DNA of 54,449 nt, taken from an uncultured Acidimicrobiia bacterium (lineage in GTDB: Bacteria; Actinomycetota; Acidimicrobiia; Acidimicrobiales; AC-14). The notes beneath the pieces are model-generated. The model was not told the DNA's origin and did not search any database. It worked only from the letters and a program-made list of their open reading frames with translations. A program made the position numbers and the translations under genes. Positions 1 to 54,449 of the stretch are shown here, in pieces (the first letter of the stretch is position 1; each line of letters opens with the position of its first letter). The stretch is taken from contig CAWIIV010000021.1 in the NCBI GenBank assembly GCA_963836205.1, positions 1 through 54,449 on the forward strand, read 5' to 3'.

Positions 1-232
1 GGTCCAACGGGTGAACCTCGCCACCGGTGCGGTGACTGACTTCCTCACGGGGTTGGAGAACCCGGTCCCAGTCACCCTCGGCCCCGACGGCGCCGTCCTG
101 GTCGGCGACTGGGGGACCGGCCGGATCTACCGGGTCACCACTGAAGGTCCGCCCGCCACGGCGGCGGTGAGGAGCTACTCCGTCGGTCGGAGGAGGGCGG
201 GGTGGAGGCGGTCGACGTCGCCCCGCCGGTAG
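1..232 (+). CDS. 3' end of a beta-propeller protein (PQQ-dependent sugar/sorbosone dehydrogenase-like), partial
   Basis: Frame is open from the window edge; FLTGLENPVPVTLGPDGAVLVGDWGTGRIYRV resembles a terminal propeller blade. The 3' end overlaps the convergent gene, so it is uncertain. Confidence 0.5.
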   Translation, partial: VQRVNLATGAVTDFLTGLENPVPVTLGPDGAVLVGDWGTGRIYRVTTEGPPATAAVRSYSVGRRRAGWRRSTSPRR

Positions 233-900
233 AGGCGGGCGGGGCGGCCGCTCTCCCCGCTGGGTGATACGGCCCGTCTCCACCAGGAAGTCGGCCGTGC
301 ACGACACCTTGCGGTGGAAGTTGCGGGGGTCGAGGGTGGTGTCCCACACCGCCTGGTACACCCGGCGCAGGTCGCCGATGGTGAACTCGTCGGGGCAGAA
401 GGCGGCGGCCAGGGTCGAGTACTCGAGCTGGCCCGCACCCGCTCGACACCGTCGGCGAGGATCTGGTGGTGGTCGGAGGCGAGGCCGGCGGGGTGGTCGA
501 GGAGCTCGTCGACGGGGAGCCATTCGGCCTCCTCGACCTCGTCCGCGCCGTGGGCGTCATCGGAGTCGCCGTGGCCGTCGGGGTCGTCGGTCTCGGCGTC
601 GGTGGCGGTGATGGCCCCGGCGGCCACGGCCGGGATCACGGCCAGGTAGGCCACGGTGACCCGGCGGGGGGCGCCGTACGTGGCCAGCTGCTCGACGTGG
701 ACCTGGGTCGACTCCAGTCCTGTGAGCTCCCACAGCTCCCGCTCGGCGGTCCCGAGGAGGTCCTCGTCGTCGAGCACGAGGCCGCCCGGCAAGCGCACCC
801 GGTTGGGGTTGTCGACCAGCACCAGGGCCACCAGCTCGTCGTCGAGGACGGTCAGGACCACCAGGTGGACGGCCACGGAGGCGTTGCGGTCCGAGGCCAT
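175..900 (-). CDS. nrtR: NrtR-like NUDIX + winged-helix regulator, with two compensating frameshifts (~431 and ~263)
   Basis: LPGG...AERELWELTGL, EQLATYG, LASDHHQIL. The wHTH (LEYSTLAAAFCPDEFTIGDLRRVYQAVWDTTLDPRNFHRKV) is in an alternate frame, then the original frame resumes with GRPARLYRRG. Confidence 0.8.
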   Translation of the reverse strand: MASDRNASVAVHLVVLTVLDDELVALVLVDNPNRVRLPGGLVLDDEDLLGTAERELWELTGLESTQVHVEQLATYGAPRRVTVAYLAVIPAVAAGAITATDAETDDPDGHGDSDDAHGADEVEEAEWLPVDELLDHPAGLASDHHQILADGVERVRASSSTRPWPPPSAPTSSPSATCAGCTRRCGTPPSTPATSTARCRARPTSWWRRAVSPSGESGRPARLYRRGDVDRLHPALLRPTE

Positions 901-1112
901 GCAATCGTCATTCTGACATCTCGCTAGGGTTTCTCCCGGGAGGTGACGGTGCCCGCGAACGACGACCCAAACCGATCCGGCGTCGTCGCCGACGGATCGT
1001 TCGGCGGCCGGCACTGACCGCACCCGGCCACCGCCGGGCTTGGCGCGTCACAGAATCGGATCGTGCCGGTGGGCTGTGGGCCACCCGGCCGGCGCCCGGA
1101 CCGGCCGCCCGG

Positions 1113-1811
1113 GTGCGGCTGGTGTGCCTCCCGCACGCGGGCGGGGGCGCAGCCGTGTTCCGGGGCTGGGCGGGCGAGCTGCCGGACACGGTCGAGCTGG
1201 TTGCCCTGCGCCTTCCGGGGCGGGAGCGCCGGGTCCGAGAACCGGCGATCGCCGACTGGCCGACGCTCCTGGACGTGCTGGAGACGGCGCTGGCGGAGGA
1301 GGTGGCCCCGCCGTACGTCCTCCTCGGACACAGCCTGGGCGCCATGATCGCCTACGAGCTGGCGGGCCGGCTGACCTCGTCGGGCGCGCCACCGCTCGGC
1401 CTGGTGCTCGCCGGCTGCCCGGCGCCTCACCTTCCCCTGGTGGACCCGCCCATCCACGACCTGCCGGACGACGAGTTGGTGGCCGGCCTGGGCCGCCTGG
1501 CGGGGACGCCCCCGGCGGTGCTCGCCGATCCGAGGGTGCTCAAGCTCACCGCGCCGATGCTGCGGTCGGACATGGCCCTGGCCGAGACCTGGCCTCCGGG
1601 CCCACCCCACCCGGTGGAATCGCCGCTCACCACCTTCGCCGGCACGGACGACCCCATCGCGCCCCCGGAGGCCGTCGCCGCCTGGGCCGCCCATACCCGG
1701 GCCGGGTTCACCGCCCACGTGGTGGAGGGCGACCACTTCTCGATGATGTCGCCACCGTCCCGCCTCTTGGGCCCGTTGCGAGCCGACTTCGACGCGTGGC
1801 TGCCCGACTGA
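1113..1811 (+). CDS. Type II thioesterase (GrsT-like)
   Basis: RLVCLPHAGG, LPGRERR, GHSLG nucleophile motif, GDHF catalytic His. Confidence 0.9.
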   Translation: MRLVCLPHAGGGAAVFRGWAGELPDTVELVALRLPGRERRVREPAIADWPTLLDVLETALAEEVAPPYVLLGHSLGAMIAYELAGRLTSSGAPPLGLVLAGCPAPHLPLVDPPIHDLPDDELVAGLGRLAGTPPAVLADPRVLKLTAPMLRSDMALAETWPPGPPHPVESPLTTFAGTDDPIAPPEAVAAWAAHTRAGFTAHVVEGDHFSMMSPPSRLLGPLRADFDAWLPD

Positions 1812-1927
1812 GCGGCGGGCGATCAGTCTGCCGATGACCGGGGTAGACCATGGGGAACGAGCCGTCGGCCACCTGGAAAGGGGGATGGGGGATCGGCCTC
1901 GCGTGCGAACGCCGCCCCCCGATCACC

Positions 1928-2668
1928 ATGAGCGACACACTGATCTGGATCTCGGGCGCGTCCGGGGGCATCGGCCAGGCACTGGCCCGCACCGTCCCCT
2001 GGGACTCTGCGAGGGTCATCGGCATCAGCCGGACGCCCCTCGCCGGCTTCGAGCACCTGGAGGCCGACCTGTCCGACCCCGCCTCGTGGCCGGCGGTGGG
2101 CGAGTCGTTCCGCACTGAGCTCCAGGGCTTCGACGGCGAGCGGGTGGTGTTCGTCCATGCCGCCGGGACCCTCGACCCGATGGGGTTCGTGGGCGAGGTC
2201 GAAGCCGACACCTACGCCCGAAACGTGGTGCTCAACAGCGCGTCGCCGCAGGTACTGGGGCACATGTTCGTCGCCGCCGCCCGCGATGTCGCCGCCCACC
2301 GCTTTCTCGTCATGCTGACGTCGGGGGCGGCCAAGAGCGTCTACCCGGGGTGGTCGTCGTACGGGGCGGCCAAGGCCGGGGTCGACCAGTGGGTGCGCAA
2401 CGTCGGGGCTGAGCAGTCGAAGCGGGGCGGGGTGCAGGTGCTGGCCGTCGCTCCGGGGACGGTCGACACCGGGATGCAGTCGATCCTGCGCCAGACGCCG
2501 GAGCGCGACTTCCCCAGCCGCCAGAAGTTCGTCGACCTCCACGCGGCCGGGAAGCTGAGCGACCCCGACGCCGTCGCCCGCGACCTGTGGAGCCTTCTCG
2601 ACGGGGAACAGGAGAACGGCGCGGTGATCGACCTCCGGGACCTGGCCAAGGCCCGCGCCGGCGGCTGA
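1928..2668 (+). CDS. Short-chain dehydrogenase/reductase (benzil/sepiapterin reductase-like)
   Basis: ISGASGGIG, TSGAA, YGAAK, APGTVDTGMQ. Confidence 0.88.
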   Translation: MSDTLIWISGASGGIGQALARTVPWDSARVIGISRTPLAGFEHLEADLSDPASWPAVGESFRTELQGFDGERVVFVHAAGTLDPMGFVGEVEADTYARNVVLNSASPQVLGHMFVAAARDVAAHRFLVMLTSGAAKSVYPGWSSYGAAKAGVDQWVRNVGAEQSKRGGVQVLAVAPGTVDTGMQSILRQTPERDFPSRQKFVDLHAAGKLSDPDAVARDLWSLLDGEQENGAVIDLRDLAKARAGG

Positions 2669-2693
2669 CGGACGCTCTTGGTCGGAAAGGCGG

Positions 2694-3359
2694 CTACGCC
2701 GCGATCTCGGCTTCGGTGCGGGCGAAGTCGACGGTGGCATCGACCGACGCCGTCAGGTCGGCGAACTGGCCGCCCACTTGGTAGAGCCGGGAGCCCCGGA
2801 CGAAGGTGACGACGTGGGCCCGCTCGGGGGCCTCGCCCTCCACCTGTCGCGTGTACGACTGGCCTGCCGCGTTGGCGATGCCGTCGACGGTGAACGGGCG
2901 GGCGCCCTTTCGGGCGACGTTCTGGGCCGCGAACCGGTCGCGGGCGGCGCGGGCCCCGTCCTCGTCGGCGAACTCGAAGACGAACACGGCGAGGAACGAG
3001 CGCGGGTCCTCGCGGAGCCAGCCCCGGGTGTAGCCCCGCTTGAACCGGGTTTCCTCCAGGATGACCTCGTCCTCCCGGGGGGCGTCGGAGAAGTCGGCCA
3101 GCAGGCGGTTGAGGTCGACGGCACCGTACGGAGGGGAGGGCAGGAGGTCGTGGCCGGCGGGGGCGGTGGTGACCACCAGGCGGCGCAGGTCGACGGCGCC
3201 GGTGACGGTGCGGGCCAGGGTGGTGGTGCGGCCGGCGCCGGCGACGACCGGCGGCGGGGCCGGGTCGCCGCCGTCGGAGCAACTGGCGACGCCGAGGCCC
3301 AGGGCGACGGCGGCCGCGACGATGACCGGGACCGTCGTTCGGCGGCGGGGGATGGTCAC
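2694..3359 (-). CDS. Hypothetical lipoprotein
   Basis: Basic N-terminus, hydrophobic stretch and VASC lipobox; GTGA overlap with the upstream DsbA stop. Confidence 0.7.
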   Translation of the reverse strand: MTIPRRRTTVPVIVAAAVALGLGVASCSDGGDPAPPPVVAGAGRTTTLARTVTGAVDLRRLVVTTAPAGHDLLPSPPYGAVDLNRLLADFSDAPREDEVILEETRFKRGYTRGWLREDPRSFLAVFVFEFADEDGARAARDRFAAQNVARKGARPFTVDGIANAAGQSYTRQVEGEAPERAHVVTFVRGSRLYQVGGQFADLTASVDATVDFARTEAEIAA

Positions 3360-4057
3360 ACGGCGCAGGCGTCGCCCGTGCACGCCCCGTCGTCGGCCGC
3401 CGCGACCGCGACCGGGGCCGCCGCGCCCTCGGCCCACACCTGGCGGAGCACGTCGAGGAGGACGTCGGGATGCTGCGCGCCCGGGACCGCGTACTTCCGG
3501 TCGAGGACGAAGTACGGCACCGCGGTGATCCCGAACGACCGGGCCAGCGTCTCGTCCTCCCGCACCTCGCCGGCGAACCGGTCGCCGGCCAGGAGCGCCC
3601 GCACCTCGGTCTCGTCGAGGCCGGCCTCGACGCCCACCTCGACCAACGTCTCCGCCCGCCCCGTCGGGCGACCCTCGGTGAACGTGGCCGCCAGCAGCCG
3701 CTCCTTCACCGCGCCCTGCACCCCCCGTTCCAGGCCCAGGTGGATGAGGCGGTGGGCGTCGAAGGTGTTGCCCGGCCGGGCCCGGTCGAAGCGCATGTCG
3801 ACGCCGACGTCGTCGCCGACCCGGGTCATGCGCTCGACCATCGCCTCCGCCTCCGCCACCGGGATGCGGTACTTCGACGCCAGCCGGTCGATGTAGACGC
3901 CGACCCGCTCCACCGGCGCGGCCGGGTCGAGCTCGAACGCCCGCCACACCACCTCCACCTCGTCCCGGTGCTCGAAGCGTGCGAGGGCGGACTCGAAGTG
4001 GCGCTTGCCGATGTAGCACCAGGGACAGACGACGTCGGACCAGATCTCTACTCTCAT
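3356..4057 (-). CDS. DsbA/FrnE-family thiol-disulfide oxidoreductase
   Basis: WSDVVCPWCYIG, NTFDAHRL, GITAVPYF, C-terminal CTGDAC. Confidence 0.92.
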   Translation of the reverse strand: MRVEIWSDVVCPWCYIGKRHFESALARFEHRDEVEVVWRAFELDPAAPVERVGVYIDRLASKYRIPVAEAEAMVERMTRVGDDVGVDMRFDRARPGNTFDAHRLIHLGLERGVQGAVKERLLAATFTEGRPTGRAETLVEVGVEAGLDETEVRALLAGDRFAGEVREDETLARSFGITAVPYFVLDRKYAVPGAQHPDVLLDVLRQVWAEGAAAPVAVAAADDGACTGDACAV

Positions 4058-4085
4058 GATCCGGTTGCAACACCGGCGGAGGCGA

Positions 4086-4943
4086 TCATCGTCCCGGCCG
4101 GGACCAAACCGTGCAGCGGTGGATGGGGAGGAACCCCAGCCGTTGGTAGACGGGGCGCCCGTCGTCGCTGGCGATGAGCACGCTCGGCAGCTCGGGCCGG
4201 CAGGTGACGGCCCGGCCGGTGAGGGCGGCCCCGAAGCCCCGTCGCCGGGCGTCGGGGAGGGTGGCCACCCAGTCCACCTCGACCAGCCCGTGGGCCACGT
4301 GGGCGCCGGAGACGGCCACCGCCCGACCGTCGGGGGCGTCGCCGTCGGGGGCGTCGCCGTCGGGGGCGTCGCCGTCGGGGGCGTCGTGGCCGGTCGTGTC
4401 GTAGCCGACCCACAGGCGGATGGGGCCGCCCAGGAGGCGGTGGTCGATGATGGCGCCACCCTCGGGCATCGGGTACGCCTCCACCAGCACCCGCTCGAAG
4501 TCGGCCAGCTCGTCGGGGGTGCGGACCTCGACGATGCGGCTCCCGGCGGGGTCGGGGAAGGCGTAGGGGGCGGGCGCCCGCAGGAGGAACGGCGGGTGGC
4601 CGACCAGTTCGAGCCCGGCCGTCGAGAGGTCGGGCAGGGGCCAGGCGGAGAAGAGGATCCACGTGCGCTCGGGGGGGTAGAAGGCGATGGCCTCGTCGAC
4701 CACCCGGTGGATGTCGGCCACGCCCGGCGGCTGGAGCAGCACGACACCGTTGTTGAAGACGAAGGCGGAGTGGGGGTCGGCGAAGGCGGCCTCGGCCGTG
4801 CGCCGGATCCGGCCGCCGATGCCGTCGGCCATGGTCGTGAGGCGGTCGGCGAAGGCGAACAGGAAGCCTCGCAGCAGGGTGTCGTCGACGGCGAGGTCGG
4901 GCTCCCACCCGTGGGTCAGGTGGACCTCGGGTTCGGAAGCCAT
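4086..4943 (-). CDS. GNAT-family N-acetyltransferase
   Basis: VATLPDARRRGFGAALT acetyl-CoA motif A; ASDDGRPVYQRLGF motif B. Confidence 0.8.
   Translation of the reverse strand: MASEPEVHLTHGWEPDLAVDDTLLRGFLFAFADRLTTMADGIGGRIRRTAEAAFADPHSAFVFNNGVVLLQPPGVADIHRVVDEAIAFYPPERTWILFSAWPLPDLSTAGLELVGHPPFLLRAPAPYAFPDPAGSRIVEVRTPDELADFERVLVEAYPMPEGGAIIDHRLLGGPIRLWVGYDTTGHDAPDGDAPDGDAPDGDAPDGRAVAVSGAHVAHGLVEVDWVATLPDARRRGFGAALTGRAVTCRPELPSVLIASDDGRPVYQRLGFLPIHRCTVWSRPGR
4327..4386. repeat. Perfect 15-bp tandem repeat x4 (CCGTCGGGGGCGTCG), encoding (DAPDG)4 in the GNAT
   Basis: Read directly from the sequence. Confidence 0.95.
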
Positions 4944-4998
4944 CGCTTCAGTGTGGTCGCACGGGGTTACGGAAAGGTGGACCGGTAGCGTCTGCGCG

Positions 4999-7900
4999 GT
5001 GGCACTTACGACCGGCAGCGTGCGGGTGCGGCTGGTGGGGCCGTTGCGGCTGTACGTCGACGGGAGCCGGGTCGCCGACCTGCCCGCGGGCCGCGCCTCG
5101 AGCCTGCTCGGGATGCTGGCGGTAGAGGCCGGCCACCTGGTCCCGACCGACCGCCTCATCGACGACCTGTGGCCCGGCGGGGCGCCGGCCAAGGCCGAGC
5201 AGAACGTGGCCTCGCTCGTCAGCCGGCTGCGGCGGCTGGTGGGACGCGACCAGATCCAGGGGGGCCGGTCGGGCTACCGGGGGGAGTTCGGCACCGACGT
5301 CCAGGAGGCGGAGGCACTGCTGGGGGAGGCGGAGGGTCGGCTGGCGGCGGGCGCGTTCGGTCCCGCGGCGACCGCGGCCCGGCGGGCGCTGGCCGTCCTC
5401 GACGGGGGCGAGCTGTTGGAGGACGAGCCCTACGCGGCGTGGGCCCAGGGTCCTCGCCGGCGGGTGGGGCGGCTGCTGCGGCGGGCCCGGTCGTGCGTGT
5501 GGACGGCGGCCCTCGAGCTGGGCGACACCGCCGCCGCGCTGGACGCGGCCGCGGCGGCGGTCGACGCCGACCCGTTCGACGAGGACGCCCACCGCGCCCT
5601 CATGCGGGCCAACCACCGCCGGGGCGACCGGGGGGCGGCGCTGGTGGTGTTCAAGCGGCTGGAGCGGGAGCTGCACGACGAGCTGGGCGTGGCTCCGGCC
5701 GACGAGACGCTGGAGCTGTACGAGGCGATCGCCGGCGGCCGGCCGGAGCCGGAGGCACGGCGGCCGGGCGTGGGCGGCGGCGCTGGCCTGGGGCTCGGTC
5801 GCGGTGCCGGCCTCGGCAGCCTCGGGGGCGGCGGCTCGGCCCGGCAGGCACCGATGGTGGGCCGCCGCCAGGAGCTTTTCCTGCTGCGGGAGGCGTGGGC
5901 GGGGGCAGTTGCGGGCCGGTGCGAGTTCGTGTTCGTCTCGGGCCCGGCGGGGTCGGGCAAGTCCCGCCTGGCGACGGAGACGGCGGCGGTGGCGGAGGCG
6001 GCCGGTGGGGTGACGCTGCGGGCGCGGTGCAACGAGGCCGAGCGGTCGCTGTTCCTCCAGCCCATCGTGGAGGCGGTCCGTCGTCACCTGGAGACGGTGA
6101 CCGCCCAGGTGGCGGGCGAGCTGGTCGGCAGCTGGGCCGGCACCCTGGCCGAGCTCCTCCCCGGGCTCACCGTGTCGCTGGGCCAAGGCGCCACCGCCTA
6201 CGAGCGGGCCGGGCCCGAGCTGGAGCACCGCCGCTCGCTGGAGGCGGTCACCGAGTTCGTCGCCCGCCTGGCCCAGCGCCAGCCGGTGTTGCTCCTGCTG
6301 GAGGACCTCGAGCACGCGGGGGCGTCGACCCTCGAGGCGTTGCGGTTCATGGCCGGGCGCCTGGGTCCGGAGCGGCTGCTGGTGGTGGTGACGCTGCGCC
6401 GGGAGGAGGCCCGGGAGGCGATGGAGACTCTCGAGCACCTGGGCCGGGAGATCCATCTGGGTCCGTTGTCGCCGGCGGCGGTGGCGCAGCTGGCGGCGGC
6501 CATGGGCGTGCCCGAGCTGGCCGAGCCCGTCTACGAGCTCACCGGCGGCGACGTGCTCTTCTCGGTGGAGGCGTTCCGCCTGGCCGCGGACTCCGACCGG
6601 GCCGCCGACGCCCTGGAGGTGAGCCGGTCGCTCCGGGAGGTCGTCACCGAACGGGTGCGGCGGGCGGGCGCCGACGTGGAGGAGTTCCTCCGGGTGGGCG
6701 TGGTGGCGGGGGCGTCGTTCGACCTCGATCTGGTCGGCCGGGTGCAGGACGTGGCCCCCGAGGCCGCCGCCCGCCTGGCCCAGCGGGCGTTGGAGGCGGG
6801 CCTGCTCACCACCAAGGGCGACGGCCTGGCCTTCGCCAACAGCGTGATCCAGGAGGTCCTGTACGAGACGACGCCGCCGGCGGTGCGGGCCAGCCGCCAC
6901 CGGCGCATCGCCGACCTGGTGGCCGACCGCCCCGAGCTGGTGGCCGTCCACCGGGAGGCGGCGGGGGACTGGGAACGGGCGGGGGAAGCCTGGACGGCCG
7001 CCGCCGCGGACGCCCGCCGGCGCTTCGCCAACCGCGACGCGGAGCGGCTGTTCGGGCGGGCCCTGGCCGCGGCCGAGGCGGCGGGCGACGTCGCCGCGGT
7101 GGGCCGGGTGTCGCTGCGCCGGGGCCAGGTGCGGGAGGAGCTGGCCGACTACGCCGGGGCTCGCGACGATCACCAGCGGGCACTGGCGCTGGCCCGGACC
7201 CTGGCCGACAGCGGCCTGGAGGCGATGGCCCTGGAACGCCTGGGCTGGACCGCGTACTACGGGCGCGACGTCGACCGGGCGTCGGACTTCGCGGTGCAGG
7301 CGACGGCCCTGGCCGAGGCCGCGGCGGCCGCACCCGGCGCCCAGGCGAGCGCGTTGGTGCTGGTGGGACGGGTCCGGCACTGGGCGGGCGACATGCCGGG
7401 GGCGTCGGCGGCCTACGAGCGGGCACTGGCCGACGGGGAGTCGGAGCCGGCCACGGTGGCCTCGGCGCTGTCGTGCCTGGGGGCGCTGCTGGAGCACGGC
7501 GACCGCTTCGCCGAGGCTCGTGACGTGCTGGCCCGGGCCATGGCCACCTGCGAGGAGACGGGGTCGTTCCGGGCCCTGCTGCGGACCCTGTTCTTCGCCG
7601 GCCTGGCCCGCGCCAACCTGGGCGACCTGGTGGGCGCGCTGCGGGTGTTGGAGCGCAAACGGGGCCTCCTCAACCGCTACGACGTCCACTACTACCGGGC
7701 CCGGACGTCGACCACCCTGTCGTGGGTGTGGCGGGAGCTGGGCGACGTCGGGCGGGCGGAGGACCTGGCCCGGGAGGCGATCGAGCAGTCGCGGGAGGTG
7801 GCCGCGGGGTCGCTCCAGACGGAACAGGAGCTGCACGCCCTGCTGGCCGCGGCCGAGTGCCGGCTTCTGGACGGGGACGAGGGGGCGGCGGGGGCGTTGG

Positions 7901-8250
7901 TGGCGGAGGCGGAGCCGCTGATCCGGGTGTGGCTGCCCTTCCGCTGGCGGGCCGAGCTGCGGTTGATCGAGGTGGCCAGCCGGCTGGAGCCGGCCCGGGC
8001 CGAGCTATTGCTGGACCTGGCCCGGCAGCGGGGGTCGGCCAAATACCAGGCGCTGGCGTTGGCCCGCCTGGGCCACCGGGAGGAGGCGGCCGCGGTGGCC
8101 GCGTCGACGGGTTCGTCCCTGCTCCTGGCCGAGGTCGCCCCCGAACGCCAGGCCCGGGACGCGGTGCTGTCGATGGCCGCCTCCCTCCCCCGCGACATGC
8201 GGTCCCGTTTCGCCGCCCACGGCCGCCTGGCCGGCCCGCTGCGGACGTAG
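4999..8250 (+). CDS. SARP/AfsR-type regulator (wHTH-BTAD-AAA ATPase-TPR)
   Basis: VRLVGPL, DRLIDDLW, DPFDEDAHRALMRA (BTAD), GPAGSGKS Walker A, LLLLEDL Walker B, TPR-like C-terminus; start codon approximate. Confidence 0.88.
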   Translation: MALTTGSVRVRLVGPLRLYVDGSRVADLPAGRASSLLGMLAVEAGHLVPTDRLIDDLWPGGAPAKAEQNVASLVSRLRRLVGRDQIQGGRSGYRGEFGTDVQEAEALLGEAEGRLAAGAFGPAATAARRALAVLDGGELLEDEPYAAWAQGPRRRVGRLLRRARSCVWTAALELGDTAAALDAAAAAVDADPFDEDAHRALMRANHRRGDRGAALVVFKRLERELHDELGVAPADETLELYEAIAGGRPEPEARRPGVGGGAGLGLGRGAGLGSLGGGGSARQAPMVGRRQELFLLREAWAGAVAGRCEFVFVSGPAGSGKSRLATETAAVAEAAGGVTLRARCNEAERSLFLQPIVEAVRRHLETVTAQVAGELVGSWAGTLAELLPGLTVSLGQGATAYERAGPELEHRRSLEAVTEFVARLAQRQPVLLLLEDLEHAGASTLEALRFMAGRLGPERLLVVVTLRREEAREAMETLEHLGREIHLGPLSPAAVAQLAAAMGVPELAEPVYELTGGDVLFSVEAFRLAADSDRAADALEVSRSLREVVTERVRRAGADVEEFLRVGVVAGASFDLDLVGRVQDVAPEAAARLAQRALEAGLLTTKGDGLAFANSVIQEVLYETTPPAVRASRHRRIADLVADRPELVAVHREAAGDWERAGEAWTAAAADARRRFANRDAERLFGRALAAAEAAGDVAAVGRVSLRRGQVREELADYAGARDDHQRALALARTLADSGLEAMALERLGWTAYYGRDVDRASDFAVQATALAEAAAAAPGAQASALVLVGRVRHWAGDMPGASAAYERALADGESEPATVASALSCLGALLEHGDRFAEARDVLARAMATCEETGSFRALLRTLFFAGLARANLGDLVGALRVLERKRGLLNRYDVHYYRARTSTTLSWVWRELGDVGRAEDLAREAIEQSREVAAGSLQTEQELHALLAAAECRLLDGDEGAAGALVAEAEPLIRVWLPFRWRAELRLIEVASRLEPARAELLLDLARQRGSAKYQALALARLGHREEAAAVAASTGSSLLLAEVAPERQARDAVLSMAASLPRDMRSRFAAHGRLAGPLRT

Positions 8251-8260
8251 CCACGCCTGC

Positions 8261-8372
8261 GAACCGGTGCCGTTTTTGGTGGCCAGGACCCCCGGATTCG
8301 TCACCGGTTCGAGGCCCCCGTCCAACCGGTGACGTATCCGGTGGCCAGGACCCCCGGATTCGTCACCGGTTC
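8261..8372. repeat. Two tandem REP-like hairpin units
   Basis: 33-bp direct repeat GGTGGCCAGGACCCCCGGATTCGTCACCGGTTC at 8278 and 8340. Each copy is preceded by AACCGGTG(A/C)CG, which pairs with its 3' end. Confidence 0.8.
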
Positions 8373-8406
8373 AAGGTCTGGGGCGCCATGGTCGATGTGA
8401 GGGAGA

Positions 8407-9378
8407 GTGCAGACCCACACACCCGTCCGTGACGAAGCGGCGCCGGTCGGCGACGGGCCGTCGGCCGCGGTCGTCGACCTCGTGGGCGTGCGGCGGATGT
8501 TCGGACCCGCCATCGGGCTGGCCGACCTCACCCTGTCGGTGCCGGCGGGGTCGGTCACCGTCCTGGTGGGTCCCAACGGGGCCGGCAAGACCACCGCCCT
8601 CCGGGTGATCACCGGTGCCCTCCGGACCGAGGCCGGCACCGCCCGCGTCTTCGGGCTCGACCCCGCCGGTCCCGACGGCGAGCAGGTGCGCCAGCGGTGC
8701 GGCGTGGTGGCGGCCAAGCCCGCCCTCTACGACCGCCTGACCGGCCGGGACAACCTCAAGTACGCGGCCCACCTCTTCGGCATGGGACGAAACGCCTCGG
8801 TCGACGCCGCCGCCGACCGATTCGGCATCCACCAGGCCCTCGACCTCCGGGTCGGCGGCTACTCCACGGGCATGAAGGCCCGCCTCGCCCTGGCCCGCGC
8901 CGTCCTCCACGACCCCGATCTCCTCCTTCTCGACGAGCCCACGTCCGGCCTCGACCCCGAGTCGGCCCACGCCGTGCTCGAGCTGGTGGACGGGATGGCC
9001 GGCGACGGCAAGACAGTGGTGATGTGCACCCACCTCCTCTTGGAGGCCGAGGGCCTGGCCGACGAGGTCGTGATGATGGAGGACGGGACGGCGGTGATGG
9101 CCGGTCCCCCGGAGACGCTCGTTCTCCAGTTCTGGCCCCACCCCATGGTGGTCTTCGGGGCCGAGACGGGCGCCAGCCTCGACCGCCTGCAACACATGCC
9201 CGGCGTGGTGTCCTACGTGCGGGCCGCCGACTCGAACGAGGCCGAAGTCGAAGTCGACGACAGGGCCCGGGTGCCGGGACTCGTCGCCTCCCTGGCCGCG
9301 GTCGGCGTCCGCCTGACCAAGGTCCGTCCCCACGAGCCCTCCCTGGAGGAGCTCTACCTCAGGATCCGGAACCGGTGA
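8407..9378 (+). CDS. ABC transporter ATP-binding protein (drug/peptide exporter type)
   Basis: GPNGAGKT, YSTGM signature, LLLLDEPT, PSLEELYL. Confidence 0.93.
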   Translation: MQTHTPVRDEAAPVGDGPSAAVVDLVGVRRMFGPAIGLADLTLSVPAGSVTVLVGPNGAGKTTALRVITGALRTEAGTARVFGLDPAGPDGEQVRQRCGVVAAKPALYDRLTGRDNLKYAAHLFGMGRNASVDAAADRFGIHQALDLRVGGYSTGMKARLALARAVLHDPDLLLLDEPTSGLDPESAHAVLELVDGMAGDGKTVVMCTHLLLEAEGLADEVVMMEDGTAVMAGPPETLVLQFWPHPMVVFGAETGASLDRLQHMPGVVSYVRAADSNEAEVEVDDRARVPGLVASLAAVGVRLTKVRPHEPSLEELYLRIRNR

Positions 9379-9384
9379 CCACCC

Positions 9385-9427
9385 TTCTGGAGCAAAAGCG
9401 ACCTCGGGTGTCGTTTTTCCTCCAGAA
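9385..9427. repeat. Intercistronic REP-like inverted repeat
   Basis: TTCTGGAGCAAAAGCGAC ... GTCGTTTTTCCTCCAGAA imperfect palindrome. Confidence 0.6.
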
Positions 9428-9442
9428 CCGCGGGTCGGACCG

Positions 9443-10261
9443 ATGAACCGGACCCGGATGTGGGCCGTCGCCCGCAACGACCTGCGCCAGCTCGCCCGCA
9501 GCCCCGACTTCTGGGCCCCGATGCTCGTGCTGGCGGCCCTCTTCTTCGTCGTGATCCCGGTGATCCTGCTGCTCACGATCACCAACCTGGGCGACATCGC
9601 CACCGTGGCCAAGGTGTCGGCCGCCCTCGAGCTCCTGCCCCAGAAGGCCCAGGCCGCGGTCCGGGGGGCGTCGGCCGCCGACCGCACCACCTACGCCCTG
9701 GCCGTCTACCTGTTCGCCCCCCTCGCCGTCATCGTCCCCATGACGATCTCGACCGCCATCGCGGCCAACACGGTGGTGGGGGAGAAGGAGAAGGGGACGG
9801 GCGAGTTCCTGGCCCACTCGCCGGCGTCGGAGCGGGAGATCTACCTGGGCAAGCTGGTCGCCAGCCTCGTCCCCGGCTACGCCACGACCCTCATCGGCTT
9901 CGGGATCTACTCCCTCGCCGTCAACCTCATCGTCGGGCCCAACGTGGGCGGCTGGTTCTTCCCCACGAGGGCGTGGTGGGTGCTCATGCTGTGGGTGATC
10001 CCGCCCTTCCTGGCCATCACCCTGTCGGTGGTGCTCCGGCTGTCGGCCCGGGTCAAGAGCGCAGCCGCCGCCCAACAGGCGTCGGGCCTGGTGACGCTGC
10101 CCCTCATCGCCCTCTCCTACGGACAGGCGTCGGGCTCCCTGCTGGGGGCGAGCCGGAGCGGGCTGCTGGTGGGCGCCATCGCCTGGACGATCGCCATCCT
10201 CGGCCTCATGCGGGGAGCGAAGGCCGTCACCCGGGCCCGCCTGCTCGGCATCGACACCTGA
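9443..10261 (+). CDS. ABC-2 type permease
   Basis: About six TM segments; GEKEKGTGEFLAHSP...IYLGK motif. Confidence 0.88.
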   Translation: MNRTRMWAVARNDLRQLARSPDFWAPMLVLAALFFVVIPVILLLTITNLGDIATVAKVSAALELLPQKAQAAVRGASAADRTTYALAVYLFAPLAVIVPMTISTAIAANTVVGEKEKGTGEFLAHSPASEREIYLGKLVASLVPGYATTLIGFGIYSLAVNLIVGPNVGGWFFPTRAWWVLMLWVIPPFLAITLSVVLRLSARVKSAAAAQQASGLVTLPLIALSYGQASGSLLGASRSGLLVGAIAWTIAILGLMRGAKAVTRARLLGIDT

Positions 10262-10267
10262 GCCGAG

Positions 10268-10885
10268 TCAGAGCGGCCGCACCGACACCCACAGGGCCCG
10301 GGCGGGGGTGACGCCGGGGTTCGCCCACCGGTGGGGGCGGTCGGTGCGGAGGTGCAAGGCGTCGCCCGGCTCCATGCGGTAGGGGCGGCCGTCGACGTCG
10401 AACTCGAGGGCGCCCTCGAGGACGAAGACCAGCTCCTCGCCCTGGCGCTCGGCCCCGCCCGGGCCGTTGCCTGCGCCCGGCTCGACCGTCGCCACCGACC
10501 CGTCGAGGAGAAACCTCGCATACGAGCCGGTGATGGTGGCCATCTCCACGCCCGGCTGGGGGCTGAAGGCAGCCGGGCGACCGTCGGCGGGGGTGAACGC
10601 GACCGGCCCCGCGGCGGGGCCGTCCTCGTCGACGAACCACCCCACCGGGCGGTCGACCGCGTCGGCCAGCTTGAGCAGGGTGGTGATGGTGGGCACCATC
10701 CCGTTGCGCTCGATCTTGTGGATGGCGGCGGCCGACACGCCGGCCCGCTCGGCCAGCTGCTGCAGGGACAGGCCCCGCTGTTGGCGCAGCTCCCGCAGCC
10801 GGGGCCCGATGGCCCCGACGATGCGATCGACGGATGAGATCGGCTCGCTTGCGACCGCCGTGGTCGGCTCGCTGAGGTCTGTCAA
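10268..10885 (-). CDS. XRE-family HTH + cupin transcriptional regulator
   Basis: LRELRQQRGLSLQQLAERAGVS...KIERNG..PT; GEELVFVLEG...PGDAL...PHRWAN; divergent from the nitrile hydratase operon. Confidence 0.92.
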   Translation of the reverse strand: MTDLSEPTTAVASEPISSVDRIVGAIGPRLRELRQQRGLSLQQLAERAGVSAAAIHKIERNGMVPTITTLLKLADAVDRPVGWFVDEDGPAAGPVAFTPADGRPAAFSPQPGVEMATITGSYARFLLDGSVATVEPGAGNGPGGAERQGEELVFVLEGALEFDVDGRPYRMEPGDALHLRTDRPHRWANPGVTPARALWVSVRPL

Positions 10886-10917
10886 TTCCCGCCTCCTTGA
10901 CAGCGTGGGAAACGCAC

Positions 10918-10933
10918 GTCCAGTATAGTAAAC
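10918..10933. promoter_or_regulatory. Putative operator box 1 (GTCCAGTATAGTAAAC)
   Basis: AT-rich imperfect palindrome in the divergent XRE/oxidoreductase gap, with related boxes at 30996 and 34856. TTGACA lies at 10897 and TATAGT at 10924, but the 21-bp spacing is non-canonical. Confidence 0.6.
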
Positions 10934-10971
10934 GCCTTCGGCCGGCCCGTCGATGTCCCGAGGGGGAGGAC

Positions 10972-12327
10972 TTGGCTCAAAGGATCGTGGTTGTGGGTGG
11001 GGGCGCCGCCGGCATCGGTGCCGCCGGCGCGGCCAAGGCTACCGACCGCGACGCCGGGGTCACCGTCTTCACCGAGTACGAGGACGCCGCCTACAGCCCG
11101 TGCGGCATCCCCTACGTCCACGGCAAGGAGATTCCGGACTTCGAGCGCCTCTTCCTGGCCACCAAGGAGGCGTACCGGGAGAACGGGATCGACATCCACT
11201 ACGACACCAAGGTCACCGCCCTCGACGTCGCCCGCAAGAACATCACCGTCGACGGGGCCGAGGTGGGCTGGGACCGGCTGATCCTCGGCACCGGGTTCGA
11301 CTACGCCGACCCCGGCATCCCCGGCACCGACCTGGGCGGGCTCTACTACGTCAAGAACATCCGCCGGGCCATGGAGTGGGACAAGGTCCTCGACACGGTC
11401 AAGGTCGCGGTGGTGGTGGAGGCGTCGCCCCTCGGCCTGGAGATGGTGACCGCCCTCGCCCACCGGGGCATCGAGACCCACCTGGTCGACAAGGCGCCGT
11501 GGGCCCTGGCCGAGGCGGCCGACCCCGACATCGCCGAGCCGGTGCAGGAGTCGTGGGCCGAGATGGGCGTGAAGATGCACTGGAACACCCCCGCCCGGGC
11601 CTTCGTCGGCGACGACGACGGCCAGGTCACGGCGGTGCGCACCGACGCCGGCGACCTTCCCGCCGACCTCGTCGTGGTGTGCACCAAGAAGCAGCCCAAC
11701 GCCCGCCTGGCCGCGTCCGCCGGACTCAAGATCGGCTCCACCGGCGGGATCGTGGTCGACGAGCGCATGCGCACGTCGCACCCCGACGTCTACGCCGCCG
11801 GCGACTGCACCGAGGTGCCCCACGGCGTGGCCAACCTGCCCATCCAGGGACTCTCCGGCAGCCACGCCTACGCCCAGGGCAAGGTGGCGGGCACCAACGC
11901 CGCCGGCGGCACCCGGGCCTACCAGCCGGTGTACGTCCCCTGGGGGATGGTGGCGGGCAAGTGGATGATCGGTGGCGTCGCCTTCGGGGAGACGCTGGCC
12001 ACCGCCTTCGGCATCCCCCACGTGGTGGGCGTCGCCAACGGGATCTCCCGGGCCCGGTACTACCCCGGCGTGAAGAAGGTGCGGGTGAAGCTGCTGGCCG
12101 AGCCGGGCAGCCTGCGCCTCATCGGGGCCCAGATGGTGGGGGGAGAGGGGATCAAGGAGCGGGCCGACTTCCTGGGCATGGCCGTCAAGACGGGGATCAC
12201 GCTCCGCGACCTGGCCACCATGGAGAACGTCTACTCGCCCCCGATCGGCGCCCTCAACGAGCCCATCTCGGTGGCGGCCCAGAACGCCCTGGCCGGCCTG
12301 GCGCCAAGCGTCAAGAGGCCAGGGTGA
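10972..12327 (+). CDS. FAD-dependent pyridine nucleotide-disulfide oxidoreductase (NADH oxidase/CoA-disulfide reductase family)
   Basis: GGGAAG FAD motif, YSPCGIPY redox Cys, TSHPDVYAAGDC, C-terminal YSPP; TTG start after GGAGG. Confidence 0.88.
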   Translation: MAQRIVVVGGGAAGIGAAGAAKATDRDAGVTVFTEYEDAAYSPCGIPYVHGKEIPDFERLFLATKEAYRENGIDIHYDTKVTALDVARKNITVDGAEVGWDRLILGTGFDYADPGIPGTDLGGLYYVKNIRRAMEWDKVLDTVKVAVVVEASPLGLEMVTALAHRGIETHLVDKAPWALAEAADPDIAEPVQESWAEMGVKMHWNTPARAFVGDDDGQVTAVRTDAGDLPADLVVVCTKKQPNARLAASAGLKIGSTGGIVVDERMRTSHPDVYAAGDCTEVPHGVANLPIQGLSGSHAYAQGKVAGTNAAGGTRAYQPVYVPWGMVAGKWMIGGVAFGETLATAFGIPHVVGVANGISRARYYPGVKKVRVKLLAEPGSLRLIGAQMVGGEGIKERADFLGMAVKTGITLRDLATMENVYSPPIGALNEPISVAAQNALAGLAPSVKRPG

Positions 12328-12328
12328 C

Positions 12329-12649
12329 GTGGCCTCCTTCTCCCACTGGCTGCGGCAGAACTCCGAGCACTACCTGCTGGTCGACGCCCAGCGGCGGATC
12401 GCGGCCCGCGACGGCCTCGATCCGCCCCCGCCGCCCCGGGGCCTGCGCGACCAGTTCTGGCTCGGCGTGTTCGCCCCTGCCTACCGGCGGCTGCCCTGGA
12501 AGCTGCGGCGGATGACCATCCAGCTCATGCCGGGCAGCCACCGCCAGACCTGGACCCAGCCGCCACGGCGTGGCACCCCGGCGGTCGGCCCAGTCCCACC
12601 ACCGATGCCGCAGACCACCGATCCCGAGAACCCGAAAACGGAAAACTGA
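12329..12649 (+). CDS. Small hypothetical protein in the nitB operon
   Basis: Tightly packed between the oxidoreductase and nitB; GC3-biased codons; Trp/Arg-rich. Confidence 0.7.
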   Translation: MASFSHWLRQNSEHYLLVDAQRRIAARDGLDPPPPPRGLRDQFWLGVFAPAYRRLPWKLRRMTIQLMPGSHRQTWTQPPRRGTPAVGPVPPPMPQTTDPENPKTEN

Positions 12650-12658
12650 GGAGCGTAG

Positions 12659-13147
12659 ATGCCGAAGACCGTCAACAACGAACGGCCCGCCGACGGAGAG
12701 GTCCTGTTCAACACCGAGGAGAAGCTCTTCGAGGACATCAAGGCCAACCCCGGGGAGAAGGCGTTCGTCTTCATCCACACCGTTCCCTACGAGGGATCGG
12801 TGGCGCTGGTGAACCTGCTGACCTCGACCCGCCTGGTGCGCAAGGGCTTCGACGTCAACATCATCCTGTACGGCCCGGGCGTGCTGCTGGCCTCGGGCAC
12901 CAGGGGCTTCCCGGCGGTGGGCCAGGAGGCCTTCCCCGGCCACATGGCCATCAACAACCAGATCAAGACCCTCATCCGGGAGGGGGCGAAGGTCTACGCC
13001 TGCCGCTTCGCCATGGGCGCCCTCTACGGCTTCCGGGAGGACGACCTCATCGACGGCGTCATTCCCTTCCATCCTCTCGACGTGCTCGACTCCGCCCTCA
13101 CCGCGTGGCGGGCGGGAGCCTTCCAGATCAACACCTGGACCGTCTGA
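12659..13147 (+). CDS. nitB: MSMEG_0572/Sll0783 (NitB-like) DsrE-fold protein
   Basis: EEKLFEDIKANPGEKA, HTVPYEGSVALVNLL, RGFP..G.EAFPGH, VYACRFA, C-terminal TWTV, all characteristic of this family. Confidence 0.88.
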   Translation: MPKTVNNERPADGEVLFNTEEKLFEDIKANPGEKAFVFIHTVPYEGSVALVNLLTSTRLVRKGFDVNIILYGPGVLLASGTRGFPAVGQEAFPGHMAINNQIKTLIREGAKVYACRFAMGALYGFREDDLIDGVIPFHPLDVLDSALTAWRAGAFQINTWTV

Positions 13148-13152
13148 GACCT

Positions 13153-13194
13153 GGAGCTGCCGCGCCCGGTTCCGCCGGCCGGGCGCGGCGCTCC
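13153..13194 (+). promoter_or_regulatory. Strong intercistronic hairpin between nitB and nitrile hydratase beta
   Basis: GGAGC-T-GCCGCGCCCGG pairs with CCGGGCGCGGC-GCTCC; no U-tract. Confidence 0.6.
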
Positions 13195-13224
13195 GCCCAT
13201 CACGAGCTTCGAGGAGGTCGAACG

Positions 13225-13893
13225 TTGGACACCGTCGCCGACATGGGCGGCATGCAGAACTTCGGATCGGTCCAGCTCACGCCCCCCGACGACCCGCCCT
13301 TCCACGAGGAGTGGGAACGGCGGGCGTTCGCCATGGCCCTGCTCTCCATGCGGCTGTCGGGCACCAACCTGAACGCGTTCCGCCACGCCCTCGACCGTCA
13401 GCACCCGATCGACTACTTCGCCTTCGGCTACTACGGGCGGTGGCTGAAGATGGCCGAGAACCTCCTCACCGACAGCGCCATCATCGCCCCCGGGGCGGTC
13501 GACGCCCGGGCCCGCAAGCTCCGGGGCGAGCACGTGGAGGAGCCCCCGGCGCCCGAGCCGAAGAAGCCCGACTACACGCCCACCGCCGCCGGCTCGATCA
13601 GGCAGGTCGACGACTCCCCGAAGTTCGCAGTGGGTGACCGGGTGCGGGCCAGGGACATCCACCCACCGGGCCATACCCGCCTGACCCGGTACGTGCGGGG
13701 GCGCACCGGAGAGGTGCGGATGATCCAGCCGGCGATGGTGCTGCCCGACACCCACGCCCACTTCCTGGGCGAGAACGCCCAGTACGTGTACGCGGTGGCG
13801 TTCGAGTCGACCGAGCTGTGGGGTGACGACGCCGAGGCGTTCACCCTGACCATCGACCTGTCCGAGTCCTACCTGGAGGCCGCCTCGTCATGA
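13225..13893 (+). CDS. nthB: Nitrile hydratase beta subunit
   Basis: [50 protein letters not shown]; TTG start with GAGGAGG SD. Confidence 0.93.
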
Positions 13894-14492
13894 GTGTCAG
13901 CGATACCGACGCCGAGCGCCTGCCGATCGCCCTGCGCACCGAGGCGCTGGAGTCGATCCTGGTCGAGCGGGGCCTGGTCGACCCCAAGGTGATGGACGGG
14001 TTCATCAAGAACTACGAGGAGAACGTCGGTCCCATGAACGGGGCCAAGGTGGTGGCCAAGGCCTGGGTCGACCCCGAGTACAGGGCCCGCCTGCTGGCGG
14101 AGGGGACGTCGGCCATCGCCGAGCTGGGCTTCAAGGGGCCCCAGGGCGACCGCATCGTGGTGATGGAACAGACGCCCGACACGCACCACGTGGTCGTGTG
14201 CACCCTGTGCTCCTGCTACCCGTGGCCGGTGCTGGGGCTGCCGCCGGCCTGGTACAAGGACCCCGCCTACCGGTCCCGGATGGTGCGTGAACCCCGGAAG
14301 CTGTTGGCCGAGATGGGCCTCGACCTCGCCGACGACGTGGCCGTCGAGGTGTGGGACAGCGTCTCCGAGGTGCGCTACATGGTGCTGCCCGAGCGTCCGG
14401 CGGGCACCGAGGACATGTCGGAGGAGGAGCTGGCCGGCCTCGTCACCCGGGACGCCATGGTCGGGGTGGCCCGGGTGGCGCCGCCGTCATGA
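13890..14492 (+). CDS. nthA: Nitrile hydratase alpha subunit, cobalt type
   Basis: [21 protein letters not shown] (Thr and Tyr indicate Co-type), [21 protein letters not shown]. Confidence 0.96.
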
Positions 14493-14857
14493 CGGTCACC
14501 GTCGGGGTGCTCGACGTCTACGGTCCGGCCTCGCCGCCCCGCAGCAACGGCGAGCTGGTCTTCGCCGAGCCGTGGGAGAGCCGGGCCTTCGGGCTGGCGC
14601 TGGCCTTGCACGAGGGCGGCGCCTTCGACTGGGAGGACTTCCGCCAGGAGCTGATCGCCACCATCGCGGTGTGGGAAGGGCCGTGGAGCTACTACCGGTG
14701 CTGGCTGGCCGCCCTCGAGTCGGTGTTGGCCGCCCGGGGGGTCGTGAGTCCGGCGGAGGTCGACCATCGGGCCCTCGCCTTGGCGATGCGCCCGACCGGC
14801 CACGACCACGGCGACGGCGGGCACGACCACGGCGACGGCGGGCACGACCACGGCTGA
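14489..14857 (+). CDS. Nitrile hydratase accessory/activator protein with His-rich tail
   Basis: [29 protein letters not shown]; tail (HDHGDGG)2HDHG encoded by a 21-bp repeat. Confidence 0.9.
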
Positions 14858-15239
14858 GCTGGCAGTCGACGCCACCTGGGACGGCGGGTACCGCTGCCGG
14901 GTGAAGGCCCGGGACTTCGAGATCCGGGCCGACGAGCCGGTGAAGGCTGGTGGCGACGACACCGGGCCCCAGCCCACGGAGCTCTTCCTGGCGTCCCTCG
15001 CCTCGTGCTTCACCCTCGCCCTGGCCCACGTCGCCCGCAAGCGCGACATCGAGCTGCCCGACATCGCGGTGCGGGTGGTGGGCACCTACGACGGACCCAA
15101 GTTCGTCCACGTCCGGGTCGAGGTCAGCTCCAGCCATCCGCGGGACGAGTTGGAGAAGCTGGCCGAACGGGCATCCGCCGTCTGCTACGTGTCGAACACC
15201 ATTCGTGCGCTGCACGACACCGAGGTGGTAATCACATAG
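14850..15239 (+). CDS. OsmC/Ohr-family protein (start uncertain: ACG 14850, CTG 14859 or GTG 14901)
   Basis: ADEP...GGDDTGPQPTELFLASLASC, second Cys in CYVSNT; in-frame coding-like [15 protein letters not shown] upstream of the GTG. Confidence 0.85.
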   Translation, partial: TAELAVDATWDGGYRCRVKARDFEIRADEPVKAGGDDTGPQPTELFLASLASCFTLALAHVARKRDIELPDIAVRVVGTYDGPKFVHVRVEVSSSHPRDELEKLAERASAVCYVSNTIRALHDTEVVIT

Positions 15240-15253
15240 CGGAGGTGGTCCCC

Positions 15254-16180
15254 ATGGCCGACGTGATCGGGTTGTACCGGCGGGCGGTCGAGGAATTCGG
15301 CGCCCGGCTGCGGACAGTGTCCGCCGAGCAGTGGTCCGCGCCCACGCCCGACGCCGACTGGGACGTGCGGGCGCTGGTCAACCACGTGCTCAACGAGAAC
15401 CAGTGGGTGCCGCCGCTGCTGGAAGGCCTCACCATCGAGGACGTCGGCGACCGGTTCGAGGGCGACCAGTTGGGCGACGACCCCTTCTCCGCCTGGACCG
15501 ACGTGGCCGTGGCCGCCCTCGCCGCCTGCCAGGACGACGACGTGCCGCTGCGGGTGGTGCACGTGTCGTTCGGCGACATCACCGGCGAGGATTACCTGGC
15601 CCAGGTCACCACCGACCACGTGATCCACGCCTGGGACCTGGCCCGGGCCACGGGGGGCGACGAGCACCTCGACCCCGAGCTGGTCGACTTCGCCTACGGC
15701 TACCTCGCCCCCCAGGCCGAGATGTGGCGGGAGGCGGGTGCGTTCGGGCCCGCCACCAAGGCACCGGCCGGCGCCGACCGCCAGGCCGAGCTGCTGGCCC
15801 TCACCGGGCGTGACCCCCTCGGCACCGGCGAGCTGGCCGATGTGGCCGTCGCCGAGGAGGACGTCGACGACGAGAGCGGGAGTGACCAGCTGGCCACCCA
15901 CCTGGCCCTGCTGGCCGGCCAGGCCCGCACCATCCAGGGCGAGCTCGACAGCTACCTCACCACCCGCAGCCACTACTGGGACAACAAGGCCGAGGAGTGG
16001 GCCGCCGACCTGGGCCGCTACGACCGGGTGATCGTCGGGATGGCCCACATGCTCGGCTACCCGGTGCCGCCGCAACCGCCGCAGGGTGCGCAACGCCGCC
16101 TCAGCCGCGAGGAGCGGGCCGCCATCCAGGAGTTCCTGGAGGACCACAGCCTCGACCTCGGCCGCCCCCAGCCGACTTAG
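15254..16180 (+). CDS. TIGR03086/MDMPI-like (DinB superfamily) metal-binding protein with an extra C-terminal domain
   Basis: W.APTP..DWDVRALVNH, DHVIHAWDLARATG, LLALTGR, then about 110 additional residues. Confidence 0.82.
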   Translation: MADVIGLYRRAVEEFGARLRTVSAEQWSAPTPDADWDVRALVNHVLNENQWVPPLLEGLTIEDVGDRFEGDQLGDDPFSAWTDVAVAALAACQDDDVPLRVVHVSFGDITGEDYLAQVTTDHVIHAWDLARATGGDEHLDPELVDFAYGYLAPQAEMWREAGAFGPATKAPAGADRQAELLALTGRDPLGTGELADVAVAEEDVDDESGSDQLATHLALLAGQARTIQGELDSYLTTRSHYWDNKAEEWAADLGRYDRVIVGMAHMLGYPVPPQPPQGAQRRLSREERAAIQEFLEDHSLDLGRPQPT

Positions 16181-16310
16181 TGCTGTGGTAGGCAACGGTT
16201 GCCTCGTTGGTGGCGTGTGTGACTCCGAGCCGGCGTTCCGGGGCACACATGTGTCGACCTCGGCGTTGTGGCGGAGTTTGCCGGGCCCGCGGGCCCCGGG
16301 CAGCCGCCCT

Positions 16311-16877
16311 TCAAGCCGTGACTCGACTGGGCTGGTAACGCAGAGCCACCGCCCCCGACCGGAACTCCTGGCGCCCCACGAGCTTCAGCTCGAGCCGCTC
16401 GCTCAGGCCGGCGAACAACGTGGGTCCGTGGCCCGCCACGATGGGGTGCACGACAAACTCGTACTCATCGATCAAGCCCAGATCGGCCAAGGCCAGCGGG
16501 AGGGTCAGGCCTCCCACGAACAGGCCCCTGCCCGGCTCCTGCTTGAGCTGCTGAACGGCTTTCCCCAGGTCACCCTGGACGAGCTCCGCGTTCCAATCGA
16601 CCCGGTCGAGGGTGCTCGACACGACGTACTTCTTCGCCCCGTCGATCGTCCGGGCGAAGGGGATCATCCAATCGGCCATCCAGTCAGGCCATGTTCCCGT
16701 CGCCGGCTGCCGCCACGCCGCCTCCATCATCTCGTAGACCACCCGGCCAAGGAGCAGAGCATCGGCTCGTTCCAGCTGGGCGGCCCAATAGCGATGCGAC
16801 TCCTCGTCCGGGCTCATCACCTGGTGATCGCAGCAGCCGTCGAGGGTGACGTTGATGGAGTATCGGAGCGGTCTCAT
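16311..16877 (-). CDS. Dihydrofolate reductase/RibD C-terminal family protein
   Basis: YSINVTLDG, LLLGRVVYEMM, KKYVVSSTL, GLIDEYEFVVHP..AGHG. Confidence 0.9.
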   Translation of the reverse strand: MRPLRYSINVTLDGCCDHQVMSPDEESHRYWAAQLERADALLLGRVVYEMMEAAWRQPATGTWPDWMADWMIPFARTIDGAKKYVVSSTLDRVDWNAELVQGDLGKAVQQLKQEPGRGLFVGGLTLPLALADLGLIDEYEFVVHPIVAGHGPTLFAGLSERLELKLVGRQEFRSGAVALRYQPSRVTA

Positions 16878-16946
16878 AGGTTGCACTCCCTTGCTGCGGT
16901 CGCAGGCACCTGGCGGACCGTCGTCAGACCGGCGCCGCCGCCATTT

Positions 16947-17013
16947 CTCATCGATCCCCCGGTCTCATCGATCCCCCGGTCTCATCGATCCCCCGGTCTC
17001 ATCGATCCCCCGG
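16947..17013. repeat. 17-bp tandem repeat x4 (CTCATCGATCCCCCGGT), intergenic
   Basis: Read directly; lies upstream of the DHFR-like gene. Confidence 0.95.
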
Positions 17014-17042
17014 GTCGGATCTGCTTGGAGGGCGCCGCGGCA

Positions 17043-18311
17043 TTAGCCCGGCGGCCCAGTCCCCGGCCCCGGTGGCTGGGTCCGCGGCGGCGGGGGCGCG
17101 GTCGGGGGCGCGGTCGGGGGCGAGCCTGGAGCTCCTGGCCCCGGCGGTGCCTGCCCCGGTGGCTTCTGGCCCTGCGTCCTCGTCCTCGGCGGCTGTGGTG
17201 CCTCCGGCCCCGCGGGCTGCGTCCCCGGCGCTGGCGTCTTCGGCGCCGGGGTCCCACGCCCCTGCGGCTTCTGGCCAGGTGGCGTCCGGCCTTGCGTCGT
17301 CGTCCTCGGTCGCTGTGGTGCCTGCGGCGCGACGGGTTGCGTCCCCGGAGCCCGTGTTCCCGACCGCTTCGACTTCGGGGCCTGGGATCCGGACGGCGAG
17401 CTCGTCCGCGGCGGCCGCGGGTCTGGCCCATCGGGGGGTCGGGCGGGCGGTGGCGGCGTCATCCGCGCCGGGACCCGCAGGCGGCGGGCGGCCAGCTCGC
17501 CGGCGAGTCCTCCGAGCAGCAGGCTGAGGGCGACCACGCCGAAGATCAGGCCGGGGACGGTGCCGATGTCGACGCTGCCGTCGAAGCGGGTGATGGCCAT
17601 GCCCGCCAACACCGCCAGCCACCAGCAGGCGGCGCAGGGCGGCTCCAGGATCTCGGCCTCGTTCTGGCGACCGATGCCCAGCAGGATGATCCCGAAGCCG
17701 AGCAGGAAGCTGGCGATGGCCCGGGCCGGCAGCGGGCCGAGGGGCCACGGCCATAGGGAGTCGGCGGTGCCGGGGGCGACGAACATCACCACCGCCACCA
17801 GCGACAACAGCGTCCCCTGGGCCAGGAAGAGGTAGCGGAGGCCGGGGAGGATGGGGGTGGACGCCCCCGGGCCGGCATCGGCCTCGTCGGAGCCCGGTTC
17901 CTCGAGCTGGCGGGCAAGGAGTACCCCGCTCGCCACCGGTGCGGCCAGATAGGCGAGCGTCCAGAACCAGGCCGCGACCAGGGCGACGGGTTCGTCGCTG
18001 CCGAAGTTGAACTGGTCGAGGTGCAGGAGCGTGGCCAGCGTCATGGTCGTGACGAAGGCCAGGGTGCCGACGTAACAGACCCGCACGGCCCGCCAGGCGG
18101 GCACGCCGTAACAGAGGAACGACAGCAGGCTGATCCCGAGGAAGCAGGCGCCGATGAAGTTGGCGGTGTCACCCCGGGCGATCGTCCAGGCGAAGAGGCT
18201 GTCGGTCTTCTCGGGGAACAGGAAGAGCACCAGCCCCGCCGCCCCGGAGAAGGCGCAGCCGGCGCCCCAGAAGAAGGTCCGGATCTGGGGGGTCACGGTC
18301 CGCGGTGCCAT
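17043..18311 (-). CDS. Multi-pass membrane protein with a Pro/Gln-rich repetitive C-terminal tail
   Basis: Two similar four-TM halves (FAWTI / LWPWPL); imperfect tail repeats (APGTQP..P.APQ.PRT.TQG..PPGQ). Confidence 0.75.
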   Translation of the reverse strand: MAPRTVTPQIRTFFWGAGCAFSGAAGLVLFLFPEKTDSLFAWTIARGDTANFIGACFLGISLLSFLCYGVPAWRAVRVCYVGTLAFVTTMTLATLLHLDQFNFGSDEPVALVAAWFWTLAYLAAPVASGVLLARQLEEPGSDEADAGPGASTPILPGLRYLFLAQGTLLSLVAVVMFVAPGTADSLWPWPLGPLPARAIASFLLGFGIILLGIGRQNEAEILEPPCAACWWLAVLAGMAITRFDGSVDIGTVPGLIFGVVALSLLLGGLAGELAARRLRVPARMTPPPPARPPDGPDPRPPRTSSPSGSQAPKSKRSGTRAPGTQPVAPQAPQRPRTTTQGRTPPGQKPQGRGTPAPKTPAPGTQPAGPEAPQPPRTRTQGQKPPGQAPPGPGAPGSPPTAPPTAPPPPRTQPPGPGTGPPG

Positions 18312-18418
18312 CGGGCAGCGGACACTACCGCTCCCGGACCAAGGCGGGGGAGCGAGCCGGCAGGGCGCCATCGCCGTTGACGACGCCCTGCGGGCTTACG
18401 GGTCCCGCCTGGGAATGC

Positions 18419-18634
18419 CTACGAGGGGCGGGCGTAGGACGCCAACCGCTCCAACCGGCCACCACCGGCCACTACCGAAAGCTCCATCCACTGCGTCTTC
18501 ACCCGCGCCGCCCGCGTGATCTTGCGGAACTCGGCCCGAGCCTGTTCCTCGGAGTCGAACACCTGTGTCCGGGGGGAGCCCCGGCCGCCGCACAACAGCA
18601 GGTAACAGGCCTCGCGGTATCCGGTCCCCTCCAT
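18419..18634 (-). CDS. Small hypothetical protein
   Basis: 71-aa ORF with AGAGGAAGG SD, co-oriented downstream of the sigma operon. Confidence 0.45.
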   Translation of the reverse strand: MEGTGYREACYLLLCGGRGSPRTQVFDSEEQARAEFRKITRAARVKTQWMELSVVAGGGRLERLASYARPS

Positions 18635-18690
18635 GTGCACCCTTCCTCTCGCTCGCCTATTGAGAGCCGGAAGAGGGGCGCTTGATACGT

Positions 18691-19203
18691 CTAGGCGAGG
18701 AACCAGTCGGTGTCGACGTCGCCGGCAGCGGTGCGGCAGCGCAGGCTCACCGGGCCTGGCTCCAGGCCGGTCGCGGTGAATCGCCCCATCTCGTCGGCGT
18801 CGACGGTGGTGGCGCCGCGCCTGTCGCGGATCTCGATCCGTGCCGGCTGGGCCGGGACCAGCTGGCCCAGTAGGCGCAGCCCGTCCGGACCGGCGGCCGT
18901 CTCCAACTCCACCGTCAGGCTGGACGCCTCGAACGTGAGCAGCTCCGGCGTTCCGACGCCCCGGACTGAAGCCATGCGGTCGGCGTCGAGCACAGAGTCG
19001 CTGGTGAGCTGGGCCAGCTCGGCGTCGATCGTGCGCCAGATGAAGCCCGCTCGGGCCGCGGCCGCCATCTCCGGCGGTATCGGGTCGACCCTGCCCACGA
19101 CGGCACGCAGCTCATGGAGGAGCGCGTCGCCACCGCTGGCGTCGCGGTCGGCGTCGAGGTCGCCATGGTCGCCGGTGTCGTTGTGCCGGTTTTCGTTGGT
19201 CAT
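18691..19203 (-). CDS. Sigma-associated hypothetical protein with a C-terminal beta-sandwich (candidate anti-sigma)
   Basis: DPIPPEMAAAARAGF, LAQLTSDS, LLGQLVP, DEMGRF; directly downstream of the ECF sigma. Confidence 0.75.
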   Translation of the reverse strand: MTNENRHNDTGDHGDLDADRDASGGDALLHELRAVVGRVDPIPPEMAAAARAGFIWRTIDAELAQLTSDSVLDADRMASVRGVGTPELLTFEASSLTVELETAAGPDGLRLLGQLVPAQPARIEIRDRRGATTVDADEMGRFTATGLEPGPVSLRCRTAAGDVDTDWFLA

Positions 19204-19216
19204 AGTCGCATTCCCC

Positions 19217-19915
19217 CTACGGAGGAGAACCCTCAGGGCCCTCCGTGATACGCGAGAAATACCCTCGGAGACGATCGAGGCAACGGCTGCGGGTGGGGCC
19301 GATGCTACCGATCGGCATGTCGAGGACCGCGGCCACCTCTCGGTAGCTGGGGGCGGGGTCGGCGATGAGGAGCCGAAGCAACCGCTGGCAGGGGCCGGAC
19401 AGCATGCCCATCGCCTGCCACAGGGCCCGGTCACGCTCGGTGGTGAGGACCCCGGTGTCGACGGTGGGCCCGTCGTCGACCAGGGCTTCCTCCCAATCGT
19501 CGTCGCCCGGCGCCTGGCGCCCGGCCTTGCGCAGGATGCGCAGAGACTCGTTGGTCGCGGTGGTGACGAGCCAGGCACCCACCCGTTCCGGGTCACGGAT
19601 ATGGTCGAGGTTCGCCACCAGCCGCATGAACGTGACCTGGAAGACATCGGCGACGTCGTCCTGGTTGAGCCGGAAGGACCGGGGCACCGCCCGCACCCGG
19701 CTGCCGAAGCGCTCGACGAGGGCGTCCCACGCGGCTGAGTCCCCCGCCCTCGCTGCCAACACCAGTTCCGTGTTCGAACGGCCCGACGGTGTCGACACCG
19801 CGACATCGTAGGAGGGTTCCCCCCGGCGACCGGCGGACACAGTCAGACGACGCTCACCACCGTTCCCAGGTCCGAGGGCAGCGCAACGACGGTTTGTCGC
19901 CGTCTCGTCGCTCAC
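19217..19915 (-). CDS. ECF-type sigma-70 factor (start uncertain)
   Basis: GDSAAWDALVERF, DVADVFQ, GAWL (region 2); SYREVAAVLDMPIGSIGPTRSRCL (region 4). Confidence 0.92.
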   Translation of the reverse strand: MSDETATNRRCAALGPGNGGERRLTVSAGRRGEPSYDVAVSTPSGRSNTELVLAARAGDSAAWDALVERFGSRVRAVPRSFRLNQDDVADVFQVTFMRLVANLDHIRDPERVGAWLVTTATNESLRILRKAGRQAPGDDDWEEALVDDGPTVDTGVLTTERDRALWQAMGMLSGPCQRLLRLLIADPAPSYREVAAVLDMPIGSIGPTRSRCLDRLRGYFSRITEGPEGSPP

Positions 19916-19972
19916 CTTCGACCGGAGTCATTCGCCGACCGCCGTGATACATGTTCTCTAACATCTCGGCGC

Positions 19973-22606
19973 GTGCGGCCGCCCGAGATCCTCCAAGAGC
20001 TGGACGACCTGGCCGAGCGCCGCCATCGCGACCCGCCCAGCGTGCTCGCCCGGGCCACCGAGCTGCTGGCCACGTCGGACGACCCGCAGGTCGCGGCCGC
20101 CGCCCACCGGGTCATCGGACTCGCCTTCCACGAGCTCGACCAGCCCCTCGATGCGGTCTCCAGCTTCGCACGGTCGGTGGCGCTCAGCGTCGAGGGTGGG
20201 TTCGCCGACCGGGAGGGCCTGGCCCGGGCGAGCATGGCCATCTCCCTGCTCACGGTGGGCGATACCGAGGGTGCGGAGCGGGAGATGGGGCTGGCCTCGT
20301 CGGTCGCGCCGCCGTCGGTGCGGGGGGTGGTGGAGCTGCTGCGGGGGGTGATGGCGGTGCGCACCGGCCACCTCGAGCGGGGGATGGACGCCTACCGGCG
20401 GGCGTTGCGCTGGCTGGAGGAGACCGGCGACGAGTGCTCGATCGCCCGGGCGCTGCTGTGTCGGGGCGTGGTCCACAGCTGGCAGGGCCACCTCGAGCTG
20501 TCGCTCCACGACTTCGCCGAGGCCGAGCGCATCTCGGTCGAGCGCGACCTGCCCGTCCTGGGTGCCATGTCGGCCCACAACACCGGGGTCGCCTACTGCC
20601 GGCGGGGGAACCTCCCCGACGCGCTGGCCGCCTTCGACCGGGCCCAGCGGGCCTACGAGGCCCTGCACAAGCCGGGCCGGCTCACGGCGGTGCTGGAGGC
20701 CGACCGCAGCGAGGCGCTGATGGTGGCGGGACTGGTGACCGAGGCCCGGGCGTCGGCCGCAGCCGCGGTGGCGACGCTGGAACCCCTCGGCGACCTGCTC
20801 CACCTGGTCGAGGCGCGGATGCTCCTCGCCCGCGCCCTCCTGGCCGGTGGCGCCTACGAGGACGCGGCCGCCGAATCGGCCCGGGCCGCGCGCGAAGCAG
20901 GGGGCGCGCCTCCCCTGGCGGCCCAGGCCCGGTATGTCGAGGTCCAGGCCGAGGTGCTGGCGTTCCAGAATCTGGCCCAGCCGTCACCCGATCTGCTCCG
21001 CCGCACCCGGCGCATCGCATTGGAGCTGGAAGCGCAGGGCTGGCCGGTGGAGGCCCTCCACGTGCGGACGTTCGTCGGCCGGATCGCGCTCGCCCTCGGA
21101 CAGCCGGCGGTGGCCCGGGCCGAGCTGGCCCACGCCGCCGGCGCCCGGACCCGGGGTACTGCCGACCTGCGGGCTCGAGCCTGGCACGCCACCGCCCTCC
21201 TGCGACTGGCCGAGGGTGACCGGCCGGGGGCCAAGCGGGCCCTGTCCCGGGGCATCGCCGTGGTCGACGAGTACCGGGCCACCCTGGGGGCGACCGAGCT
21301 GCGGGCCCACGCGTCAGGCCACGGCATCGACCTGGCCCGCCTCGGCGTCCGCCTGGCCCTGGAGGACGGGCGGCCGGCGGCGGTGATGCGGTGGGCGGAG
21401 CGGGCCCGGGCGGGCGCCCTGCGCCGGCCGGCGGTGCGTCCGCCTGACGACGAGCAGCTGGCCGCCGACCTGGCCGAGCTGCGGCGGGTCCGCACCGAGG
21501 CGCGGGAGGCGGCCATCCAGGGCACCCAGTCCCGCGCCCTCCAGGCCCGGGCGGCGGCGGTGGAGAAGTCGGTCCGCAACCGCACCCGGCGCACGGCCGA
21601 CGCCTTGGGCCGGGACTCGTGGGCCGACACCGGCCAGGTCGACCTGGCGTCGTTGCGGGGCGCCCTCGGCGACCGGGTGCTGGTGGAGTACGTGGCCCTC
21701 GACGGCGTTCTCTACGCCGTCACCGTCACCGGTGTCCGGTCCCACCTCCACCGGCTGGGGTTGGTGGCCGACGTCGACCTCGAGCGCCGCTACCTCCAGT
21801 TCGCCCTGCGCCGGCTGCTGTGGCCGCGGTCGCGGGAGGCGGCCGAGGCCGCGGTGGCGACCACCGCGGCCCGGCTCGACCACCTCCTGCTGACCGGTTT
21901 GCGGCTGCCGGCCGGCGTCCCCCTCGTGATCGTCCCCACGGGGGAGCTCCACGGCCTGCCGTGGTCGACGCTGCCCAGCCTGGCCGGTCGGTCGACCACC
22001 ATCGCCCCCAGCACCGCCCTCTGGCTGGGCGGCGACGGCGGTCGACCGTCGTCGGGAGGGCGGGGGCGGGTGGCGCTGGTGGCGGGGCCGCAGCTGCCCG
22101 GCGCCGAGGCCGAGGTGCGGGAGCTGGCCGCCCTCTACCCGGACGCCATGGTCCTGACCGGTGCGCAGGCCACCGCCGGCCGCGTGATGGCGGCGCTGGA
22201 GGAGGCCGACCTGGTCCACATGGCCGCCCATGGGAGCTTCCGGGCCGACAGCCCCCTGTTCTCGTCGGTGCTGCTGGTCGACGGACCTCTCACCGTCTAC
22301 GACCTCGAACGGGTCCGGCGGGCGCCCTCGGTCGTCGTACTGTCGGCCTGCGAGGCGGCGGTGGCCGCGGTCCACGACGGCGACGAACTGCTCGGCACCG
22401 CCGCCGCCCTGCTGGCCGGGGGCGTGCGGTCGGTGGTCGCGCCCCTCATGCCGGTGCCCGACGCCGCCACCACCGCGGTGATGGTGGCCCTCCACCATCG
22501 ATTGCGGGCGGGCGAGCGCCCGGCGGAAGCGCTGGCCCACGCCGGCGAGGGCCAGGACCGGGCCGCGGCCGCCGCCTTCGTCTGCATCGGCCGCGACGAC
22601 GCCTGA
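19973..22606 (+). CDS. TPR-CHAT (caspase-like) protease
   Basis: N-terminal TPRs; IVPTGELHGLPW, HMAAHG (His), LSACE (Cys). Confidence 0.9.
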   Translation: MRPPEILQELDDLAERRHRDPPSVLARATELLATSDDPQVAAAAHRVIGLAFHELDQPLDAVSSFARSVALSVEGGFADREGLARASMAISLLTVGDTEGAEREMGLASSVAPPSVRGVVELLRGVMAVRTGHLERGMDAYRRALRWLEETGDECSIARALLCRGVVHSWQGHLELSLHDFAEAERISVERDLPVLGAMSAHNTGVAYCRRGNLPDALAAFDRAQRAYEALHKPGRLTAVLEADRSEALMVAGLVTEARASAAAAVATLEPLGDLLHLVEARMLLARALLAGGAYEDAAAESARAAREAGGAPPLAAQARYVEVQAEVLAFQNLAQPSPDLLRRTRRIALELEAQGWPVEALHVRTFVGRIALALGQPAVARAELAHAAGARTRGTADLRARAWHATALLRLAEGDRPGAKRALSRGIAVVDEYRATLGATELRAHASGHGIDLARLGVRLALEDGRPAAVMRWAERARAGALRRPAVRPPDDEQLAADLAELRRVRTEAREAAIQGTQSRALQARAAAVEKSVRNRTRRTADALGRDSWADTGQVDLASLRGALGDRVLVEYVALDGVLYAVTVTGVRSHLHRLGLVADVDLERRYLQFALRRLLWPRSREAAEAAVATTAARLDHLLLTGLRLPAGVPLVIVPTGELHGLPWSTLPSLAGRSTTIAPSTALWLGGDGGRPSSGGRGRVALVAGPQLPGAEAEVRELAALYPDAMVLTGAQATAGRVMAALEEADLVHMAAHGSFRADSPLFSSVLLVDGPLTVYDLERVRRAPSVVVLSACEAAVAAVHDGDELLGTAAALLAGGVRSVVAPLMPVPDAATTAVMVALHHRLRAGERPAEALAHAGEGQDRAAAAAFVCIGRDDA

Positions 22607-22624
22607 CCGTCGCTGGCCCGGTCT

Positions 22625-23077
22625 CTAGGCCAGGACGCGGAGGAGGCGGGTGGCGGCGGCGGGGGCGCCCCTGCGGGTGGCGACGTCGACCGCGACCGAG
22701 AACAGGCGCTCGGCCAGGTCGGGGTCGGTCCAGCAGTGCTCGGCCGCGAAGTCGAGCCAGTCACCCGGTGGGAGGACGGCCTCGCCGCTGTAGTCGAGCT
22801 CCTGCCACGTGGTGGCCAGCTCGAACAGCTCCAGGGCCGCGGTGACGTCGGTGTCGACCCGGGCGAGGAGGTCGTGGTGAGAGGGCGCTTCCCGGGAGAA
22901 GCGGCAGTGACACGCTGGCACCCCCGCGTCTGGCACCCCCGCGTCTGGCACCCCCGCGTCTGGCACCCCCGCGTCTGGCACCGGCCGCCGCGGGCAAATG
23001 GTCTTCGGCACGGCACGCCTCCAGCTCGTACGTGTGTCCGGGCAGCATGCGCCCGGGTGCTTGCACCAGCATTGCAC
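22625..23077 (-). CDS. Hypothetical protein; the 3' ~90 codons look coding, start uncertain
   Basis: LELFELATTWQELDYS...DWLDFAAEHCW segment with GC3 bias; the 5' part is repeat-derived. Confidence 0.5.
   Translation of the reverse strand: MQCWCKHPGACCPDTRTSWRRAVPKTICPRRPVPDAGVPDAGVPDAGVPDAGVPACHCRFSREAPSHHDLLARVDTDVTAALELFELATTWQELDYSGEAVLPPGDWLDFAAEHCWTDPDLAERLFSVAVDVATRRGAPAAATRLLRVLA
22915..22982. repeat. 15-bp tandem repeat x4.5 (CTGGCACCCCCGCGT)
   Basis: Read directly. Confidence 0.95.
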
Positions 23078-23118
23078 GGCCGTGCAACGGCGGGGGCCTC
23101 GTCGTGGGGCCGTGCAAC
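23072..23118. promoter_or_regulatory. Perfect 16-bp palindrome TTGCACGGCCGTGCAA plus a repeated half-site
   Basis: Palindrome at 23072-23087; GGCCGTGCAAC occurs at 23078 and 23108; TTGCAC at 23061. Confidence 0.5.
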
Positions 23119-23125
23119 AATCCGG

Positions 23126-23980
23126 TCAGGCGGGTGAAACGCGGGCGACCTCGACACCCGATCCCGGGCCCAGCCCGGTGGCCAGACCCAGGTGCAGGCC
23201 GTAGGCCAGGTCGGCACCCGACGAGTGGCCCAGCTCGCCGAGGACGGCCAGGTGGACGGCCGCCGCGGGCCCGTCGCCCGCGGCCAGGGCGGCCAGCAGG
23301 TCGTGCACCGGCTCGACGCTCTGGCCCCGGGCGGCCCAGTGGAGGAACGCCCGGGCCACCGACGTGGTGCGCACACCGTCGGCCACCGCCACCAGCCCGT
23401 CCTCCGCCGCGTCGCCGGCGAGGACCCGGGAGACGAGGAGGATCCCGGCCAGGGTGTCGTCGCCCGCGGGGGTGAGGCCCGGCCCCAGTCCGCCGATGGC
23501 CCGGGCCACGCCGGCCAGGTCGCCGTGGTCGAGACGGCGGAGGGCCACGCCGAGGCAGTCGGCGAACAGGGGTCCGGCGAGGGCGGTGGGCGGGGCGCCG
23601 GCGAAGAGGTCGGCGAACCCGGCGCCGCGGTCGTCCGCCGCCGCCAACGCCAACGCCGCCGTCAGCCGGGCCGGGTCAGGAAGCGGTCCCCGCCAGACCC
23701 GGGCTGTCGAGAGGTCGACCGACGTCGCACCAACGCGCAGCTCGCACCCGCCGACCACGTCGACCCGGTCACCGGGCGCCAGCCGGTCGGGCCGCACGAG
23801 GGAGCGGGTGTACAGGGGGCCCCGCCACACGTCGTCTGTGGTCAGGGCGACCAGGCCCGCCGGCAGGCGCACGTACGCCGCCCGCCGGTAGACGGCCACC
23901 ACCTGCCCCCGGCCGTCGAACGCGAGCGCCTCCCGGGCGCCTTCTCCGAGCTCGATCCTGCCCCCGGTGAAGTCGGTCAC
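23126..23980 (-). CDS. ylbF: DUF2877 / YlbF (AllH)-like protein
   Basis: GLGPGLTPAGDDTLAG, TTSVA, GHSSGADL; GTGA-coupled to ylbE. Confidence 0.85.
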   Translation of the reverse strand: MTDFTGGRIELGEGAREALAFDGRGQVVAVYRRAAYVRLPAGLVALTTDDVWRGPLYTRSLVRPDRLAPGDRVDVVGGCELRVGATSVDLSTARVWRGPLPDPARLTAALALAAADDRGAGFADLFAGAPPTALAGPLFADCLGVALRRLDHGDLAGVARAIGGLGPGLTPAGDDTLAGILLVSRVLAGDAAEDGLVAVADGVRTTSVARAFLHWAARGQSVEPVHDLLAALAAGDGPAAAVHLAVLGELGHSSGADLAYGLHLGLATGLGPGSGVEVARVSPA

Positions 23981-25383
23981 CCCAGCCGGCGGTCGAGGTC
24001 GAGCAGGGCGTCGCGGAAGCAGGCCAGGGGGCCGTGGGCGACGCCGGCCCCGATCTGCCCGCCCTCGAGGGCGTGGAGGATCCCCGTGGTCACCTTCGGA
24101 GTGATGCCCAGCTCCACCACCTTGCGCACGTCGACGCCGACCGGGGTTCCCCGGAAGTCGAGGATGGGCAGCTTGAACCGGCTGCTGCGCCCGGCACACA
24201 CCCGGTCCATGTCCTCGGTGGTGGCGGCGGCGTCGGCCATCGTCCCCCCCACGAAGGCGGCCACCGCCGGCGAGCCCGCCGCCGCGCAGCCCCCCAGCCC
24301 GACGAGCTCCAACACGGCCGAATCGCCGATGTCGGGGGCGGCGTCGTCGGGACCGCGGCCGGGGTGGAACAGCGCGTCGCTGACGGGTGGCGAGTCGGTG
24401 ACGAACCACTCGTCCGAGCCGGGCAGGCGCACGCCGTAGGTCGTCCCGTTGCGGGCCATGGTGGTGACCACGCTCGCCCCGTCCACCTGCTCGGCCCACA
24501 GGGTGAGCGACTTGGCCGCGGCCATGCCCAGGTTGAGGAAGAACAGGTGGTTGCCGGCCAGGAAGCGCCCCAGCTCGACCCGACCGCCTTCATTCCCCTT
24601 TGGCGATTCGAGGGCCATGAGCGACGGGAGGAGCGTGCGCAGGAGGAGGTTGGTGGCGCCCTGGGTGCGCATGTGGAGGTCGTCGCCCATCTGCAGGCCC
24701 TGGGCCGCCAGCGAGAAGAGGTCGATCGGGCCAGACCTCCGCAGGCAGTCGGCGAGGAGGGGACCGGCCACGTCGCGGAGGAAGACGAGGCGGTCGACGG
24801 CGGCCGGCGTGTCCCGCCCGAACCAGGCCACCTCCCCTGGGCCCTGGTTGATGGGAGAGAAAGCCCGGGTGCCGCCCGCCTCCATCTCCACCACGAACAC
24901 AGGGGCCGACGGGCCGATGGCGGTGGCCATGGGCACCACCGTGGCGAGGTGGTTGGCCGGCTCCAGGTCGATGTGGCCGTCGGCCCCGTCGTCGTCGGTC
25001 CCGTCGTCGTCGGTCCAGCCCTCGGCCGTCACCGCCGCCCGCACCGAGTTGCGGAGGGGCTCGCCCATGTCGTCCCAGGCGATGGCCGGCCCGCAGTGGA
25101 GGATGGTGTGCTCGCCCATCTCGGGGACGACGTCGCCCGCCCGGGCGATCCCCACCAGCATGGGGACGCCCGTGTCGAGCCGGCGCACGACCTCGGCGTT
25201 GGCCTCGTCGATGGTGGCCGCGTGGCGCCCGTACAACCGGGTCAGCGCCGCCACCAGTTCGAGGTCGCCGCCGGCGGGGATGCGCCAGTCGACGTGGGTG
25301 ACGGGTCGACCCTGGTCGCGGATGGCGTCGGCGAACAGGGGAAGGCCCAGGTTGACGACGGACACCTCGGTGGGGAGCTTCAC
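23977..25383 (-). CDS. ylbE: DUF1116 / YlbE (AllG)-like protein with an N-terminal FdrA-associated small domain
   Basis: VDWRIPAGGD, ILHCGP, MGDDLHMR, FFLNL.MAA.K, MARNG, PDIGDSA, GQIGAG. Confidence 0.88.
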   Translation of the reverse strand: MKLPTEVSVVNLGLPLFADAIRDQGRPVTHVDWRIPAGGDLELVAALTRLYGRHAATIDEANAEVVRRLDTGVPMLVGIARAGDVVPEMGEHTILHCGPAIAWDDMGEPLRNSVRAAVTAEGWTDDDGTDDDGADGHIDLEPANHLATVVPMATAIGPSAPVFVVEMEAGGTRAFSPINQGPGEVAWFGRDTPAAVDRLVFLRDVAGPLLADCLRRSGPIDLFSLAAQGLQMGDDLHMRTQGATNLLLRTLLPSLMALESPKGNEGGRVELGRFLAGNHLFFLNLGMAAAKSLTLWAEQVDGASVVTTMARNGTTYGVRLPGSDEWFVTDSPPVSDALFHPGRGPDDAAPDIGDSAVLELVGLGGCAAAGSPAVAAFVGGTMADAAATTEDMDRVCAGRSSRFKLPILDFRGTPVGVDVRKVVELGITPKVTTGILHALEGGQIGAGVAHGPLACFRDALLDLDRRLG

Positions 25384-26849
25384 GACGCCTCCACTGCCAG
25401 CTTGAGCAGGGCCGCCTCGGCGCAGTCGAACGACGCCCGCCAGCGGTCGGCCTCGGAGTGGAGCCCGGCGGCCGCCGCCCGGCACGACTCGACCATGGCC
25501 GCCACCGCGTCGGGGGCGGCGCCTCCCTGCGCCGAGCGGGTGGACACGATCAGGCGGGGGTCGAGCACGGCCGACAGGTCGTGGCCGGCCAGTCCCAACG
25601 GCCGGCCCTGGTGCTCGATCGACGCGTTGTCGAGCATCTCCCCGGTGATGTCGACCCCCCGCAGCCCCATGGCCGCCGCCGCCCGCACCGTCGCCCCCAC
25701 GATCAGGTAGGCGGTGCGGTAGTCGATGCGGCAGACCTGGACGATGTGCTCGGCCAGGTCGGTGGCCTGGGTGAACCCGGCGGTGAGGGCGTCGGCCATG
25801 CGGTGGGCGTTCACCCGCAGCGTCCCGACCACCCCGCCCATCAGGCGGGTCACGCGGGAGGCCAGATCCAACGCCCGGGGGACCTCGCCGTAGGCGAAGA
25901 TGAGGTTGTCGCTGCGGGCCGACGGGCTCTTGACCACGGCCAGGAAGCCGGACAGGCGGCCGATGAGGATCCCCGACGCCCCCCGCACGATCGACAGCGA
26001 GTACGGGTTGCGCTTGTTCGGCATGAGGACGCTCGACCGGGTGAAGCCGTCGTCGAGGTCGACGTAGTCGAACTCGTTGCTCGACCAGATCTCCAGGTCC
26101 TCGGCCAGCTTGGACTGGTTCGACAGCATGCTGGCGGTGGTGGCCAGGATGTTGATGAGGCCGTCGACCTGCCACATGGCGTCGCGGGTGTGCTCGATGA
26201 CCCCGCCGAAGCCGAGCAGGTCGGCGATCACGGACCGGTCCTCCAGCAGCCGGCTCCCGTTGACGCAGCCGGCGCCCCCGGGCGACGTGTTCACCCACTC
26301 GATGCAGTCGATGAGCCGGGTCGCGTCGCGCACGGTGGGGTAGGCGAAGGACAGGACGTAGTGGCCGAACGTCGACGGCTGGGCCTGCTGGAGGTAGGTC
26401 TGGTCGGGCATGACCGTGTCGACGTGGGCCGCGGCCTGGGCCACCACGCTGTCGACGAACCCGGCGGCGTCGTCGACCAGGCCCACCAGCTGGCGCCGCA
26501 GGAGCAGGCGCAGGGCCAGGCGGGTGGCCTCCCGCCGGGGCCGACCGGCGTGCAGCCAGCCGGCCACGTCGCCCAGGCGGGACACGAAGTAGCGCTCCCG
26601 GGAGTTGTAGGCCTCCCCGAAGGCCGGGTCGTAGGGGAACTCCTCGGCGGGCATGCCGTGGACCGCCACCAGCAGGTCGAGGAGCTGGCGGGCGGCGTCC
26701 TCGGGCACCACCCGCCGTCCCCGCAGGTCGATCACGTGGGCGATATCGGCCAGGTTGAGGCCCTCGTGGAGGAGGGGGGCGTCGGCGTTCTCCAGGGTGA
26801 AGCCGGACTCCACCAGCTCCCGGGCCGGACCCCCGCCGCTCTCGGTCAT
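25380..26849 (-). CDS. Argininosuccinate lyase-like aspartase/fumarase-superfamily enzyme (Xcb-like)
   Basis: LHAGRPR, TYLQQAQP, SSVLMPNKRNP signature, ATDLAE. Confidence 0.85.
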   Translation of the reverse strand: MTESGGGPARELVESGFTLENADAPLLHEGLNLADIAHVIDLRGRRVVPEDAARQLLDLLVAVHGMPAEEFPYDPAFGEAYNSRERYFVSRLGDVAGWLHAGRPRREATRLALRLLLRRQLVGLVDDAAGFVDSVVAQAAAHVDTVMPDQTYLQQAQPSTFGHYVLSFAYPTVRDATRLIDCIEWVNTSPGGAGCVNGSRLLEDRSVIADLLGFGGVIEHTRDAMWQVDGLINILATTASMLSNQSKLAEDLEIWSSNEFDYVDLDDGFTRSSVLMPNKRNPYSLSIVRGASGILIGRLSGFLAVVKSPSARSDNLIFAYGEVPRALDLASRVTRLMGGVVGTLRVNAHRMADALTAGFTQATDLAEHIVQVCRIDYRTAYLIVGATVRAAAAMGLRGVDITGEMLDNASIEHQGRPLGLAGHDLSAVLDPRLIVSTRSAQGGAAPDAVAAMVESCRAAAAGLHSEADRWRASFDCAEAALLKLAVEAS

Positions 26850-26856
26850 GGTCTGG

Positions 26857-27855
26857 TCATTCCTCGAGTCCTCCCGCCAGGTAGTGGGCCGCTCCCAGCA
26901 GGCCACCCGTGTGCCAGAAAACGACCGGGCGCTTCGACGCCGGGTCGAGCAGCCGAAACAGCACGGCCAGGGCCTTGGCCGTGTACACCGGGTCGAGGAC
27001 CAGGCCCTCGGTGCGCAGGGCGACCCGGGCCGCCGACTCGCCGTCGGACGAGGGAAGCCCGTGGCCCGGCCCCCGGGCGTCGGCCAGCTCGAGACCCCCC
27101 CCGGCCGGGGAGGCGACGCCCAGCAGCGCCGCGCAGTCGGCGGCCAGCATCTGCACCTGGGCCGCGATCTCGGCCGCGGGCCGGCTCACCGATGCCCCCA
27201 CCACCCGCCACGAGCGCCCGCACAGCGACGCCCCCAGGGCCAGTCCCGCCCCCGCCCCGCCCGACCCGGTGGCGATGACCACCAGCTCGGGGTCGATGCC
27301 GGCCTCGTCGAGCTGGGCCGCCAGCTCCTGCACGGCCAGCACCATGCCCACCGTCCCCAGGCCGGTGGCGCCGCCCCGGGGCATGGCGAACGGCTTGCGC
27401 CCGCCCGCCTGGAGGGCGTCGGCCACCTCCTTCACCCGGGTGTCGACCGACGAACGGTCGGAGTCGCGGGTGTAGCGGACGACCGCGCCGCAGGCCTGGG
27501 CCACGGCCAGGTTGGGATGGGTCTTCTCCTGTTCGGCCCCGGCGAGCACCAGGTGGCAGTCCAGGCCGGCGGCCGACGCGGCCGCGGCCGCGGCCGCGCA
27601 GAAGTTGGAGCTCGGCCCCCCGCCCGTCACCATGACGTCGCAGCCCTGGTCGAGGGCGGCCCCCACCAGGAACTCGAGCTGGCGGGCCTTGTGGCCGGCC
27701 AACCCGAACCCGGCCAGGTCGTCGCGCTTGACGAAGATCGGCGGACCCCCGAGGGCGTGGGTCATGCGGGACGCCTCGACCAGGGGGGTGGGCAGTGTCG
27801 CCAGGAGCAATCGGGGCAACCGGGCGGCGGTCGCCAGGGCGGGGCTGTCGGTCAC
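26857..27855 (-). CDS. PLP-dependent D-cysteine desulfhydrase/ACC deaminase-family enzyme (XcbE-like)
   Basis: PTPL, VKRDDL...GHKARQLE (PLP Lys), ATGSGG, LDPVYTAK, FWHTGG. Confidence 0.88.
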   Translation of the reverse strand: MTDSPALATAARLPRLLLATLPTPLVEASRMTHALGGPPIFVKRDDLAGFGLAGHKARQLEFLVGAALDQGCDVMVTGGGPSSNFCAAAAAAASAAGLDCHLVLAGAEQEKTHPNLAVAQACGAVVRYTRDSDRSSVDTRVKEVADALQAGGRKPFAMPRGGATGLGTVGMVLAVQELAAQLDEAGIDPELVVIATGSGGAGAGLALGASLCGRSWRVVGASVSRPAAEIAAQVQMLAADCAALLGVASPAGGGLELADARGPGHGLPSSDGESAARVALRTEGLVLDPVYTAKALAVLFRLLDPASKRPVVFWHTGGLLGAAHYLAGGLEE

Positions 27856-27928
27856 GGCGGGTCTCCGTTCGGACTGGTGAACCCCCGCAGTGTCACCCGT
27901 CCGGAGGGCAAGCGCATGGACCACCGCC

Positions 27929-29293
27929 CTATACCCACGTCGCGGACTCGGCGGCGCGGGCGGCGCGACCCCGGGCCACGACCTCGTCGACCATCGCCAC
28001 CGCCCCCTCGAGGGCGGGCGCGGCGAGCGCCTCGGCGGCCTCGGCGGGCGTCAGCAGCCCGGCTTCGACCACCGCGTCCACCAGGGAACGGGGTTTGCCG
28101 CCGGGCCCCGGTGCCAGCGCCCGGTGGAGCGCCTCCTGGGCCCTGAGCCGGCCGAGGCGGGCGGTGAGGACGGCCAGGATCCGCTCCGACCCCGAGTCGG
28201 CGTCGGTGCCGACCCGGGCGGCCATGGCCTCGGCGTCGACTTCCAGGCCGGCGAGCAGGTCGATGGCGGTGCGGAGGGCGGCACCGGTGAGCAGGCAGAC
28301 CTCGGGGAACGCCACCCACTCCGCCTTCCACGCCCGGCCGTCGCGCTCGTGCAGCTGCACCATCCCCTCCAGGAGTACCCCCGCGTGGGCCCGTACCAGC
28401 CGGGCGAGGGTGTCGAGGTGCTCGCTGCGCTCGGGGTTGCGCTTGTGGGGCATGGTGATGCTCCCCACCACGTCGGCCGTGGTCGGTTCCCGCAGCTCCC
28501 CGATCTCCGGACGTTGCAGCTCGAAGATCTCGTTGCCGATGCGGGCCAGGGTGGCCGTCACCATGGCCAGCAGCGAGGCGACCTCGGCCAGCCGGTCCCG
28601 CGACGTCAGCCACGAGATGCCGGGATCGTCGAGGCCCAGCTCCGCGCAGAACGCGGCCCGCAGCGCCGGCCCGTCGGCCCCGAAGAAGCCGAGGACGCCG
28701 ACCGCCCCGCCCAGCTGCCCGACCAGCCACCGGGGGCGACCTTCCCGCAGGCGGTCGAGGTGGCGGCGGACCTCGTCGGCCCACGAGGCGGCCTTGAAGC
28801 CGAACGTGATCGGCGCCCCCGGCTGGCCGTGGGTGCGTCCCACCATCGGTGTGTGGCGGTGGCGCTCGGCCAGGTCGAGGAGCAGACCCTCGACGTGGCG
28901 GAGGTCGCGCCACACCGTGCAGGCCACCTCCCGCAGGGCGAGCACGGTCCAGGTGTCGGTGACGTCCTGCACGGTGACGCCCACGTACACGTGCTCGGCC
29001 ACGCCTTCGGGCAGCACCCGGGCCAAACCCCGGATGAGGCCGAGGGTGGAGTGCGACGTGCGCCGGGTCTCGGCGGCCACGAAGTCGAGGTCCAAGCGGT
29101 CGACGAAGGCCCCCTCGGTGATGGCGTCGGCCGCCTCGACGGGCACGATGCCGAGCTTGGCCTGGGCCCGGGCCAGGGCCGCGAGCACGTCGAGCCAGCC
29201 CTGGAGCCGAGCTCGTTCGTCGAACACGGCCCGCAGCTCGTCCGTCCCCCAGAGGTGGGCGTAGAGCTCGGAGTCGGTTATGCGGGCGCCCAC
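27929..29293 (-). CDS. Adenylosuccinate lyase-like aspartase/fumarase-superfamily enzyme (Xcb-like)
   Basis: TVQDVTDT, GRTHGQ, GQLGGAVG, GSITMPHKRNP, HERD. Confidence 0.88.
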   Translation of the reverse strand: MGARITDSELYAHLWGTDELRAVFDERARLQGWLDVLAALARAQAKLGIVPVEAADAITEGAFVDRLDLDFVAAETRRTSHSTLGLIRGLARVLPEGVAEHVYVGVTVQDVTDTWTVLALREVACTVWRDLRHVEGLLLDLAERHRHTPMVGRTHGQPGAPITFGFKAASWADEVRRHLDRLREGRPRWLVGQLGGAVGVLGFFGADGPALRAAFCAELGLDDPGISWLTSRDRLAEVASLLAMVTATLARIGNEIFELQRPEIGELREPTTADVVGSITMPHKRNPERSEHLDTLARLVRAHAGVLLEGMVQLHERDGRAWKAEWVAFPEVCLLTGAALRTAIDLLAGLEVDAEAMAARVGTDADSGSERILAVLTARLGRLRAQEALHRALAPGPGGKPRSLVDAVVEAGLLTPAEAAEALAAPALEGAVAMVDEVVARGRAARAAESATWV

Positions 29294-30174
29294 GCCGGTT
29301 CCTCGGCCGCCGCCAGCCGGGCGAGGGCCCGTCCCACCAGTTCGAGCGAGGCGCCCCACGGCACCACGGCCACGCCCGGCTCGTCGGCGTTGTGGTCCTC
29401 CAGCAGGCAGCACTTGGTGAGGAGCGGGCCGCCTCCTTCGCCGTCGCCGGCTGGGAACAGGCGCCGGGGGCAGGTGTCGACCGTCTCGGGGACGTCGCCG
29501 TAGAACCACTCGTGGATGGCCCGCGACCTGGCACACCCGAGCAGTGTCCAGTCGGCCCGCTCGGGGTGCTGGTCGAGGAAGTCGACCGAGGCGCTGTCGA
29601 CCTCGATGCCCGACCCCTTGCACGGAAGCAGGTACCGGGCCGACGGCCTCGACCGGGCCAGCTCCACCAGGTCGACCACGTCGGGCACCAGCTCGATGGG
29701 AGGGAGATCCTCGGCCATGGCCAGCACCCGCCGGGCCTGGTCGAGGAGCTTGGCCGGCGCCGGCGGTTCCACGTCGCCCACACGGATGCGGACGGGCCGG
29801 GGGTCGAGGATGAAGCTCACGTGCCGGTAGCGGCCCTCCACCACCACACACCGGGCCGCGGGCGCCTGCTCCCGGGCCACCGCGGCCAGGGACGAGGGGA
29901 TGCCCGTGTCGACGGCGGGGTCGACCACGTAGGCGCACTCGTGGGGGAGGGCGAGGACGTCGACCGCCTTCACCGGGGCGAACAGGGCACCGTCGTCGGG
30001 ATGGTCGACCTCGACCACCGCGGTGGCGCCACCGCCGTTGCGGACCACCACGAACCTGGTGTGGCGGTACACCACCCGTCCGAGGAAGTGGGCGGTGAGC
30101 CCGTCGGCGGTGAGGGGGACGTCGACCGTCGCCACCGACACCTTCCGGTACTGACCGGGCACCAGGTTGGCCAC
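29278..30174 (-). CDS. Cys-rich hypothetical protein in the comA operon
   Basis: GGAGG SD; motifs YLLPCKGSG, LLGCARS..IH, DTCPR, LTKCCLLE. Confidence 0.78.
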   Translation of the reverse strand: MANLVPGQYRKVSVATVDVPLTADGLTAHFLGRVVYRHTRFVVVRNGGGATAVVEVDHPDDGALFAPVKAVDVLALPHECAYVVDPAVDTGIPSSLAAVAREQAPAARCVVVEGRYRHVSFILDPRPVRIRVGDVEPPAPAKLLDQARRVLAMAEDLPPIELVPDVVDLVELARSRPSARYLLPCKGSGIEVDSASVDFLDQHPERADWTLLGCARSRAIHEWFYGDVPETVDTCPRRLFPAGDGEGGGPLLTKCCLLEDHNADEPGVAVVPWGASLELVGRALARLAAAEEPAWAPA

Positions 30175-30185
30175 GCCGCTGCCTC

Positions 30186-30974
30186 CTACCGCCGGGCGGT
30201 GGGAACCGGTACCCGCCCGATCGACAGCTCGATGGTGTCCGCTCGCAGCCCGAGGCGCAACGTCTCCAGGCCCAACACCTCGGCCACCGCGATGTTGGCC
30301 AGGTTGACCTCGGAGCCGAAGCGGCGGATGAACCACGCCTGCTGGTCCTTGCGGGGCGCCTCGAACACCAGCCGCTCCACGCCGCCGGCGGCCACCGCCG
30401 CGGCCAGGACGTCCTCCCGCACGCTCCCGTCGTCGTTGTAGATGCCGACGGTGCCGCTCTCCCGGCCCTCGGTGAGCACCCACCGGGCGCCCGCCGCCAG
30501 GTCGCCGGCGACCTCGTCCGCCCACTGCCCGGGCGGCATGCGGGCGACCCGGCTCTTGGCCCCCACCTCCGACAGGATGGTGAACCCCGACGCCGCCACC
30601 CGGATCAGCTCGTGCTTCTCGTCGACGGTCATCGCCGCCGCCCCCCGGGACACCTCGATGCACGGGAAGCCGGCGCCCGCGGCCCAGTCGAGCAGGTGGT
30701 CGGCCCGGCGCTGGCTCCAGGCCACTTCGAGCAGCGTCCCCCCGAGGCAGCCGAGCACGCCGTGATGGCCGAGGAGGGCGAGCTTGGCCTCCACGTGCGG
30801 GTCGACGTAGGCGGTGCCCCAGCCGAACTTCCACACGTCGACGTAGGCGCCGCACGTCGCCAGCAGGTTGCCGACCTCGGCCGGCGTGAGACCCTTGTCG
30901 AGGACGTGGGTGAGCCCGACGAGGCGGGGCTTGGCCGACCGCTCGGGCAGGTCGAGGGGAAACGGCGCGGTCAT
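30186..30974 (-). CDS. comA: Phosphosulfolactate synthase (ComA/XcbB)
   Basis: KPR..GLTHVLDKG, KFGWGT, GGTLLE, IEVSRG, SEVG.K, EGRESG..G, FEAP.K.QQ, VNLANI, LETLRLGLRADT. Confidence 0.95.
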   Translation of the reverse strand: MTAPFPLDLPERSAKPRLVGLTHVLDKGLTPAEVGNLLATCGAYVDVWKFGWGTAYVDPHVEAKLALLGHHGVLGCLGGTLLEVAWSQRRADHLLDWAAGAGFPCIEVSRGAAAMTVDEKHELIRVAASGFTILSEVGAKSRVARMPPGQWADEVAGDLAAGARWVLTEGRESGTVGIYNDDGSVREDVLAAAVAAGGVERLVFEAPRKDQQAWFIRRFGSEVNLANIAVAEVLGLETLRLGLRADTIELSIGRVPVPTARR

Positions 30975-30995
30975 CGCATCCTATGGTAAAGAGGT

Positions 30996-31011
30996 GTCTA
31001 CTTTAGTGCAA
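30996..31011. promoter_or_regulatory. Putative operator box 2 (GTCTACTTTAGTGCAA)
   Basis: Lies in the 31-bp divergent comA/AIRS-like gap and overlaps the GTG at 31006; 10/16 identical to box 1. Confidence 0.5.
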
Positions 31012-31971
31012 GATATCGAGGCGCTGGCGGCGGCGGTCCGGGCCTTCCCCGGCCTGCGCAACAAGGCTCCCATCGCCATGGTGTCCGAGGTCTTCGGGGC
31101 GACCGACTGGCTCTCGGGACCGGGCGACGACGGCGCCCTGGTCGGAGGCGACCTGGTCGTCGGCGGCGAGGCCATCGCCCCTTCCTTCGTGGCCCACGAC
31201 CCCTTCGGGGCGGGGGTGGCGGCGGTGCTGGCCAACGTCAACGACCTGGCGGCCATGGGGGCGGTGCCGGTGGCCATCGTCGACACCGTGGTGGCGACGG
31301 CCGACGTGGCCCGCCTGGCCCTGGAGGGCATGCGGTACGCGGCCCGCCTGTACGACGTGCCGGTGGTGGGCGGCCACCTCACGTTGCACGACGGGCCGGC
31401 CGCCATCTCCGCCTTCGGCCTGGGTCGGCTGGCGGGAGGGCCGTCGTCGGTGTTGTCGGTGACCCGGGCCGCGGCCGGACAACGCCTGGTGGTGGCCGCC
31501 GTCACCGACGGGACGATGCGGGACGACTTCCCCTTCTTCCGCTCGTTCGACGAGCGCGACATCCTGCTGGCGGGCGACGTGCGCACGCTGGCGTCGGTGG
31601 CCGCGGCCGGGTCGTGCGTGGCGGCCAAGGACGTGAGCATGGCCGGCCTGATCGGCTCGCTGGCCATGCTGCTGGAGGCCAACCGCCTGGGCGTCACCGT
31701 CGGCCTCGACGCCTTGCCGGTGCCGGCCGGGGTCGACCTCACCCGGTGGCTCACGTGCTTCCCGTGCTTCGCCTTCCTCCTGTGCGTCCCCGCCGGCCGG
31801 GAGGACGACTGCCTGGGCGCCTTCCACACCCGGGGGATCTCGGCCGCCGTCGTCGGCACCCTCGACGGGACCGGACAGGTGGCGCTGCGTGGGGGCGGCC
31901 GCACCGCCGTCGTCCTCGACCTAACCTCCGAGACCGTCACCGGCCTGGCGGGCGACAAGGGAGGAACGCAG
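31006..31971 (+). CDS. AIR synthase/SelD/HypE-like protein (sll0787/NitF family); reads in frame into the downstream small domain
   Basis: GPGDDGA, ANVNDLAAMG, VPVVGGH, AAKDVSMAGLIGSL.MLLE, WLTCFP. Confidence 0.85.
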
Positions 31972-32199
31972 GTGAGCCAATCCGACACCGAGGCGCTCCG
32001 GCAGCAGCTCCTGGCCGGCGACGAGCACTTCGCCGCCCTGGCCGCGGAGCACGCCGGTTACGAGGAGCGCCTGGCCGAGCTGCGCGCCCTGCCGTACCCG
32101 ACCGTCGACGAGGAGGTCGAGGAGAAGACCCTCAAGAAGAAGAAGCTCGCCCTCAAGGACGAGATGGAGGTCATCCTCCGCCGCCACGGCGGCGGCTGA
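31972..32199 (+). CDS. DUF465/YdcH-like small coiled-coil protein (own SD, but in frame with the upstream ORF)
   Basis: HFAAL..EH..YEERL...LKKKKLALKDEM; GGAGG lies 7 nt before GTG 31972. Confidence 0.7.
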   Translation: MSQSDTEALRQQLLAGDEHFAALAAEHAGYEERLAELRALPYPTVDEEVEEKTLKKKKLALKDEMEVILRRHGGG

Positions 32200-32231
32200 C
32201 GGCCGGCCGGTGGCCGGAGCGTGAGTCGTGA

Positions 32232-32258
32232 AGTTATGTGGGATATACCGACACAACT
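32232..32258. terminator. AT-rich imperfect hairpin between convergent genes (REP/terminator-like)
   Basis: AGTTATGTGGG-ATATA-CCGACACAACT. Confidence 0.4.
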
Positions 32259-32282
32259 GCACAACCAACGTGCGCGGTCGGG

Positions 32283-32837
32283 TCAGGCGGGGGCGAGGGT
32301 GGCGAGGGCCTGTTGGCAGGCGTCGTCCATGCGGGAGCGGTGATTCGGGGTCGACTGGCAGTTGATCTGGTACTGGATGTCGCCGTCGAAGACGAACGTG
32401 AGGTCGGACTCGCCCTCGGCTGGCGGCTCCACCGGCACGTCGACGTACTGGAAGGCGAAGAATCCCCCGACGGTGGTCCGCTCGCCGGTGACCTCGGTGT
32501 CGACCAGTTCGGTCACCACCCCGTCGAGCTCGACCTGGACGTCGTCGAGGTTGTCCTCGGTGACAGGCGCGGCCAGCTCGTAGCGGCTGATGAAGATGGC
32601 GTTGTCGTCGTCGATCCCGACCCCCTGGTCGGCGGTCGACTCCCCGCCCGCGCTCCGGTCGACCTCGGTGACGTCGCCCAGCCGGAAGTCGGCCGGGTAC
32701 TCGAACGTGATCCCGAAGCGGTCGTCGTCAAACGTGGTGGTGTCGGCCTCGGCGGCCTCGTCGTCGTCGCCACCTCCGCAACCGACCATCAGCAGGACAG
32801 ACACCGCCACCACGAGCAGACGCCGGACCCCAGTCAT
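32283..32837 (-). CDS. Acidic lipoprotein (PsbP-like fold possible)
   Basis: LMVGC lipobox; FGITFEYP; last gene of the radical SAM-GNAT transcript. Confidence 0.75.
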   Translation of the reverse strand: MTGVRRLLVVAVSVLLMVGCGGGDDDEAAEADTTTFDDDRFGITFEYPADFRLGDVTEVDRSAGGESTADQGVGIDDDNAIFISRYELAAPVTEDNLDDVQVELDGVVTELVDTEVTGERTTVGGFFAFQYVDVPVEPPAEGESDLTFVFDGDIQYQINCQSTPNHRSRMDDACQQALATLAPA

Positions 32838-32847
32838 GGCAACGATC

Positions 32848-33324
32848 TTACGGACGGAACGGGCGCAGGTCGATGGCCATGGGCTGGTGGGTGACCCCGA
32901 CGTAGGTCTCCACTTCGCCGTAGGTGTGCCAGCCGATCTTCTCGAAGAAGGCGACGTTGGGCAGTTGGATGTGGGCCACCATCTCCCGCCCGCCCCGGGC
33001 CGCGGCGGTCACCACCGCGAATCGCACGAGGGGCGCCCCCATCCCCAGCCGGAAGCCGGGCAGCACGGCCAGCCGGTCGCCCTGCCACAACCCGTCGGCC
33101 GGGTCGAGTGGAAACAATCGGACGACGCCCACCGCCACCCCGTCGCACAGGCCCAGGGCGTGGACGGTGTCGGGAGCGGCGTCGTGGCTGTCGACGTCGG
33201 ACCCGTCGAACAGCCCCTGCTCCTCCACGAACACCTGGTGACGGATGCGGTGGTGGGTCTCCAGCTCCTCCGGCGTCGCAGCCGGGAAGCAGAGCGCCTT
33301 CCGGCGGACCGGCGTGATCGTCAT
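32848..33324 (-). CDS. MSMEG_0567 N-terminal/Sll0786 (NitE-like) GNAT acetyltransferase
   Basis: HHRIRHQVFVEEQGLF..SD.D, GVVRL, W.GDRLAV, LVRFAV, AHIQ..NV.FF..IGW. Confidence 0.88.
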   Translation of the reverse strand: MTITPVRRKALCFPAATPEELETHHRIRHQVFVEEQGLFDGSDVDSHDAAPDTVHALGLCDGVAVGVVRLFPLDPADGLWQGDRLAVLPGFRLGMGAPLVRFAVVTAAARGGREMVAHIQLPNVAFFEKIGWHTYGEVETYVGVTHQPMAIDLRPFRP

Positions 33325-34475
33325 CGCACGCGGGTGGGGGAGAGGCTCACCGCCGCTGCGGCTGCCGCCCGTTCCATCGACCCCATGGCCGAGCACGCCT
33401 GGCACCGGGCGCAGCCGGCGGCCACCCCTTGCGACCCGAGCCCCCGGGCGGTCAGATAGGGCACCACCTGGCGGTAGATCGTCTCGGTGTACTCGGCCGA
33501 GGGCGGACGGCAGTCCTCCAGCAGCGACCCCGCGATGGGCCGCAGGGGCACCACGAACGGGTAGACACCCATGTCGATGGCCCGCTTGCACCCGGCCACG
33601 GTCAAAGCCGGGTCCTCGCCCATCCCGAGGATCACGTACGTCGACACCTGCCCCTCGCCGAACAACGAGACGGCCCGCGCCCACGCCCCGAAGTACCCCT
33701 CGATCCCCGTGCGGGCCTTGGCCGGGGCGATGCGGGCCAGCACCACCGGGTCGAACGACTCCACGTGGATGCCGACCGAGTCGACGCCCATGTCGTGGAC
33801 CCGGTCGATCACGTCGAGGTGGCCGGGGTCGGGCGGCTCGAACTGCACCTCCACCGGCAGCCCGGCCGCCTCCTTCACCGCCTTGCCGCAGGCGGCCACG
33901 TACAGCGCCCCCTTGTCGACACCGGCAGTGCTGCCCGTCGTCAAGGTCGCGTCGACGGCCCCGTCGAGCTCCTTGGCCGCCACCGCCACCTCGGCCAGCT
34001 GCTCGGGACGCTTCTTGGCGATGGTGCGGCCCCCCGTCAGCGACAGCCCGATCCCGCAGAAGGCGCACTGGTCGTCGTTGCCCCAGTAGGCGCACGTCTG
34101 GAGGACGGTGCTGGCCAGCGAGTCGAGGTGGAGGAGGGCGATCTTCCAGTAGGGGATGCCGTCGGCGGTGGACAGGTCGTAGTAGCGGGGACGGGCGGCG
34201 CCGGTGGCGGCGGCCAGGCGTACGCCGTCGCGCCAGATCCCGAACCCATCGTCCTCCGGGCGCAGGACGTAGGGCGACGAGCGGGCGAAGTCGGTGTCGG
34301 TGGGCACGGTGACGGCCACGCCCTCGATCCAGAGCATCCCCGAGTCGCTGGGACCGGCCCCGCCCCGCCGTCCCTCCAGCCCGCCACCCCGCGCGTCGCC
34401 CAGCTCCAACCGCAGGCCCGCGCTCTGCAGCTCGGTGATGAGGACGGCCAGGTCGCCGGTAGAGGTGGCGGTCAC
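33321..34475 (-). CDS. MSMEG_0568 (NitD-like) radical SAM protein
   Basis: RRGGAGPSD, TADGIPYWKIALLH, LASTVLQTC-x8-CAFC, GVYPFVVPLRP, C-terminal AGCARCQAC. Confidence 0.92.
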   Translation of the reverse strand: MTATSTGDLAVLITELQSAGLRLELGDARGGGLEGRRGGAGPSDSGMLWIEGVAVTVPTDTDFARSSPYVLRPEDDGFGIWRDGVRLAAATGAARPRYYDLSTADGIPYWKIALLHLDSLASTVLQTCAYWGNDDQCAFCGIGLSLTGGRTIAKKRPEQLAEVAVAAKELDGAVDATLTTGSTAGVDKGALYVAACGKAVKEAAGLPVEVQFEPPDPGHLDVIDRVHDMGVDSVGIHVESFDPVVLARIAPAKARTGIEGYFGAWARAVSLFGEGQVSTYVILGMGEDPALTVAGCKRAIDMGVYPFVVPLRPIAGSLLEDCRPPSAEYTETIYRQVVPYLTARGLGSQGVAAGCARCQACSAMGSMERAAAAAAVSLSPTRVR

Positions 34476-34843
34476 GGCGAGACCCCGCCCCGCTTGGCCG
34501 CCAGCTCCCGGTAGACGATCGAGCAGGCCGCCCCCGCGATCATGGACAGGTCGATCACCGTGGCCGTCTCGGGGTCGAACGACGCCAGCCGCTGGGCCAG
34601 CTCCCGAGCCGCGCCGTCGGCCGCGGCCAGGGCCGTCAGGTCGGGACAGGTGGCCCGCAGCTGCTCCGCCACCCGGCCCACCAGCGACACCACCGTCTCG
34701 TACCGCTCGGGCATCACCATGACCACCGGGTAGAGCCGCTCCTCGGCCTGGAACCACCGCCACAGCACCTCCGCGGGCACCTCCGGGTCGCGGAACGGGC
34801 CGGCCCATGGCGTCTGCGGAGAGGGAGCGTCGGTGCCGCTCAT
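34472..34843 (-). CDS. Hypothetical protein, first gene of the radical SAM operon
   Basis: 123 aa; GTGA-coupled to the radical SAM; W..AEERLYP motif. Confidence 0.72.
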   Translation of the reverse strand: MSGTDAPSPQTPWAGPFRDPEVPAEVLWRWFQAEERLYPVVMVMPERYETVVSLVGRVAEQLRATCPDLTALAAADGAARELAQRLASFDPETATVIDLSMIAGAACSIVYRELAAKRGGVSP

Positions 34844-34855
34844 GGCAGGAAAAGC

Positions 34856-34871
34856 CTACACTATGATGGAC
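34856..34871. promoter_or_regulatory. Putative operator box 3 (minus strand GTCCATCATAGTGTAG)
   Basis: In the divergent gap between the radical SAM and carbamate kinase operons; 11/16 identical to box 1. Confidence 0.6.
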
Positions 34872-34908
34872 GTAAATTTCTGATCGTCTCATCCCGGAGG
34901 GGAGACGG

Positions 34909-35895
34909 ATGGCCAAGACCGCGGTGGTGGCGCTGGGGGGGAACGCACTCACCCGGGAGGGGCAGGCCGGCACCTACGCCGAGCTCCAGGCCAACGCCAC
35001 CATGATGGCCCGCTCCGTCTGCTCCCTGCTCCGCACCGGCTGGCGGGTGGTCGTGGTCCACGGCAACGGTCCCCAGGTGGGCAACCTCGCCATCCAGCAG
35101 GAGGAGGGGGCCGGCCTGGTGCCGGCCCAGCCCCTGTTCTCCCTGGGGGCCATGACCGAGGGCCAGCTGGGCAGCCTCATCTGCCTCGCCCTCCGGGAGC
35201 AGGGCAAGCCCGAGTGGATGCGAGGGGCGGTGGCCCTCGTCACCCACGTGTCGGTGCAGCCCGACGACCCCGCTTTCGAGAACCCGACCAAGCCCATCGG
35301 CCCCTTCCTCACCGCCGAGGAGGCGGAGACGATGGGGGCGGCCCGGGGGTGGGTGGTCAAGCCCGACGCCGGGCGGGGGTTCCGGCGGGTCGTCCCGTCC
35401 CCCCAGCCGGTCACCATCCTGGAGACGCCGGCCATCCGGGCCCTTCTTGAGGCGGGCCAGGTGGTGGTGGCCGCCGGCGGCGGGGGCGTGCCGGTGGTGC
35501 GGTCGGAGAACGGCTTCCGCGGCATCGACGCCGTGATCGACAAGGACTACGCCGCCCAGCAGCTGGCCACGTCGCTGGCGGCCGACGCCCTGGTGCTGGT
35601 CACCGGCGTCGAGCTCGTCCAGCTCCACTACGGCACGCCCCAGCAGGTGCCCATCCACGAGATGACGGTGGCGGAGGCCGAGGCCTACCTGGAGGTGGGG
35701 GAGTTCCCCGAGGGGAGCATGGGACCCAAGGTGCGGGCCGCCACGCGGTTCCTGCGCCGGGGCGGCGAGGTGGCGGTGATCACCACCGCCCAGCTGGTCT
35801 ACGCCTCGCTGGAAGGAACGGTGTCGGAGCTGGAGGGGATCACCGGTACCCGAATCGTGCGGATGCGGCCACTGGTGGCGGCGGCGGGCGCATGA
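34909..35895 (+). CDS. arcC: Carbamate kinase
   Basis: VVALGGNAL, HGNGPQVG, NPTKPIGP, RRVVPSPQP, AGGGGVPV, AVIDKD, GSMGPKV. Confidence 0.96.
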   Translation: MAKTAVVALGGNALTREGQAGTYAELQANATMMARSVCSLLRTGWRVVVVHGNGPQVGNLAIQQEEGAGLVPAQPLFSLGAMTEGQLGSLICLALREQGKPEWMRGAVALVTHVSVQPDDPAFENPTKPIGPFLTAEEAETMGAARGWVVKPDAGRGFRRVVPSPQPVTILETPAIRALLEAGQVVVAAGGGGVPVVRSENGFRGIDAVIDKDYAAQQLATSLAADALVLVTGVELVQLHYGTPQQVPIHEMTVAEAEAYLEVGEFPEGSMGPKVRAATRFLRRGGEVAVITTAQLVYASLEGTVSELEGITGTRIVRMRPLVAAAGA

Positions 35896-37466
35896 TCCAC
35901 CGGGTGAAGGTCTTCCCCGGTACCTACCTCGACTCGGTGCTGCAGATGGGCGGCACCCGGGCCCTGAGCCAGGTGGAGGGGGTGGACTGGGCGGCCGCGG
36001 CGATGGCCACGCCGGCCAACGTCGACACCCTGGTGGGCGAGGGCTTCGAGCAGGCCGACCTCGACGGGGCGTCGGCCGACGACCTGTTCGTGGCCGTGCG
36101 GGCGGCCGACGACGACACCGCCGACCGGGCCGTCGCCGCCGGGGAGGAGGTCCTCTTCGCGTCCAAGCCCGGCGGCCGCCAGCCGGCGGGTGGGGCCAAG
36201 GAGCGCCCGGCGCGAACCATCGAGGAGGCAGTCGTCCTCGGAACGGATGTCAATGTGGCCCTCGTGTCGGTGCCGGGCGACTACGCGGCCATGGAGGCCC
36301 ACAAGGCGCTGACGGCCGGCCTCCACGTCCTGCTCTTCAGCGACAACGTGTCGGTGGCCGACGAGATCGAGCTCAAGGACCGGGCCACCGCCCTCGGGCG
36401 CCTGGTGATGGGTCCGGGTGCGGGCACCGCCATGCTCGGGGGGACGGGACTGGGCTTCGCCAACGCGGTCACGGCCGCGACCGATGGGGACGGCCGGCCC
36501 CGGGTGGGCGTGGTGGCGGCCGCCGGCACCGGCGCTCAGGAGGCGATGAGCCTGCTCGACCGGTGGGGGGCGACGGTTACCCACGTCATCGGCCTGGGCG
36601 GGCGCGACCTCACCGACGCCGTCGACGGCCGCATGGCCAAGATGGCGGTGGCCGCCCTGCGCGACGACCCCGGCACCGACGCCATCCTCCTCGTGTCCAA
36701 GCCCCCGTCGGTGCGGGTGGCAAGGGCCGTGGTGGAGGTGGCCCGGGCCGGCGCCACTCCGTTGGTGGCGGCGATGGTCGGCCTCGACGACGCGACCGGC
36801 GGGTACGGCGTCCCCGTCCTGCCCACCCTCGAGCAAGGAGTGATGGCCGCCCTCGACGCGGTGGGCCTGCAGGCGCCCGACGTCACCGCCGGCCTCGAGG
36901 GCGGCCTTTGGCTCGCCTGTGCCGGTCTCGCCCCGAGCCGCACCCTCGTCCGGGGACTGTTCTCGGGCGGCACCCTCTGTTACGAATCCCTCGTGATCCT
37001 CACCCGCCTGCTCGGGCCGGTGTGGTCGAACACGCCCCTCGACCACGCCTACGAGGTCCCCGCCCCCGACGGCGCCCACGTGTGCCTCGACCTGGGCGAG
37101 GAGGAGTACACCAAGGGCCGGCCCCACCCCATGATCGACCCTGCGGCCCGCATCGAGTGGATCCGCGCCGAGGGGTCCCGGCCCGACGTGGCCGTCGTCC
37201 TCCTCGACGTCGTGCTCGGCCACGGCTCCCACCCCGACCCGGCCGGTGAGCTGGCGCCGGTGTGCGAGGAGATCCGGGCCGGCGGGCGCGGGCCGCAGGT
37301 GGTGGCCTACGTCCTCGGCACCGAGCACGACCCCCAGGGCTTCGCCGGCCAGGTGGCCCGCATGGAGGCGGCCGGGTGCATCGTCACCGCCACCGCGGCC
37401 CGGGCCTCGCTGGCGGCGGCCGCCATCGCCCTGCGCCAGCCGGGCCTCGTCACGACCCGGCTGTGA
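35892..37466 (+). CDS. fdrA: FdrA (AllF)-like acyl-CoA synthetase-fold protein
   Basis: YLDSV..M, MATPAN, SVPGDYA, FSDNV, MGPG.GT, G.GGRDL, LVSKPP, GLFSGGTLC, GRPHPMIDP, DVVLG.G..PDPA. Confidence 0.93.
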   Translation: MIHRVKVFPGTYLDSVLQMGGTRALSQVEGVDWAAAAMATPANVDTLVGEGFEQADLDGASADDLFVAVRAADDDTADRAVAAGEEVLFASKPGGRQPAGGAKERPARTIEEAVVLGTDVNVALVSVPGDYAAMEAHKALTAGLHVLLFSDNVSVADEIELKDRATALGRLVMGPGAGTAMLGGTGLGFANAVTAATDGDGRPRVGVVAAAGTGAQEAMSLLDRWGATVTHVIGLGGRDLTDAVDGRMAKMAVAALRDDPGTDAILLVSKPPSVRVARAVVEVARAGATPLVAAMVGLDDATGGYGVPVLPTLEQGVMAALDAVGLQAPDVTAGLEGGLWLACAGLAPSRTLVRGLFSGGTLCYESLVILTRLLGPVWSNTPLDHAYEVPAPDGAHVCLDLGEEEYTKGRPHPMIDPAARIEWIRAEGSRPDVAVVLLDVVLGHGSHPDPAGELAPVCEEIRAGGRGPQVVAYVLGTEHDPQGFAGQVARMEAAGCIVTATAARASLAAAAIALRQPGLVTTRL

Positions 37467-38623
37467 ACCCCCGGATCGCCCTCGTCGCCCATTCCACGCG
37501 CCCGCGGGGTGGGATGGTGCACTCGCTGGCCCTGGCCGAGGCGCTGGCCGACCAGGGGGTCGACGTCACCGTGGTCACCCTCGGCGACCCCGCCGTCGGG
37601 CTCCACCGGCCCACCCCCGCCCCCCACCTCGTGCTGACCGCGCCCGCTCGGGCCGACTCCCTGGAGGAGCGGGTCGACCGGTCGGTCGACGCCCTCGCCG
37701 CGGGCCTGTTCGACCTGGCCGGTCGCTTCGACCTCTTTCACACCCAGGACTGCATCGCGGCCCGGGCCGCGGCCCGCGTCCGCGACGTCGGCACCGGCAT
37801 CCCGGTCGTGCGGACGGTGCACCACGTCGACGACTTCACCACCCCCAAGCTGGTCGACTGCCAGCGCCAGGCGATCCTCGAGCCGGACCGGGTGCTGGTC
37901 GTCAGCCGCCACTGGCAGGAGCTGCTCAAGGACGGCTACGGGGTGGATGCCGAGGTGATCCACAACGGGGTCGACGCCGCCCGCTTCGCCCAGGCGCCAC
38001 CGCCGGGGGCCACCGACGCCCTCCGGGCCAAGATCGGCGCCGGCGACCGGTTCGTGTTCCTGGCCGTGGGGGGGATCGAGCCCCGGAAGGGGAGCGTCCA
38101 CCTGCTGGCGGCGATGGGGGCGCTGGGCCCGGGCGCCATGCTGGCGGTGGTGGGCGGGCACTCGTTCCAGGACTACACCGCCTACCGCGACGACGCGCTG
38201 GCCTCGCTGCCCGGCCTGGGCCTGGAGCTGGGCCGCGACGTGGTGCTGGTGGGGACGGTGGCCGACGACGAGCTGCGGGCCTGGTACCACGCGGCCGACG
38301 CCCTCGCCTTCCCGTCGCTCACGGAGGGCTGGGGCCTCGCCATCCTGGAGGCGATGGCGGCCGGGCTCCCGGTGGTGGCCACCGACATCCCCGTGTTCCG
38401 GGAGTACCTCACGCCCGGCGTCGACGCCCTCCTGGTGCCCCCCGCCGACTCGGCCGCCCTGGCCACGGCCATGGCTGCCATCGCCGCCGACGCCGACCTC
38501 CGCCGGCGCCTGGCCGACGCCGGCCGGCGGGTGGCAGCCCGTTTCACCTGGGACGACGCCGCCCGCCGCCACCTCGACGTCTACAACGCCACCGCCAGGC
38601 TCGGCACCGGGCCCGCCCCGTGA
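37463..38623 (+). CDS. MSMEG_0565-family GT4 glycosyltransferase
   Basis: STRPRGGMVHSLALAEAL, HTQDCI, RTVHHVDDF, VGGIEPRKG, SFQDY, EGWGLAILEAMAAG. Confidence 0.92.
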   Translation: MNPRIALVAHSTRPRGGMVHSLALAEALADQGVDVTVVTLGDPAVGLHRPTPAPHLVLTAPARADSLEERVDRSVDALAAGLFDLAGRFDLFHTQDCIAARAAARVRDVGTGIPVVRTVHHVDDFTTPKLVDCQRQAILEPDRVLVVSRHWQELLKDGYGVDAEVIHNGVDAARFAQAPPPGATDALRAKIGAGDRFVFLAVGGIEPRKGSVHLLAAMGALGPGAMLAVVGGHSFQDYTAYRDDALASLPGLGLELGRDVVLVGTVADDELRAWYHAADALAFPSLTEGWGLAILEAMAAGLPVVATDIPVFREYLTPGVDALLVPPADSAALATAMAAIAADADLRRRLADAGRRVAARFTWDDAARRHLDVYNATARLGTGPAP

Positions 38624-38745
38624 CGGGAGGCATCCTGGCGCGGAGGCCGAGCCGGCTCCCGCCGTACACTGACGATTGAAAGGTGGACCCCCGGTGGTCC
38701 TCGGCGGTCTTCTGCACTGTTCGAGCTAGCTGGGGGCGTCGCACC

Positions 38746-41700
38746 ATGACCCGGACCAGGGCCGCGCTCGCCACGCTGGTCGTGGCGCTGCTGACCGCAG
38801 GGAGCCTGGCCGCGTTCGTGGGCCAGACGTGGGCCGACGGCCTCACCTTCGCCGTGACCACGACGGCGGACGCCGGCGCCGGCACCCTGCGCCAGGCGAT
38901 CGACGACGCCAACGCCGCCCCCGGGCCCGACACCATCGTCTTCGCCATCGTCGTCACCCCGGAGATCGTCCTCGCCACGGCGCTGCCCGACATCACCAGT
39001 CCGGTGACGATCGACGGCACCTCCCAGGCCGGCGTGATCGTGCGCTCGAACGCTCCGATCCCGTCGTTCGCGGGCCTGACCGTCGCCACCGGCGACGTGA
39101 CCATCACCGGGCTGTCCCTGGGCGGGTTCACGGCCGCCATCGCCAGCGCCTCCCCGTCGACGTCGATCGTCGGCAACCTCGTCGGGGTGCGGCCCGACGG
39201 GGTGACGCCCATGCCGAACGACGTCGGCGTGTCGCTCGACACGGGCGTCGGCGCCTCGGTCACCGGCAACGTCATCTCCGCCAACCTCGGCGCCGGCATC
39301 CGCTTCAACGGGTCGGGGACGGCCACGATCCGGGGCAACCGGATCGGCATCACCGCCGACGGCCAGGCCGACCTCGGGAACGGGGCGGTCGGCATCGCCC
39401 TGTCCGGCGTCAGCGGTCCGGTGGTCATCGGGGGGTCGGAGGCCGGCGAGGCGAACGTGATCTCGGGCAATGCCGGCCCGGGGGTGCAGGCGGTGGCCGT
39501 CGGCGGGCTGTCCGTGCGCGGCAACCAGATCGGCACCGCCCTCGACGGAGCCACGCCCCTCGGCAATGACGGGCCGGGTGTCCGTCTGTCGGCCGCGACC
39601 GCCGCCGAGGTCGGGGGCGACACCGATGCCGACGGGAACACCATCGCCTTCAACAGCGGTGCCGGCGTCGTGGTCGACGAGGAGTTCGGCCCTTCCCTGC
39701 ACAACGCCATCCGCCACAACCGCATCCACGACAATCTCGGCCTGGGGATCGACCTGAGTCCCTCCGATGTCACCGCCAACGACCCCGGCGACGCCGACAC
39801 CGGGGCCAACGCCCTCCAGAACTTCCCCGACATCGAGTCGGTGGCCACCGTCGGCGGCGTCACGACCGTCACCGGGACCTTGAGCTCGGACCTCACCGTG
39901 ATCCACCAGATCGACTTCTACGTCAGCCCGGCCTGCGACCCGACCGGTTTCGGGGAGGGCGCGACCTGGGTCTCGGAGGACTTGACCCTGGACGACGGTT
40001 CCTTCGCCGCCAGCTTCGCCCCCCCGTTCTCCCCGTTCTTCCTGACCGCCACCGCCACCGCCCCCGAGAGCGCCGGCGACCTCGACGGCAGCACCTCCGA
40101 GTTCTCGGCCTGCGTCCAGCCCGAGGTGGAGATCAGCGACAGCACCGTCGACTTCGGCGCGCAGATCGTCGGGACCACCGAAGTCCGGACCGTGACGTTC
40201 ACCAACACCGGCAGTGGTCTCCTGCAGGAGGTCACGGTGGGGATGGAGGGCGCGAACGCGGACGACTTCTTCGCGCCCTCGGGAGCTTGCGGCAACGTCG
40301 GGCCGGGCGAGAGTTGCTTCGTCCCCGTCGAGTTCACTCCTTCCGCCGTCGGGCCCCGCACGGCCGCCCTCCGTTTCACCTACGGCAGCCCGGAGGCGCC
40401 GTCGTCGCCGCAGCTGGTGGGCCTCGCCGGGACCGGGGTCGACCCCGCCGACGCCCCCGAGGCCACCGCCTCGCCCCCGGCGTTGGGCTTCGCCGCCCAG
40501 AAGGTGGGGACCACCAGCGCACCGCAGCTGGTGACGGTGGAGAACACCGGAACCGGAATCCTCGACATCACGTCGGTGACGTTCGGTGGCCTCCATCCGG
40601 CCGACTTCGGCGAGACGCTGCCGGGCGGCTGCGCGGGCGCCTCGCTCGCTCCCGGGGCGACCTGCAGCATCGGCGTGGTGTTCAACCCGACCGGGCCCGA
40701 CGATCGCTCGGCCCAACTGGTGATCAACAGCGACGCGGTGAGCGGTCCCACCTTCGTGTTCCTCAGCGGCCAGGGCGTCGTTCCGAACGGTGTCGTCACC
40801 CCTGACCCGGTGGCCTTCGGCGTGCAGACGGTGGGGTTCGCCAGCCAGCAGGTCGTGACCCTCACCAATACCGGTCTGCCCGCGGCCGGCCTGGTGGTGA
40901 GCGGCGTGACCCTCGACGGTGACGTCGGCGACTTCAGCCTGATCGCGGACACCTGCACGGGGCAGACGGTGCCGGGCGGCGGCGGGTCGTGCACGGTGAC
41001 GGTCAGCTTCAACCCGGTGGCACGGGGTCCCCGGGCGGCGACCATCCGGTTCGCCGACGACGACCCCGACGGGCCGCAGGTGGTGAGCGTCACCGGCACC
41101 GGGCAGGGCCCGACGGCCGACCTCTCGACCGAGGTCGATCCTTTTCGGCGACCAGATGGTGGGGACCCAGAGCGCAGGCGTCCCGGTGACGATCACCAAC
41201 AACGGGGAGACCGACCTCGTGATCACCGGCGTGGCCCTCACCGGTGCCGACGCCGCCGACTTCCGGCTGACCGGGCCGGCCTGCATCACCACTTGGCTCC
41301 CGGGGCCAGCTGCACCGAGACCGTGGCCTTCGCCCCCCTCACCCCCGGTCTTCAGACCGCCACCCTCGCTTTCACCGACAACGGGCCCGGGTCGCCGCAG
41401 GAAGTGGCCCTGTCGGGAACGGGCACGCTGCCACCGACCACGACGACTTCCACGACGAGCACGACGTCCACCACGTCCACGACGGTCGCGCCGACCACGA
41501 CCTCGACGTCCACTACGACCACGACGGTGCCGCCGACCACCACCTCGACGACGACGCCGCCGACGACGACGTCCAGCACCACCACGTCCACCACATCCAC
41601 CACGTCCACGACCGTCACGCCGACCACGACCTCGACGTCCACGACCTCCACGACGGTGTCGCCGACCACGACGGTGCCGCCGACCACGACGACGTCCACC

Positions 41701-43410
41701 ACCACCTCGACCTCCACCACGACCACGACGTTGCCCACCAGCACCACCACGTCCACGACGGAACCGCCGACCACCACGTCCACCTCCACGACGTCCACGA
41801 CCGAGCCGCCGACGACTACCACGACGACGCCCACGACAACCACCGAGCCGCCGACCACCACGACGACGGCGCCTACGACCACGACGACGGCGCCTACGAC
41901 CACGACGTCGACCACGACCACCACCACATCGCTCCCGCCCACGGTCACCACGTCCACCACGCCCACCCCCTCCACGACCGTCCCGCCGGCCCCGACGACG
42001 CCCCCGATCGCCCCCACCGTTCCGAGCCCAACGGTCGCCCCGGCCGTGCCCACCACCGTCGCCCCGAGACCCTCGACCACCGTCGGGGTGACGACGAGCG
42101 TTCCCCCGTCCACGACCCTCCCACCGCCGACCACCCGGCCGCCCCTCACCACGCCGACGACGACCCCCGGCCCCACGGTGGCGGCCGTCACCCGCGAGAA
42201 GGGTTCGGATATCGGCCCGCCGGGTGTCGGCCTACGGCTGGCGGGCGACGGCTACCCCTGTTCCGAGGTATCGGTGTACTTCGACGGCGAGCGCATCGGC
42301 GTCGTACCGACGAGCGACGGTTCCCTCCGCGCCACCAAGCTCTCGGTACCGGGTGACGCCGAGCCGGGAGACCACGTCATCGACACCCGGTGCACGGGGA
42401 CGGACCGGATCGTCGCCTCGTCGACATTCGAGGTGATCGATCGGTCGGTGCACCGCAGCTTCGTGGTGACGGCGCTTCACAGCCCGCTCGACGTCCGCAT
42501 GTCCCTCGGCGACGCAGCTGTCACCGCGGCCGCCACCATGTTCCTCGCCCTCCTCATCTTCTTCCCGTGCGGGATCTTCGAGGAGACCCTCGACAACAAC
42601 TACGCCGAGGTCCGGGGCTGGTTCGGCTTCAAGGGCGACGTGAAGGAGCTGACCGGGAAGGCCGCGACCCTGCGCTTCATCGTCTTCATGGGCATCTGCG
42701 CGGCGTTGTACACCGGCCTCGATCCGGGCGCCGGCCTCGACCTGGCCACCGGGGCCGTCTTCCTCGCCCTGCTCGTGGGCCTGGCCGCGGCGGTGCTCTT
42801 CGAGGGCGTGCCGATGCTCCTCTTCGGGCGTCGGCACGGTCTCAAGGCCCCGTTGCGGGCGTTGCCGGGCAGCGTGTTCGTGGCCTTGGTGCTGGTGCTG
42901 ATGTCGAGGTTCCTGAACTTCAACCCTGGTTACGCCTTCGGGGCCATCGCCGGGTTCACCGTGGCCGGCAATCTCGAACGCCGGCAGAAGGGCTCCCTCT
43001 CATTGGCGGCGATTCTGACCGTGCTGGCCGTGTCGGTGGCCGCCTGGTTCGCGTGGGTTCCTGTGCAGCGGTTGGCCTCCGTCGACGAGCCCGGCTTCCT
43101 CATCGTGTTGTTGGAAGGGGCCCTGGCCTGCACGTTCATGATCGGAATCGAGTCCTGTCTCATCCTGACCCTGCCGATGCGGTTCCTCCACGGCGGGGAG
43201 ATCGTGGGGTGGAACCGGTGGGCCTGGGCTCTCAGTTTCGGCGCCTCGATGTTCGTCTTCGTGCACGTCCTGATCCGTGGCGGCACCGGCTACATCGCCC
43301 AGGACAGCGCGTCGATCGTCATGGTCCTCGTCCTGGCCGCCGTCTTCGGCTCGTTCGTGCTCGGCTTCTGGTCCTACTTCCGGTTCCGGCCGGAGCGGGT
43401 TCCCGCCTGA
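38746..43410 (+). CDS. Very large cell-surface protein: signal peptide, beta-helix, Ig-like repeats, Thr/Pro stalk, Ig domain, multi-TM C-terminus
   Basis: GTLRQAI..AN, GN.IG repeats, GANALQNFP, repeated FG.Q.VG..S...VT..NTG, TTTST stalk, about eight TM segments; one repeat is out of frame (~41130-41295). Confidence 0.85.
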   Translation: MTRTRAALATLVVALLTAGSLAAFVGQTWADGLTFAVTTTADAGAGTLRQAIDDANAAPGPDTIVFAIVVTPEIVLATALPDITSPVTIDGTSQAGVIVRSNAPIPSFAGLTVATGDVTITGLSLGGFTAAIASASPSTSIVGNLVGVRPDGVTPMPNDVGVSLDTGVGASVTGNVISANLGAGIRFNGSGTATIRGNRIGITADGQADLGNGAVGIALSGVSGPVVIGGSEAGEANVISGNAGPGVQAVAVGGLSVRGNQIGTALDGATPLGNDGPGVRLSAATAAEVGGDTDADGNTIAFNSGAGVVVDEEFGPSLHNAIRHNRIHDNLGLGIDLSPSDVTANDPGDADTGANALQNFPDIESVATVGGVTTVTGTLSSDLTVIHQIDFYVSPACDPTGFGEGATWVSEDLTLDDGSFAASFAPPFSPFFLTATATAPESAGDLDGSTSEFSACVQPEVEISDSTVDFGAQIVGTTEVRTVTFTNTGSGLLQEVTVGMEGANADDFFAPSGACGNVGPGESCFVPVEFTPSAVGPRTAALRFTYGSPEAPSSPQLVGLAGTGVDPADAPEATASPPALGFAAQKVGTTSAPQLVTVENTGTGILDITSVTFGGLHPADFGETLPGGCAGASLAPGATCSIGVVFNPTGPDDRSAQLVINSDAVSGPTFVFLSGQGVVPNGVVTPDPVAFGVQTVGFASQQVVTLTNTGLPAAGLVVSGVTLDGDVGDFSLIADTCTGQTVPGGGGSCTVTVSFNPVARGPRAATIRFADDDPDGPQVVSVTGTGQGPTADLSTEVDPFRRPDGGDPERRRPGDDHQQRGDRPRDHRRGPHRCRRRRLPADRAGLHHHLAPGASCTETVAFAPLTPGLQTATLAFTDNGPGSPQEVALSGTGTLPPTTTTSTTSTTSTTSTTVAPTTTSTSTTTTTVPPTTTSTTTPPTTTSSTTTSTTSTTSTTVTPTTTSTSTTSTTVSPTTTVPPTTTTSTTTSTSTTTTTLPTSTTTSTTEPPTTTSTSTTSTTEPPTTTTTTPTTTTEPPTTTTTAPTTTTTAPTTTTSTTTTTTSLPPTVTTSTTPTPSTTVPPAPTTPPIAPTVPSPTVAPAVPTTVAPRPSTTVGVTTSVPPSTTLPPPTTRPPLTTPTTTPGPTVAAVTREKGSDIGPPGVGLRLAGDGYPCSEVSVYFDGERIGVVPTSDGSLRATKLSVPGDAEPGDHVIDTRCTGTDRIVASSTFEVIDRSVHRSFVVTALHSPLDVRMSLGDAAVTAAATMFLALLIFFPCGIFEETLDNNYAEVRGWFGFKGDVKELTGKAATLRFIVFMGICAALYTGLDPGAGLDLATGAVFLALLVGLAAAVLFEGVPMLLFGRRHGLKAPLRALPGSVFVALVLVLMSRFLNFNPGYAFGAIAGFTVAGNLERRQKGSLSLAAILTVLAVSVAAWFAWVPVQRLASVDEPGFLIVLLEGALACTFMIGIESCLILTLPMRFLHGGEIVGWNRWAWALSFGASMFVFVHVLIRGGTGYIAQDSASIVMVLVLAAVFGSFVLGFWSYFRFRPERVPA

Positions 43411-43545
43411 CGACGCCCGACATCCACCGGCTGGTCGTCATGTCGGCGACGGCGTTCTTCGCAGTGGCGACGTTCGCCTTCTGGGCCTCTTTCCGTTTCC
43501 GTCCGGAGCACCCGAGGCCCTCGCCCGCGGGGGAGCAGCGGCCCC

Positions 43546-44766
43546 TCAGATGCAGTAGCAGGCCAGGGGACCGAAGCCGTTGAAGCCCACCGTCGAGTAG
43601 CAGGTGGTGTAGGCCCCGGCGGCCAGGATGTCGACCGTGTCGCCGATGGCGAGGTCGAGGGGCAGCCGGTAGTCGGCCTGCTCGTAGAGGATGTCGACGC
43701 TGTCGCACGTCGGCCCGGCGATCACCACCGGCCCCACCGCCCCACCGTCGCGGGACGTGAGCATGTGGTACTTGATGGCCTCGCCCATGGCCTCGGCCAG
43801 TCCCCCGAAGATGCCCACGTCGAGATAGACCCAGCGCTTGTCGTCGCCCTCGCACTTCCACGAGACGAGCACGACCTCGGACCGGATCACGCCCGCGTCG
43901 CCGGTGAGGTAGCGCCCGGGCTCGACCACCATCTCCGGCAGGTCGTGGCCGAAGTGGTACTCCATGGCCTTCATGATGGCGTCGGCGTAGGCCTCGATGG
44001 GCGGGACGTGGCCCCGGTAGTGGGCCGGGAAGCCGCCCCCCAGGTTCACCATCCGCAGGTTGACGCCCGACGACGCCAGTTCGGAGAACAGCCGGCCCGT
44101 GAGGGCGATGGCTTCGTCCCACTGGCGGGGGTGGCGCTGCTGCGACCCGACGTGGAACGTGACGCCCGCCGGCACCAGGCCCAGCCGCCCGGACAGGCCG
44201 AGCAGGCCGGCCGCCATCTCGATCTCGCAGCCGAACTTGCGGGACAGCGGCCACTCGGCGCCCTCGTTGGAGGTGAGGATCCGGCACACCACGTCGGACC
44301 CGGGGGCGTTCTCGGCGATCTTCTCCAGCTCGCCGATGCTGTCGAAGGCGAACATGCGGACGCCCTTCTCGTAGGCGTAGGCGATGTCGCGGCCCTTCTT
44401 GATGGTGCTCCCGTAGGACAGGGCGGAGCCGGGCACGCCCGCGTCGAGGCACAGGTCGATCTCCGACGGGCTGGCCACGTCGAAGCTCGCGCCCAGCCCG
44501 GCCAGCATGTTGACGATCTCGGCTGCGGGATTGGCCTTGATGGCGTAATAGACGCGGGCCAGCGGCAACGCCTCGGTGAGGTGCTGGTACTGGCGGGCCA
44601 CCACATCCAGGTCGAGAACCAGGCAGGGGGTGGCGGGACGCACTTCCTCCAGGAAGCGTGCGATCTTCGGATTGAGCGACGCGGGGTCGACGATGTCGGC
44701 GCCCGGCCGTCCGATCAGCGTGATGATGGATCCTGTCGAGTCACGGCGAACTCCCTTCGCAACCAC
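43546..44766 (-). CDS. Type III PLP ornithine/lysine decarboxylase (start uncertain)
   Basis: YYAIKAN, FDVAS, WPLSRKFG, FHVGSQ, NLGGGF, EPGR, GPTCDSVD, GAYT. Confidence 0.93.
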   Translation of the reverse strand: MVAKGVRRDSTGSIITLIGRPGADIVDPASLNPKIARFLEEVRPATPCLVLDLDVVARQYQHLTEALPLARVYYAIKANPAAEIVNMLAGLGASFDVASPSEIDLCLDAGVPGSALSYGSTIKKGRDIAYAYEKGVRMFAFDSIGELEKIAENAPGSDVVCRILTSNEGAEWPLSRKFGCEIEMAAGLLGLSGRLGLVPAGVTFHVGSQQRHPRQWDEAIALTGRLFSELASSGVNLRMVNLGGGFPAHYRGHVPPIEAYADAIMKAMEYHFGHDLPEMVVEPGRYLTGDAGVIRSEVVLVSWKCEGDDKRWVYLDVGIFGGLAEAMGEAIKYHMLTSRDGGAVGPVVIAGPTCDSVDILYEQADYRLPLDLAIGDTVDILAAGAYTTCYSTVGFNGFGPLACYCI

Positions 44767-44851
44767 GCCGAAGTTTCAAGCGACCGAGGTTACAAGCCAC
44801 GCCTACCGGTGTCGACGATCCTCCCTCGGCACCGCCGATATGGTCCTCGGG

Positions 44852-45808
44852 ATGGACGCCCTGCCCGACCAGTCGTTGCTGGACCTGCTGTGCTGTCCGA
44901 AGGACCGATCGGGGCTGGTGACGGGGCTGGCTGCCCTCGACTGCCCCGCCTGTGGCGCCTCCTACCCGGTGCGGGACGGGCTGGTCTCGTTCCTCACGCC
45001 CGAGCAGCTGAGCGAGCAGGAGCTGCGGGAGCAGTCGAGCCGCGACCAGGAGAGCGTCTGGTACGACAGCATGTTCGAGGGCTACACCAACGCGGTCGAG
45101 GTGCCCACTGTCCTGGCCCGCATCGGCCGCCCGAACGGGCCCATCCTCGACCACGGAGCCGGTACCGGGCGCATCACGTCGGCCCTGGTCGGGCTGGGCC
45201 AGCCCGTGATCGCGGTCGACTACAGCGCGGTCAGCCTGCGCACGCTGGTCGAACGCTGCGCGGCCACGGGGGCCGGTGCCGGTCGGGTGCTGGCGGTGCA
45301 GGCCGACGTCCGCCACCTGCCGGTTCGCGACGAGGTCATCGTCGGGGCCACGTCTGTCGAGATCTACGAGCACGTCCGGGGGGCCGACGAGCGCCGGCGG
45401 GTGCTGGAGGAGCTGTCCCGGGTGCTGGCGCCGGGCGGGGTGCTGGCCATCTCCACGTTCAACTACAACCTCGTCTACCGGCTGTGGGCCCTCAAGGGCA
45501 ACGTCGGAGCCCGGGAGGGCGAGCACCTGCTGGGCGGCGACTTCTACTACTACCGGTTCAGCCACCGGGAGTTCCAGGAGGAGCTGGCGGCCGTGTTCGA
45601 CGTCGACAACCTGGCCGGAATCCGCAACATCCCGGCCCGCACCCTGAGCGGTGTGGTCCGGCGGGTGGGGGCGGGGCGGGTCGCCGACCGGTTCCTCGAC
45701 TTCATGGTCCGCCGGGGCCATCGCCTCGACTGGGCCCTCGAGCGGACACCCCTGTCCCGGCCCCTGGGCTTCTTCTGGCTGGCCCGGGTGGTACGAAAGC
45801 CGGGCTGA
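44852..45808 (+). CDS. Class I SAM methyltransferase with an N-terminal Trm112-like Zn-ribbon
   Basis: LLDLLCCPKD...CPAC...YPVRDG; ILDHGAGTG, AVDYS, ADVRHLP, RVLAPGG. Confidence 0.85.
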   Translation: MDALPDQSLLDLLCCPKDRSGLVTGLAALDCPACGASYPVRDGLVSFLTPEQLSEQELREQSSRDQESVWYDSMFEGYTNAVEVPTVLARIGRPNGPILDHGAGTGRITSALVGLGQPVIAVDYSAVSLRTLVERCAATGAGAGRVLAVQADVRHLPVRDEVIVGATSVEIYEHVRGADERRRVLEELSRVLAPGGVLAISTFNYNLVYRLWALKGNVGAREGEHLLGGDFYYYRFSHREFQEELAAVFDVDNLAGIRNIPARTLSGVVRRVGAGRVADRFLDFMVRRGHRLDWALERTPLSRPLGFFWLARVVRKPG

Positions 45809-45823
45809 TTCCGGCCATTTCCG

Positions 45824-46478
45824 GTGCCGCGGCGTTACGCTCTGCCCGTGGAAGCCATCCTGCTCAAGACCGCGCTGCTCGTCCCCGGCGACGACATCAT
45901 CGAGGTCGCGCAGGCCGCGCTCGACGTGGCCGACGTCGTTCCCCGGCCCGACGACGTGCTGGTGATCTGCGAGACGCCCCTGGCCATCACCCAGGGCCGC
46001 ATCGTCCGCCTCGACGACATGCGCATCAGCCGGGCGGCCCGAATCCTCAACTGGTTCATGCACGTCGACTCCAGCATCGGCACCGTCTACGGCATGCAGG
46101 CGGCCATCGACCTGGCCGGCTTCTGGCGCATCTTCCTCTCGATGCTGGCGGCGGCGCCCCTACGAATGGTCGGCCGCCGGGGTGACTTCTACCGCCTGGC
46201 CGGTCGCCAGGTGGCGTGGATGGACGACGTCACCGGCACCATGCCGCCCTACACCCAGGACATCGTCCTCGGGCCCGACGACCCGGCGGGGGTGGCGCCG
46301 GTCGATGGCCCGTGCCCTCGGCTGTGGGGCGGCGGTGGTCGACGCCAACGACTACGGCAACTTCGAGATCATGGGCGCCTCGCCTGGCATCGACGAGGAC
46401 ATGGTGGGCCAGGTCATGCGCCGGAACCCCCAGGGCAACGACGACGAGCAGACCCCACTGGTGCTGGTGCGGCCGTGA
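45824..46478 (+). CDS. F420-0:gamma-glutamyl ligase (CofE)-like protein, frameshifted at ~46298
   Basis: CETPLAITQGR, FYRLAG, DDVTGTMPPY..IVLGP; continues in another frame as AAVVDAND...NPQGNDDEQTPLVLVRP. Confidence 0.75.
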
Positions 46479-46951
46479 CGGCTGCGACGAAGGTCCCCGT
46501 GGCGCTGGCTGCGGCCGCCGGCGGGGCCGCCCTGGGGCTGAAGACGTTCACGTGGTGGCGGGGCGACTGTCGCATGGTGTGGTTGTCGGAGGTGCTGGGC
46601 GAGGTCGACCGGGTGGCCGGCACCCTCACCGGCGTCATCGGCATCCAGAACCGGGGTCGCTCGCTGGGAGTCGTCCGCCGGGTCGAGGGCCACATCGTCT
46701 CGGGGGCCTCGGGAGCGGTGCTGGCCACCCTCCAGGGCAGCCGACCGCCGGAGCGGGGCTGGTGGGTGTCCAACCTGCTGCAGCCGGGCATGTCGTGCGT
46801 GGCCGAGATCGACCTGCTGCTGGAGGCGGAACCCACCGGACCGATCGAGATCGAGCTCACCCTGCAGGAGATGGGGCGACGGGTGTTCCAGTACCGCACG
46901 GCCCGGGTGCACGTCCCCCTGCCGGCGGCTGTGCCGGTCGGCGGCCCGTAG
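46475..46951 (+). CDS. Membrane-anchored hypothetical protein coupled to the CofE-like gene
   Basis: GTGA overlap; N-terminal hydrophobic helix, then a beta-rich domain. Confidence 0.7.
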   Translation: MTAATKVPVALAAAAGGAALGLKTFTWWRGDCRMVWLSEVLGEVDRVAGTLTGVIGIQNRGRSLGVVRRVEGHIVSGASGAVLATLQGSRPPERGWWVSNLLQPGMSCVAEIDLLLEAEPTGPIEIELTLQEMGRRVFQYRTARVHVPLPAAVPVGGP

Positions 46952-46954
46952 GCG

Positions 46955-47351
46955 GTGCGGTTCCGGCTGATCGGCTCGGCGGTGGTGGTCATGGCCGGGG
47001 CGGCGGCGGTCGTGGCGACGCTCATGATCGGCGACGGAGGGTCCACCGGCGTGGCCGACGACACCGCCACCGTCGGGCGGGCCACGACGACGGTGCCGCG
47101 GCCGTCCACCAGCATCGTTGTGGCTCCTACCACGACGGTTGTCGGGTCGCCGAGGGTTGGGGTTGCCTCTGTCGGGGGGGACGTCGTCCTCGCCGGTCGT
47201 CGGGGACGAGTCCTCCGGCGTGGTCGTCACCAACTCGGGATCAGCCACGGCCAGCGTCGGGGGGAACGTGATCGCCGGCGGGACGCCTGCCACCGTCGTC
47301 ACCGGCGACGCCACCGCCGTCGGCAACATCTCGTCGGTGCGGACGCCGTGA
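46955..47351 (+). CDS. Secreted Thr/Val/Gly-rich hypothetical protein, frameshifted in a G7 run (47174-47180)
   Basis: Signal-like N-terminus; sensible continuation in the 47118-47351 frame, ending in a GTGA overlap. Confidence 0.55.
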
Positions 47352-47356
47352 GCCCG

Positions 47357-47722
47357 ATGCCCGTCCGCCTCCACAGCATCACCTTCGACTGCGCCGACCC
47401 GGCTGCCCTGGCCGGCTTCTGGGCGGCCGTCACCGGCTACCGCATCGGGACGGTGAACCCGTTCATGGCCGAGATCGGCGGCGACGGGTCGGTGGGGCCC
47501 CGGATGATGTTCATCAAGGTCCCCGAGGGCAAGGAGGCCAAGAACCGCATGCACCTCGACCTGGGCGTCGACGACCTCGAGGGCGAGGTGGATCGGGTCG
47601 TGGGCATCGGGGCCGAGCTGATCGGTCGCTACGACGAGTGGGGCGCCACCTGGGCCACGTTCCGCGATCCCGAAGGCAACGAGTTCTGCATCGGCCACCA
47701 CCCGGTGGCGGCCCACTCTTGA
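47357..47722 (+). CDS. VOC/glyoxalase-like protein
   Basis: ITFDCADPAALAGFW, KNRMHLDL, DPEGNEFC. Confidence 0.9.
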   Translation: MPVRLHSITFDCADPAALAGFWAAVTGYRIGTVNPFMAEIGGDGSVGPRMMFIKVPEGKEAKNRMHLDLGVDDLEGEVDRVVGIGAELIGRYDEWGATWATFRDPEGNEFCIGHHPVAAHS

Positions 47723-48000
47723 CCCGCGCCGACGTCACCGTCACCTCGTCAGGCGGCGGCGTCTACCGGGTGGAGGTGCGCCAAGGATCGGTCTCCACCG
47801 AGCACCGGGTGACTGTCCCCGCCGCCATGCTCGACGACCTCGGTCTGGAGGGCATCGACGAGACCACGCTGGTCCAGGAGTCGTTCGCCTTCCTCCTCGA
47901 ACGGGAGTCGCCGACGAGCATCCTCGGCCAATTCGACCTCCCCGTCATCGCCCGCTACTTCCCCGAGTTCGAAGCGGAGATCCGCCGCCGCCTCGGGTGA
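47719..48000 (+). CDS. Small hypothetical protein
   Basis: TTGA overlap; H.VTV, SFAFLLERES..SIL..FDL.VI.RYFPE. Confidence 0.75.
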   Translation: MTRADVTVTSSGGGVYRVEVRQGSVSTEHRVTVPAAMLDDLGLEGIDETTLVQESFAFLLERESPTSILGQFDLPVIARYFPEFEAEIRRRLG

Positions 48001-48051
48001 CGCGGATCGAGGGGCACATCGGACCATGTAGGACGCGAGAACGAGAATCGA

Positions 48052-48248
48052 GTGACCAAGCGCCAGATCGACGTCGACGACGACAAGCTGAAGGCCGTTC
48101 GCACCCTCCTCGCACCCGGACGCTCAAGGCAACCGTTGACGAGGCCTTCGACGAAGTGCTGGCCCTCGACCAACGGCGCCGGGCCCTGCTCGCCCAACGG
48201 AATGTCGACCTGAGCGACCCGGAAGCCCGCCGAGCGGCGTGGGGCTGA
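48052..48248 (+). pseudogene. VapB-like RHH antitoxin with a 1-nt deletion at ~48111
   Basis: MTKRQIDVDDDKLKAVRTLL / TRTLKATVDEAF...DLSDPEARRAAW. Confidence 0.65.
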
Positions 48249-48249
48249 A

Positions 48250-48470
48250 GCCCTACTATCCCGCGGTACCTCGGCCCTGTCCCGAGTCGCCCAGACCAAG
48301 GTCACCGCGCGACTCCTTCCACTGATGAGAGCGACACCCGAGAGGATCAACGACTATGCGGTCGTTTGGCGTCGGCGGGGCTGGGCCAACGTCTGACCCT
48401 CGGGATCCCCGACAGGGTTGCCGGGCGGTCGAACCTCGAATCGACGATGGACCGGGCAACGGGCCTCGTG
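48250..48470 (+). pseudogene. Possible degenerate VapC (PIN) toxin remnant
   Basis: TSALSRVAQTKVTARLLPLM follows vapB directly; no intact start or acidic PIN residues. Confidence 0.3.
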
Positions 48471-48642
48471 ATGCGCGCCCGCCTCACTCGAAGGTCGCTG
48501 TCGGTGTCCCGTGCCCTCCATCGTCTGGCGACTCGATGGCCTGAGGGGGCCCGAGATGAGCAAGTACTGTGCGCCGCGGGCTCAGGGCCTCAAGCTAGCT
48601 TGCTCTCAAAGGCGGCGCTGAGCCAAAAACGAAAGAGACCTT

Positions 48643-51033
48643 ATGACTCCGATGCTGTTTCTTGGTTACGACAGCAAGCCCGAGATTAGTCGCGAAACAC
48701 TTTACGAGGGGCCCAGGCTAATCTCCTCCACGAAAATCGTCGAAGTGGTTTCGTGGGAAGACCTTGCCGTGTCGGAGGCAGGCTGATAATTCGTACGGTT
48801 CTCGCGGAGGTCAATAGAGCCGCGGTGTGTGCATTCGATGTATCGACACTGAATGAGAATGTGCTGTTTGAACTTGGCTATGCGATCGCCCGTGCGAAAC
48901 CAATATGGCTACTCTTAGACAAAACCGATGCCAATGTCCAATTGCGCTGGAGGGAGTTTCAACTCCTGGCTGGAGTCGGTGTCACGGATTGGGAGAATGC
49001 TGAGGATATCAAGAAGGCGTTTATTTCCCGAATGCCTCACCTTGATCCACAGACGCTTTACCATGATCTGATTCAGCCGTCACTCGGAGCCAACGTGGGT
49101 TCGTCGATCTTCCACGTTCCCCCTTTCCACAATACGGAGGCAGCAAGACAGACGAGTCGTCGGCTTGAGATCGAAGCGCGAAAGGGCATCCGCATTCTAA
49201 GTGCGGACCCCACAGAGTCGGCATTGAACGCACTTGAATGGTATGCCGGCAAGGCATACGAATCGCAGGCAACGATCGTCCACTTTGAGGCCGCCCGTCG
49301 AGAGATGGCAAGGCTTCACAATCCGCGTTCGGCATTGGTCGCCGGCATTGCATACGGACTTGACCGCTCACTGCTAATGCTCTCAGAGAATGATTACTCG
49401 CCGCCTCTGGATTATGAAGGCATACTTCGTCCTTACAAGTCCAGCCGAGAGTGTTCGTTGATCTTGGAGAAGTGGCTCTACAAGGTAAACTTGCAGCCGC
49501 AAGATCCGACTCGCTTGCAGAGGGTGAAGCTAGCCACAGAGTTGCGTTCTCTTCGGTTCGGAGAACACGTCGCGGAGAACGAACTCGATACCTTGGCGGA
49601 CTACTTCGTCGAGACGGCCTCTTTTGGGGATGTGATTTCCCCTCGCAATTCTATATTTGTCGGCCGAAAGGGTACCGGCAAGACGGCGAATATGTACCAA
49701 GCGGCTGCTGAGCTCTCTGCGGACGCACGCAACCTGGTCGTGGTCATCAAGCCCGCGGCCTACGAGTTTTCGAGCCTGCTCGCTCTCCTCTCGTCGCTTC
49801 CGGTTAGTCTCCGGCAATATTCGATAGAAGCACTATGGAAATTCCTTCTTACATCCGAGGTCGCTAACCGGGTCGTCGAGGTTGTCGAGGCTAGGCCCCC
49901 AGGCATACCCTTCACACAGGAGGAGGAGCGGCTTCTCAACTTCGAAAAGACAATGGCATTCGGTCTCCGCGAAGATTTCGGCGTGCGATTTGAACGAACG
50001 GTCATGGCCCTGGAGTCACTTGGTCTTACGGGCTCAGTCTCCGAGGCAAAGAGCCGAGACCTGCTAAACGAAGCACTTCATTCGCAGGCGATTGCTCGGC
50101 TCCGATCGCTTCTCGGACCAGTCCTGAGAAATCGCCGCAGGGTTGCGATTCTGATTGATAACCTTGACAAGGGTTGGGAGAAGCAGGCTGACCTTGATCT
50201 TCTTGGGCGGCTATTACTTGGTCTGCTTTCCGCAATTGGCCGTGTCGCTGTCGATTTTTCAAAGGAAGACTATTGGCGAGAGCGTATCAGCTTGACTCTG
50301 GCGACCTTTCTCAGGAGCGATATTTACGCCTTCCTACAAGGCATCAGCGCGCGAGCCCGACAAGATCTCGACCTCCGTTGTTGCATGGGACGACCCCCAG
50401 GTTCTGCTGCGAGTCTTGGAGGAGCGATTTCTGGCGGCCAGGCCACCTGGGACGGACCGTGAAGAGCTATGGACTCGATTTTTCTCCGCGGAGACTGAGT
50501 CTGTCCCAACTCGAGAATTCTTAGTATCGGGGGTCTTACCTCGGCCGCGAGATCTAATCTACTGGGGCAACGCAGCCGTCGTTGCTGCCGTCAATAGGGG
50601 GCACGACAGAGTCGAGGCCGAGGACATATTGACCGGCCGGCTCTCATATTCACAGTTTGCGTTCGAAGCACTTCTCGTAGAGAATGGAATAACGATTACG
50701 CAGTTCAGAAGTGTGCTCTTTGAGTTCCTCGGAGAGCCAGCCATCCTCACGGAGGATTCCGTTAGGCGCATTATAGTGCGTGCGGGGATTTCCGAAGAAA
50801 TGACATCAAGGGTCCTGGAGCGATTGAAGAGTACCTCTTTTCTTGGTGTTGAGACGGCCGATAGCCGATTCGAGTACCCGGAGAGTGGGCATGCTGCAGA
50901 GCGAGCAATGGTCCTGGCCAGAAAGCTCGCTGATGGCCGTGGTGAAGACTTAAGAGTAGCAATTCATCCTGCATATCGAGCGTATCTTGAGATGAAAGAA
51001 CCACCCACCGGGGGTCCCCCGCCGACAGTCTGA
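48643..51033 (+). CDS. P-loop ATPase (Sll1717/FunZ-like) with N-terminal NDT/TIR-like domains; frameshifts at ~48775 and ~50340
   Basis: DVSTLNENVLFELGYAIA; FGEHVAENE...YFVET; GRKGTGKT; ILIDNLDKGW; FLRSDI; RPRDL; visibly lower GC. Confidence 0.78.
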
Positions 51034-51698
51034 CATTCGTTTGGCGCCTATCTGAAACTGCCAGCGCGCAAGGACAGTCCTCGCTCCAAGTGGGCGAGGT
51101 CTAAACACTCCTTGTTCCGGTACCCGTTCGTCCGCGAGAGCGCTCGCCCACGCGGGGCGGAGCGATGCCGAGATGACACTCCGGTATTCGTGAGTAGGCT
51201 CGGAATTCGCAGTCCTACCCACTTTCAACAATTTCCGGATCTCGTCCGCCGCCCTTCAGCGGATTTCGACACGTATCGCGCCAGGGCGGGATCATCGATG
51301 CCGGATGAGAAGCAGCCTGTCGGGCGGCGCGCAGATACCGTCTCCGACCGGCTCACAAGGCTTCCGCCTACACCTCGTCGACGCGGGGAGCCGGGATCGT
51401 CGGACCGCTTCGAGTTGGGAGTCGCTCCGGCGTACCAGCGGGCCTTCGGCCGTGTCATCACCCGCGAAAACGTGCTGATCCATAACGTGAGATAGGGGCA
51501 GCGACGAACTCATTCGGACTCACCGTCGACGGTCGGGAACACCGAGATGGATGGAATGTGGTCGAACGTGGAGTCCACCGTTGCCTCCTGGAGTTTGGTC
51601 GAGCCGCTCGGGACTCTTCCGTCACCCACAGCCTGAGGCCTTGGGCTCCGCGTCGAAACTGGGAGGATCCCTAGTCTTTCCACCCGTAGGCTGAGCAG

Positions 51699-54449
51699 GT
51701 GTTCGGGCGGGCGGCGGAGCGGGACCTGATCGATGCCTTGCTGCACGGCGGGCAGGGAGGGCAGAGCGCGTCCCTGGTCGTCCGGGGCGACGCCGGCGTC
51801 GGCAAGACGGCCCTCTTGAACCAAGCCGTCAAGACGGCGGCGGCGATGGGAACCCGGGTGCTGCGGGCCCGGGGGGTCGAGTCGGAGTCGGGGTTGGCCT
51901 TCAGCGGCCTGGCCGAGATCCTCGGCCCGTTGCTGGGCCACCTCCCGGCAATCCCGGCGCCGCAGCGCGACAGCCTGATCGGCGCCCTCGCCATGGGTCC
52001 GCCGGCGGCCACCGACCGCTTCACCATCTCCGCAGCCACGCTTTCGCTGCTGGCCCTGGAGGCGGAATCAAGGCCGTTGCTGATCGTGGTCGACGACGCC
52101 CACTGGCTCGACGTGCCGTCGTTGGAGCCGATCGCGTTCGTCGCCCGGCGGTTGGTCGCCGAGGGCGTGGTCCTCCTGTTCGCAGTCCGTACGGGGTGGC
52201 CCTGTGCCCTCGACGGAGCCGGACTGACCGACCTGGTGCTGGGCGGCCTCGACGCGGAGTCGGGACGGGCCCTGATCGTGACCCGGCTGGACCGGCAGGT
52301 GGCCGGTCCGGTGGCGGAGGTCCTGCATCGGGCGACCCAGGGGAATCCGCTGTTGCTGGTGGAACTGGCCGCCGGGCTCAGCCCGGACCAGCTCGAAGGG
52401 CGTGTGCCGCTTCCCGACCCCCTCCCCGTGGGCGGCTCCTCGCGACGCTTGTTCGCGCCTCGGCTGGCGGCGCTTCCGGAGGCGACGCGGGCGGCCCTGG
52501 CAGTGGCCGCCGCCGAGGAACAGGGCGGGGTCGACGGGATTCTCCGCGCCTGCCGGGCGTTGGGGATCGATACTGACGCGTTCGAAACCGGCGGAACGGG
52601 TTGGACTGGTGTCGGTGGTCGACGGGCGAGTCGAGTTCGCCCATCCCCTCGTGCGCTCGGCCGCCTACTACGCGGTGGCGGCACCAGAACGGCGGAAGGC
52701 GCACCGGGCGCTGGCGGGAGAGCTGGCCCACGCCGCCGGGGACGAGACTGCCGAGCGTCGGGCCTGGCATCTGGCCGCGGCCACGCTCGGCACGGACGAG
52801 ACCGTGGCCGCGGCATTGGAGCAGGCCGGCGCCAACGTCCGGCGGCGAAGTGGGTGGGCGGCGGCCGGTGCCGCCTTCGCCCGGTCGGCGGACCTCACCC
52901 CCGAACGGGACAAGCGGGCTCGACGTCTGCTCCAGGCGGGCGAAGCCGCCTACATGGCCGGGCAGGTCGACCGGGCGATCGCGCTCCTGGTCCAGGCGGC
53001 TGACTTGGCCGACGGCGACGGCGTCTTGCACGCCGAGTCGATCCGGCTCCGGGGCCTCGTCGAGATGCGTTGTGGACACCTTCTGGAAGCGAGCGAGCTC
53101 CTCCAGGCTGAAGCCGGGCGCAGGGAGAATGCGGATGACAGGATGGCGACGAATCTCTATTGCGGGGCAGCCCTGGCAGAGCTGCATCGAGCTCAGATCG
53201 GCAAGGTAGTCGCCATCGCCCGGAAGGCCGCTGCGACCGGCATGCGCGCTGGCGGCGAGTCAGTAGTTTCGGCCGCAGTGCACCTCCAAATCGGACTCTT
53301 CCTGCAGGGTGAGAGCCACGCCGCCGGTCCCCTGGGTATTCCGTGGGAAGCGCTATCACGAATGGCCGACCGGCTCGATGTCACCACGTCGACGTTCACC
53401 ACGGTGCTGCTGGCGGGAGCTGCCTACATCTGGAACGAAGAGTTCGAGCGATCCAGGAAGCTGATAGATGCGACGGTGCTTGCTTGTCGGGCCTCGAGCG
53501 CTTTCAGCGCGCTCGCCAGTCCGCTGGCGTGGCAATCGTTGCTCGAATTCCGCGTCGGGCACTGGGAGGCCGCCGTGACCGCAGCCGAGGAGGGTCTTGA
53601 GTTTGCGCAGGCAGCCGGCCTGACCCTGGAGACAGTCCACAATTTGGGCCGCCTGGCCCATGTCCAAGCAGCCCAAGGTCGGGCGAAGGACTGTCGTGCC
53701 AACGTCGCTCGGGCAGTTGAGATCACCGGTGGCTCCGACATCAGCTTCGTCATGTTCTGCAGAGCGGCTGCCGGCCTGCTCGATCTCGGTCTGGGGAACT
53801 ACGCCGACGTGATCGACCACCTTGAGATCGGCCTCGACGCAATGCGCAGGTACGGTGCCGGCCAACCCACCATCGTGATGTGGGAGCCCGACATCTTCGA
53901 GGCCTACCTGCACGCTGATCGGGCAGCGGAGGCCGAGCGGGTTCTCGAGGACTTTGAGCGGCGAGCTCACACAAGCGGCCGCCGGTGGTCATTGGCGGCG
54001 GCCGCTCGTTGCCGAGGCCTGCTGGTGAGCGGGGACGACTTCGAACAGCACTTCGTGGAGGCTTTGACGTGGCACGAGACGCTTCATATGCCGTTCGAGA
54101 CGGCCCGAACACAGCTCGCCTACGGCATGTGCCTTCGCCGCAACCGTCAACGAGGCCAGGCCCGGGCGCCGCTGCGGGCCGCCCTGAGGGTATTTGAAGC
54201 GCTCGGGGCGACGCCGTGGGCGACCGCGGCTCGGCGCGAACTGGAGGCCGCGGGGGACAAAACCGTGGCCGCTGACAGACCCGTTCTCCACAGCCTGACG
54301 CCCCAGGAGCTGCGTGTTTGCGTCCTGGTCGCGGGGGGAGCGACCAATCGGGAGGCGGCGGCGTCGCTCTTCCTGAGCGCCAAGACCGTCGAGTTTCACC
54401 TGGCGAAGGCCTACCGCAAGCTGGGCGTGAGCTCCCGGAACCGGCTCGC
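51699..54449 (+). CDS. LuxR-family (LAL/MalT-like) AAA ATPase regulator; frameshift at ~52587; runs off the window end
   Basis: GDAGVGKT, IVVDDAHWLD, GNPLLL, F.HPLVRSA, LTPQELRV...GATNREAAASLFLSAKTVEFHL. Confidence 0.9.

Follow-up and report, generated by a model that had tools for sequence, protein, structure and literature searches.

Gene Content of the Locus

The window, that is, the whole stretch of 54,449 nucleotides analyzed, comes from an uncultured Acidimicrobiia bacterium. Genes were called by third-position GC, and families were assigned with NCBIfam and Pfam by comparing bit scores with curated cut-offs, most of the Xcb, ComA, FdrA and NitF scores lying below those of NCBIfam. All the genes named in an initial annotation were found between positions 10268 and 38623, where the cluster genes are organized as four tightly packed operons. 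The physical interleaving then described is borne out by the coordinates, with 4-nt overlaps at XcbC/AllG, AllG/AllH, ArcC/FdrA, FdrA/glycosyltransferase (GT), u102/radical SAM (rSAM) and rSAM/GNAT, and with nitF starting 31 bp from the divergent comA. Further members are XcbA/DUF7714, a CoADR-like flavoprotein, OsmC, an XRE-cupin regulator, h106, u102 and u150. The regulators, transporters and flavoprotein operon are as follows.

4687–8250, forward: large SARP-type regulator (Pfam Trans_reg_C, BTAD, AAA_16/NB-ARC, TPR)
8407–10261, forward: DrrA-like ABC ATPase (8407–9378) and ABC-2 permease (9443–10261) (Pfam)
10268–10885, reverse: XRE-HTH and cupin regulator, PuuR-like (NCBIfam)
10993–12327, forward: PNDR, CoA-disulfide/persulfide-reductase-like flavoprotein (NCBIfam, 235 bits, below the equivalog cut-off of 579)
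12329–12649, forward: h106, conserved small protein, no NCBIfam or Pfam family hit
12659–13147, forward: NitB, MSMEG_0572/Sll0783 family, DsrE-like (TIGR04044, 212 bits, cut-off 110; Pfam DsrE)
13225–14857, forward: Co-type nitrile hydratase (NHase), three genes (NCBIfam and motif)
13225–13893, forward: NHase beta subunit (183 bits, cut-off 152)
13890–14492, forward: NHase alpha subunit, motif VCTLCSC (294 bits, cut-off 250)
14489–14857, forward: NHase accessory protein, His-rich tail (72 bits, cut-off 46)
14901–15239, forward: OsmC/Ohr-like thiol peroxidase (NCBIfam)
15245–16180, forward: TIGR03086/DinB-type protein, mycothiol-dependent enzyme family (NCBIfam, Pfam)

The SARP-type protein is the probable regulator of the cluster; by synteny a homologue lies beside it in the window's genus and in genera G018 and G016, and others were found in 14 of 80 loci compared and in the extended loci of Pseudonocardia and S. 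chiangmaiensis. The ABC pair, whose conservation is mainly within the window's genus (synteny), is a possible exporter. The XRE-cupin gene, divergent to the flavoprotein operon, is present in 31 of the 80 loci. The best PDB relatives of PNDR are NoxA-3, CoA-persulfide reductase and CoADR, and its single conserved cysteine, Cys37 (YSPCGIPYV), is kept in 95% of 41 sequences. Alignments revealed 22 invariant columns in h106, which is always found between PNDR and NitB (43/80 loci), and a lone invariant cysteine in NitB (Cys115), while in OsmC (53/80 loci) both Cys36 and Cys95 are invariant. By family assignment, the NHase is an ordinary Co-type enzyme and not a thiocyanate hydrolase. The TIGR03086/DinB-type gene is an addition confined to the window's genus, being present in same-genus relatives and in none of the full loci elsewhere (0/45). 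Downstream, positions 16311–22606 are an insertion (RibD_C, two unknowns, an ECF sigma factor and TPR-CHAT) present in the window's genus but, by synteny, not in the compact G018 cluster. It is followed by these genes.

22625–23077, reverse: u150, small conserved unknown 3' of AllH, no family hit
23126–23980, reverse: AllH-like protein, DUF2877 (PF11392, 76 bits)
23977–25383, reverse: AllG-like protein, DUF1116 (PF06545, 216 bits; PDB 3clq, 3dmy)
25380–26906, reverse: XcbC-like lyase, phosphate elimination from phosphosulfolactate (NF052535, 423 bits, below 575)
26857–27855, reverse: XcbE-like PLP enzyme (NF052537, 302 bits, below 450)
27929–29293, reverse: XcbD-like lyase, cysteine addition to sulfoacrylate (NF052536, 575.5 bits, below 600)
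29278–30174, reverse: XcbA family protein, DUF7714 (NF052538, 336 bits, above 150; PF24830)
30186–30974, reverse: ComA/XcbB phosphosulfolactate synthase (TIGR03849, 233 bits, below 280)

What had been described as coenzyme M (CoM)-like genes is in fact the complete bacterial XcbA-E/ComA set, a stronger finding than first noted: the two fumarase-superfamily lyases of that annotation correspond to XcbC and XcbD and its PLP enzyme to XcbE (NCBIfam), and the presence of XcbA/DUF7714 completes the five genes. XcbA is a [2Fe-2S] reductase in Xanthobacter, and the family protein found here has five invariant cysteines in the alignment. The gene order (ComA, XcbA, XcbD, XcbE, XcbC) is that of the CoM-using Nocardioides JS614, with identities of 51% for ComA, 56% for XcbD, 45% for XcbE and 47% for XcbC. 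The small protein u150 has CxC and HHD motifs and appears in 24 of the 80 loci. On the other side of comA lie the remaining genes.

31006–32199, forward: NitF, sll0787-type AIR-synthase-like, PurM superfamily (226 bits, below 321, yet the best hit)
32283–32813, reverse: u176, unknown with a probable lipoprotein-like N-terminus (NCBIfam/Pfam, synteny)
32848–33324, reverse: NitE GNAT acetyltransferase, MSMEG_0567 N-terminal type (TIGR04045, 97 bits, above 68)
33321–34475, reverse: NitD radical SAM, MSMEG_0568 family (TIGR04043, 379 bits, above 304)
34472–34843, reverse: u102, conserved unknown 5' of the rSAM gene, no family hit
34909–35895, forward: carbamate kinase, ArcC (arcC, 343 bits; PRK12352, 289 bits, above 266)
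35892–37466, forward: FdrA/AllF-like protein, succinyl-CoA-synthetase-alpha-like (NF004760, 377 bits, below 433)
37463–38623, forward: MSMEG_0565-family GT4 glycosyltransferase (TIGR04047, 369 bits, above 260)

NitF carries a genus-specific C-terminal DUF465 and has no C-terminal cysteine. Its supposed kinship with HypE holds only at the superfamily level; the HypE match itself is weak (E 3e-4) and ThiL matches better. A PDB search with the NitD radical SAM gave no relative. Members of the u102 family elsewhere are 180–209 aa long, and a longer homologue from one such locus (L087) used as query finds relatives in 28 loci, whereas u176 is conserved only at the genus level (3/80 loci).

A Promoter Element Shared by the Operons

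The same 13-bp element was found at three sites.

10918–10930, forward: GTCYANNWTAGTR, upstream of the PNDR operon, overlapping a TATAGT −10-like hexamer
30996–31008, forward: the same element, between comA and nitF
34859–34871, reverse: the same element, between the u102-rSAM and arcC operons

The pattern, which was derived from these three sites themselves, has three copies in the window, each in a different one of three promoter regions, and none in 100 shuffles. Its blocks are invariant across three genera (seven genomes, counting the window's own). Allowing up to one mismatch, 12 of the 44 distant intergenic regions between NitF and ComA contain it, an enrichment over the background of 0.014 per 270 bp; the same search gave no copy in Nocardioides-type loci. 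The shared element argues for co-regulation, which is probable for the cluster as a whole.

Conservation in Other Genomes

Co-occurrence of the modules in other genomes had been set beforehand as the main test able to refute the initial interpretation, and it was strongly evident. The cluster is retained in seven relatives, the G018 version being compact (19.5 kb) and free of the ECF/CHAT insertion. The combination is present in most of the 80 loci, from Acidimicrobiia, Pseudonocardia, Nocardioides, Streptomyces, Planosporangium, Nonomuraea and Dormibacterota, with a gene order that varies while the combination persists in more than one class and also in another phylum; as the carrier genomes are related, these counts are not independent. 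Many soil actinobacteria are among the carriers, and several hosts are cultured organisms. Of 401 evenly sampled Actinomycetota, 11 were XcbA-positive and at least 8 of these have the combination; AllG adjoins Xcb in 8, one has an EtnE-like neighbor and two have the genes on tiny contigs.

Genes were counted per locus in the 45 loci with full flanks of ±10 kb. ComA, XcbA, XcbD and XcbC were present in all 45 and XcbE in 44, followed by GNAT (38), OsmC (35), AllG (34), NitF and NitB (32 each), FdrA (31), ArcC, rSAM and PNDR (30 each), GT (29) and AllH (13). Both AllG and NitF are present in 32 of these loci, AllG alone in two, NitF alone in none, and neither in 11. In nine Pseudonocardia-type loci the Nit-type genes are apparently missing within the flanks; in three Pseudonocardia genomes (one among those nine loci) and in S. 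chiangmaiensis they lie just past the SARP regulator. NHase is frequent without being universal. Its genes fall inside the ±10 kb flanks of 11 of the 80 loci and inside the allG(-allH) operon in the three Pseudonocardia genomes checked; they are absent from the genome of Nocardioides guangzhouensis, which has a complete minimal cluster. A literature search found no publication describing the cluster.

Comparison with Related Clusters

The region is one conserved supercluster made of two units. Unit 1 (NitB, the u102-family protein, NitD radical SAM, NitE GNAT, AIR-synthase-like NitF and the GT4 glycosyltransferase) is related to the nitrogen-starvation cluster Nit1C/gpr. Where canonical clusters have CN-hydrolases, NitH and NitG, the supercluster has FdrA/AllG, accompanied by AllH or not, and carbamate kinase; many lineages carry the Co-type NHase as well. 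Unit 2 is a CoM module formed by ComA, XcbA, XcbD, XcbE and XcbC plus the one-cysteine CoADR-like flavoprotein, h106 and the OsmC-type thiol peroxidase.

Among five canonical loci, NitB and rSAM are present in all, and GNAT and NitF in the four untruncated ones, which have CN-hydrolases and NitH/NitG too; FdrA, AllG, ArcC, Xcb and PNDR were found in none of the five. The type II loci (three genomes of one family) have NitB, u102, Amidohydro_2, rSAM, GNAT, NitF, AllG and ArcC, with FdrA and GT seen in the one locus whose flank extends to them, and none of the three has Xcb, PNDR, h106, OsmC or CN-hydrolase. The xcb genes, PNDR, h106 and OsmC behave as one co-varying add-on, missing from type II and canonical loci. 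Nitrogen starvation induces the canonical cluster of M. smegmatis above 500-fold, and that cluster makes the cells resistant to peroxide (PMC6039565, available part). CN-hydrolase and NitH queries gave no match in the window or in about 110 supercluster, flanking and relatives' loci, and the window's genome (88.6% complete) gave none over the cut-off to the Nit1C nitrilase, NitH and NitG families. Across the cluster types compared, CN-hydrolase/NitH/NitG and FdrA/AllG/ArcC are mutually exclusive. The window's AllG, FdrA, NitF and GT are 39–45% identical to the type II proteins, against 74–77% for NitB and 67% for the Amidohydro_2 of one supercluster locus, so that divergence is greatest in those enzymes which, in the proposal below, would act on a thiol-bound intermediate.

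In E. coli, AllFGH and AllK yield carbamoyl phosphate and then ATP, according to the available part of the report (PMC11326118). The window's FdrA is 36% identical to the characterized AllF, AllG 36% to the characterized AllG, AllH 37% to E. coli AllH over 150 aa and ArcC 42.5% to the characterized AllK. The N-terminal 50 or so residues of the AllG-like protein are the counterpart of the AllF C-terminus, a shift that fits one complex. AllH was part of the E. coli enzyme as purified (AllF-AllG-AllH), whereas it is frequently missing from superclusters.

Proposed Pathway and Alternative Explanations

We tentatively propose, from sequence comparison and with a probability of roughly 0.4, that the supercluster takes a nitrogen compound through a carbamoyl-type intermediate to phosphorolysis, with CoM as dedicated thiol. 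Nit-type enzymes would make or process a small nitrogen compound ending as that intermediate, which would be split by hydrolysis in canonical clusters and with phosphate by FdrA/AllG in the supercluster, giving carbamoyl phosphate. Carbamate kinase would convert this into ATP, NH3 and CO2, a direction suggested by analogy with known catabolic operons. NHase, where present, would hydrate a cyano precursor to the amide or carbamoyl form, and CoM would be kept reduced by the CoADR-like enzyme. The odds are about even between CoM as carrier of the C1–N unit, as the initial annotation had it, and as reductant for NitB and OsmC.

The mutual exclusion and the NHase genes in the Pseudonocardia allG(-allH) operon lend support to the idea that NHase, the AllFGH-like enzyme and ArcC may take the place of the Nit1C nitrilase. 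The earlier scheme, in which S-cyano-CoM would be converted into S-carbamoyl-CoM, appears only partly supported. It is weakened by type II clusters, which combine Nit genes with FdrA/AllG/ArcC and no CoM genes, so that CoM cannot be essential to this chemistry as such; by the N. guangzhouensis genome; by the clusters lacking AllH; and by the nature of NHase and NitF described above. The scheme also gives no part to the rSAM, GNAT, GT, NitB, OsmC and CoADR-like proteins.

It is unlikely that the supercluster instead produces a CoM-derived specialized metabolite or cofactor. Carbamate kinase would then supply carbamoyl phosphate, FdrA/AllG would carbamoylate a thiol or amine, NitF would dehydrate or activate the amide in HypE/PurM style, GT, GNAT and rSAM would tailor the product, the ABC pair would export it, and NHase would recycle it or protect the cell. 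The SARP/BTAD regulator adjoining the cluster in several families, the ABC pair, GT4, GNAT and radical SAM are also typical of such biosynthesis and count against our preferred reading; moreover, LarE, LarB and LarC cofactor genes lie within 11 variant loci, and ComA supplies sulfonate for an actinomycete antibiotic (PMC9136965, available part). However, the canonical relatives serve in nitrogen starvation or cyanide assimilation, and the window was found to be without a scaffold-forming enzyme (NRPS, PKS or precursor peptide). We know of no gene cluster with its own carbamate kinase making carbamoyl phosphate for biosynthesis, for which the housekeeping pool would be enough. The characterized FdrA/AllG/AllH and kinase module is, in the part of the source available, catabolic (PMC11326118).

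Rather unlikely is also that Xcb, the CoADR-like reductase, h106 and OsmC form a self-contained thiol peroxidase system, the Nit genes being co-expressed simply because oxidative stress accompanies nitrogen starvation and FdrA/AllG/ArcC acting on an ordinary ureido compound unrelated to CoM. The single cysteine of PNDR is typical of CoADR/Npx enzymes, both OsmC catalytic cysteines are present, the add-on co-varies with Xcb, type II clusters have FdrA/AllG/ArcC without CoM, and the M. smegmatis canonical cluster gives peroxide resistance (PMC6039565, available part). Yet the same part of that source reports no induction of the cluster by peroxide, xcb and allG share a single operon in many families, the promoter element is common to all units, and the hosts appear to retain mycothiol, with MshC over the cut-off in two of five host genomes and a 410–433-bit MshC-like gene in the three Acidimicrobiia among them.

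Highly improbable, and close to refuted, is that an ordinary oxalurate OXTCase, an ordinary nitrile hydratase, the remnant of a Nit1C cluster, and CoM genes serving alkene/epoxide metabolism are functionally independent neighbors: stand-alone equivalents of every module are known, but the combination is kept with varying gene order, adjacent genes overlap, the promoter element is shared, AllA-AllE homologs were not found in the window or any of about 110 loci, and EtnE and alkene monooxygenase were found neither in the 80 loci nor in the G000 (88.6% complete) and G018 (97% complete) genomes.

Returning to the proposed nitrogen pathway with CoM as its thiol, the alkene route is, to our knowledge, the sole known bacterial use of CoM. 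A full CoM pathway joined to nitrogen-starvation genes and an ATP-yielding carbamoyl-phosphate step points to a new one.

Gene content and organization of the cluster

Since the G+C content of the region is 72–77%, plain ORF lists (129 ORFs) were useless, and the genes were called via third-position GC and then scanned with the NCBIfam and Pfam models, the gene starts being approximate. The genome of origin is a 4.05-Mb Acidimicrobiia MAG, 88.6% complete. Every gene named in the initial annotation was recovered with these models, and the cluster is arranged as follows:

10268-10885, divergent from PNDR: XRE-cupin regulator
10993-16180, + strand: PNDR (a CoADR-like flavoprotein), h106 (106 aa), NitB, nitrile hydratase (NHase) beta, alpha and accessory proteins, OsmC-like protein and TIGR03086/DinB-type protein, in this order
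30974-22625, - strand: ComA, XcbA-family DUF7714 protein, XcbD, XcbE, XcbC, AllG (DUF1116), AllH (DUF2877), u150
+ strand, 31 bp from the divergent comA: NitF
34843-32283, - strand: u102, MSMEG_0568 radical SAM protein (rSAM, NitD), MSMEG_0567-type GNAT (NitE), u176
34909-38623, + strand: ArcC (carbamate kinase), FdrA, MSMEG_0565 glycosyltransferase (GT)

In the coordinates of the gene calls, overlaps of 4 nt were found between XcbC and AllG, AllG and AllH, ArcC and FdrA, FdrA and GT, u102 and rSAM, rSAM and GNAT, NHase beta and alpha, and NHase alpha and its accessory protein. Therefore, the physical interleaving of the modules described in the initial annotation is real. The small proteins h106, u102, u150 and u176 had no match in Pfam or NCBIfam, an Atlas search with a u102 homologue gave nothing, and NitB and rSAM have no sequence relative in the PDB. 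With Rfam at gathering thresholds, no known RNA element was found in the window or in four compared loci, and no riboswitch that would name a ligand.

The cluster is split at 16311-22606 by genes for a RibD_C-domain protein, two unknown ORFs, an ECF sigma factor and an 877-aa TPR-CHAT protein. The window's genus has these genes, whereas the compact cluster of a relative from another genus (G018) does without them, its ECF and CHAT homologues lying about 10 kb away; this makes 16311-22606 an insertion outside the system. Directly after the cluster, 38746-43410 encodes a protein of 1554 aa in which right-handed beta-helix domains are combined with Ig-like ones (ASH/HYDIN-type). It is probably secreted or located at the cell surface, and no homologue was found beside the cluster in any relative compared. 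The stretch 48001-52000 has a G+C content of 58–60%, against 70–77% elsewhere in the window, and may be foreign or mobile DNA.

A complete set of putative CoM genes outside the alkene context

The five CoM genes are all together in the window, and the best NCBIfam match of each one is the corresponding Xcb or ComA model, with scores of 336 for the XcbA family (cut-off 150), 575.5 for XcbD (below 600), 423 for XcbC (below 575), 302 for XcbE (below 450) and 233 for ComA (below 280). The initial annotation had listed comA, two lyases and a PLP desulfhydrase; these were found, and with XcbA added they make up the complete gene set for the five-enzyme bacterial CoM pathway. The XcbA-E pathway was reconstituted in vitro for Xanthobacter (PMC9457059). 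The order ComA-XcbA-XcbD-XcbE-XcbC is shared with the xcb operon of Nocardioides sp. JS614, with 45–56% identity, and the Xcb proteins of Xanthobacter autotrophicus Py2 are 33–44% identical to those of the window.

The context of these genes is a different one. In JS614 the xcb operon lies beside EtnE and alkene monooxygenase, whereas in the window the Xcb genes are linked to Nit-type genes and a carbamoyl module; moreover, the xcb clusters of alkene and vinyl-chloride oxidisers are plasmid-borne and that of the window is chromosomal. Unlike in those oxidisers, no epoxyalkane:CoM transferase, alkene monooxygenase or 2-ketopropyl-CoM enzymes are encoded nearby, and queries with EtnE and the alkene monooxygenase alpha subunit of JS614 had no match in the window's own genome, in G018 or in the best 80 of 261 XcbA loci. 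Alkene/epoxide metabolism is, to our knowledge, the only known bacterial role of CoM, and with neither EtnE nor alkene monooxygenase found, this role is not encoded here.

On the Xanthobacter plasmid pXAUT01 (locus L111, 284932-303756), the place of XcbE behind XcbD is taken by a "CoA-binding domain protein" and by an FAD-dependent pyridine nucleotide-disulfide oxidoreductase that is 28% identical to the PNDR of the window. We presume that the "CoA-binding domain protein" may be succinyl-CoA-synthetase-like, and the pair echoes the association of FdrA with a flavoprotein in the window.

Conservation of the cluster

By tblastn of the window proteins against about 60 kb from each of seven relatives, the whole gene set was found to be conserved in all of them. 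In G018 the cluster is compacted into 19.5 kb, in the order GT<FdrA<ArcC< u102>rSAM>GNAT> NitF< ComA>XcbA>XcbD>XcbE>XcbC>AllG>AllH>u150> OsmC<NHacc<NHa<NHb<NitB<h106<PNDR< XRE>. XcbA had a match in 9 of 41 relatives, a tally that includes an unpublished genome (G008) used in no other count, and more than 2,000 XcbA relatives are present in a public collection of genome and metagenome proteins.

A scan of one genome per species gave 261 stretches encoding an XcbA relative, and the best 80 of these 261 were analysed. Represented among them are Acidimicrobiia, at least seven Pseudonocardia species, Nocardioides guangzhouensis, Planosporangium flavigriseum, Nonomuraea, Streptomyces chiangmaiensis, MAGs of Kribbellaceae, Jiangellaceae, Propionibacteriaceae and Micromonosporaceae, Candidatus Dormiibacterota and one MAG labelled Bacillota. 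Several of the carriers are cultured and harmless: N. guangzhouensis, P. flavigriseum, S. chiangmaiensis and several Pseudonocardia species. Genes were counted in the 45 loci with full flanks of ±10 kb among these best 80 of 261; the loci are kin and the counts not independent, and no statistical claim is made from them. ComA, XcbA, XcbD and XcbC were found in all 45 and XcbE in 44, followed by GNAT (38), OsmC (35), AllG (34), NitF and NitB (32 each), h106 and FdrA (31 each), ArcC, rSAM and PNDR (30 each), GT (29), AllH (13) and NHase alpha (10). AllG and NitF were both present in 32 of these loci, AllG alone in 2, NitF alone in none, and neither in 11. Between families the gene order varies and the gene content is kept. 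PNDR, h106 and OsmC travel with the CoM genes.

Nine Pseudonocardia-type loci seemed to have no Nit and carbamoyl genes within their flanks. In S. chiangmaiensis and in three Pseudonocardia genomes, of which one belongs to the nine loci, these genes were located immediately past a SARP regulator. The three Pseudonocardia genomes read ArcC>FdrA>GT> NHacc<NHa<NHb<(AllH<)AllG<, rSAM and NitF being next to these genes; the gaps of 18–74 bp place NHase in the allG operon. The Nocardioides type is a minimal core of 16.5 kb with neither AllH nor NHase, and no NHase alpha was found anywhere in the N. guangzhouensis genome.

In an even sample of 401 Actinomycetota genomes scanned with family models, XcbA exceeded its cut-off in 11; AllG adjoins the Xcb genes in 8 of them, an EtnE-like gene is the neighbour in 1, and the contigs of the other 2 are shorter than 7 kb and not judgeable. 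The co-occurrence of the modules in other genomes, for which the initial annotation had proposed a neighbourhood search, was therefore confirmed in the relatives, in the XcbA loci and in the 401-genome sample.

The Pseudonocardia and S. chiangmaiensis clusters contain in addition genes for LarE, LarB and LarC (nickel-pincer nucleotide cofactor), all over their NCBIfam cut-offs in L048 (5598-8289) and present also in L043, L045, L047, L050, L054, L055, L057, L060, L078 and L116, with no LarA-like user enzyme in sight. LarB was considered as a hidden requirement and rejected: it is encoded elsewhere in the window's genome (G000:C23:104542) and in G004, G018 and G041, it is not over cut-off in G002, and it is not diagnostic because it is common in control genomes.

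Relation to Nit1C and to other cluster types

Nit1C is known in Mycobacterium smegmatis as the gpr cluster (MSMEG_0565-0572) and in Synechocystis as sll0783-0787. At the level of families, it shares with the window NitB, the MSMEG_0568 rSAM, the GNAT, the AIR-synthase-like protein and the MSMEG_0565 glycosyltransferase. Nit1C was defined as seven genes without known function (Podar 2005, PMC1199592), in Pseudomonas it was tied to cyanide assimilation via NitC (PMC11049912), and the M. smegmatis cluster is induced more than 500-fold by nitrogen starvation and confers peroxide resistance (PMC6039565). In the window, NitB reached 212 bits with TIGR04044 (cut-off 110), rSAM 379 (over 304) and GNAT 97 (over 68), and for NitF the AIRS-like model was the best match though below its cut-off (226 against 321). 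Identity to the canonical actinobacterial copies (those of the CN-hydrolase-type Nit1C/gpr cluster) was only 44–48% for NitB and 44–49% for rSAM.

The flavoprotein and the unknown of about 100 aa upstream of NitB are positional analogues of NitH and NitG of Nit1C, although the flavoprotein of the window is CoADR-like and that of Nit1C belongs to COG2072. Where Nit1C has a CN-hydrolase, MSMEG_0569 and MSMEG_0570, the window has FdrA/AllG(/AllH), carbamate kinase, NHase, the CoADR-like enzyme, OsmC and the five CoM genes. The best score in the 88.6%-complete genome for the subfamily-1 nitrilase (sll0784 type) was 16 bits against a cut-off of 503; MSMEG_0570 (TIGR04042) had no match in the genome, and the best match for MSMEG_0569 (TIGR04046) was 27 bits, on another contig.

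Other Nit-type loci were obtained from the same 401 genomes, in which the MSMEG_0568 rSAM was over cut-off in 17 and present at E ≤ 1e-60 in 26. As a marker of the canonical cluster in Actinomycetota, TIGR04048 was discarded: none of the 401 genomes exceeded its cut-off, and the CN-hydrolases of the canonical loci are divergent. Three groups were distinguished. The canonical type (5 loci, 3 families) has NitB, a CN-hydrolase, MSMEG_0569 (641 bits), rSAM, a GNAT::AIRS fusion, a second CN-hydrolase and GT; MSMEG_0570 is fused onto MSMEG_0569 in one locus, and in L121, the canonical locus scanned, FMN monooxygenases including an SsuD-like one lie downstream. None of the 5 has FdrA, AllG, ArcC, Xcb or PNDR. 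A sister type, here called type II (3 loci of one family), has ArcC<, NitB>, a u102-like gene>, Amidohydro_2>, rSAM>, GNAT>, NitF< and AllG>, together with a PLP enzyme (3/3), SsuD-like and DAP-decarboxylase-like genes (2/3), and FdrA and GT in the one locus whose flank extends that far. Neither Xcb nor PNDR, h106, OsmC or CN-hydrolase was found in these 3 loci, and XcbA was not found in any of 7 genomes of the family. The remaining group consists of 10 loci whose rSAM scores are lower and whose rSAM gene has none of these neighbours.

By gene content, the window's cluster is type II plus Xcb, PNDR-h106 and OsmC. Identity between the two was 74–77% for NitB and 39–45% for AllG, FdrA, NitF and GT. 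Queries with the canonical CN-hydrolase and NitH/NitG matched all 4 untruncated canonical loci and none of the type II loci, of about 110 supercluster, flanking or relatives' loci, or the window, so that the CN-hydrolase/NitH/NitG and the FdrA/AllG/ArcC endings are mutually exclusive. With nitrilase, NitH and NitG not found, the cluster is placed outside Nit1C and is regarded as a Nit1C-derived cluster.

Three canonical CN-hydrolases (L121:7848-8711, L121:12439-13290 and L123:7600-8448) gave only 27–35 bits with the Nit6803 nitrilase model. Two of them scored best with N-carbamoylputrescine amidase AguB (105 and 102 bits, cut-off 410) and the third with an archaeal nitrilase model (90 bits), and these canonical actinobacterial "nitrilases" may be carbamoyl-amidases instead of nitrilases.

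Between ArcC and FdrA, type II has genes for a PLP aminotransferase/C-S-lyase-like protein, an SsuD-like alkanesulfonate monooxygenase and a DAP/ornithine-decarboxylase-like protein (L126:14148-17671; L127:5107-6471); the stretch 15850-17019 of the canonical locus L121 was noted together with them. A weak decarboxylase relative (26% identity) and a methyltransferase are encoded in the window at 43546-45808, 5 kb downstream of the cluster, and kept in the window's genus.

The carbamoyl module

The three OXTCase-type subunits and the carbamate kinase are all present in the window, with identities to their E. coli counterparts of 36% (FdrA to AllF), 36% (AllG), 37% over a partial match (AllH) and 42.5% (ArcC to AllK). 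In E. coli, AllFGH and AllK convert oxalurate into carbamoyl phosphate and this into ATP (PMC11326118). The kinase and FdrA genes of the window are translationally coupled. Unlike E. coli allFGHK, the homologues in the window are spread over two operons, and AllH has been lost in many clusters (present in 13 of the 45 full-flank loci among the best 80 of 261). Residues 2-53 of AllG (23977-25383) are the homologue of a stretch of ~50 residues at the C-terminus of E. coli AllF/FdrA, a piece that the window's FdrA does not have; by this homology, the segment has moved from the C-terminus of AllF to the N-terminus of AllG. Queries with E. coli AllA, AllB, AllC, AllD and AllE gave no match in the window and in all the loci compared, and with allA to allE not found the gene context places the cluster outside the allantoin OXTCase systems.

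Nitrile hydratase, flavoprotein and NitF

The alpha, beta and accessory proteins of NHase are all over their NCBIfam cut-offs. The alpha subunit carries VCTLCSC, presumably the active-site motif of cobalt-type NHases, and the accessory protein is His-rich. Thiocyanate hydrolase was rejected as the identity of the alpha subunit, which scored 294 bits with the NHase model and, below the cut-off of 291, 194 with that of thiocyanate hydrolase gamma (TIGR03887), and in the PDB 240–297 bits with NHases and 154–160 with SCNase, the nearest entries being Co-type. By these scores, it is a standard Co-type enzyme. The alpha subunits embedded in clusters are 73–90% identical to that of the window across classes, against 58% for a paralogue.

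The VCTLCSC site and the His-rich accessory protein are shared with the Co-type NHase of Pseudonocardia thermophila (PDB 1IRE, 4OB1), to which the alpha subunit scores 240–297 bits. The crystallised enzyme is not the one of the cluster, since the identical match lies at another locus; the gene inside the supercluster is a different one, with 238 bits to 1IRE. P. thermophila therefore has two Co-type NHases (L112 in G044:C8 and L113 in G044:C15), the cluster copy being an unstudied paralogue. In this strain (G044), ArcC and GT have no FdrA between them, and the cobalamin genes CobN, CobG, CobI/J and CobK adjoin the cluster.

PNDR scored 235 with the CoA-disulfide reductase equivalog, below the cut-off of 579, and its Cys37 is kept in 95% of 41 sequences.

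HypF and HypE make the CN ligand of [NiFe]-hydrogenase from carbamoyl phosphate through an S-carbamoyl thiol, which is dehydrated in an ATP-dependent way by a protein of the PurM superfamily, and HypE carries the carbamoyl group on its C-terminal cysteine. The kinship of NitF to HypE put forward in the initial annotation stands at the level of this superfamily and does not extend to HypE itself: the HypE match (E 3e-4, 23 bits) is weaker than that to ThiL (1e-5), the sequence has no terminal cysteine, and the window's cluster has no HypF. Several members of the window's genus have a C-terminal DUF465 coiled-coil extension in NitF (residues ~320-397; gene at 31006-32199); the match is full-length in G001, G006 and G007 and ends near residue 315 in G002, G004 and other genera.

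A shared promoter element

When the divergent promoter regions, of which the cluster has three, were aligned for three genera, invariant blocks became apparent. A conserved 13-bp element, GTCYANNWTAGTR, is common to these blocks and lies at 10918-10930, 30996-31008 and 34859-34871. The window contains it at no other position and 100 shuffles gave no occurrence, and because the pattern was derived from these sites the three occurrences are true by construction; independent evidence is of two kinds. In other genera, the sites are kept at matching positions, and in distant loci, with up to 1 mismatch, the element was found in 12 of 44 NitF/ComA regions, 8 of 29 ArcC regions and 6 of 31 regions upstream of PNDR, over a background of 0.014 per 270 bp, and it was not found in Nocardioides-type loci. 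As the element overlaps -10-like hexamers, it may be an operator, and we consider it a candidate operator of the XRE-cupin protein. No match to GTnAC-n6-GnAAC, which we take to be the GlnR-box pattern, came out of a strict scan of the stretch from 8 to 40 kb, and the GlnR box was given up for this element.

Proposed role of the pathway and of CoM

The gene content, its conservation, the operon packing and the shared promoter element are observations from which the following mechanism is proposed. The carbamate kinase beside FdrA/AllG would mark carbamoyl phosphate as the product, turned into ATP and ammonia as in allFGHK. Because FdrA/AllG and the kinase replace CN-hydrolases whose best scores (far below cut-off) were with N-carbamoylputrescine amidase, we propose a carbamoyl-type compound as the end point of the Nit-type pathway, a compound that would be hydrolysed in canonical clusters and phosphorolysed here. 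In agmatine catabolism, the hydrolytic route uses N-carbamoylputrescine amidase (AguB, a CN-hydrolase). The other route uses putrescine transcarbamylase and carbamate kinase (PMC3282769). The choice between hydrolytic and ATP-yielding phosphorolytic removal of the carbamoyl group is the same, by analogy only, the carbamoyltransferase family being unrelated. NHase, which is co-operonic with NitB or AllG, would turn a cyano precursor into the amide or carbamoyl form, and CoM with its reductase and peroxidase would be an add-on to the pathway.

Two roles of CoM are possible. It may carry the C1-N unit: FdrA is succinyl-CoA-synthetase-like, phosphorolysis of thioesters is the native chemistry of such proteins, and AllG, FdrA, NitF and GT are the proteins that diverged most from type II. 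It may equally be possible that CoM serves as a reductant only, given that type II needs no CoM and that gpr confers resistance to peroxide. Mycothiol appears to be retained by the hosts, a point in favour of a dedicated role of CoM rather than a general one. Two roles of CoM are recognised, the first in methanogenesis or alkane activation and the second in alkene/epoxide metabolism. We give a chance of roughly one in five to the reading in which CoM would be widespread in soil Actinomycetota and Dormibacterota in a third role, as the thiol handle of an ATP-conserving nitrogen scavenging: a cyano or carbamoyl C1-N unit would be held on its sulfur, hydrated by Co-NHase and phosphorolysed by FdrA/AllG to carbamoyl phosphate, from which the kinase would yield ATP and ammonia.

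The initial annotation had proposed that a CN unit is captured by CoM or a derivative as R-SCN, converted by NHase into an S-carbamoyl form, phosphorolysed by the AllFGH-like complex and turned by ArcC into ATP, NH3 and CO2. This scheme is partly supported: the co-occurrence of the modules holds, and more weight now attaches to the suggestion that the nitrilase is replaced by a phosphorolytic step which yields ATP; the capture as CoM-SCN, the action of NHase on an organic thiocyanate, the phosphorolysis of S-carbamoyl-CoM and a HypE-like NitF are hypothetical steps and faced with counter-evidence.

The cluster lies outside Nit1C, the alkene-type CoM clusters and the allantoin OXTCase systems, although its parts are theirs, and the possibility that it codes for a new pathway is a real one. 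The initial annotation knew of no description of the combination, and none was found in our literature search either, supplements and about 1.7 million PMC articles being outside its coverage, so that a prior mention is possible. In the searchable literature, mentions of XcbD and XcbE are confined to three relevant papers, which deal with the CoM pathway, vinyl-chloride genomics and the rumen.

So far, the cofactor CoM has been associated with methanogens and a few alkene oxidisers. Of the XcbA-type gene sets sampled in Actinomycetota, the majority lie in a conserved context that differs from that of its known use, which would alter the use of CoM as a marker and suggests a soil source of CoM. 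The cluster would also extend the newly discovered FdrA/AllG carbamoyltransferase family past oxalurate. The function of Nit1C/gpr matters for cyanide bioremediation, for the peroxide tolerance of mycobacterial biofilms and for nitrogen starvation in cyanobacteria, and the alternative endings, CN-hydrolases or FdrA/AllG with carbamate kinase (with or without NHase), are the first comparative clue to its intermediate. If the role of CoM as a thiol handle is true, the canonical Nit1C/gpr clusters would process a carbamoyl- or cyano-type intermediate, and a question open since 2005 would be settled.

Follow-up and report, generated by a model that had tools for sequence, protein, structure and literature searches.

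An uncultured Acidimicrobiia bacterium (Actinomycetota; Acidimicrobiia; Acidimicrobiales; AC-14), a soil-type actinobacterium, holds the complete known bacterial gene set for coenzyme M (CoM) biosynthesis, and its association with a conserved group of nitrile, carbamoyl and nitrogen-starvation genes, rather than with alkene breakdown, suggests that this rare cofactor has a function not yet recognised. Our preferred reading, to which we assign a probability of about 0.6, is that the five genes constitute the CoM pathway and that CoM would serve not epoxide carboxylation but a nitrile/carbamoyl pathway that scavenges nitrogen. The window, meaning the whole stretch of DNA analysed, comprises 54,449 nt (contig CAWIIV010000021.1, positions 1–54,449, assembly GCA_963836205.1) of a 4.05 Mb genome that is assembled in 25 contigs and is 88.6% complete. 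In the literature searched, no published link of CoM biosynthesis to Nit1C, nitrile or carbamoyl genes was found.

Genes on the minus strand of 25380–30974 were called from a GC3 frame plot combined with ORF calls, and families were assigned from Pfam and NCBIfam profile scores, in bits, against curated cut-offs. The first-pass annotation had described five co-oriented, closely spaced genes, and both lines of evidence place all of them exactly within this interval:

30186..30974, minus strand: comA/xcbB, first gene of the operon, phosphosulfolactate synthase homologue, 262 aa (PF02679, 257 bits, full profile)
29278..30174, minus strand: xcbA, Cys-rich DUF7714 protein, putative [2Fe-2S] thioaldehyde reductase, 298 aa (NF052538, 336 bits, cut-off 150)
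27929..29293, minus strand: xcbD, 3-sulfopropionyl-cysteine synthase homologue of the aspartase/fumarase superfamily, adenylosuccinate-lyase-like (NF052536, 575 bits)
26857..27924, minus strand: xcbE, PLP enzyme of the D-cysteine desulfhydrase/ACC deaminase family (NF052537, 302 bits)
25380..26849, minus strand: xcbC, phosphosulfolactate phosphate-eliminating lyase homologue of the aspartase/fumarase superfamily, argininosuccinate-lyase-like (NF052535, 423 bits)

All five CoM families (ComA/XcbB, XcbA, XcbC, XcbD and XcbE) are contiguous and co-oriented, and their order, comA-xcbA-xcbD-xcbE-xcbC, is that of the CoM cluster of Nocardioides sp. JS614. Along the operon, comA and xcbA are 11 nt apart, xcbA and xcbD share 16 nt (the GTG start of xcbD lies ahead of the xcbA stop), and xcbD–xcbE and xcbE–xcbC are separated by 4 and 7 nt, respectively; xcbA also starts at GTG, preceded by the ribosome-binding site GGAGG. 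Identity to the JS614 proteins is 45–55% across the five (ComA 51%), with XcbE the most divergent, at 45% to JS614 and 35% to Methylocystis. XcbA, which also matches PF24830 (303 bits) and yields an AF2 model with a pLDDT of 95, has five cysteines (C185, C214, C235, C255 and C256) that are invariant in an alignment of 33 family members and are kept in the characterised Py2 protein and in the XcbA of JS614, NBB4 and Methylocystis.

Several scores fall below the curated thresholds: ComA/XcbB reaches 233 bits against 280 for TIGR03849, and under the NCBIfam ‘exception’ cut-offs XcbC scores 423 against 575, XcbD 575 against 600 and XcbE 302 against 450. Known CoM users fall short as well (JS614 XcbC 378 and XcbE 315; NBB4 396 and 328; the Py2 XcbD copy 575), and the window scores are comparable to those of JS614 and NBB4, two ethene oxidisers that use CoM; as further reference points, Py2 reaches 642 bits for NF052535 and JS614 XcbD 695 for NF052536, and CuyA scores 221 for NF052537. 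The prediction that automated annotation would mislabel the lyases as argH and purB fits these sub-threshold scores of XcbC, XcbD and XcbE, and such labels are in fact carried by the Methylocystis RefSeq homologues (‘argininosuccinate lyase’, ‘adenylosuccinate lyase family protein’).

That the two lyases are simply housekeeping argH and purB beside unrelated genes has next to no probability. Their best general family matches are indeed argH (268 bits) and purB (252 bits), but the former lies under its cut-off of 279.5, the latter is also sub-cut-off, and the true genes, for which a genome check had been proposed, are both present on other contigs (argH on C14, 527 bits; purB on C24, 462 bits). 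In a quick maximum-likelihood tree of 65 rows with SH-aLRT support, the window lyases fall inside the XcbC (99) and XcbD (99) clades, apart from ArgH (100) and PurB (96), in agreement with their original assignment as Xcb proteins. The housekeeping identity is refuted by the separate copies together with the tree. Among relatives, each lyase type occurs once per genome where XcbA is missing and twice where it is present.

The first-pass annotation had also noted the lack of an alkene monooxygenase or epoxyalkane:CoM transferase in the window, and searches of the whole 88.6%-complete genome gave the same result: neither the EtnE/XecA fold (PF01717) nor soluble di-iron monooxygenases (PF02332) gave a match in the window or elsewhere, and tblastn had no hit when EtnE of JS614, XecA of Py2 and the two monooxygenase alpha ORFs were used as queries. 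As positive controls, PF02332 was detected on 3/3 alkene-oxidiser plasmids and PF01717 on 2/3, and the HMM test for EtnE/XecA is therefore imperfect on its own; given the completeness of the genome, etnE/xecA and the monooxygenase are ‘not found’ rather than ‘absent’. Ordinary alkene/epoxide metabolism, with these genes in the 11% of the genome missing from the assembly, could draw on that incompleteness and on the one control plasmid where the Pfam test failed to detect EtnE, yet we consider it very improbable: the HMMs, and tblastn with authentic EtnE, XecA and monooxygenase sequences, were all negative, a di-iron monooxygenase occurs in 0/5 further XcbA-bearing genomes from a sample of the phylum, and alkene oxidisers keep xcb beside etn/xec on plasmids, whereas the context here is a conserved, chromosomal Nit1C one.

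By analogy with the pathway encoded by xcbABCDE on pXAUT01 of Xanthobacter autotrophicus Py2 (Wu et al. 2022, PMC9457059), ComA/XcbB would add sulfite to PEP, XcbC would eliminate phosphate to give sulfoacrylate, XcbD would add cysteine, and the PLP enzyme XcbE would remove the amino-acid part and decarboxylate, leaving sulfoethanethioaldehyde that the iron-sulfur protein XcbA would reduce to 2-mercaptoethanesulfonate (CoM). CoM as the product, and the role proposed for it below, are predictions from what the sequences show directly, namely gene content, orthology, coupling within the operon, conserved synteny and co-occurrence.

The five genes originally described as the operon stand, but its end does not, as the transcript is predicted to continue into allG/allH:

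23977..25383, minus strand: allG-like (DUF1116) carbamoyltransferase subunit (PF06545, 216 bits)
23126..23980, minus strand: allH-like (DUF2877) subunit (PF11392, 76 bits)
22625..22921, minus strand: small conserved protein, last gene of the operon, with no Pfam or NCBIfam match

The allG start overlaps the xcbC stop by 4 nt (GTGA), and the allH start overlaps the allG stop in the same way (4 nt, GTGA); from this layout, the xcb genes, allG/allH and the small protein are probably transcribed as one unit. Among RNA runs, none was found to contain this locus. Homologues of the small protein adjoin xcb genes in 25 of the best 80 of at least 541 XcbA loci. A 15-nt tandem repeat makes up the upstream part of its longest ORF.

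The gene families of the operon had been recognised correctly at the outset; what had been overlooked is the conserved Nit1C-like/nitrile-hydratase/carbamoyl supercluster around it. Its nearer half begins divergently from comA:

30994..32199, plus strand: sll0787-family AIR-synthase-like protein with a C-terminal DUF465 (TIGR04049, 226 bits, cut-off 321)
32848..33405, minus strand: MSMEG_0567-type GNAT (TIGR04045, 96.7 bits, cut-off 68)
33321..34475, minus strand: MSMEG_0568-family radical SAM protein (TIGR04043, 379 bits, cut-off 304)
34472..34843, minus strand: conserved hypothetical protein upstream of the radical SAM gene, no family match
34909..35895, plus strand: carbamate kinase (NF009007, 289 bits, cut-off 266)
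35892..37466, plus strand: FdrA/AllF-like protein (NF004760, 377 bits, cut-off 433)
37376..38623, plus strand: MSMEG_0565-family glycosyltransferase (TIGR04047, 369 bits, cut-off 260)

The second half, with families likewise assigned by profile, spans 10268..15239, from regulator to OsmC:

10268–10885, minus strand: XRE-cupin regulator
10972–12327: CoA-disulfide-reductase-like (Cdr-like) flavoprotein
12329–12649: small hypothetical protein
12659–13147: MSMEG_0572/Sll0783 protein (212 bits, cut-off 110)
13105–14857: Co-type nitrile hydratase beta and alpha subunits with accessory genes
14901–15239: OsmC

The supercluster of about 20 genes is conserved and chromosomal. Four Nit1C members (radical SAM, GNAT, glycosyltransferase and MSMEG_0572) exceed their cut-offs; the AIR-synthase-like protein, under its own, is a relative that is not fused to GNAT, scores 153 bits with the methanogenesis marker 2 model, and has ThiL (1e-5) and HypE (3e-4) as its nearest solved chains. 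A Nit6803/sll0784-type nitrilase, sought by tblastn with the Methylocystis protein (E≤1e-5), had no match in the genome. The nitrile hydratase alpha subunit carries a ten-residue sequence (not shown) and has Co-type enzymes as its best matches, and homologues of AllF (FdrA), AllG, AllH and carbamate kinase are all present in the window.

Synteny was assessed in the 80 XcbA loci closest to that of the window, of at least 541; being the closest, they form a biased sample, and related genomes do not count as independent cases. In 69 of these best 80, xcbA is accompanied by one or more Nit1C markers (tblastn, E≤1e-10, ≥50% coverage, within 10 kb of xcbA). The 11 loci without a marker include seven under 12.1 kb, two at a contig end and one full-length locus (L078). 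Across the same 80 of at least 541, a carbamoyl-module gene occurs in 52 (the allG-like gene in 46), the AIR-synthase-like gene in 49, the Cdr-like gene in 48, MSMEG_0572 in 45 and the hypothetical gene at 34472–34843 in 17, and gene order within the supercluster is shuffled between lineages. G018 (L023) has the two halves side by side, and G002 retains both, on different contigs. Cultured carriers of this cluster include Pseudonocardia sulfidoxydans NBRC 16205, P. thermophila DSM 43832, Nocardioides guangzhouensis and Methylocystis iwaonis SS37A-Re. XcbA was found in 9/41 relatives and a radical SAM gene of the MSMEG_0568 family, over cut-off, in 10/41, including all 9/9 with XcbA; in the phylum sample, XcbA occurs in 5/200 other genomes, 4/5 of which have the radical SAM gene. 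A member of the same family, G019, has a canonical Nit1C locus without xcb, AllFGH/carbamate kinase, Cdr-like flavoprotein or OsmC.

The first-pass annotation had proposed a new role for CoM or an analogue, and the real clue to such a role is, we infer, this conserved supercluster: as the xcb operon lies within it, CoM probably serves the nitrogen-scavenging nitrile/carbamoyl pathway, in which it may act as a thiol cofactor or carrier. The Cdr-like flavoprotein might then keep CoM reduced or free it from an adduct. This protein has 32% identity to the FAD oxidoreductase next to JS614 comA and 28% to Py2 Xaut_5065, and shares a single-Cys motif with the JS614, NBB4 and Py2 homologues that adjoin xcb genes.

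The same protein, whose one active-site Cys is that typical of CoA-disulfide, persulfide and NADH peroxidase enzymes, bears on an unlikely alternative in which CoM is only a low-molecular-weight redox thiol that protects in nitrogen stress, without direct nitrile or carbamoyl chemistry; OsmC would be a peroxidase reduced by CoM, and the flavoprotein a CoM-disulfide reductase. OsmC is the commonest non-xcb neighbour (58 of the best 80 of at least 541 loci), and the flavoprotein type recurs beside the xcb genes of alkene oxidisers. The patchy distribution of the cluster, in 9/41 relatives and 5/200 of the phylum sample, is nevertheless unlike that of a general redox buffer, and the translational coupling of xcbC to allG/allH links it with the carbamoyl module instead of a peroxidase.

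Somewhat less improbable, though still doubtful, is that the product is a sulfonate other than free CoM (e.g. 3-sulfopropionyl-cysteine) or a CoM-derived unit, which the glycosyltransferase, GNAT, AIR-synthase-like and radical SAM proteins would use in building a small molecule, for example a thiol glycoside or sulfonated natural product. The Nit1C core does look biosynthetic, with a GT4 glycosyltransferase weakly similar to MshA (93 bits) and BshA (63 bits), a GNAT, an ATP-grasping PurM-family protein and a radical SAM protein. In 4 of the best 80 of at least 541 loci, xcbD is followed directly by xcbC without xcbE, and the end product may therefore differ between loci; the divergence of XcbE and the sub-cut-off Xcb scores could be taken in the same sense. 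However, all five genes are retained in the window, down to xcbA, the last-step reductase, whose invariant cysteines are intact, the Xcb scores equal those of known CoM users, and canonical Nit1C clusters such as that of G019 function without xcb; thus, the Nit1C product does not require the sulfonate as a building block.

The window and the oxamic transcarbamylase system of E. coli, AllFGH with carbamate kinase (PMC11326118), have FdrA/AllF, AllG, AllH and carbamate kinase homologues in common; the window genes differ in that they are split over two divergent operons, with allG/allH fused into the CoM operon, and lack an allantoin context. The Py2 xcb genes encode the same five families, all five XcbA cysteines and lyases of the same clades, but identity is only 33–44% and gene order differs; they lie on a plasmid beside epoxide carboxylase (xec), while the neighbours of the window xcb genes are Nit1C-like and carbamoyl genes, and searches of the 88.6%-complete genome found neither xec nor alkene monooxygenase genes. 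The xcb clusters of JS614 (pNOCA01) and Mycolicibacterium chubuense NBB4 are closer, with identical gene order, 45–55% identity, similar NCBIfam scores and an adjoining homologous single-Cys flavoprotein; they are, however, plasmid-borne beside etn genes, with alkene monooxygenase, CoA-transferase and SDR genes on their flanks, and their lyases branch outside the Nit1C-linked set. The Nit1C/MSMEG_0565-0572/sll0783-0787 cluster, associated with nitrogen starvation and cyanide assimilation, has the radical SAM, GNAT, glycosyltransferase and MSMEG_0572 genes in common with the window, which includes an sll0787-like AIR-synthase relative, has a Co-type nitrile hydratase in place of the Nit6803-type nitrilase, and adds the xcb genes, AllFGH/carbamate kinase, the Cdr-like flavoprotein and OsmC. 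Finally, in an unstudied cluster on plasmid pSS37A-Re-1 of Methylocystis iwaonis, from a different, proteobacterial phylum, with an XcbE only 35% identical and with a Nit6803 nitrilase and a Pnap_2097 protein where the window has nitrile hydratase, xcbB-A-D-E-C directly adjoins a canonical Nit1C set and shares with the window the radical SAM, GNAT, AIRS, glycosyltransferase, MSMEG_0572, DUF1116/AllG, FdrA-like, OsmC and cupin regulator genes.

The central result of this analysis is the gene context of the five-gene operon on contig CAWIIV010000021.1, whose products match the Xcb proteins of bacterial coenzyme M (CoM) synthesis. The contig (54.4 kb) comes from a genome of 4.05 Mb in 25 contigs, with 73% GC and 88.6% completeness; the public genomes nearest to it are MAGs of Acidimicrobiia and Actinomycetota. 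Frame-specific GC3 and ORF calls place exactly five genes in 25380-30974 on the minus strand; together with the family scores they bear out the five-gene operon proposed in the first-pass annotation, coordinates included.

Genes of the putative CoM operon, with family match
30186-30974, minus strand, comA/xcbB (PF02679, 257 bits)
29278-30174, minus strand, xcbA, DUF7714 protein (NCBIfam XcbA family, 336 bits against a cut-off of 150)
27929-29293, minus strand, xcbD, adenylosuccinate-lyase-like (XcbD model, 575 bits)
26857-27924, minus strand, xcbE, PLP enzyme of the D-cysteine-desulfhydrase family (XcbE model, 302 bits)
25380-26849, minus strand, xcbC, argininosuccinate-lyase-like (XcbC model, 423 bits)

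The operon extends beyond this interval: the start of an allG-like gene shares the bases GTGA with the xcbC stop, an allH-like gene is joined to the allG stop by another GTGA overlap, and a small conserved protein without a known family follows. The longest ORF of this last gene contains, in its upstream part, a perfect 15-nt tandem repeat of 4.5 copies (22915-22982) that would encode PDAGV repeats, so the true start probably lies downstream, at the GTG at 22921. The small proteins at 12329-12649, 22625-22885 and 34472-34843 had no family match, even at E<=1. On the other side, comA is divergent from a gene for a sll0787-type AIR-synthase-like (AIRS-like) protein, across a gap of only about 20-30 nt. 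The AIRS-like protein (30994-32199) is extended at its C-terminus by a DUF465 domain (residues 388-436 in the longest ORF), and the NCBIfam model that ranks second for it is methanogenesis marker protein 2 (153 bits). A promoter and terminator scan of 22000-39000, which is uninformative for this high-GC genome, returned 0 promoter-like sites and five terminator-like sites against 2.0 expected, none at the operon ends. Rfam had no match within the window, and a sequencing-run search with 23126-32199 listed no RNA run, the DNA runs each having a small share.

Around the operon lie genes of the Nit1C type (the MSMEG_0565-0572/sll0783-0787 cluster), encoding the MSMEG_0567 GNAT protein, the MSMEG_0568 radical SAM protein and the MSMEG_0565 glycosyltransferase, along with carbamate kinase and FdrA. 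About 10 kb away, a second group comprises an XRE-cupin regulator, a single-cysteine flavoprotein resembling CoA-disulfide reductase (Cdr-like), MSMEG_0572, OsmC, and a Co-type nitrile hydratase with its accessory protein. The latter was considered as a thiocyanate hydrolase and rejected as such, its alpha subunit being much nearer to ordinary Co-type nitrile hydratases (E 1e-88 to 1e-70) than to the thiocyanate hydrolase gamma subunit (1e-46). In this genus the two halves of the supercluster are parted by a block at 15245-22606; they are adjacent in the related genome G018 (locus L023). This block encodes a DinB/TIGR03086 protein, a RibD_C protein, an ECF-type sigma factor and an 877-aa TPR-CHAT protein, and within it four copies of a perfect 17-nt repeat (16946-17013) border a stretch of ~1.7 kb (16.9-18.6 kb) that lacks a coding frame by GC3-based gene calling. 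Elsewhere on the contig, 38680-43410 holds a very long ORF of about 1576 aa with beta-helix and Ig-like (Cep192/HYDIN-type) domains, probably a surface protein, although competing antisense frames make the gene call uncertain. The region 48000-52000, which has a G+C content of 58-60% against about 73% elsewhere and ORFs that include AAA_16/ORC-CDC6-like and STAND-like ATPases, may be foreign DNA.

In the pathway described by Wu et al. (2022, PMC9457059), PEP and sulfite are turned into CoM by XcbB, C, D, E and A. The same paper describes XcbA as a [2Fe-2S] protein that has nine cysteines and lacks known homologues. We compared the window with clusters of Xanthobacter Py2 (pXAUT01), Nocardioides JS614 (pNOCA01), Mycolicibacterium chubuense NBB4 and Methylocystis iwaonis (plasmid). 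The window XcbC, XcbD and XcbE all score under the curated NCBIfam cut-offs (575, 600 and 450, respectively). Several of the reference Xcb proteins do so too, with the XcbC model giving 423 bits for the window, 642 for Py2, 378 for JS614 and 396 for NBB4, the XcbD model 575 for the window, 575 for Py2 and 695 for JS614, and the XcbE model 302 for the window, 315 for JS614 and 328 for NBB4; the cut-offs thus appear too strict for actinobacterial members, and on these sequence scores falling under them does not exclude membership.

Phylogeny of the lyases agrees with the first-pass view that argH and purB would be wrong labels for them. A quick maximum-likelihood tree (LG+G4, SH-aLRT, 65 rows) included 26 XcbC and 28 XcbD sequences from the window and 28 loci chosen from 83 (L029-L111), 6 ArgH and 4 PurB sequences from this genome and its relatives, and one other lyase as outgroup; the PurB loci L122 and L123 (no tblastn match at 1e-30) and the split NBB4 XcbD were left out. 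The window lyases nest in the XcbC clade (support 99) and the XcbD clade (99), with ArgH (100) and PurB (96) apart, and the references from alkene oxidisers fall outside the set linked to Nit1C, the Py2 rows being long-branched. Separate argH and purB genes are present on two other contigs (C14, 527 bits, and C24, 462 bits), and in five relatives each lyase model hit two genes in both genomes with XcbA and one in all three without it. The forecast that such lyases would be mislabelled also proved right: XcbC, XcbD and XcbE of this type fall under the NCBIfam cut-offs and are named as ArgH/PurB-type lyases, a systematic annotation gap.

Five cysteines of XcbA (C185, C214, C235, C255 and C256) are invariant in 33 diverse DUF7714 proteins and are kept in the Py2, JS614, NBB4 and Methylocystis proteins. 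Its fold had no match at E<=1e-3 in a Foldseek search of the PDB (best TM about 0.2), and its sequence had no relative among PDB sequences (best E 0.11); residues 126-297 gave generic alpha/beta matches only in the wide VIA-align search (Z<=6.9), HypD among them but inside the noise range (Z 5.4). The solved chains closest to XcbC are argininosuccinate lyases; the PDB chains searched included no Xcb protein. Apparent DUF7714 fusions were set aside: five of 10 long proteins have a second domain, and these partial ComA or Lyase_1 pieces match the two neighbouring genes and are read as gene-call read-through. In three relatives (G001:C7, G006:C11 and G016:C9; loci L019, L020, L017 and L018) XcbA matches in two adjoining pieces, owing either to a frameshift in the gene or to faulty assembly.

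A search of a species-genome collection confirmed XcbA relatives in the genomes of at least 541 species (at least 541 of 595 candidate stretches). Neighbours were counted by tblastn (E<=1e-10, coverage at least 50%) in the best 80 of these at least 541 loci, which share 52-86% identity and are biased to close relatives by a query of 10 closer sequences; they come from Acidimicrobiia, many Pseudonocardia, Nocardioides, Nonomuraea, Planosporangium, Dormibacterota and one Bacillota-labelled MAG.

Neighbours of XcbA among the best 80 of at least 541 loci
XcbD 79, ComA 77, XcbC 67, XcbE 67
OsmC 58, GNAT 56, AIRS-like 49, Cdr-like 48, AllG 46, MSMEG_0572 45
FdrA 40, carbamate kinase 39, radical SAM 39, glycosyltransferase 36
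nitrile hydratase (alpha or beta) 12

At least one Nit1C marker occurs in 69 of these best 80 loci. Seven of the 11 others are shorter than 12.1 kb and two more stop at a contig end; L078, at full length, has carbamoyl, nitrile hydratase and OsmC genes only. The gene set persists across lineages while gene order varies. In four loci (L049, L075, L078 and L103) xcbC comes directly after xcbD and the intervening xcbE is lacking; there the PLP enzyme may be absent or encoded at another site. A Microbacteriaceae MAG (L106) has a lone XcbA homologue between a small Cdr-associated gene and MSMEG_0572, with no comA, xcbD, xcbE or xcbC within 10 kb.

Counts of co-occurrence across genomes come with the caveat that related genomes are non-independent observations. 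Among 41 relatives, this genome included, nine have XcbA, and 10, including all of these nine, have a radical SAM gene that scores above its cut-off; these tallies take in the unpublished G008, without which they become 8/40 and 9/40. G019, the single genome that has the radical SAM gene but not XcbA, carries a canonical Nit1C locus; genes of the xcb, AllFGH, carbamate kinase, Cdr-like and OsmC types are all missing from the 10 kb around it. In another relative (G002) the supercluster halves are on separate contigs and both are kept. In an even sample of the phylum, XcbA occurs in five of 200 other genomes, all of one family; four of the five have the radical SAM gene and none a di-iron monooxygenase.

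Alkene metabolism, the established setting of bacterial CoM, is not apparent here. The first-pass annotation had reported neither an alkene monooxygenase nor an epoxyalkane:CoM transferase in the window, and this held genome-wide at 88.6% completeness: PF01717 (EtnE/XecA fold) and PF02332 (di-iron monooxygenase) had no match, nor did JS614 EtnE, Py2 XecA or either of the two monooxygenase alpha ORFs by tblastn (E<=1e-3). As a control, PF02332 was detected on three of three alkene-oxidiser plasmids and PF01717 on two of three.

With gene set, orthology, operon coupling, synteny and co-occurrence observed, we infer that CoM is the product of the window pathway, and that it would serve as a thiol cofactor or carrier in a route for scavenging nitrogen, made up of an enzyme that hydrates nitriles plus a carbamoyltransferase and carbamate kinase. 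AllFGH of E. coli is reported to be an oxamic transcarbamylase (PMC11326118). One scheme that matches the parts list, to which we would give little better than a one-in-ten chance, has CoM as a covalent carrier that is recycled while cyanide or nitrile-level carbon is converted to usable nitrogen and ATP. A CoM disulfide, or an activated CoM sulfur, would trap cyanide as S-cyano-CoM (2-thiocyanatoethanesulfonate); the Co-type nitrile hydratase would hydrate this to S-carbamoyl-CoM; the AllFGH-like enzyme would phosphorolyse it to carbamoyl phosphate and free CoM; carbamate kinase would yield ATP, NH3 and CO2; and the single-cysteine flavoprotein would reset the redox state of CoM. The AIRS-like protein could perform a HypE-type thiocarbamate/thiocyanate interconversion. 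The nitrile hydratase resembles an ordinary Co-type enzyme, and HypE ranks only second, and weakly, among the matches of the AIRS-like protein. If true, the cycle would give CoM a new role as a cofactor and would tell what chemistry the orphan Nit1C-type cluster carries out.

The CoM pathway itself is already known; what is new is the different, conserved genomic setting of the complete pathway, and this xcb-Nit1C setting is real. Among the papers covered by our literature search, none connects Xcb or phosphosulfolactate genes to Nit1C, to nitrilase or to nitrile hydratase. Cultured Pseudonocardia, Nocardioides, Nonomuraea, Planosporangium and Methylocystis are among the at least 541 XcbA-bearing species' genomes, and the prediction is thus directly testable at the bench. 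If CoM is made in these carriers, it would have a second, much more widespread bacterial function, and the long-orphan Nit1C nitrogen-starvation/cyanide cluster would gain its first chemically defined partner.

In bacteria, CoM has so far been linked to the metabolism of alkenes and epoxides in a few strains, a role described in PMC9457059. JS614 has the same gene order as the window, with protein identities of 45-55%; those of Py2 are 33-44%. On the Methylocystis plasmid, from another phylum, xcbB-A-D-E-C directly adjoins a canonical Nit1C set with Nit6803 nitrilase, OsmC, DUF1116, an FdrA-like gene and MSMEG_0572. The Cdr-like flavoprotein is common to both settings: the FAD oxidoreductase adjoining JS614 comA is 32% identical to the window protein over 435 residues and Py2 Xaut_5065 28% identical, and all three have the single active-site cysteine motif. 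Its nearest solved relatives are NADH oxidases, a CoA-persulfide reductase and CoA-disulfide reductases, and the etn literature, as represented by PMC8727900, names the gene a CoA-disulfide reductase and proposes a reductive role; the window protein may likewise act as a reductase of CoM disulfide or of a CoM adduct.
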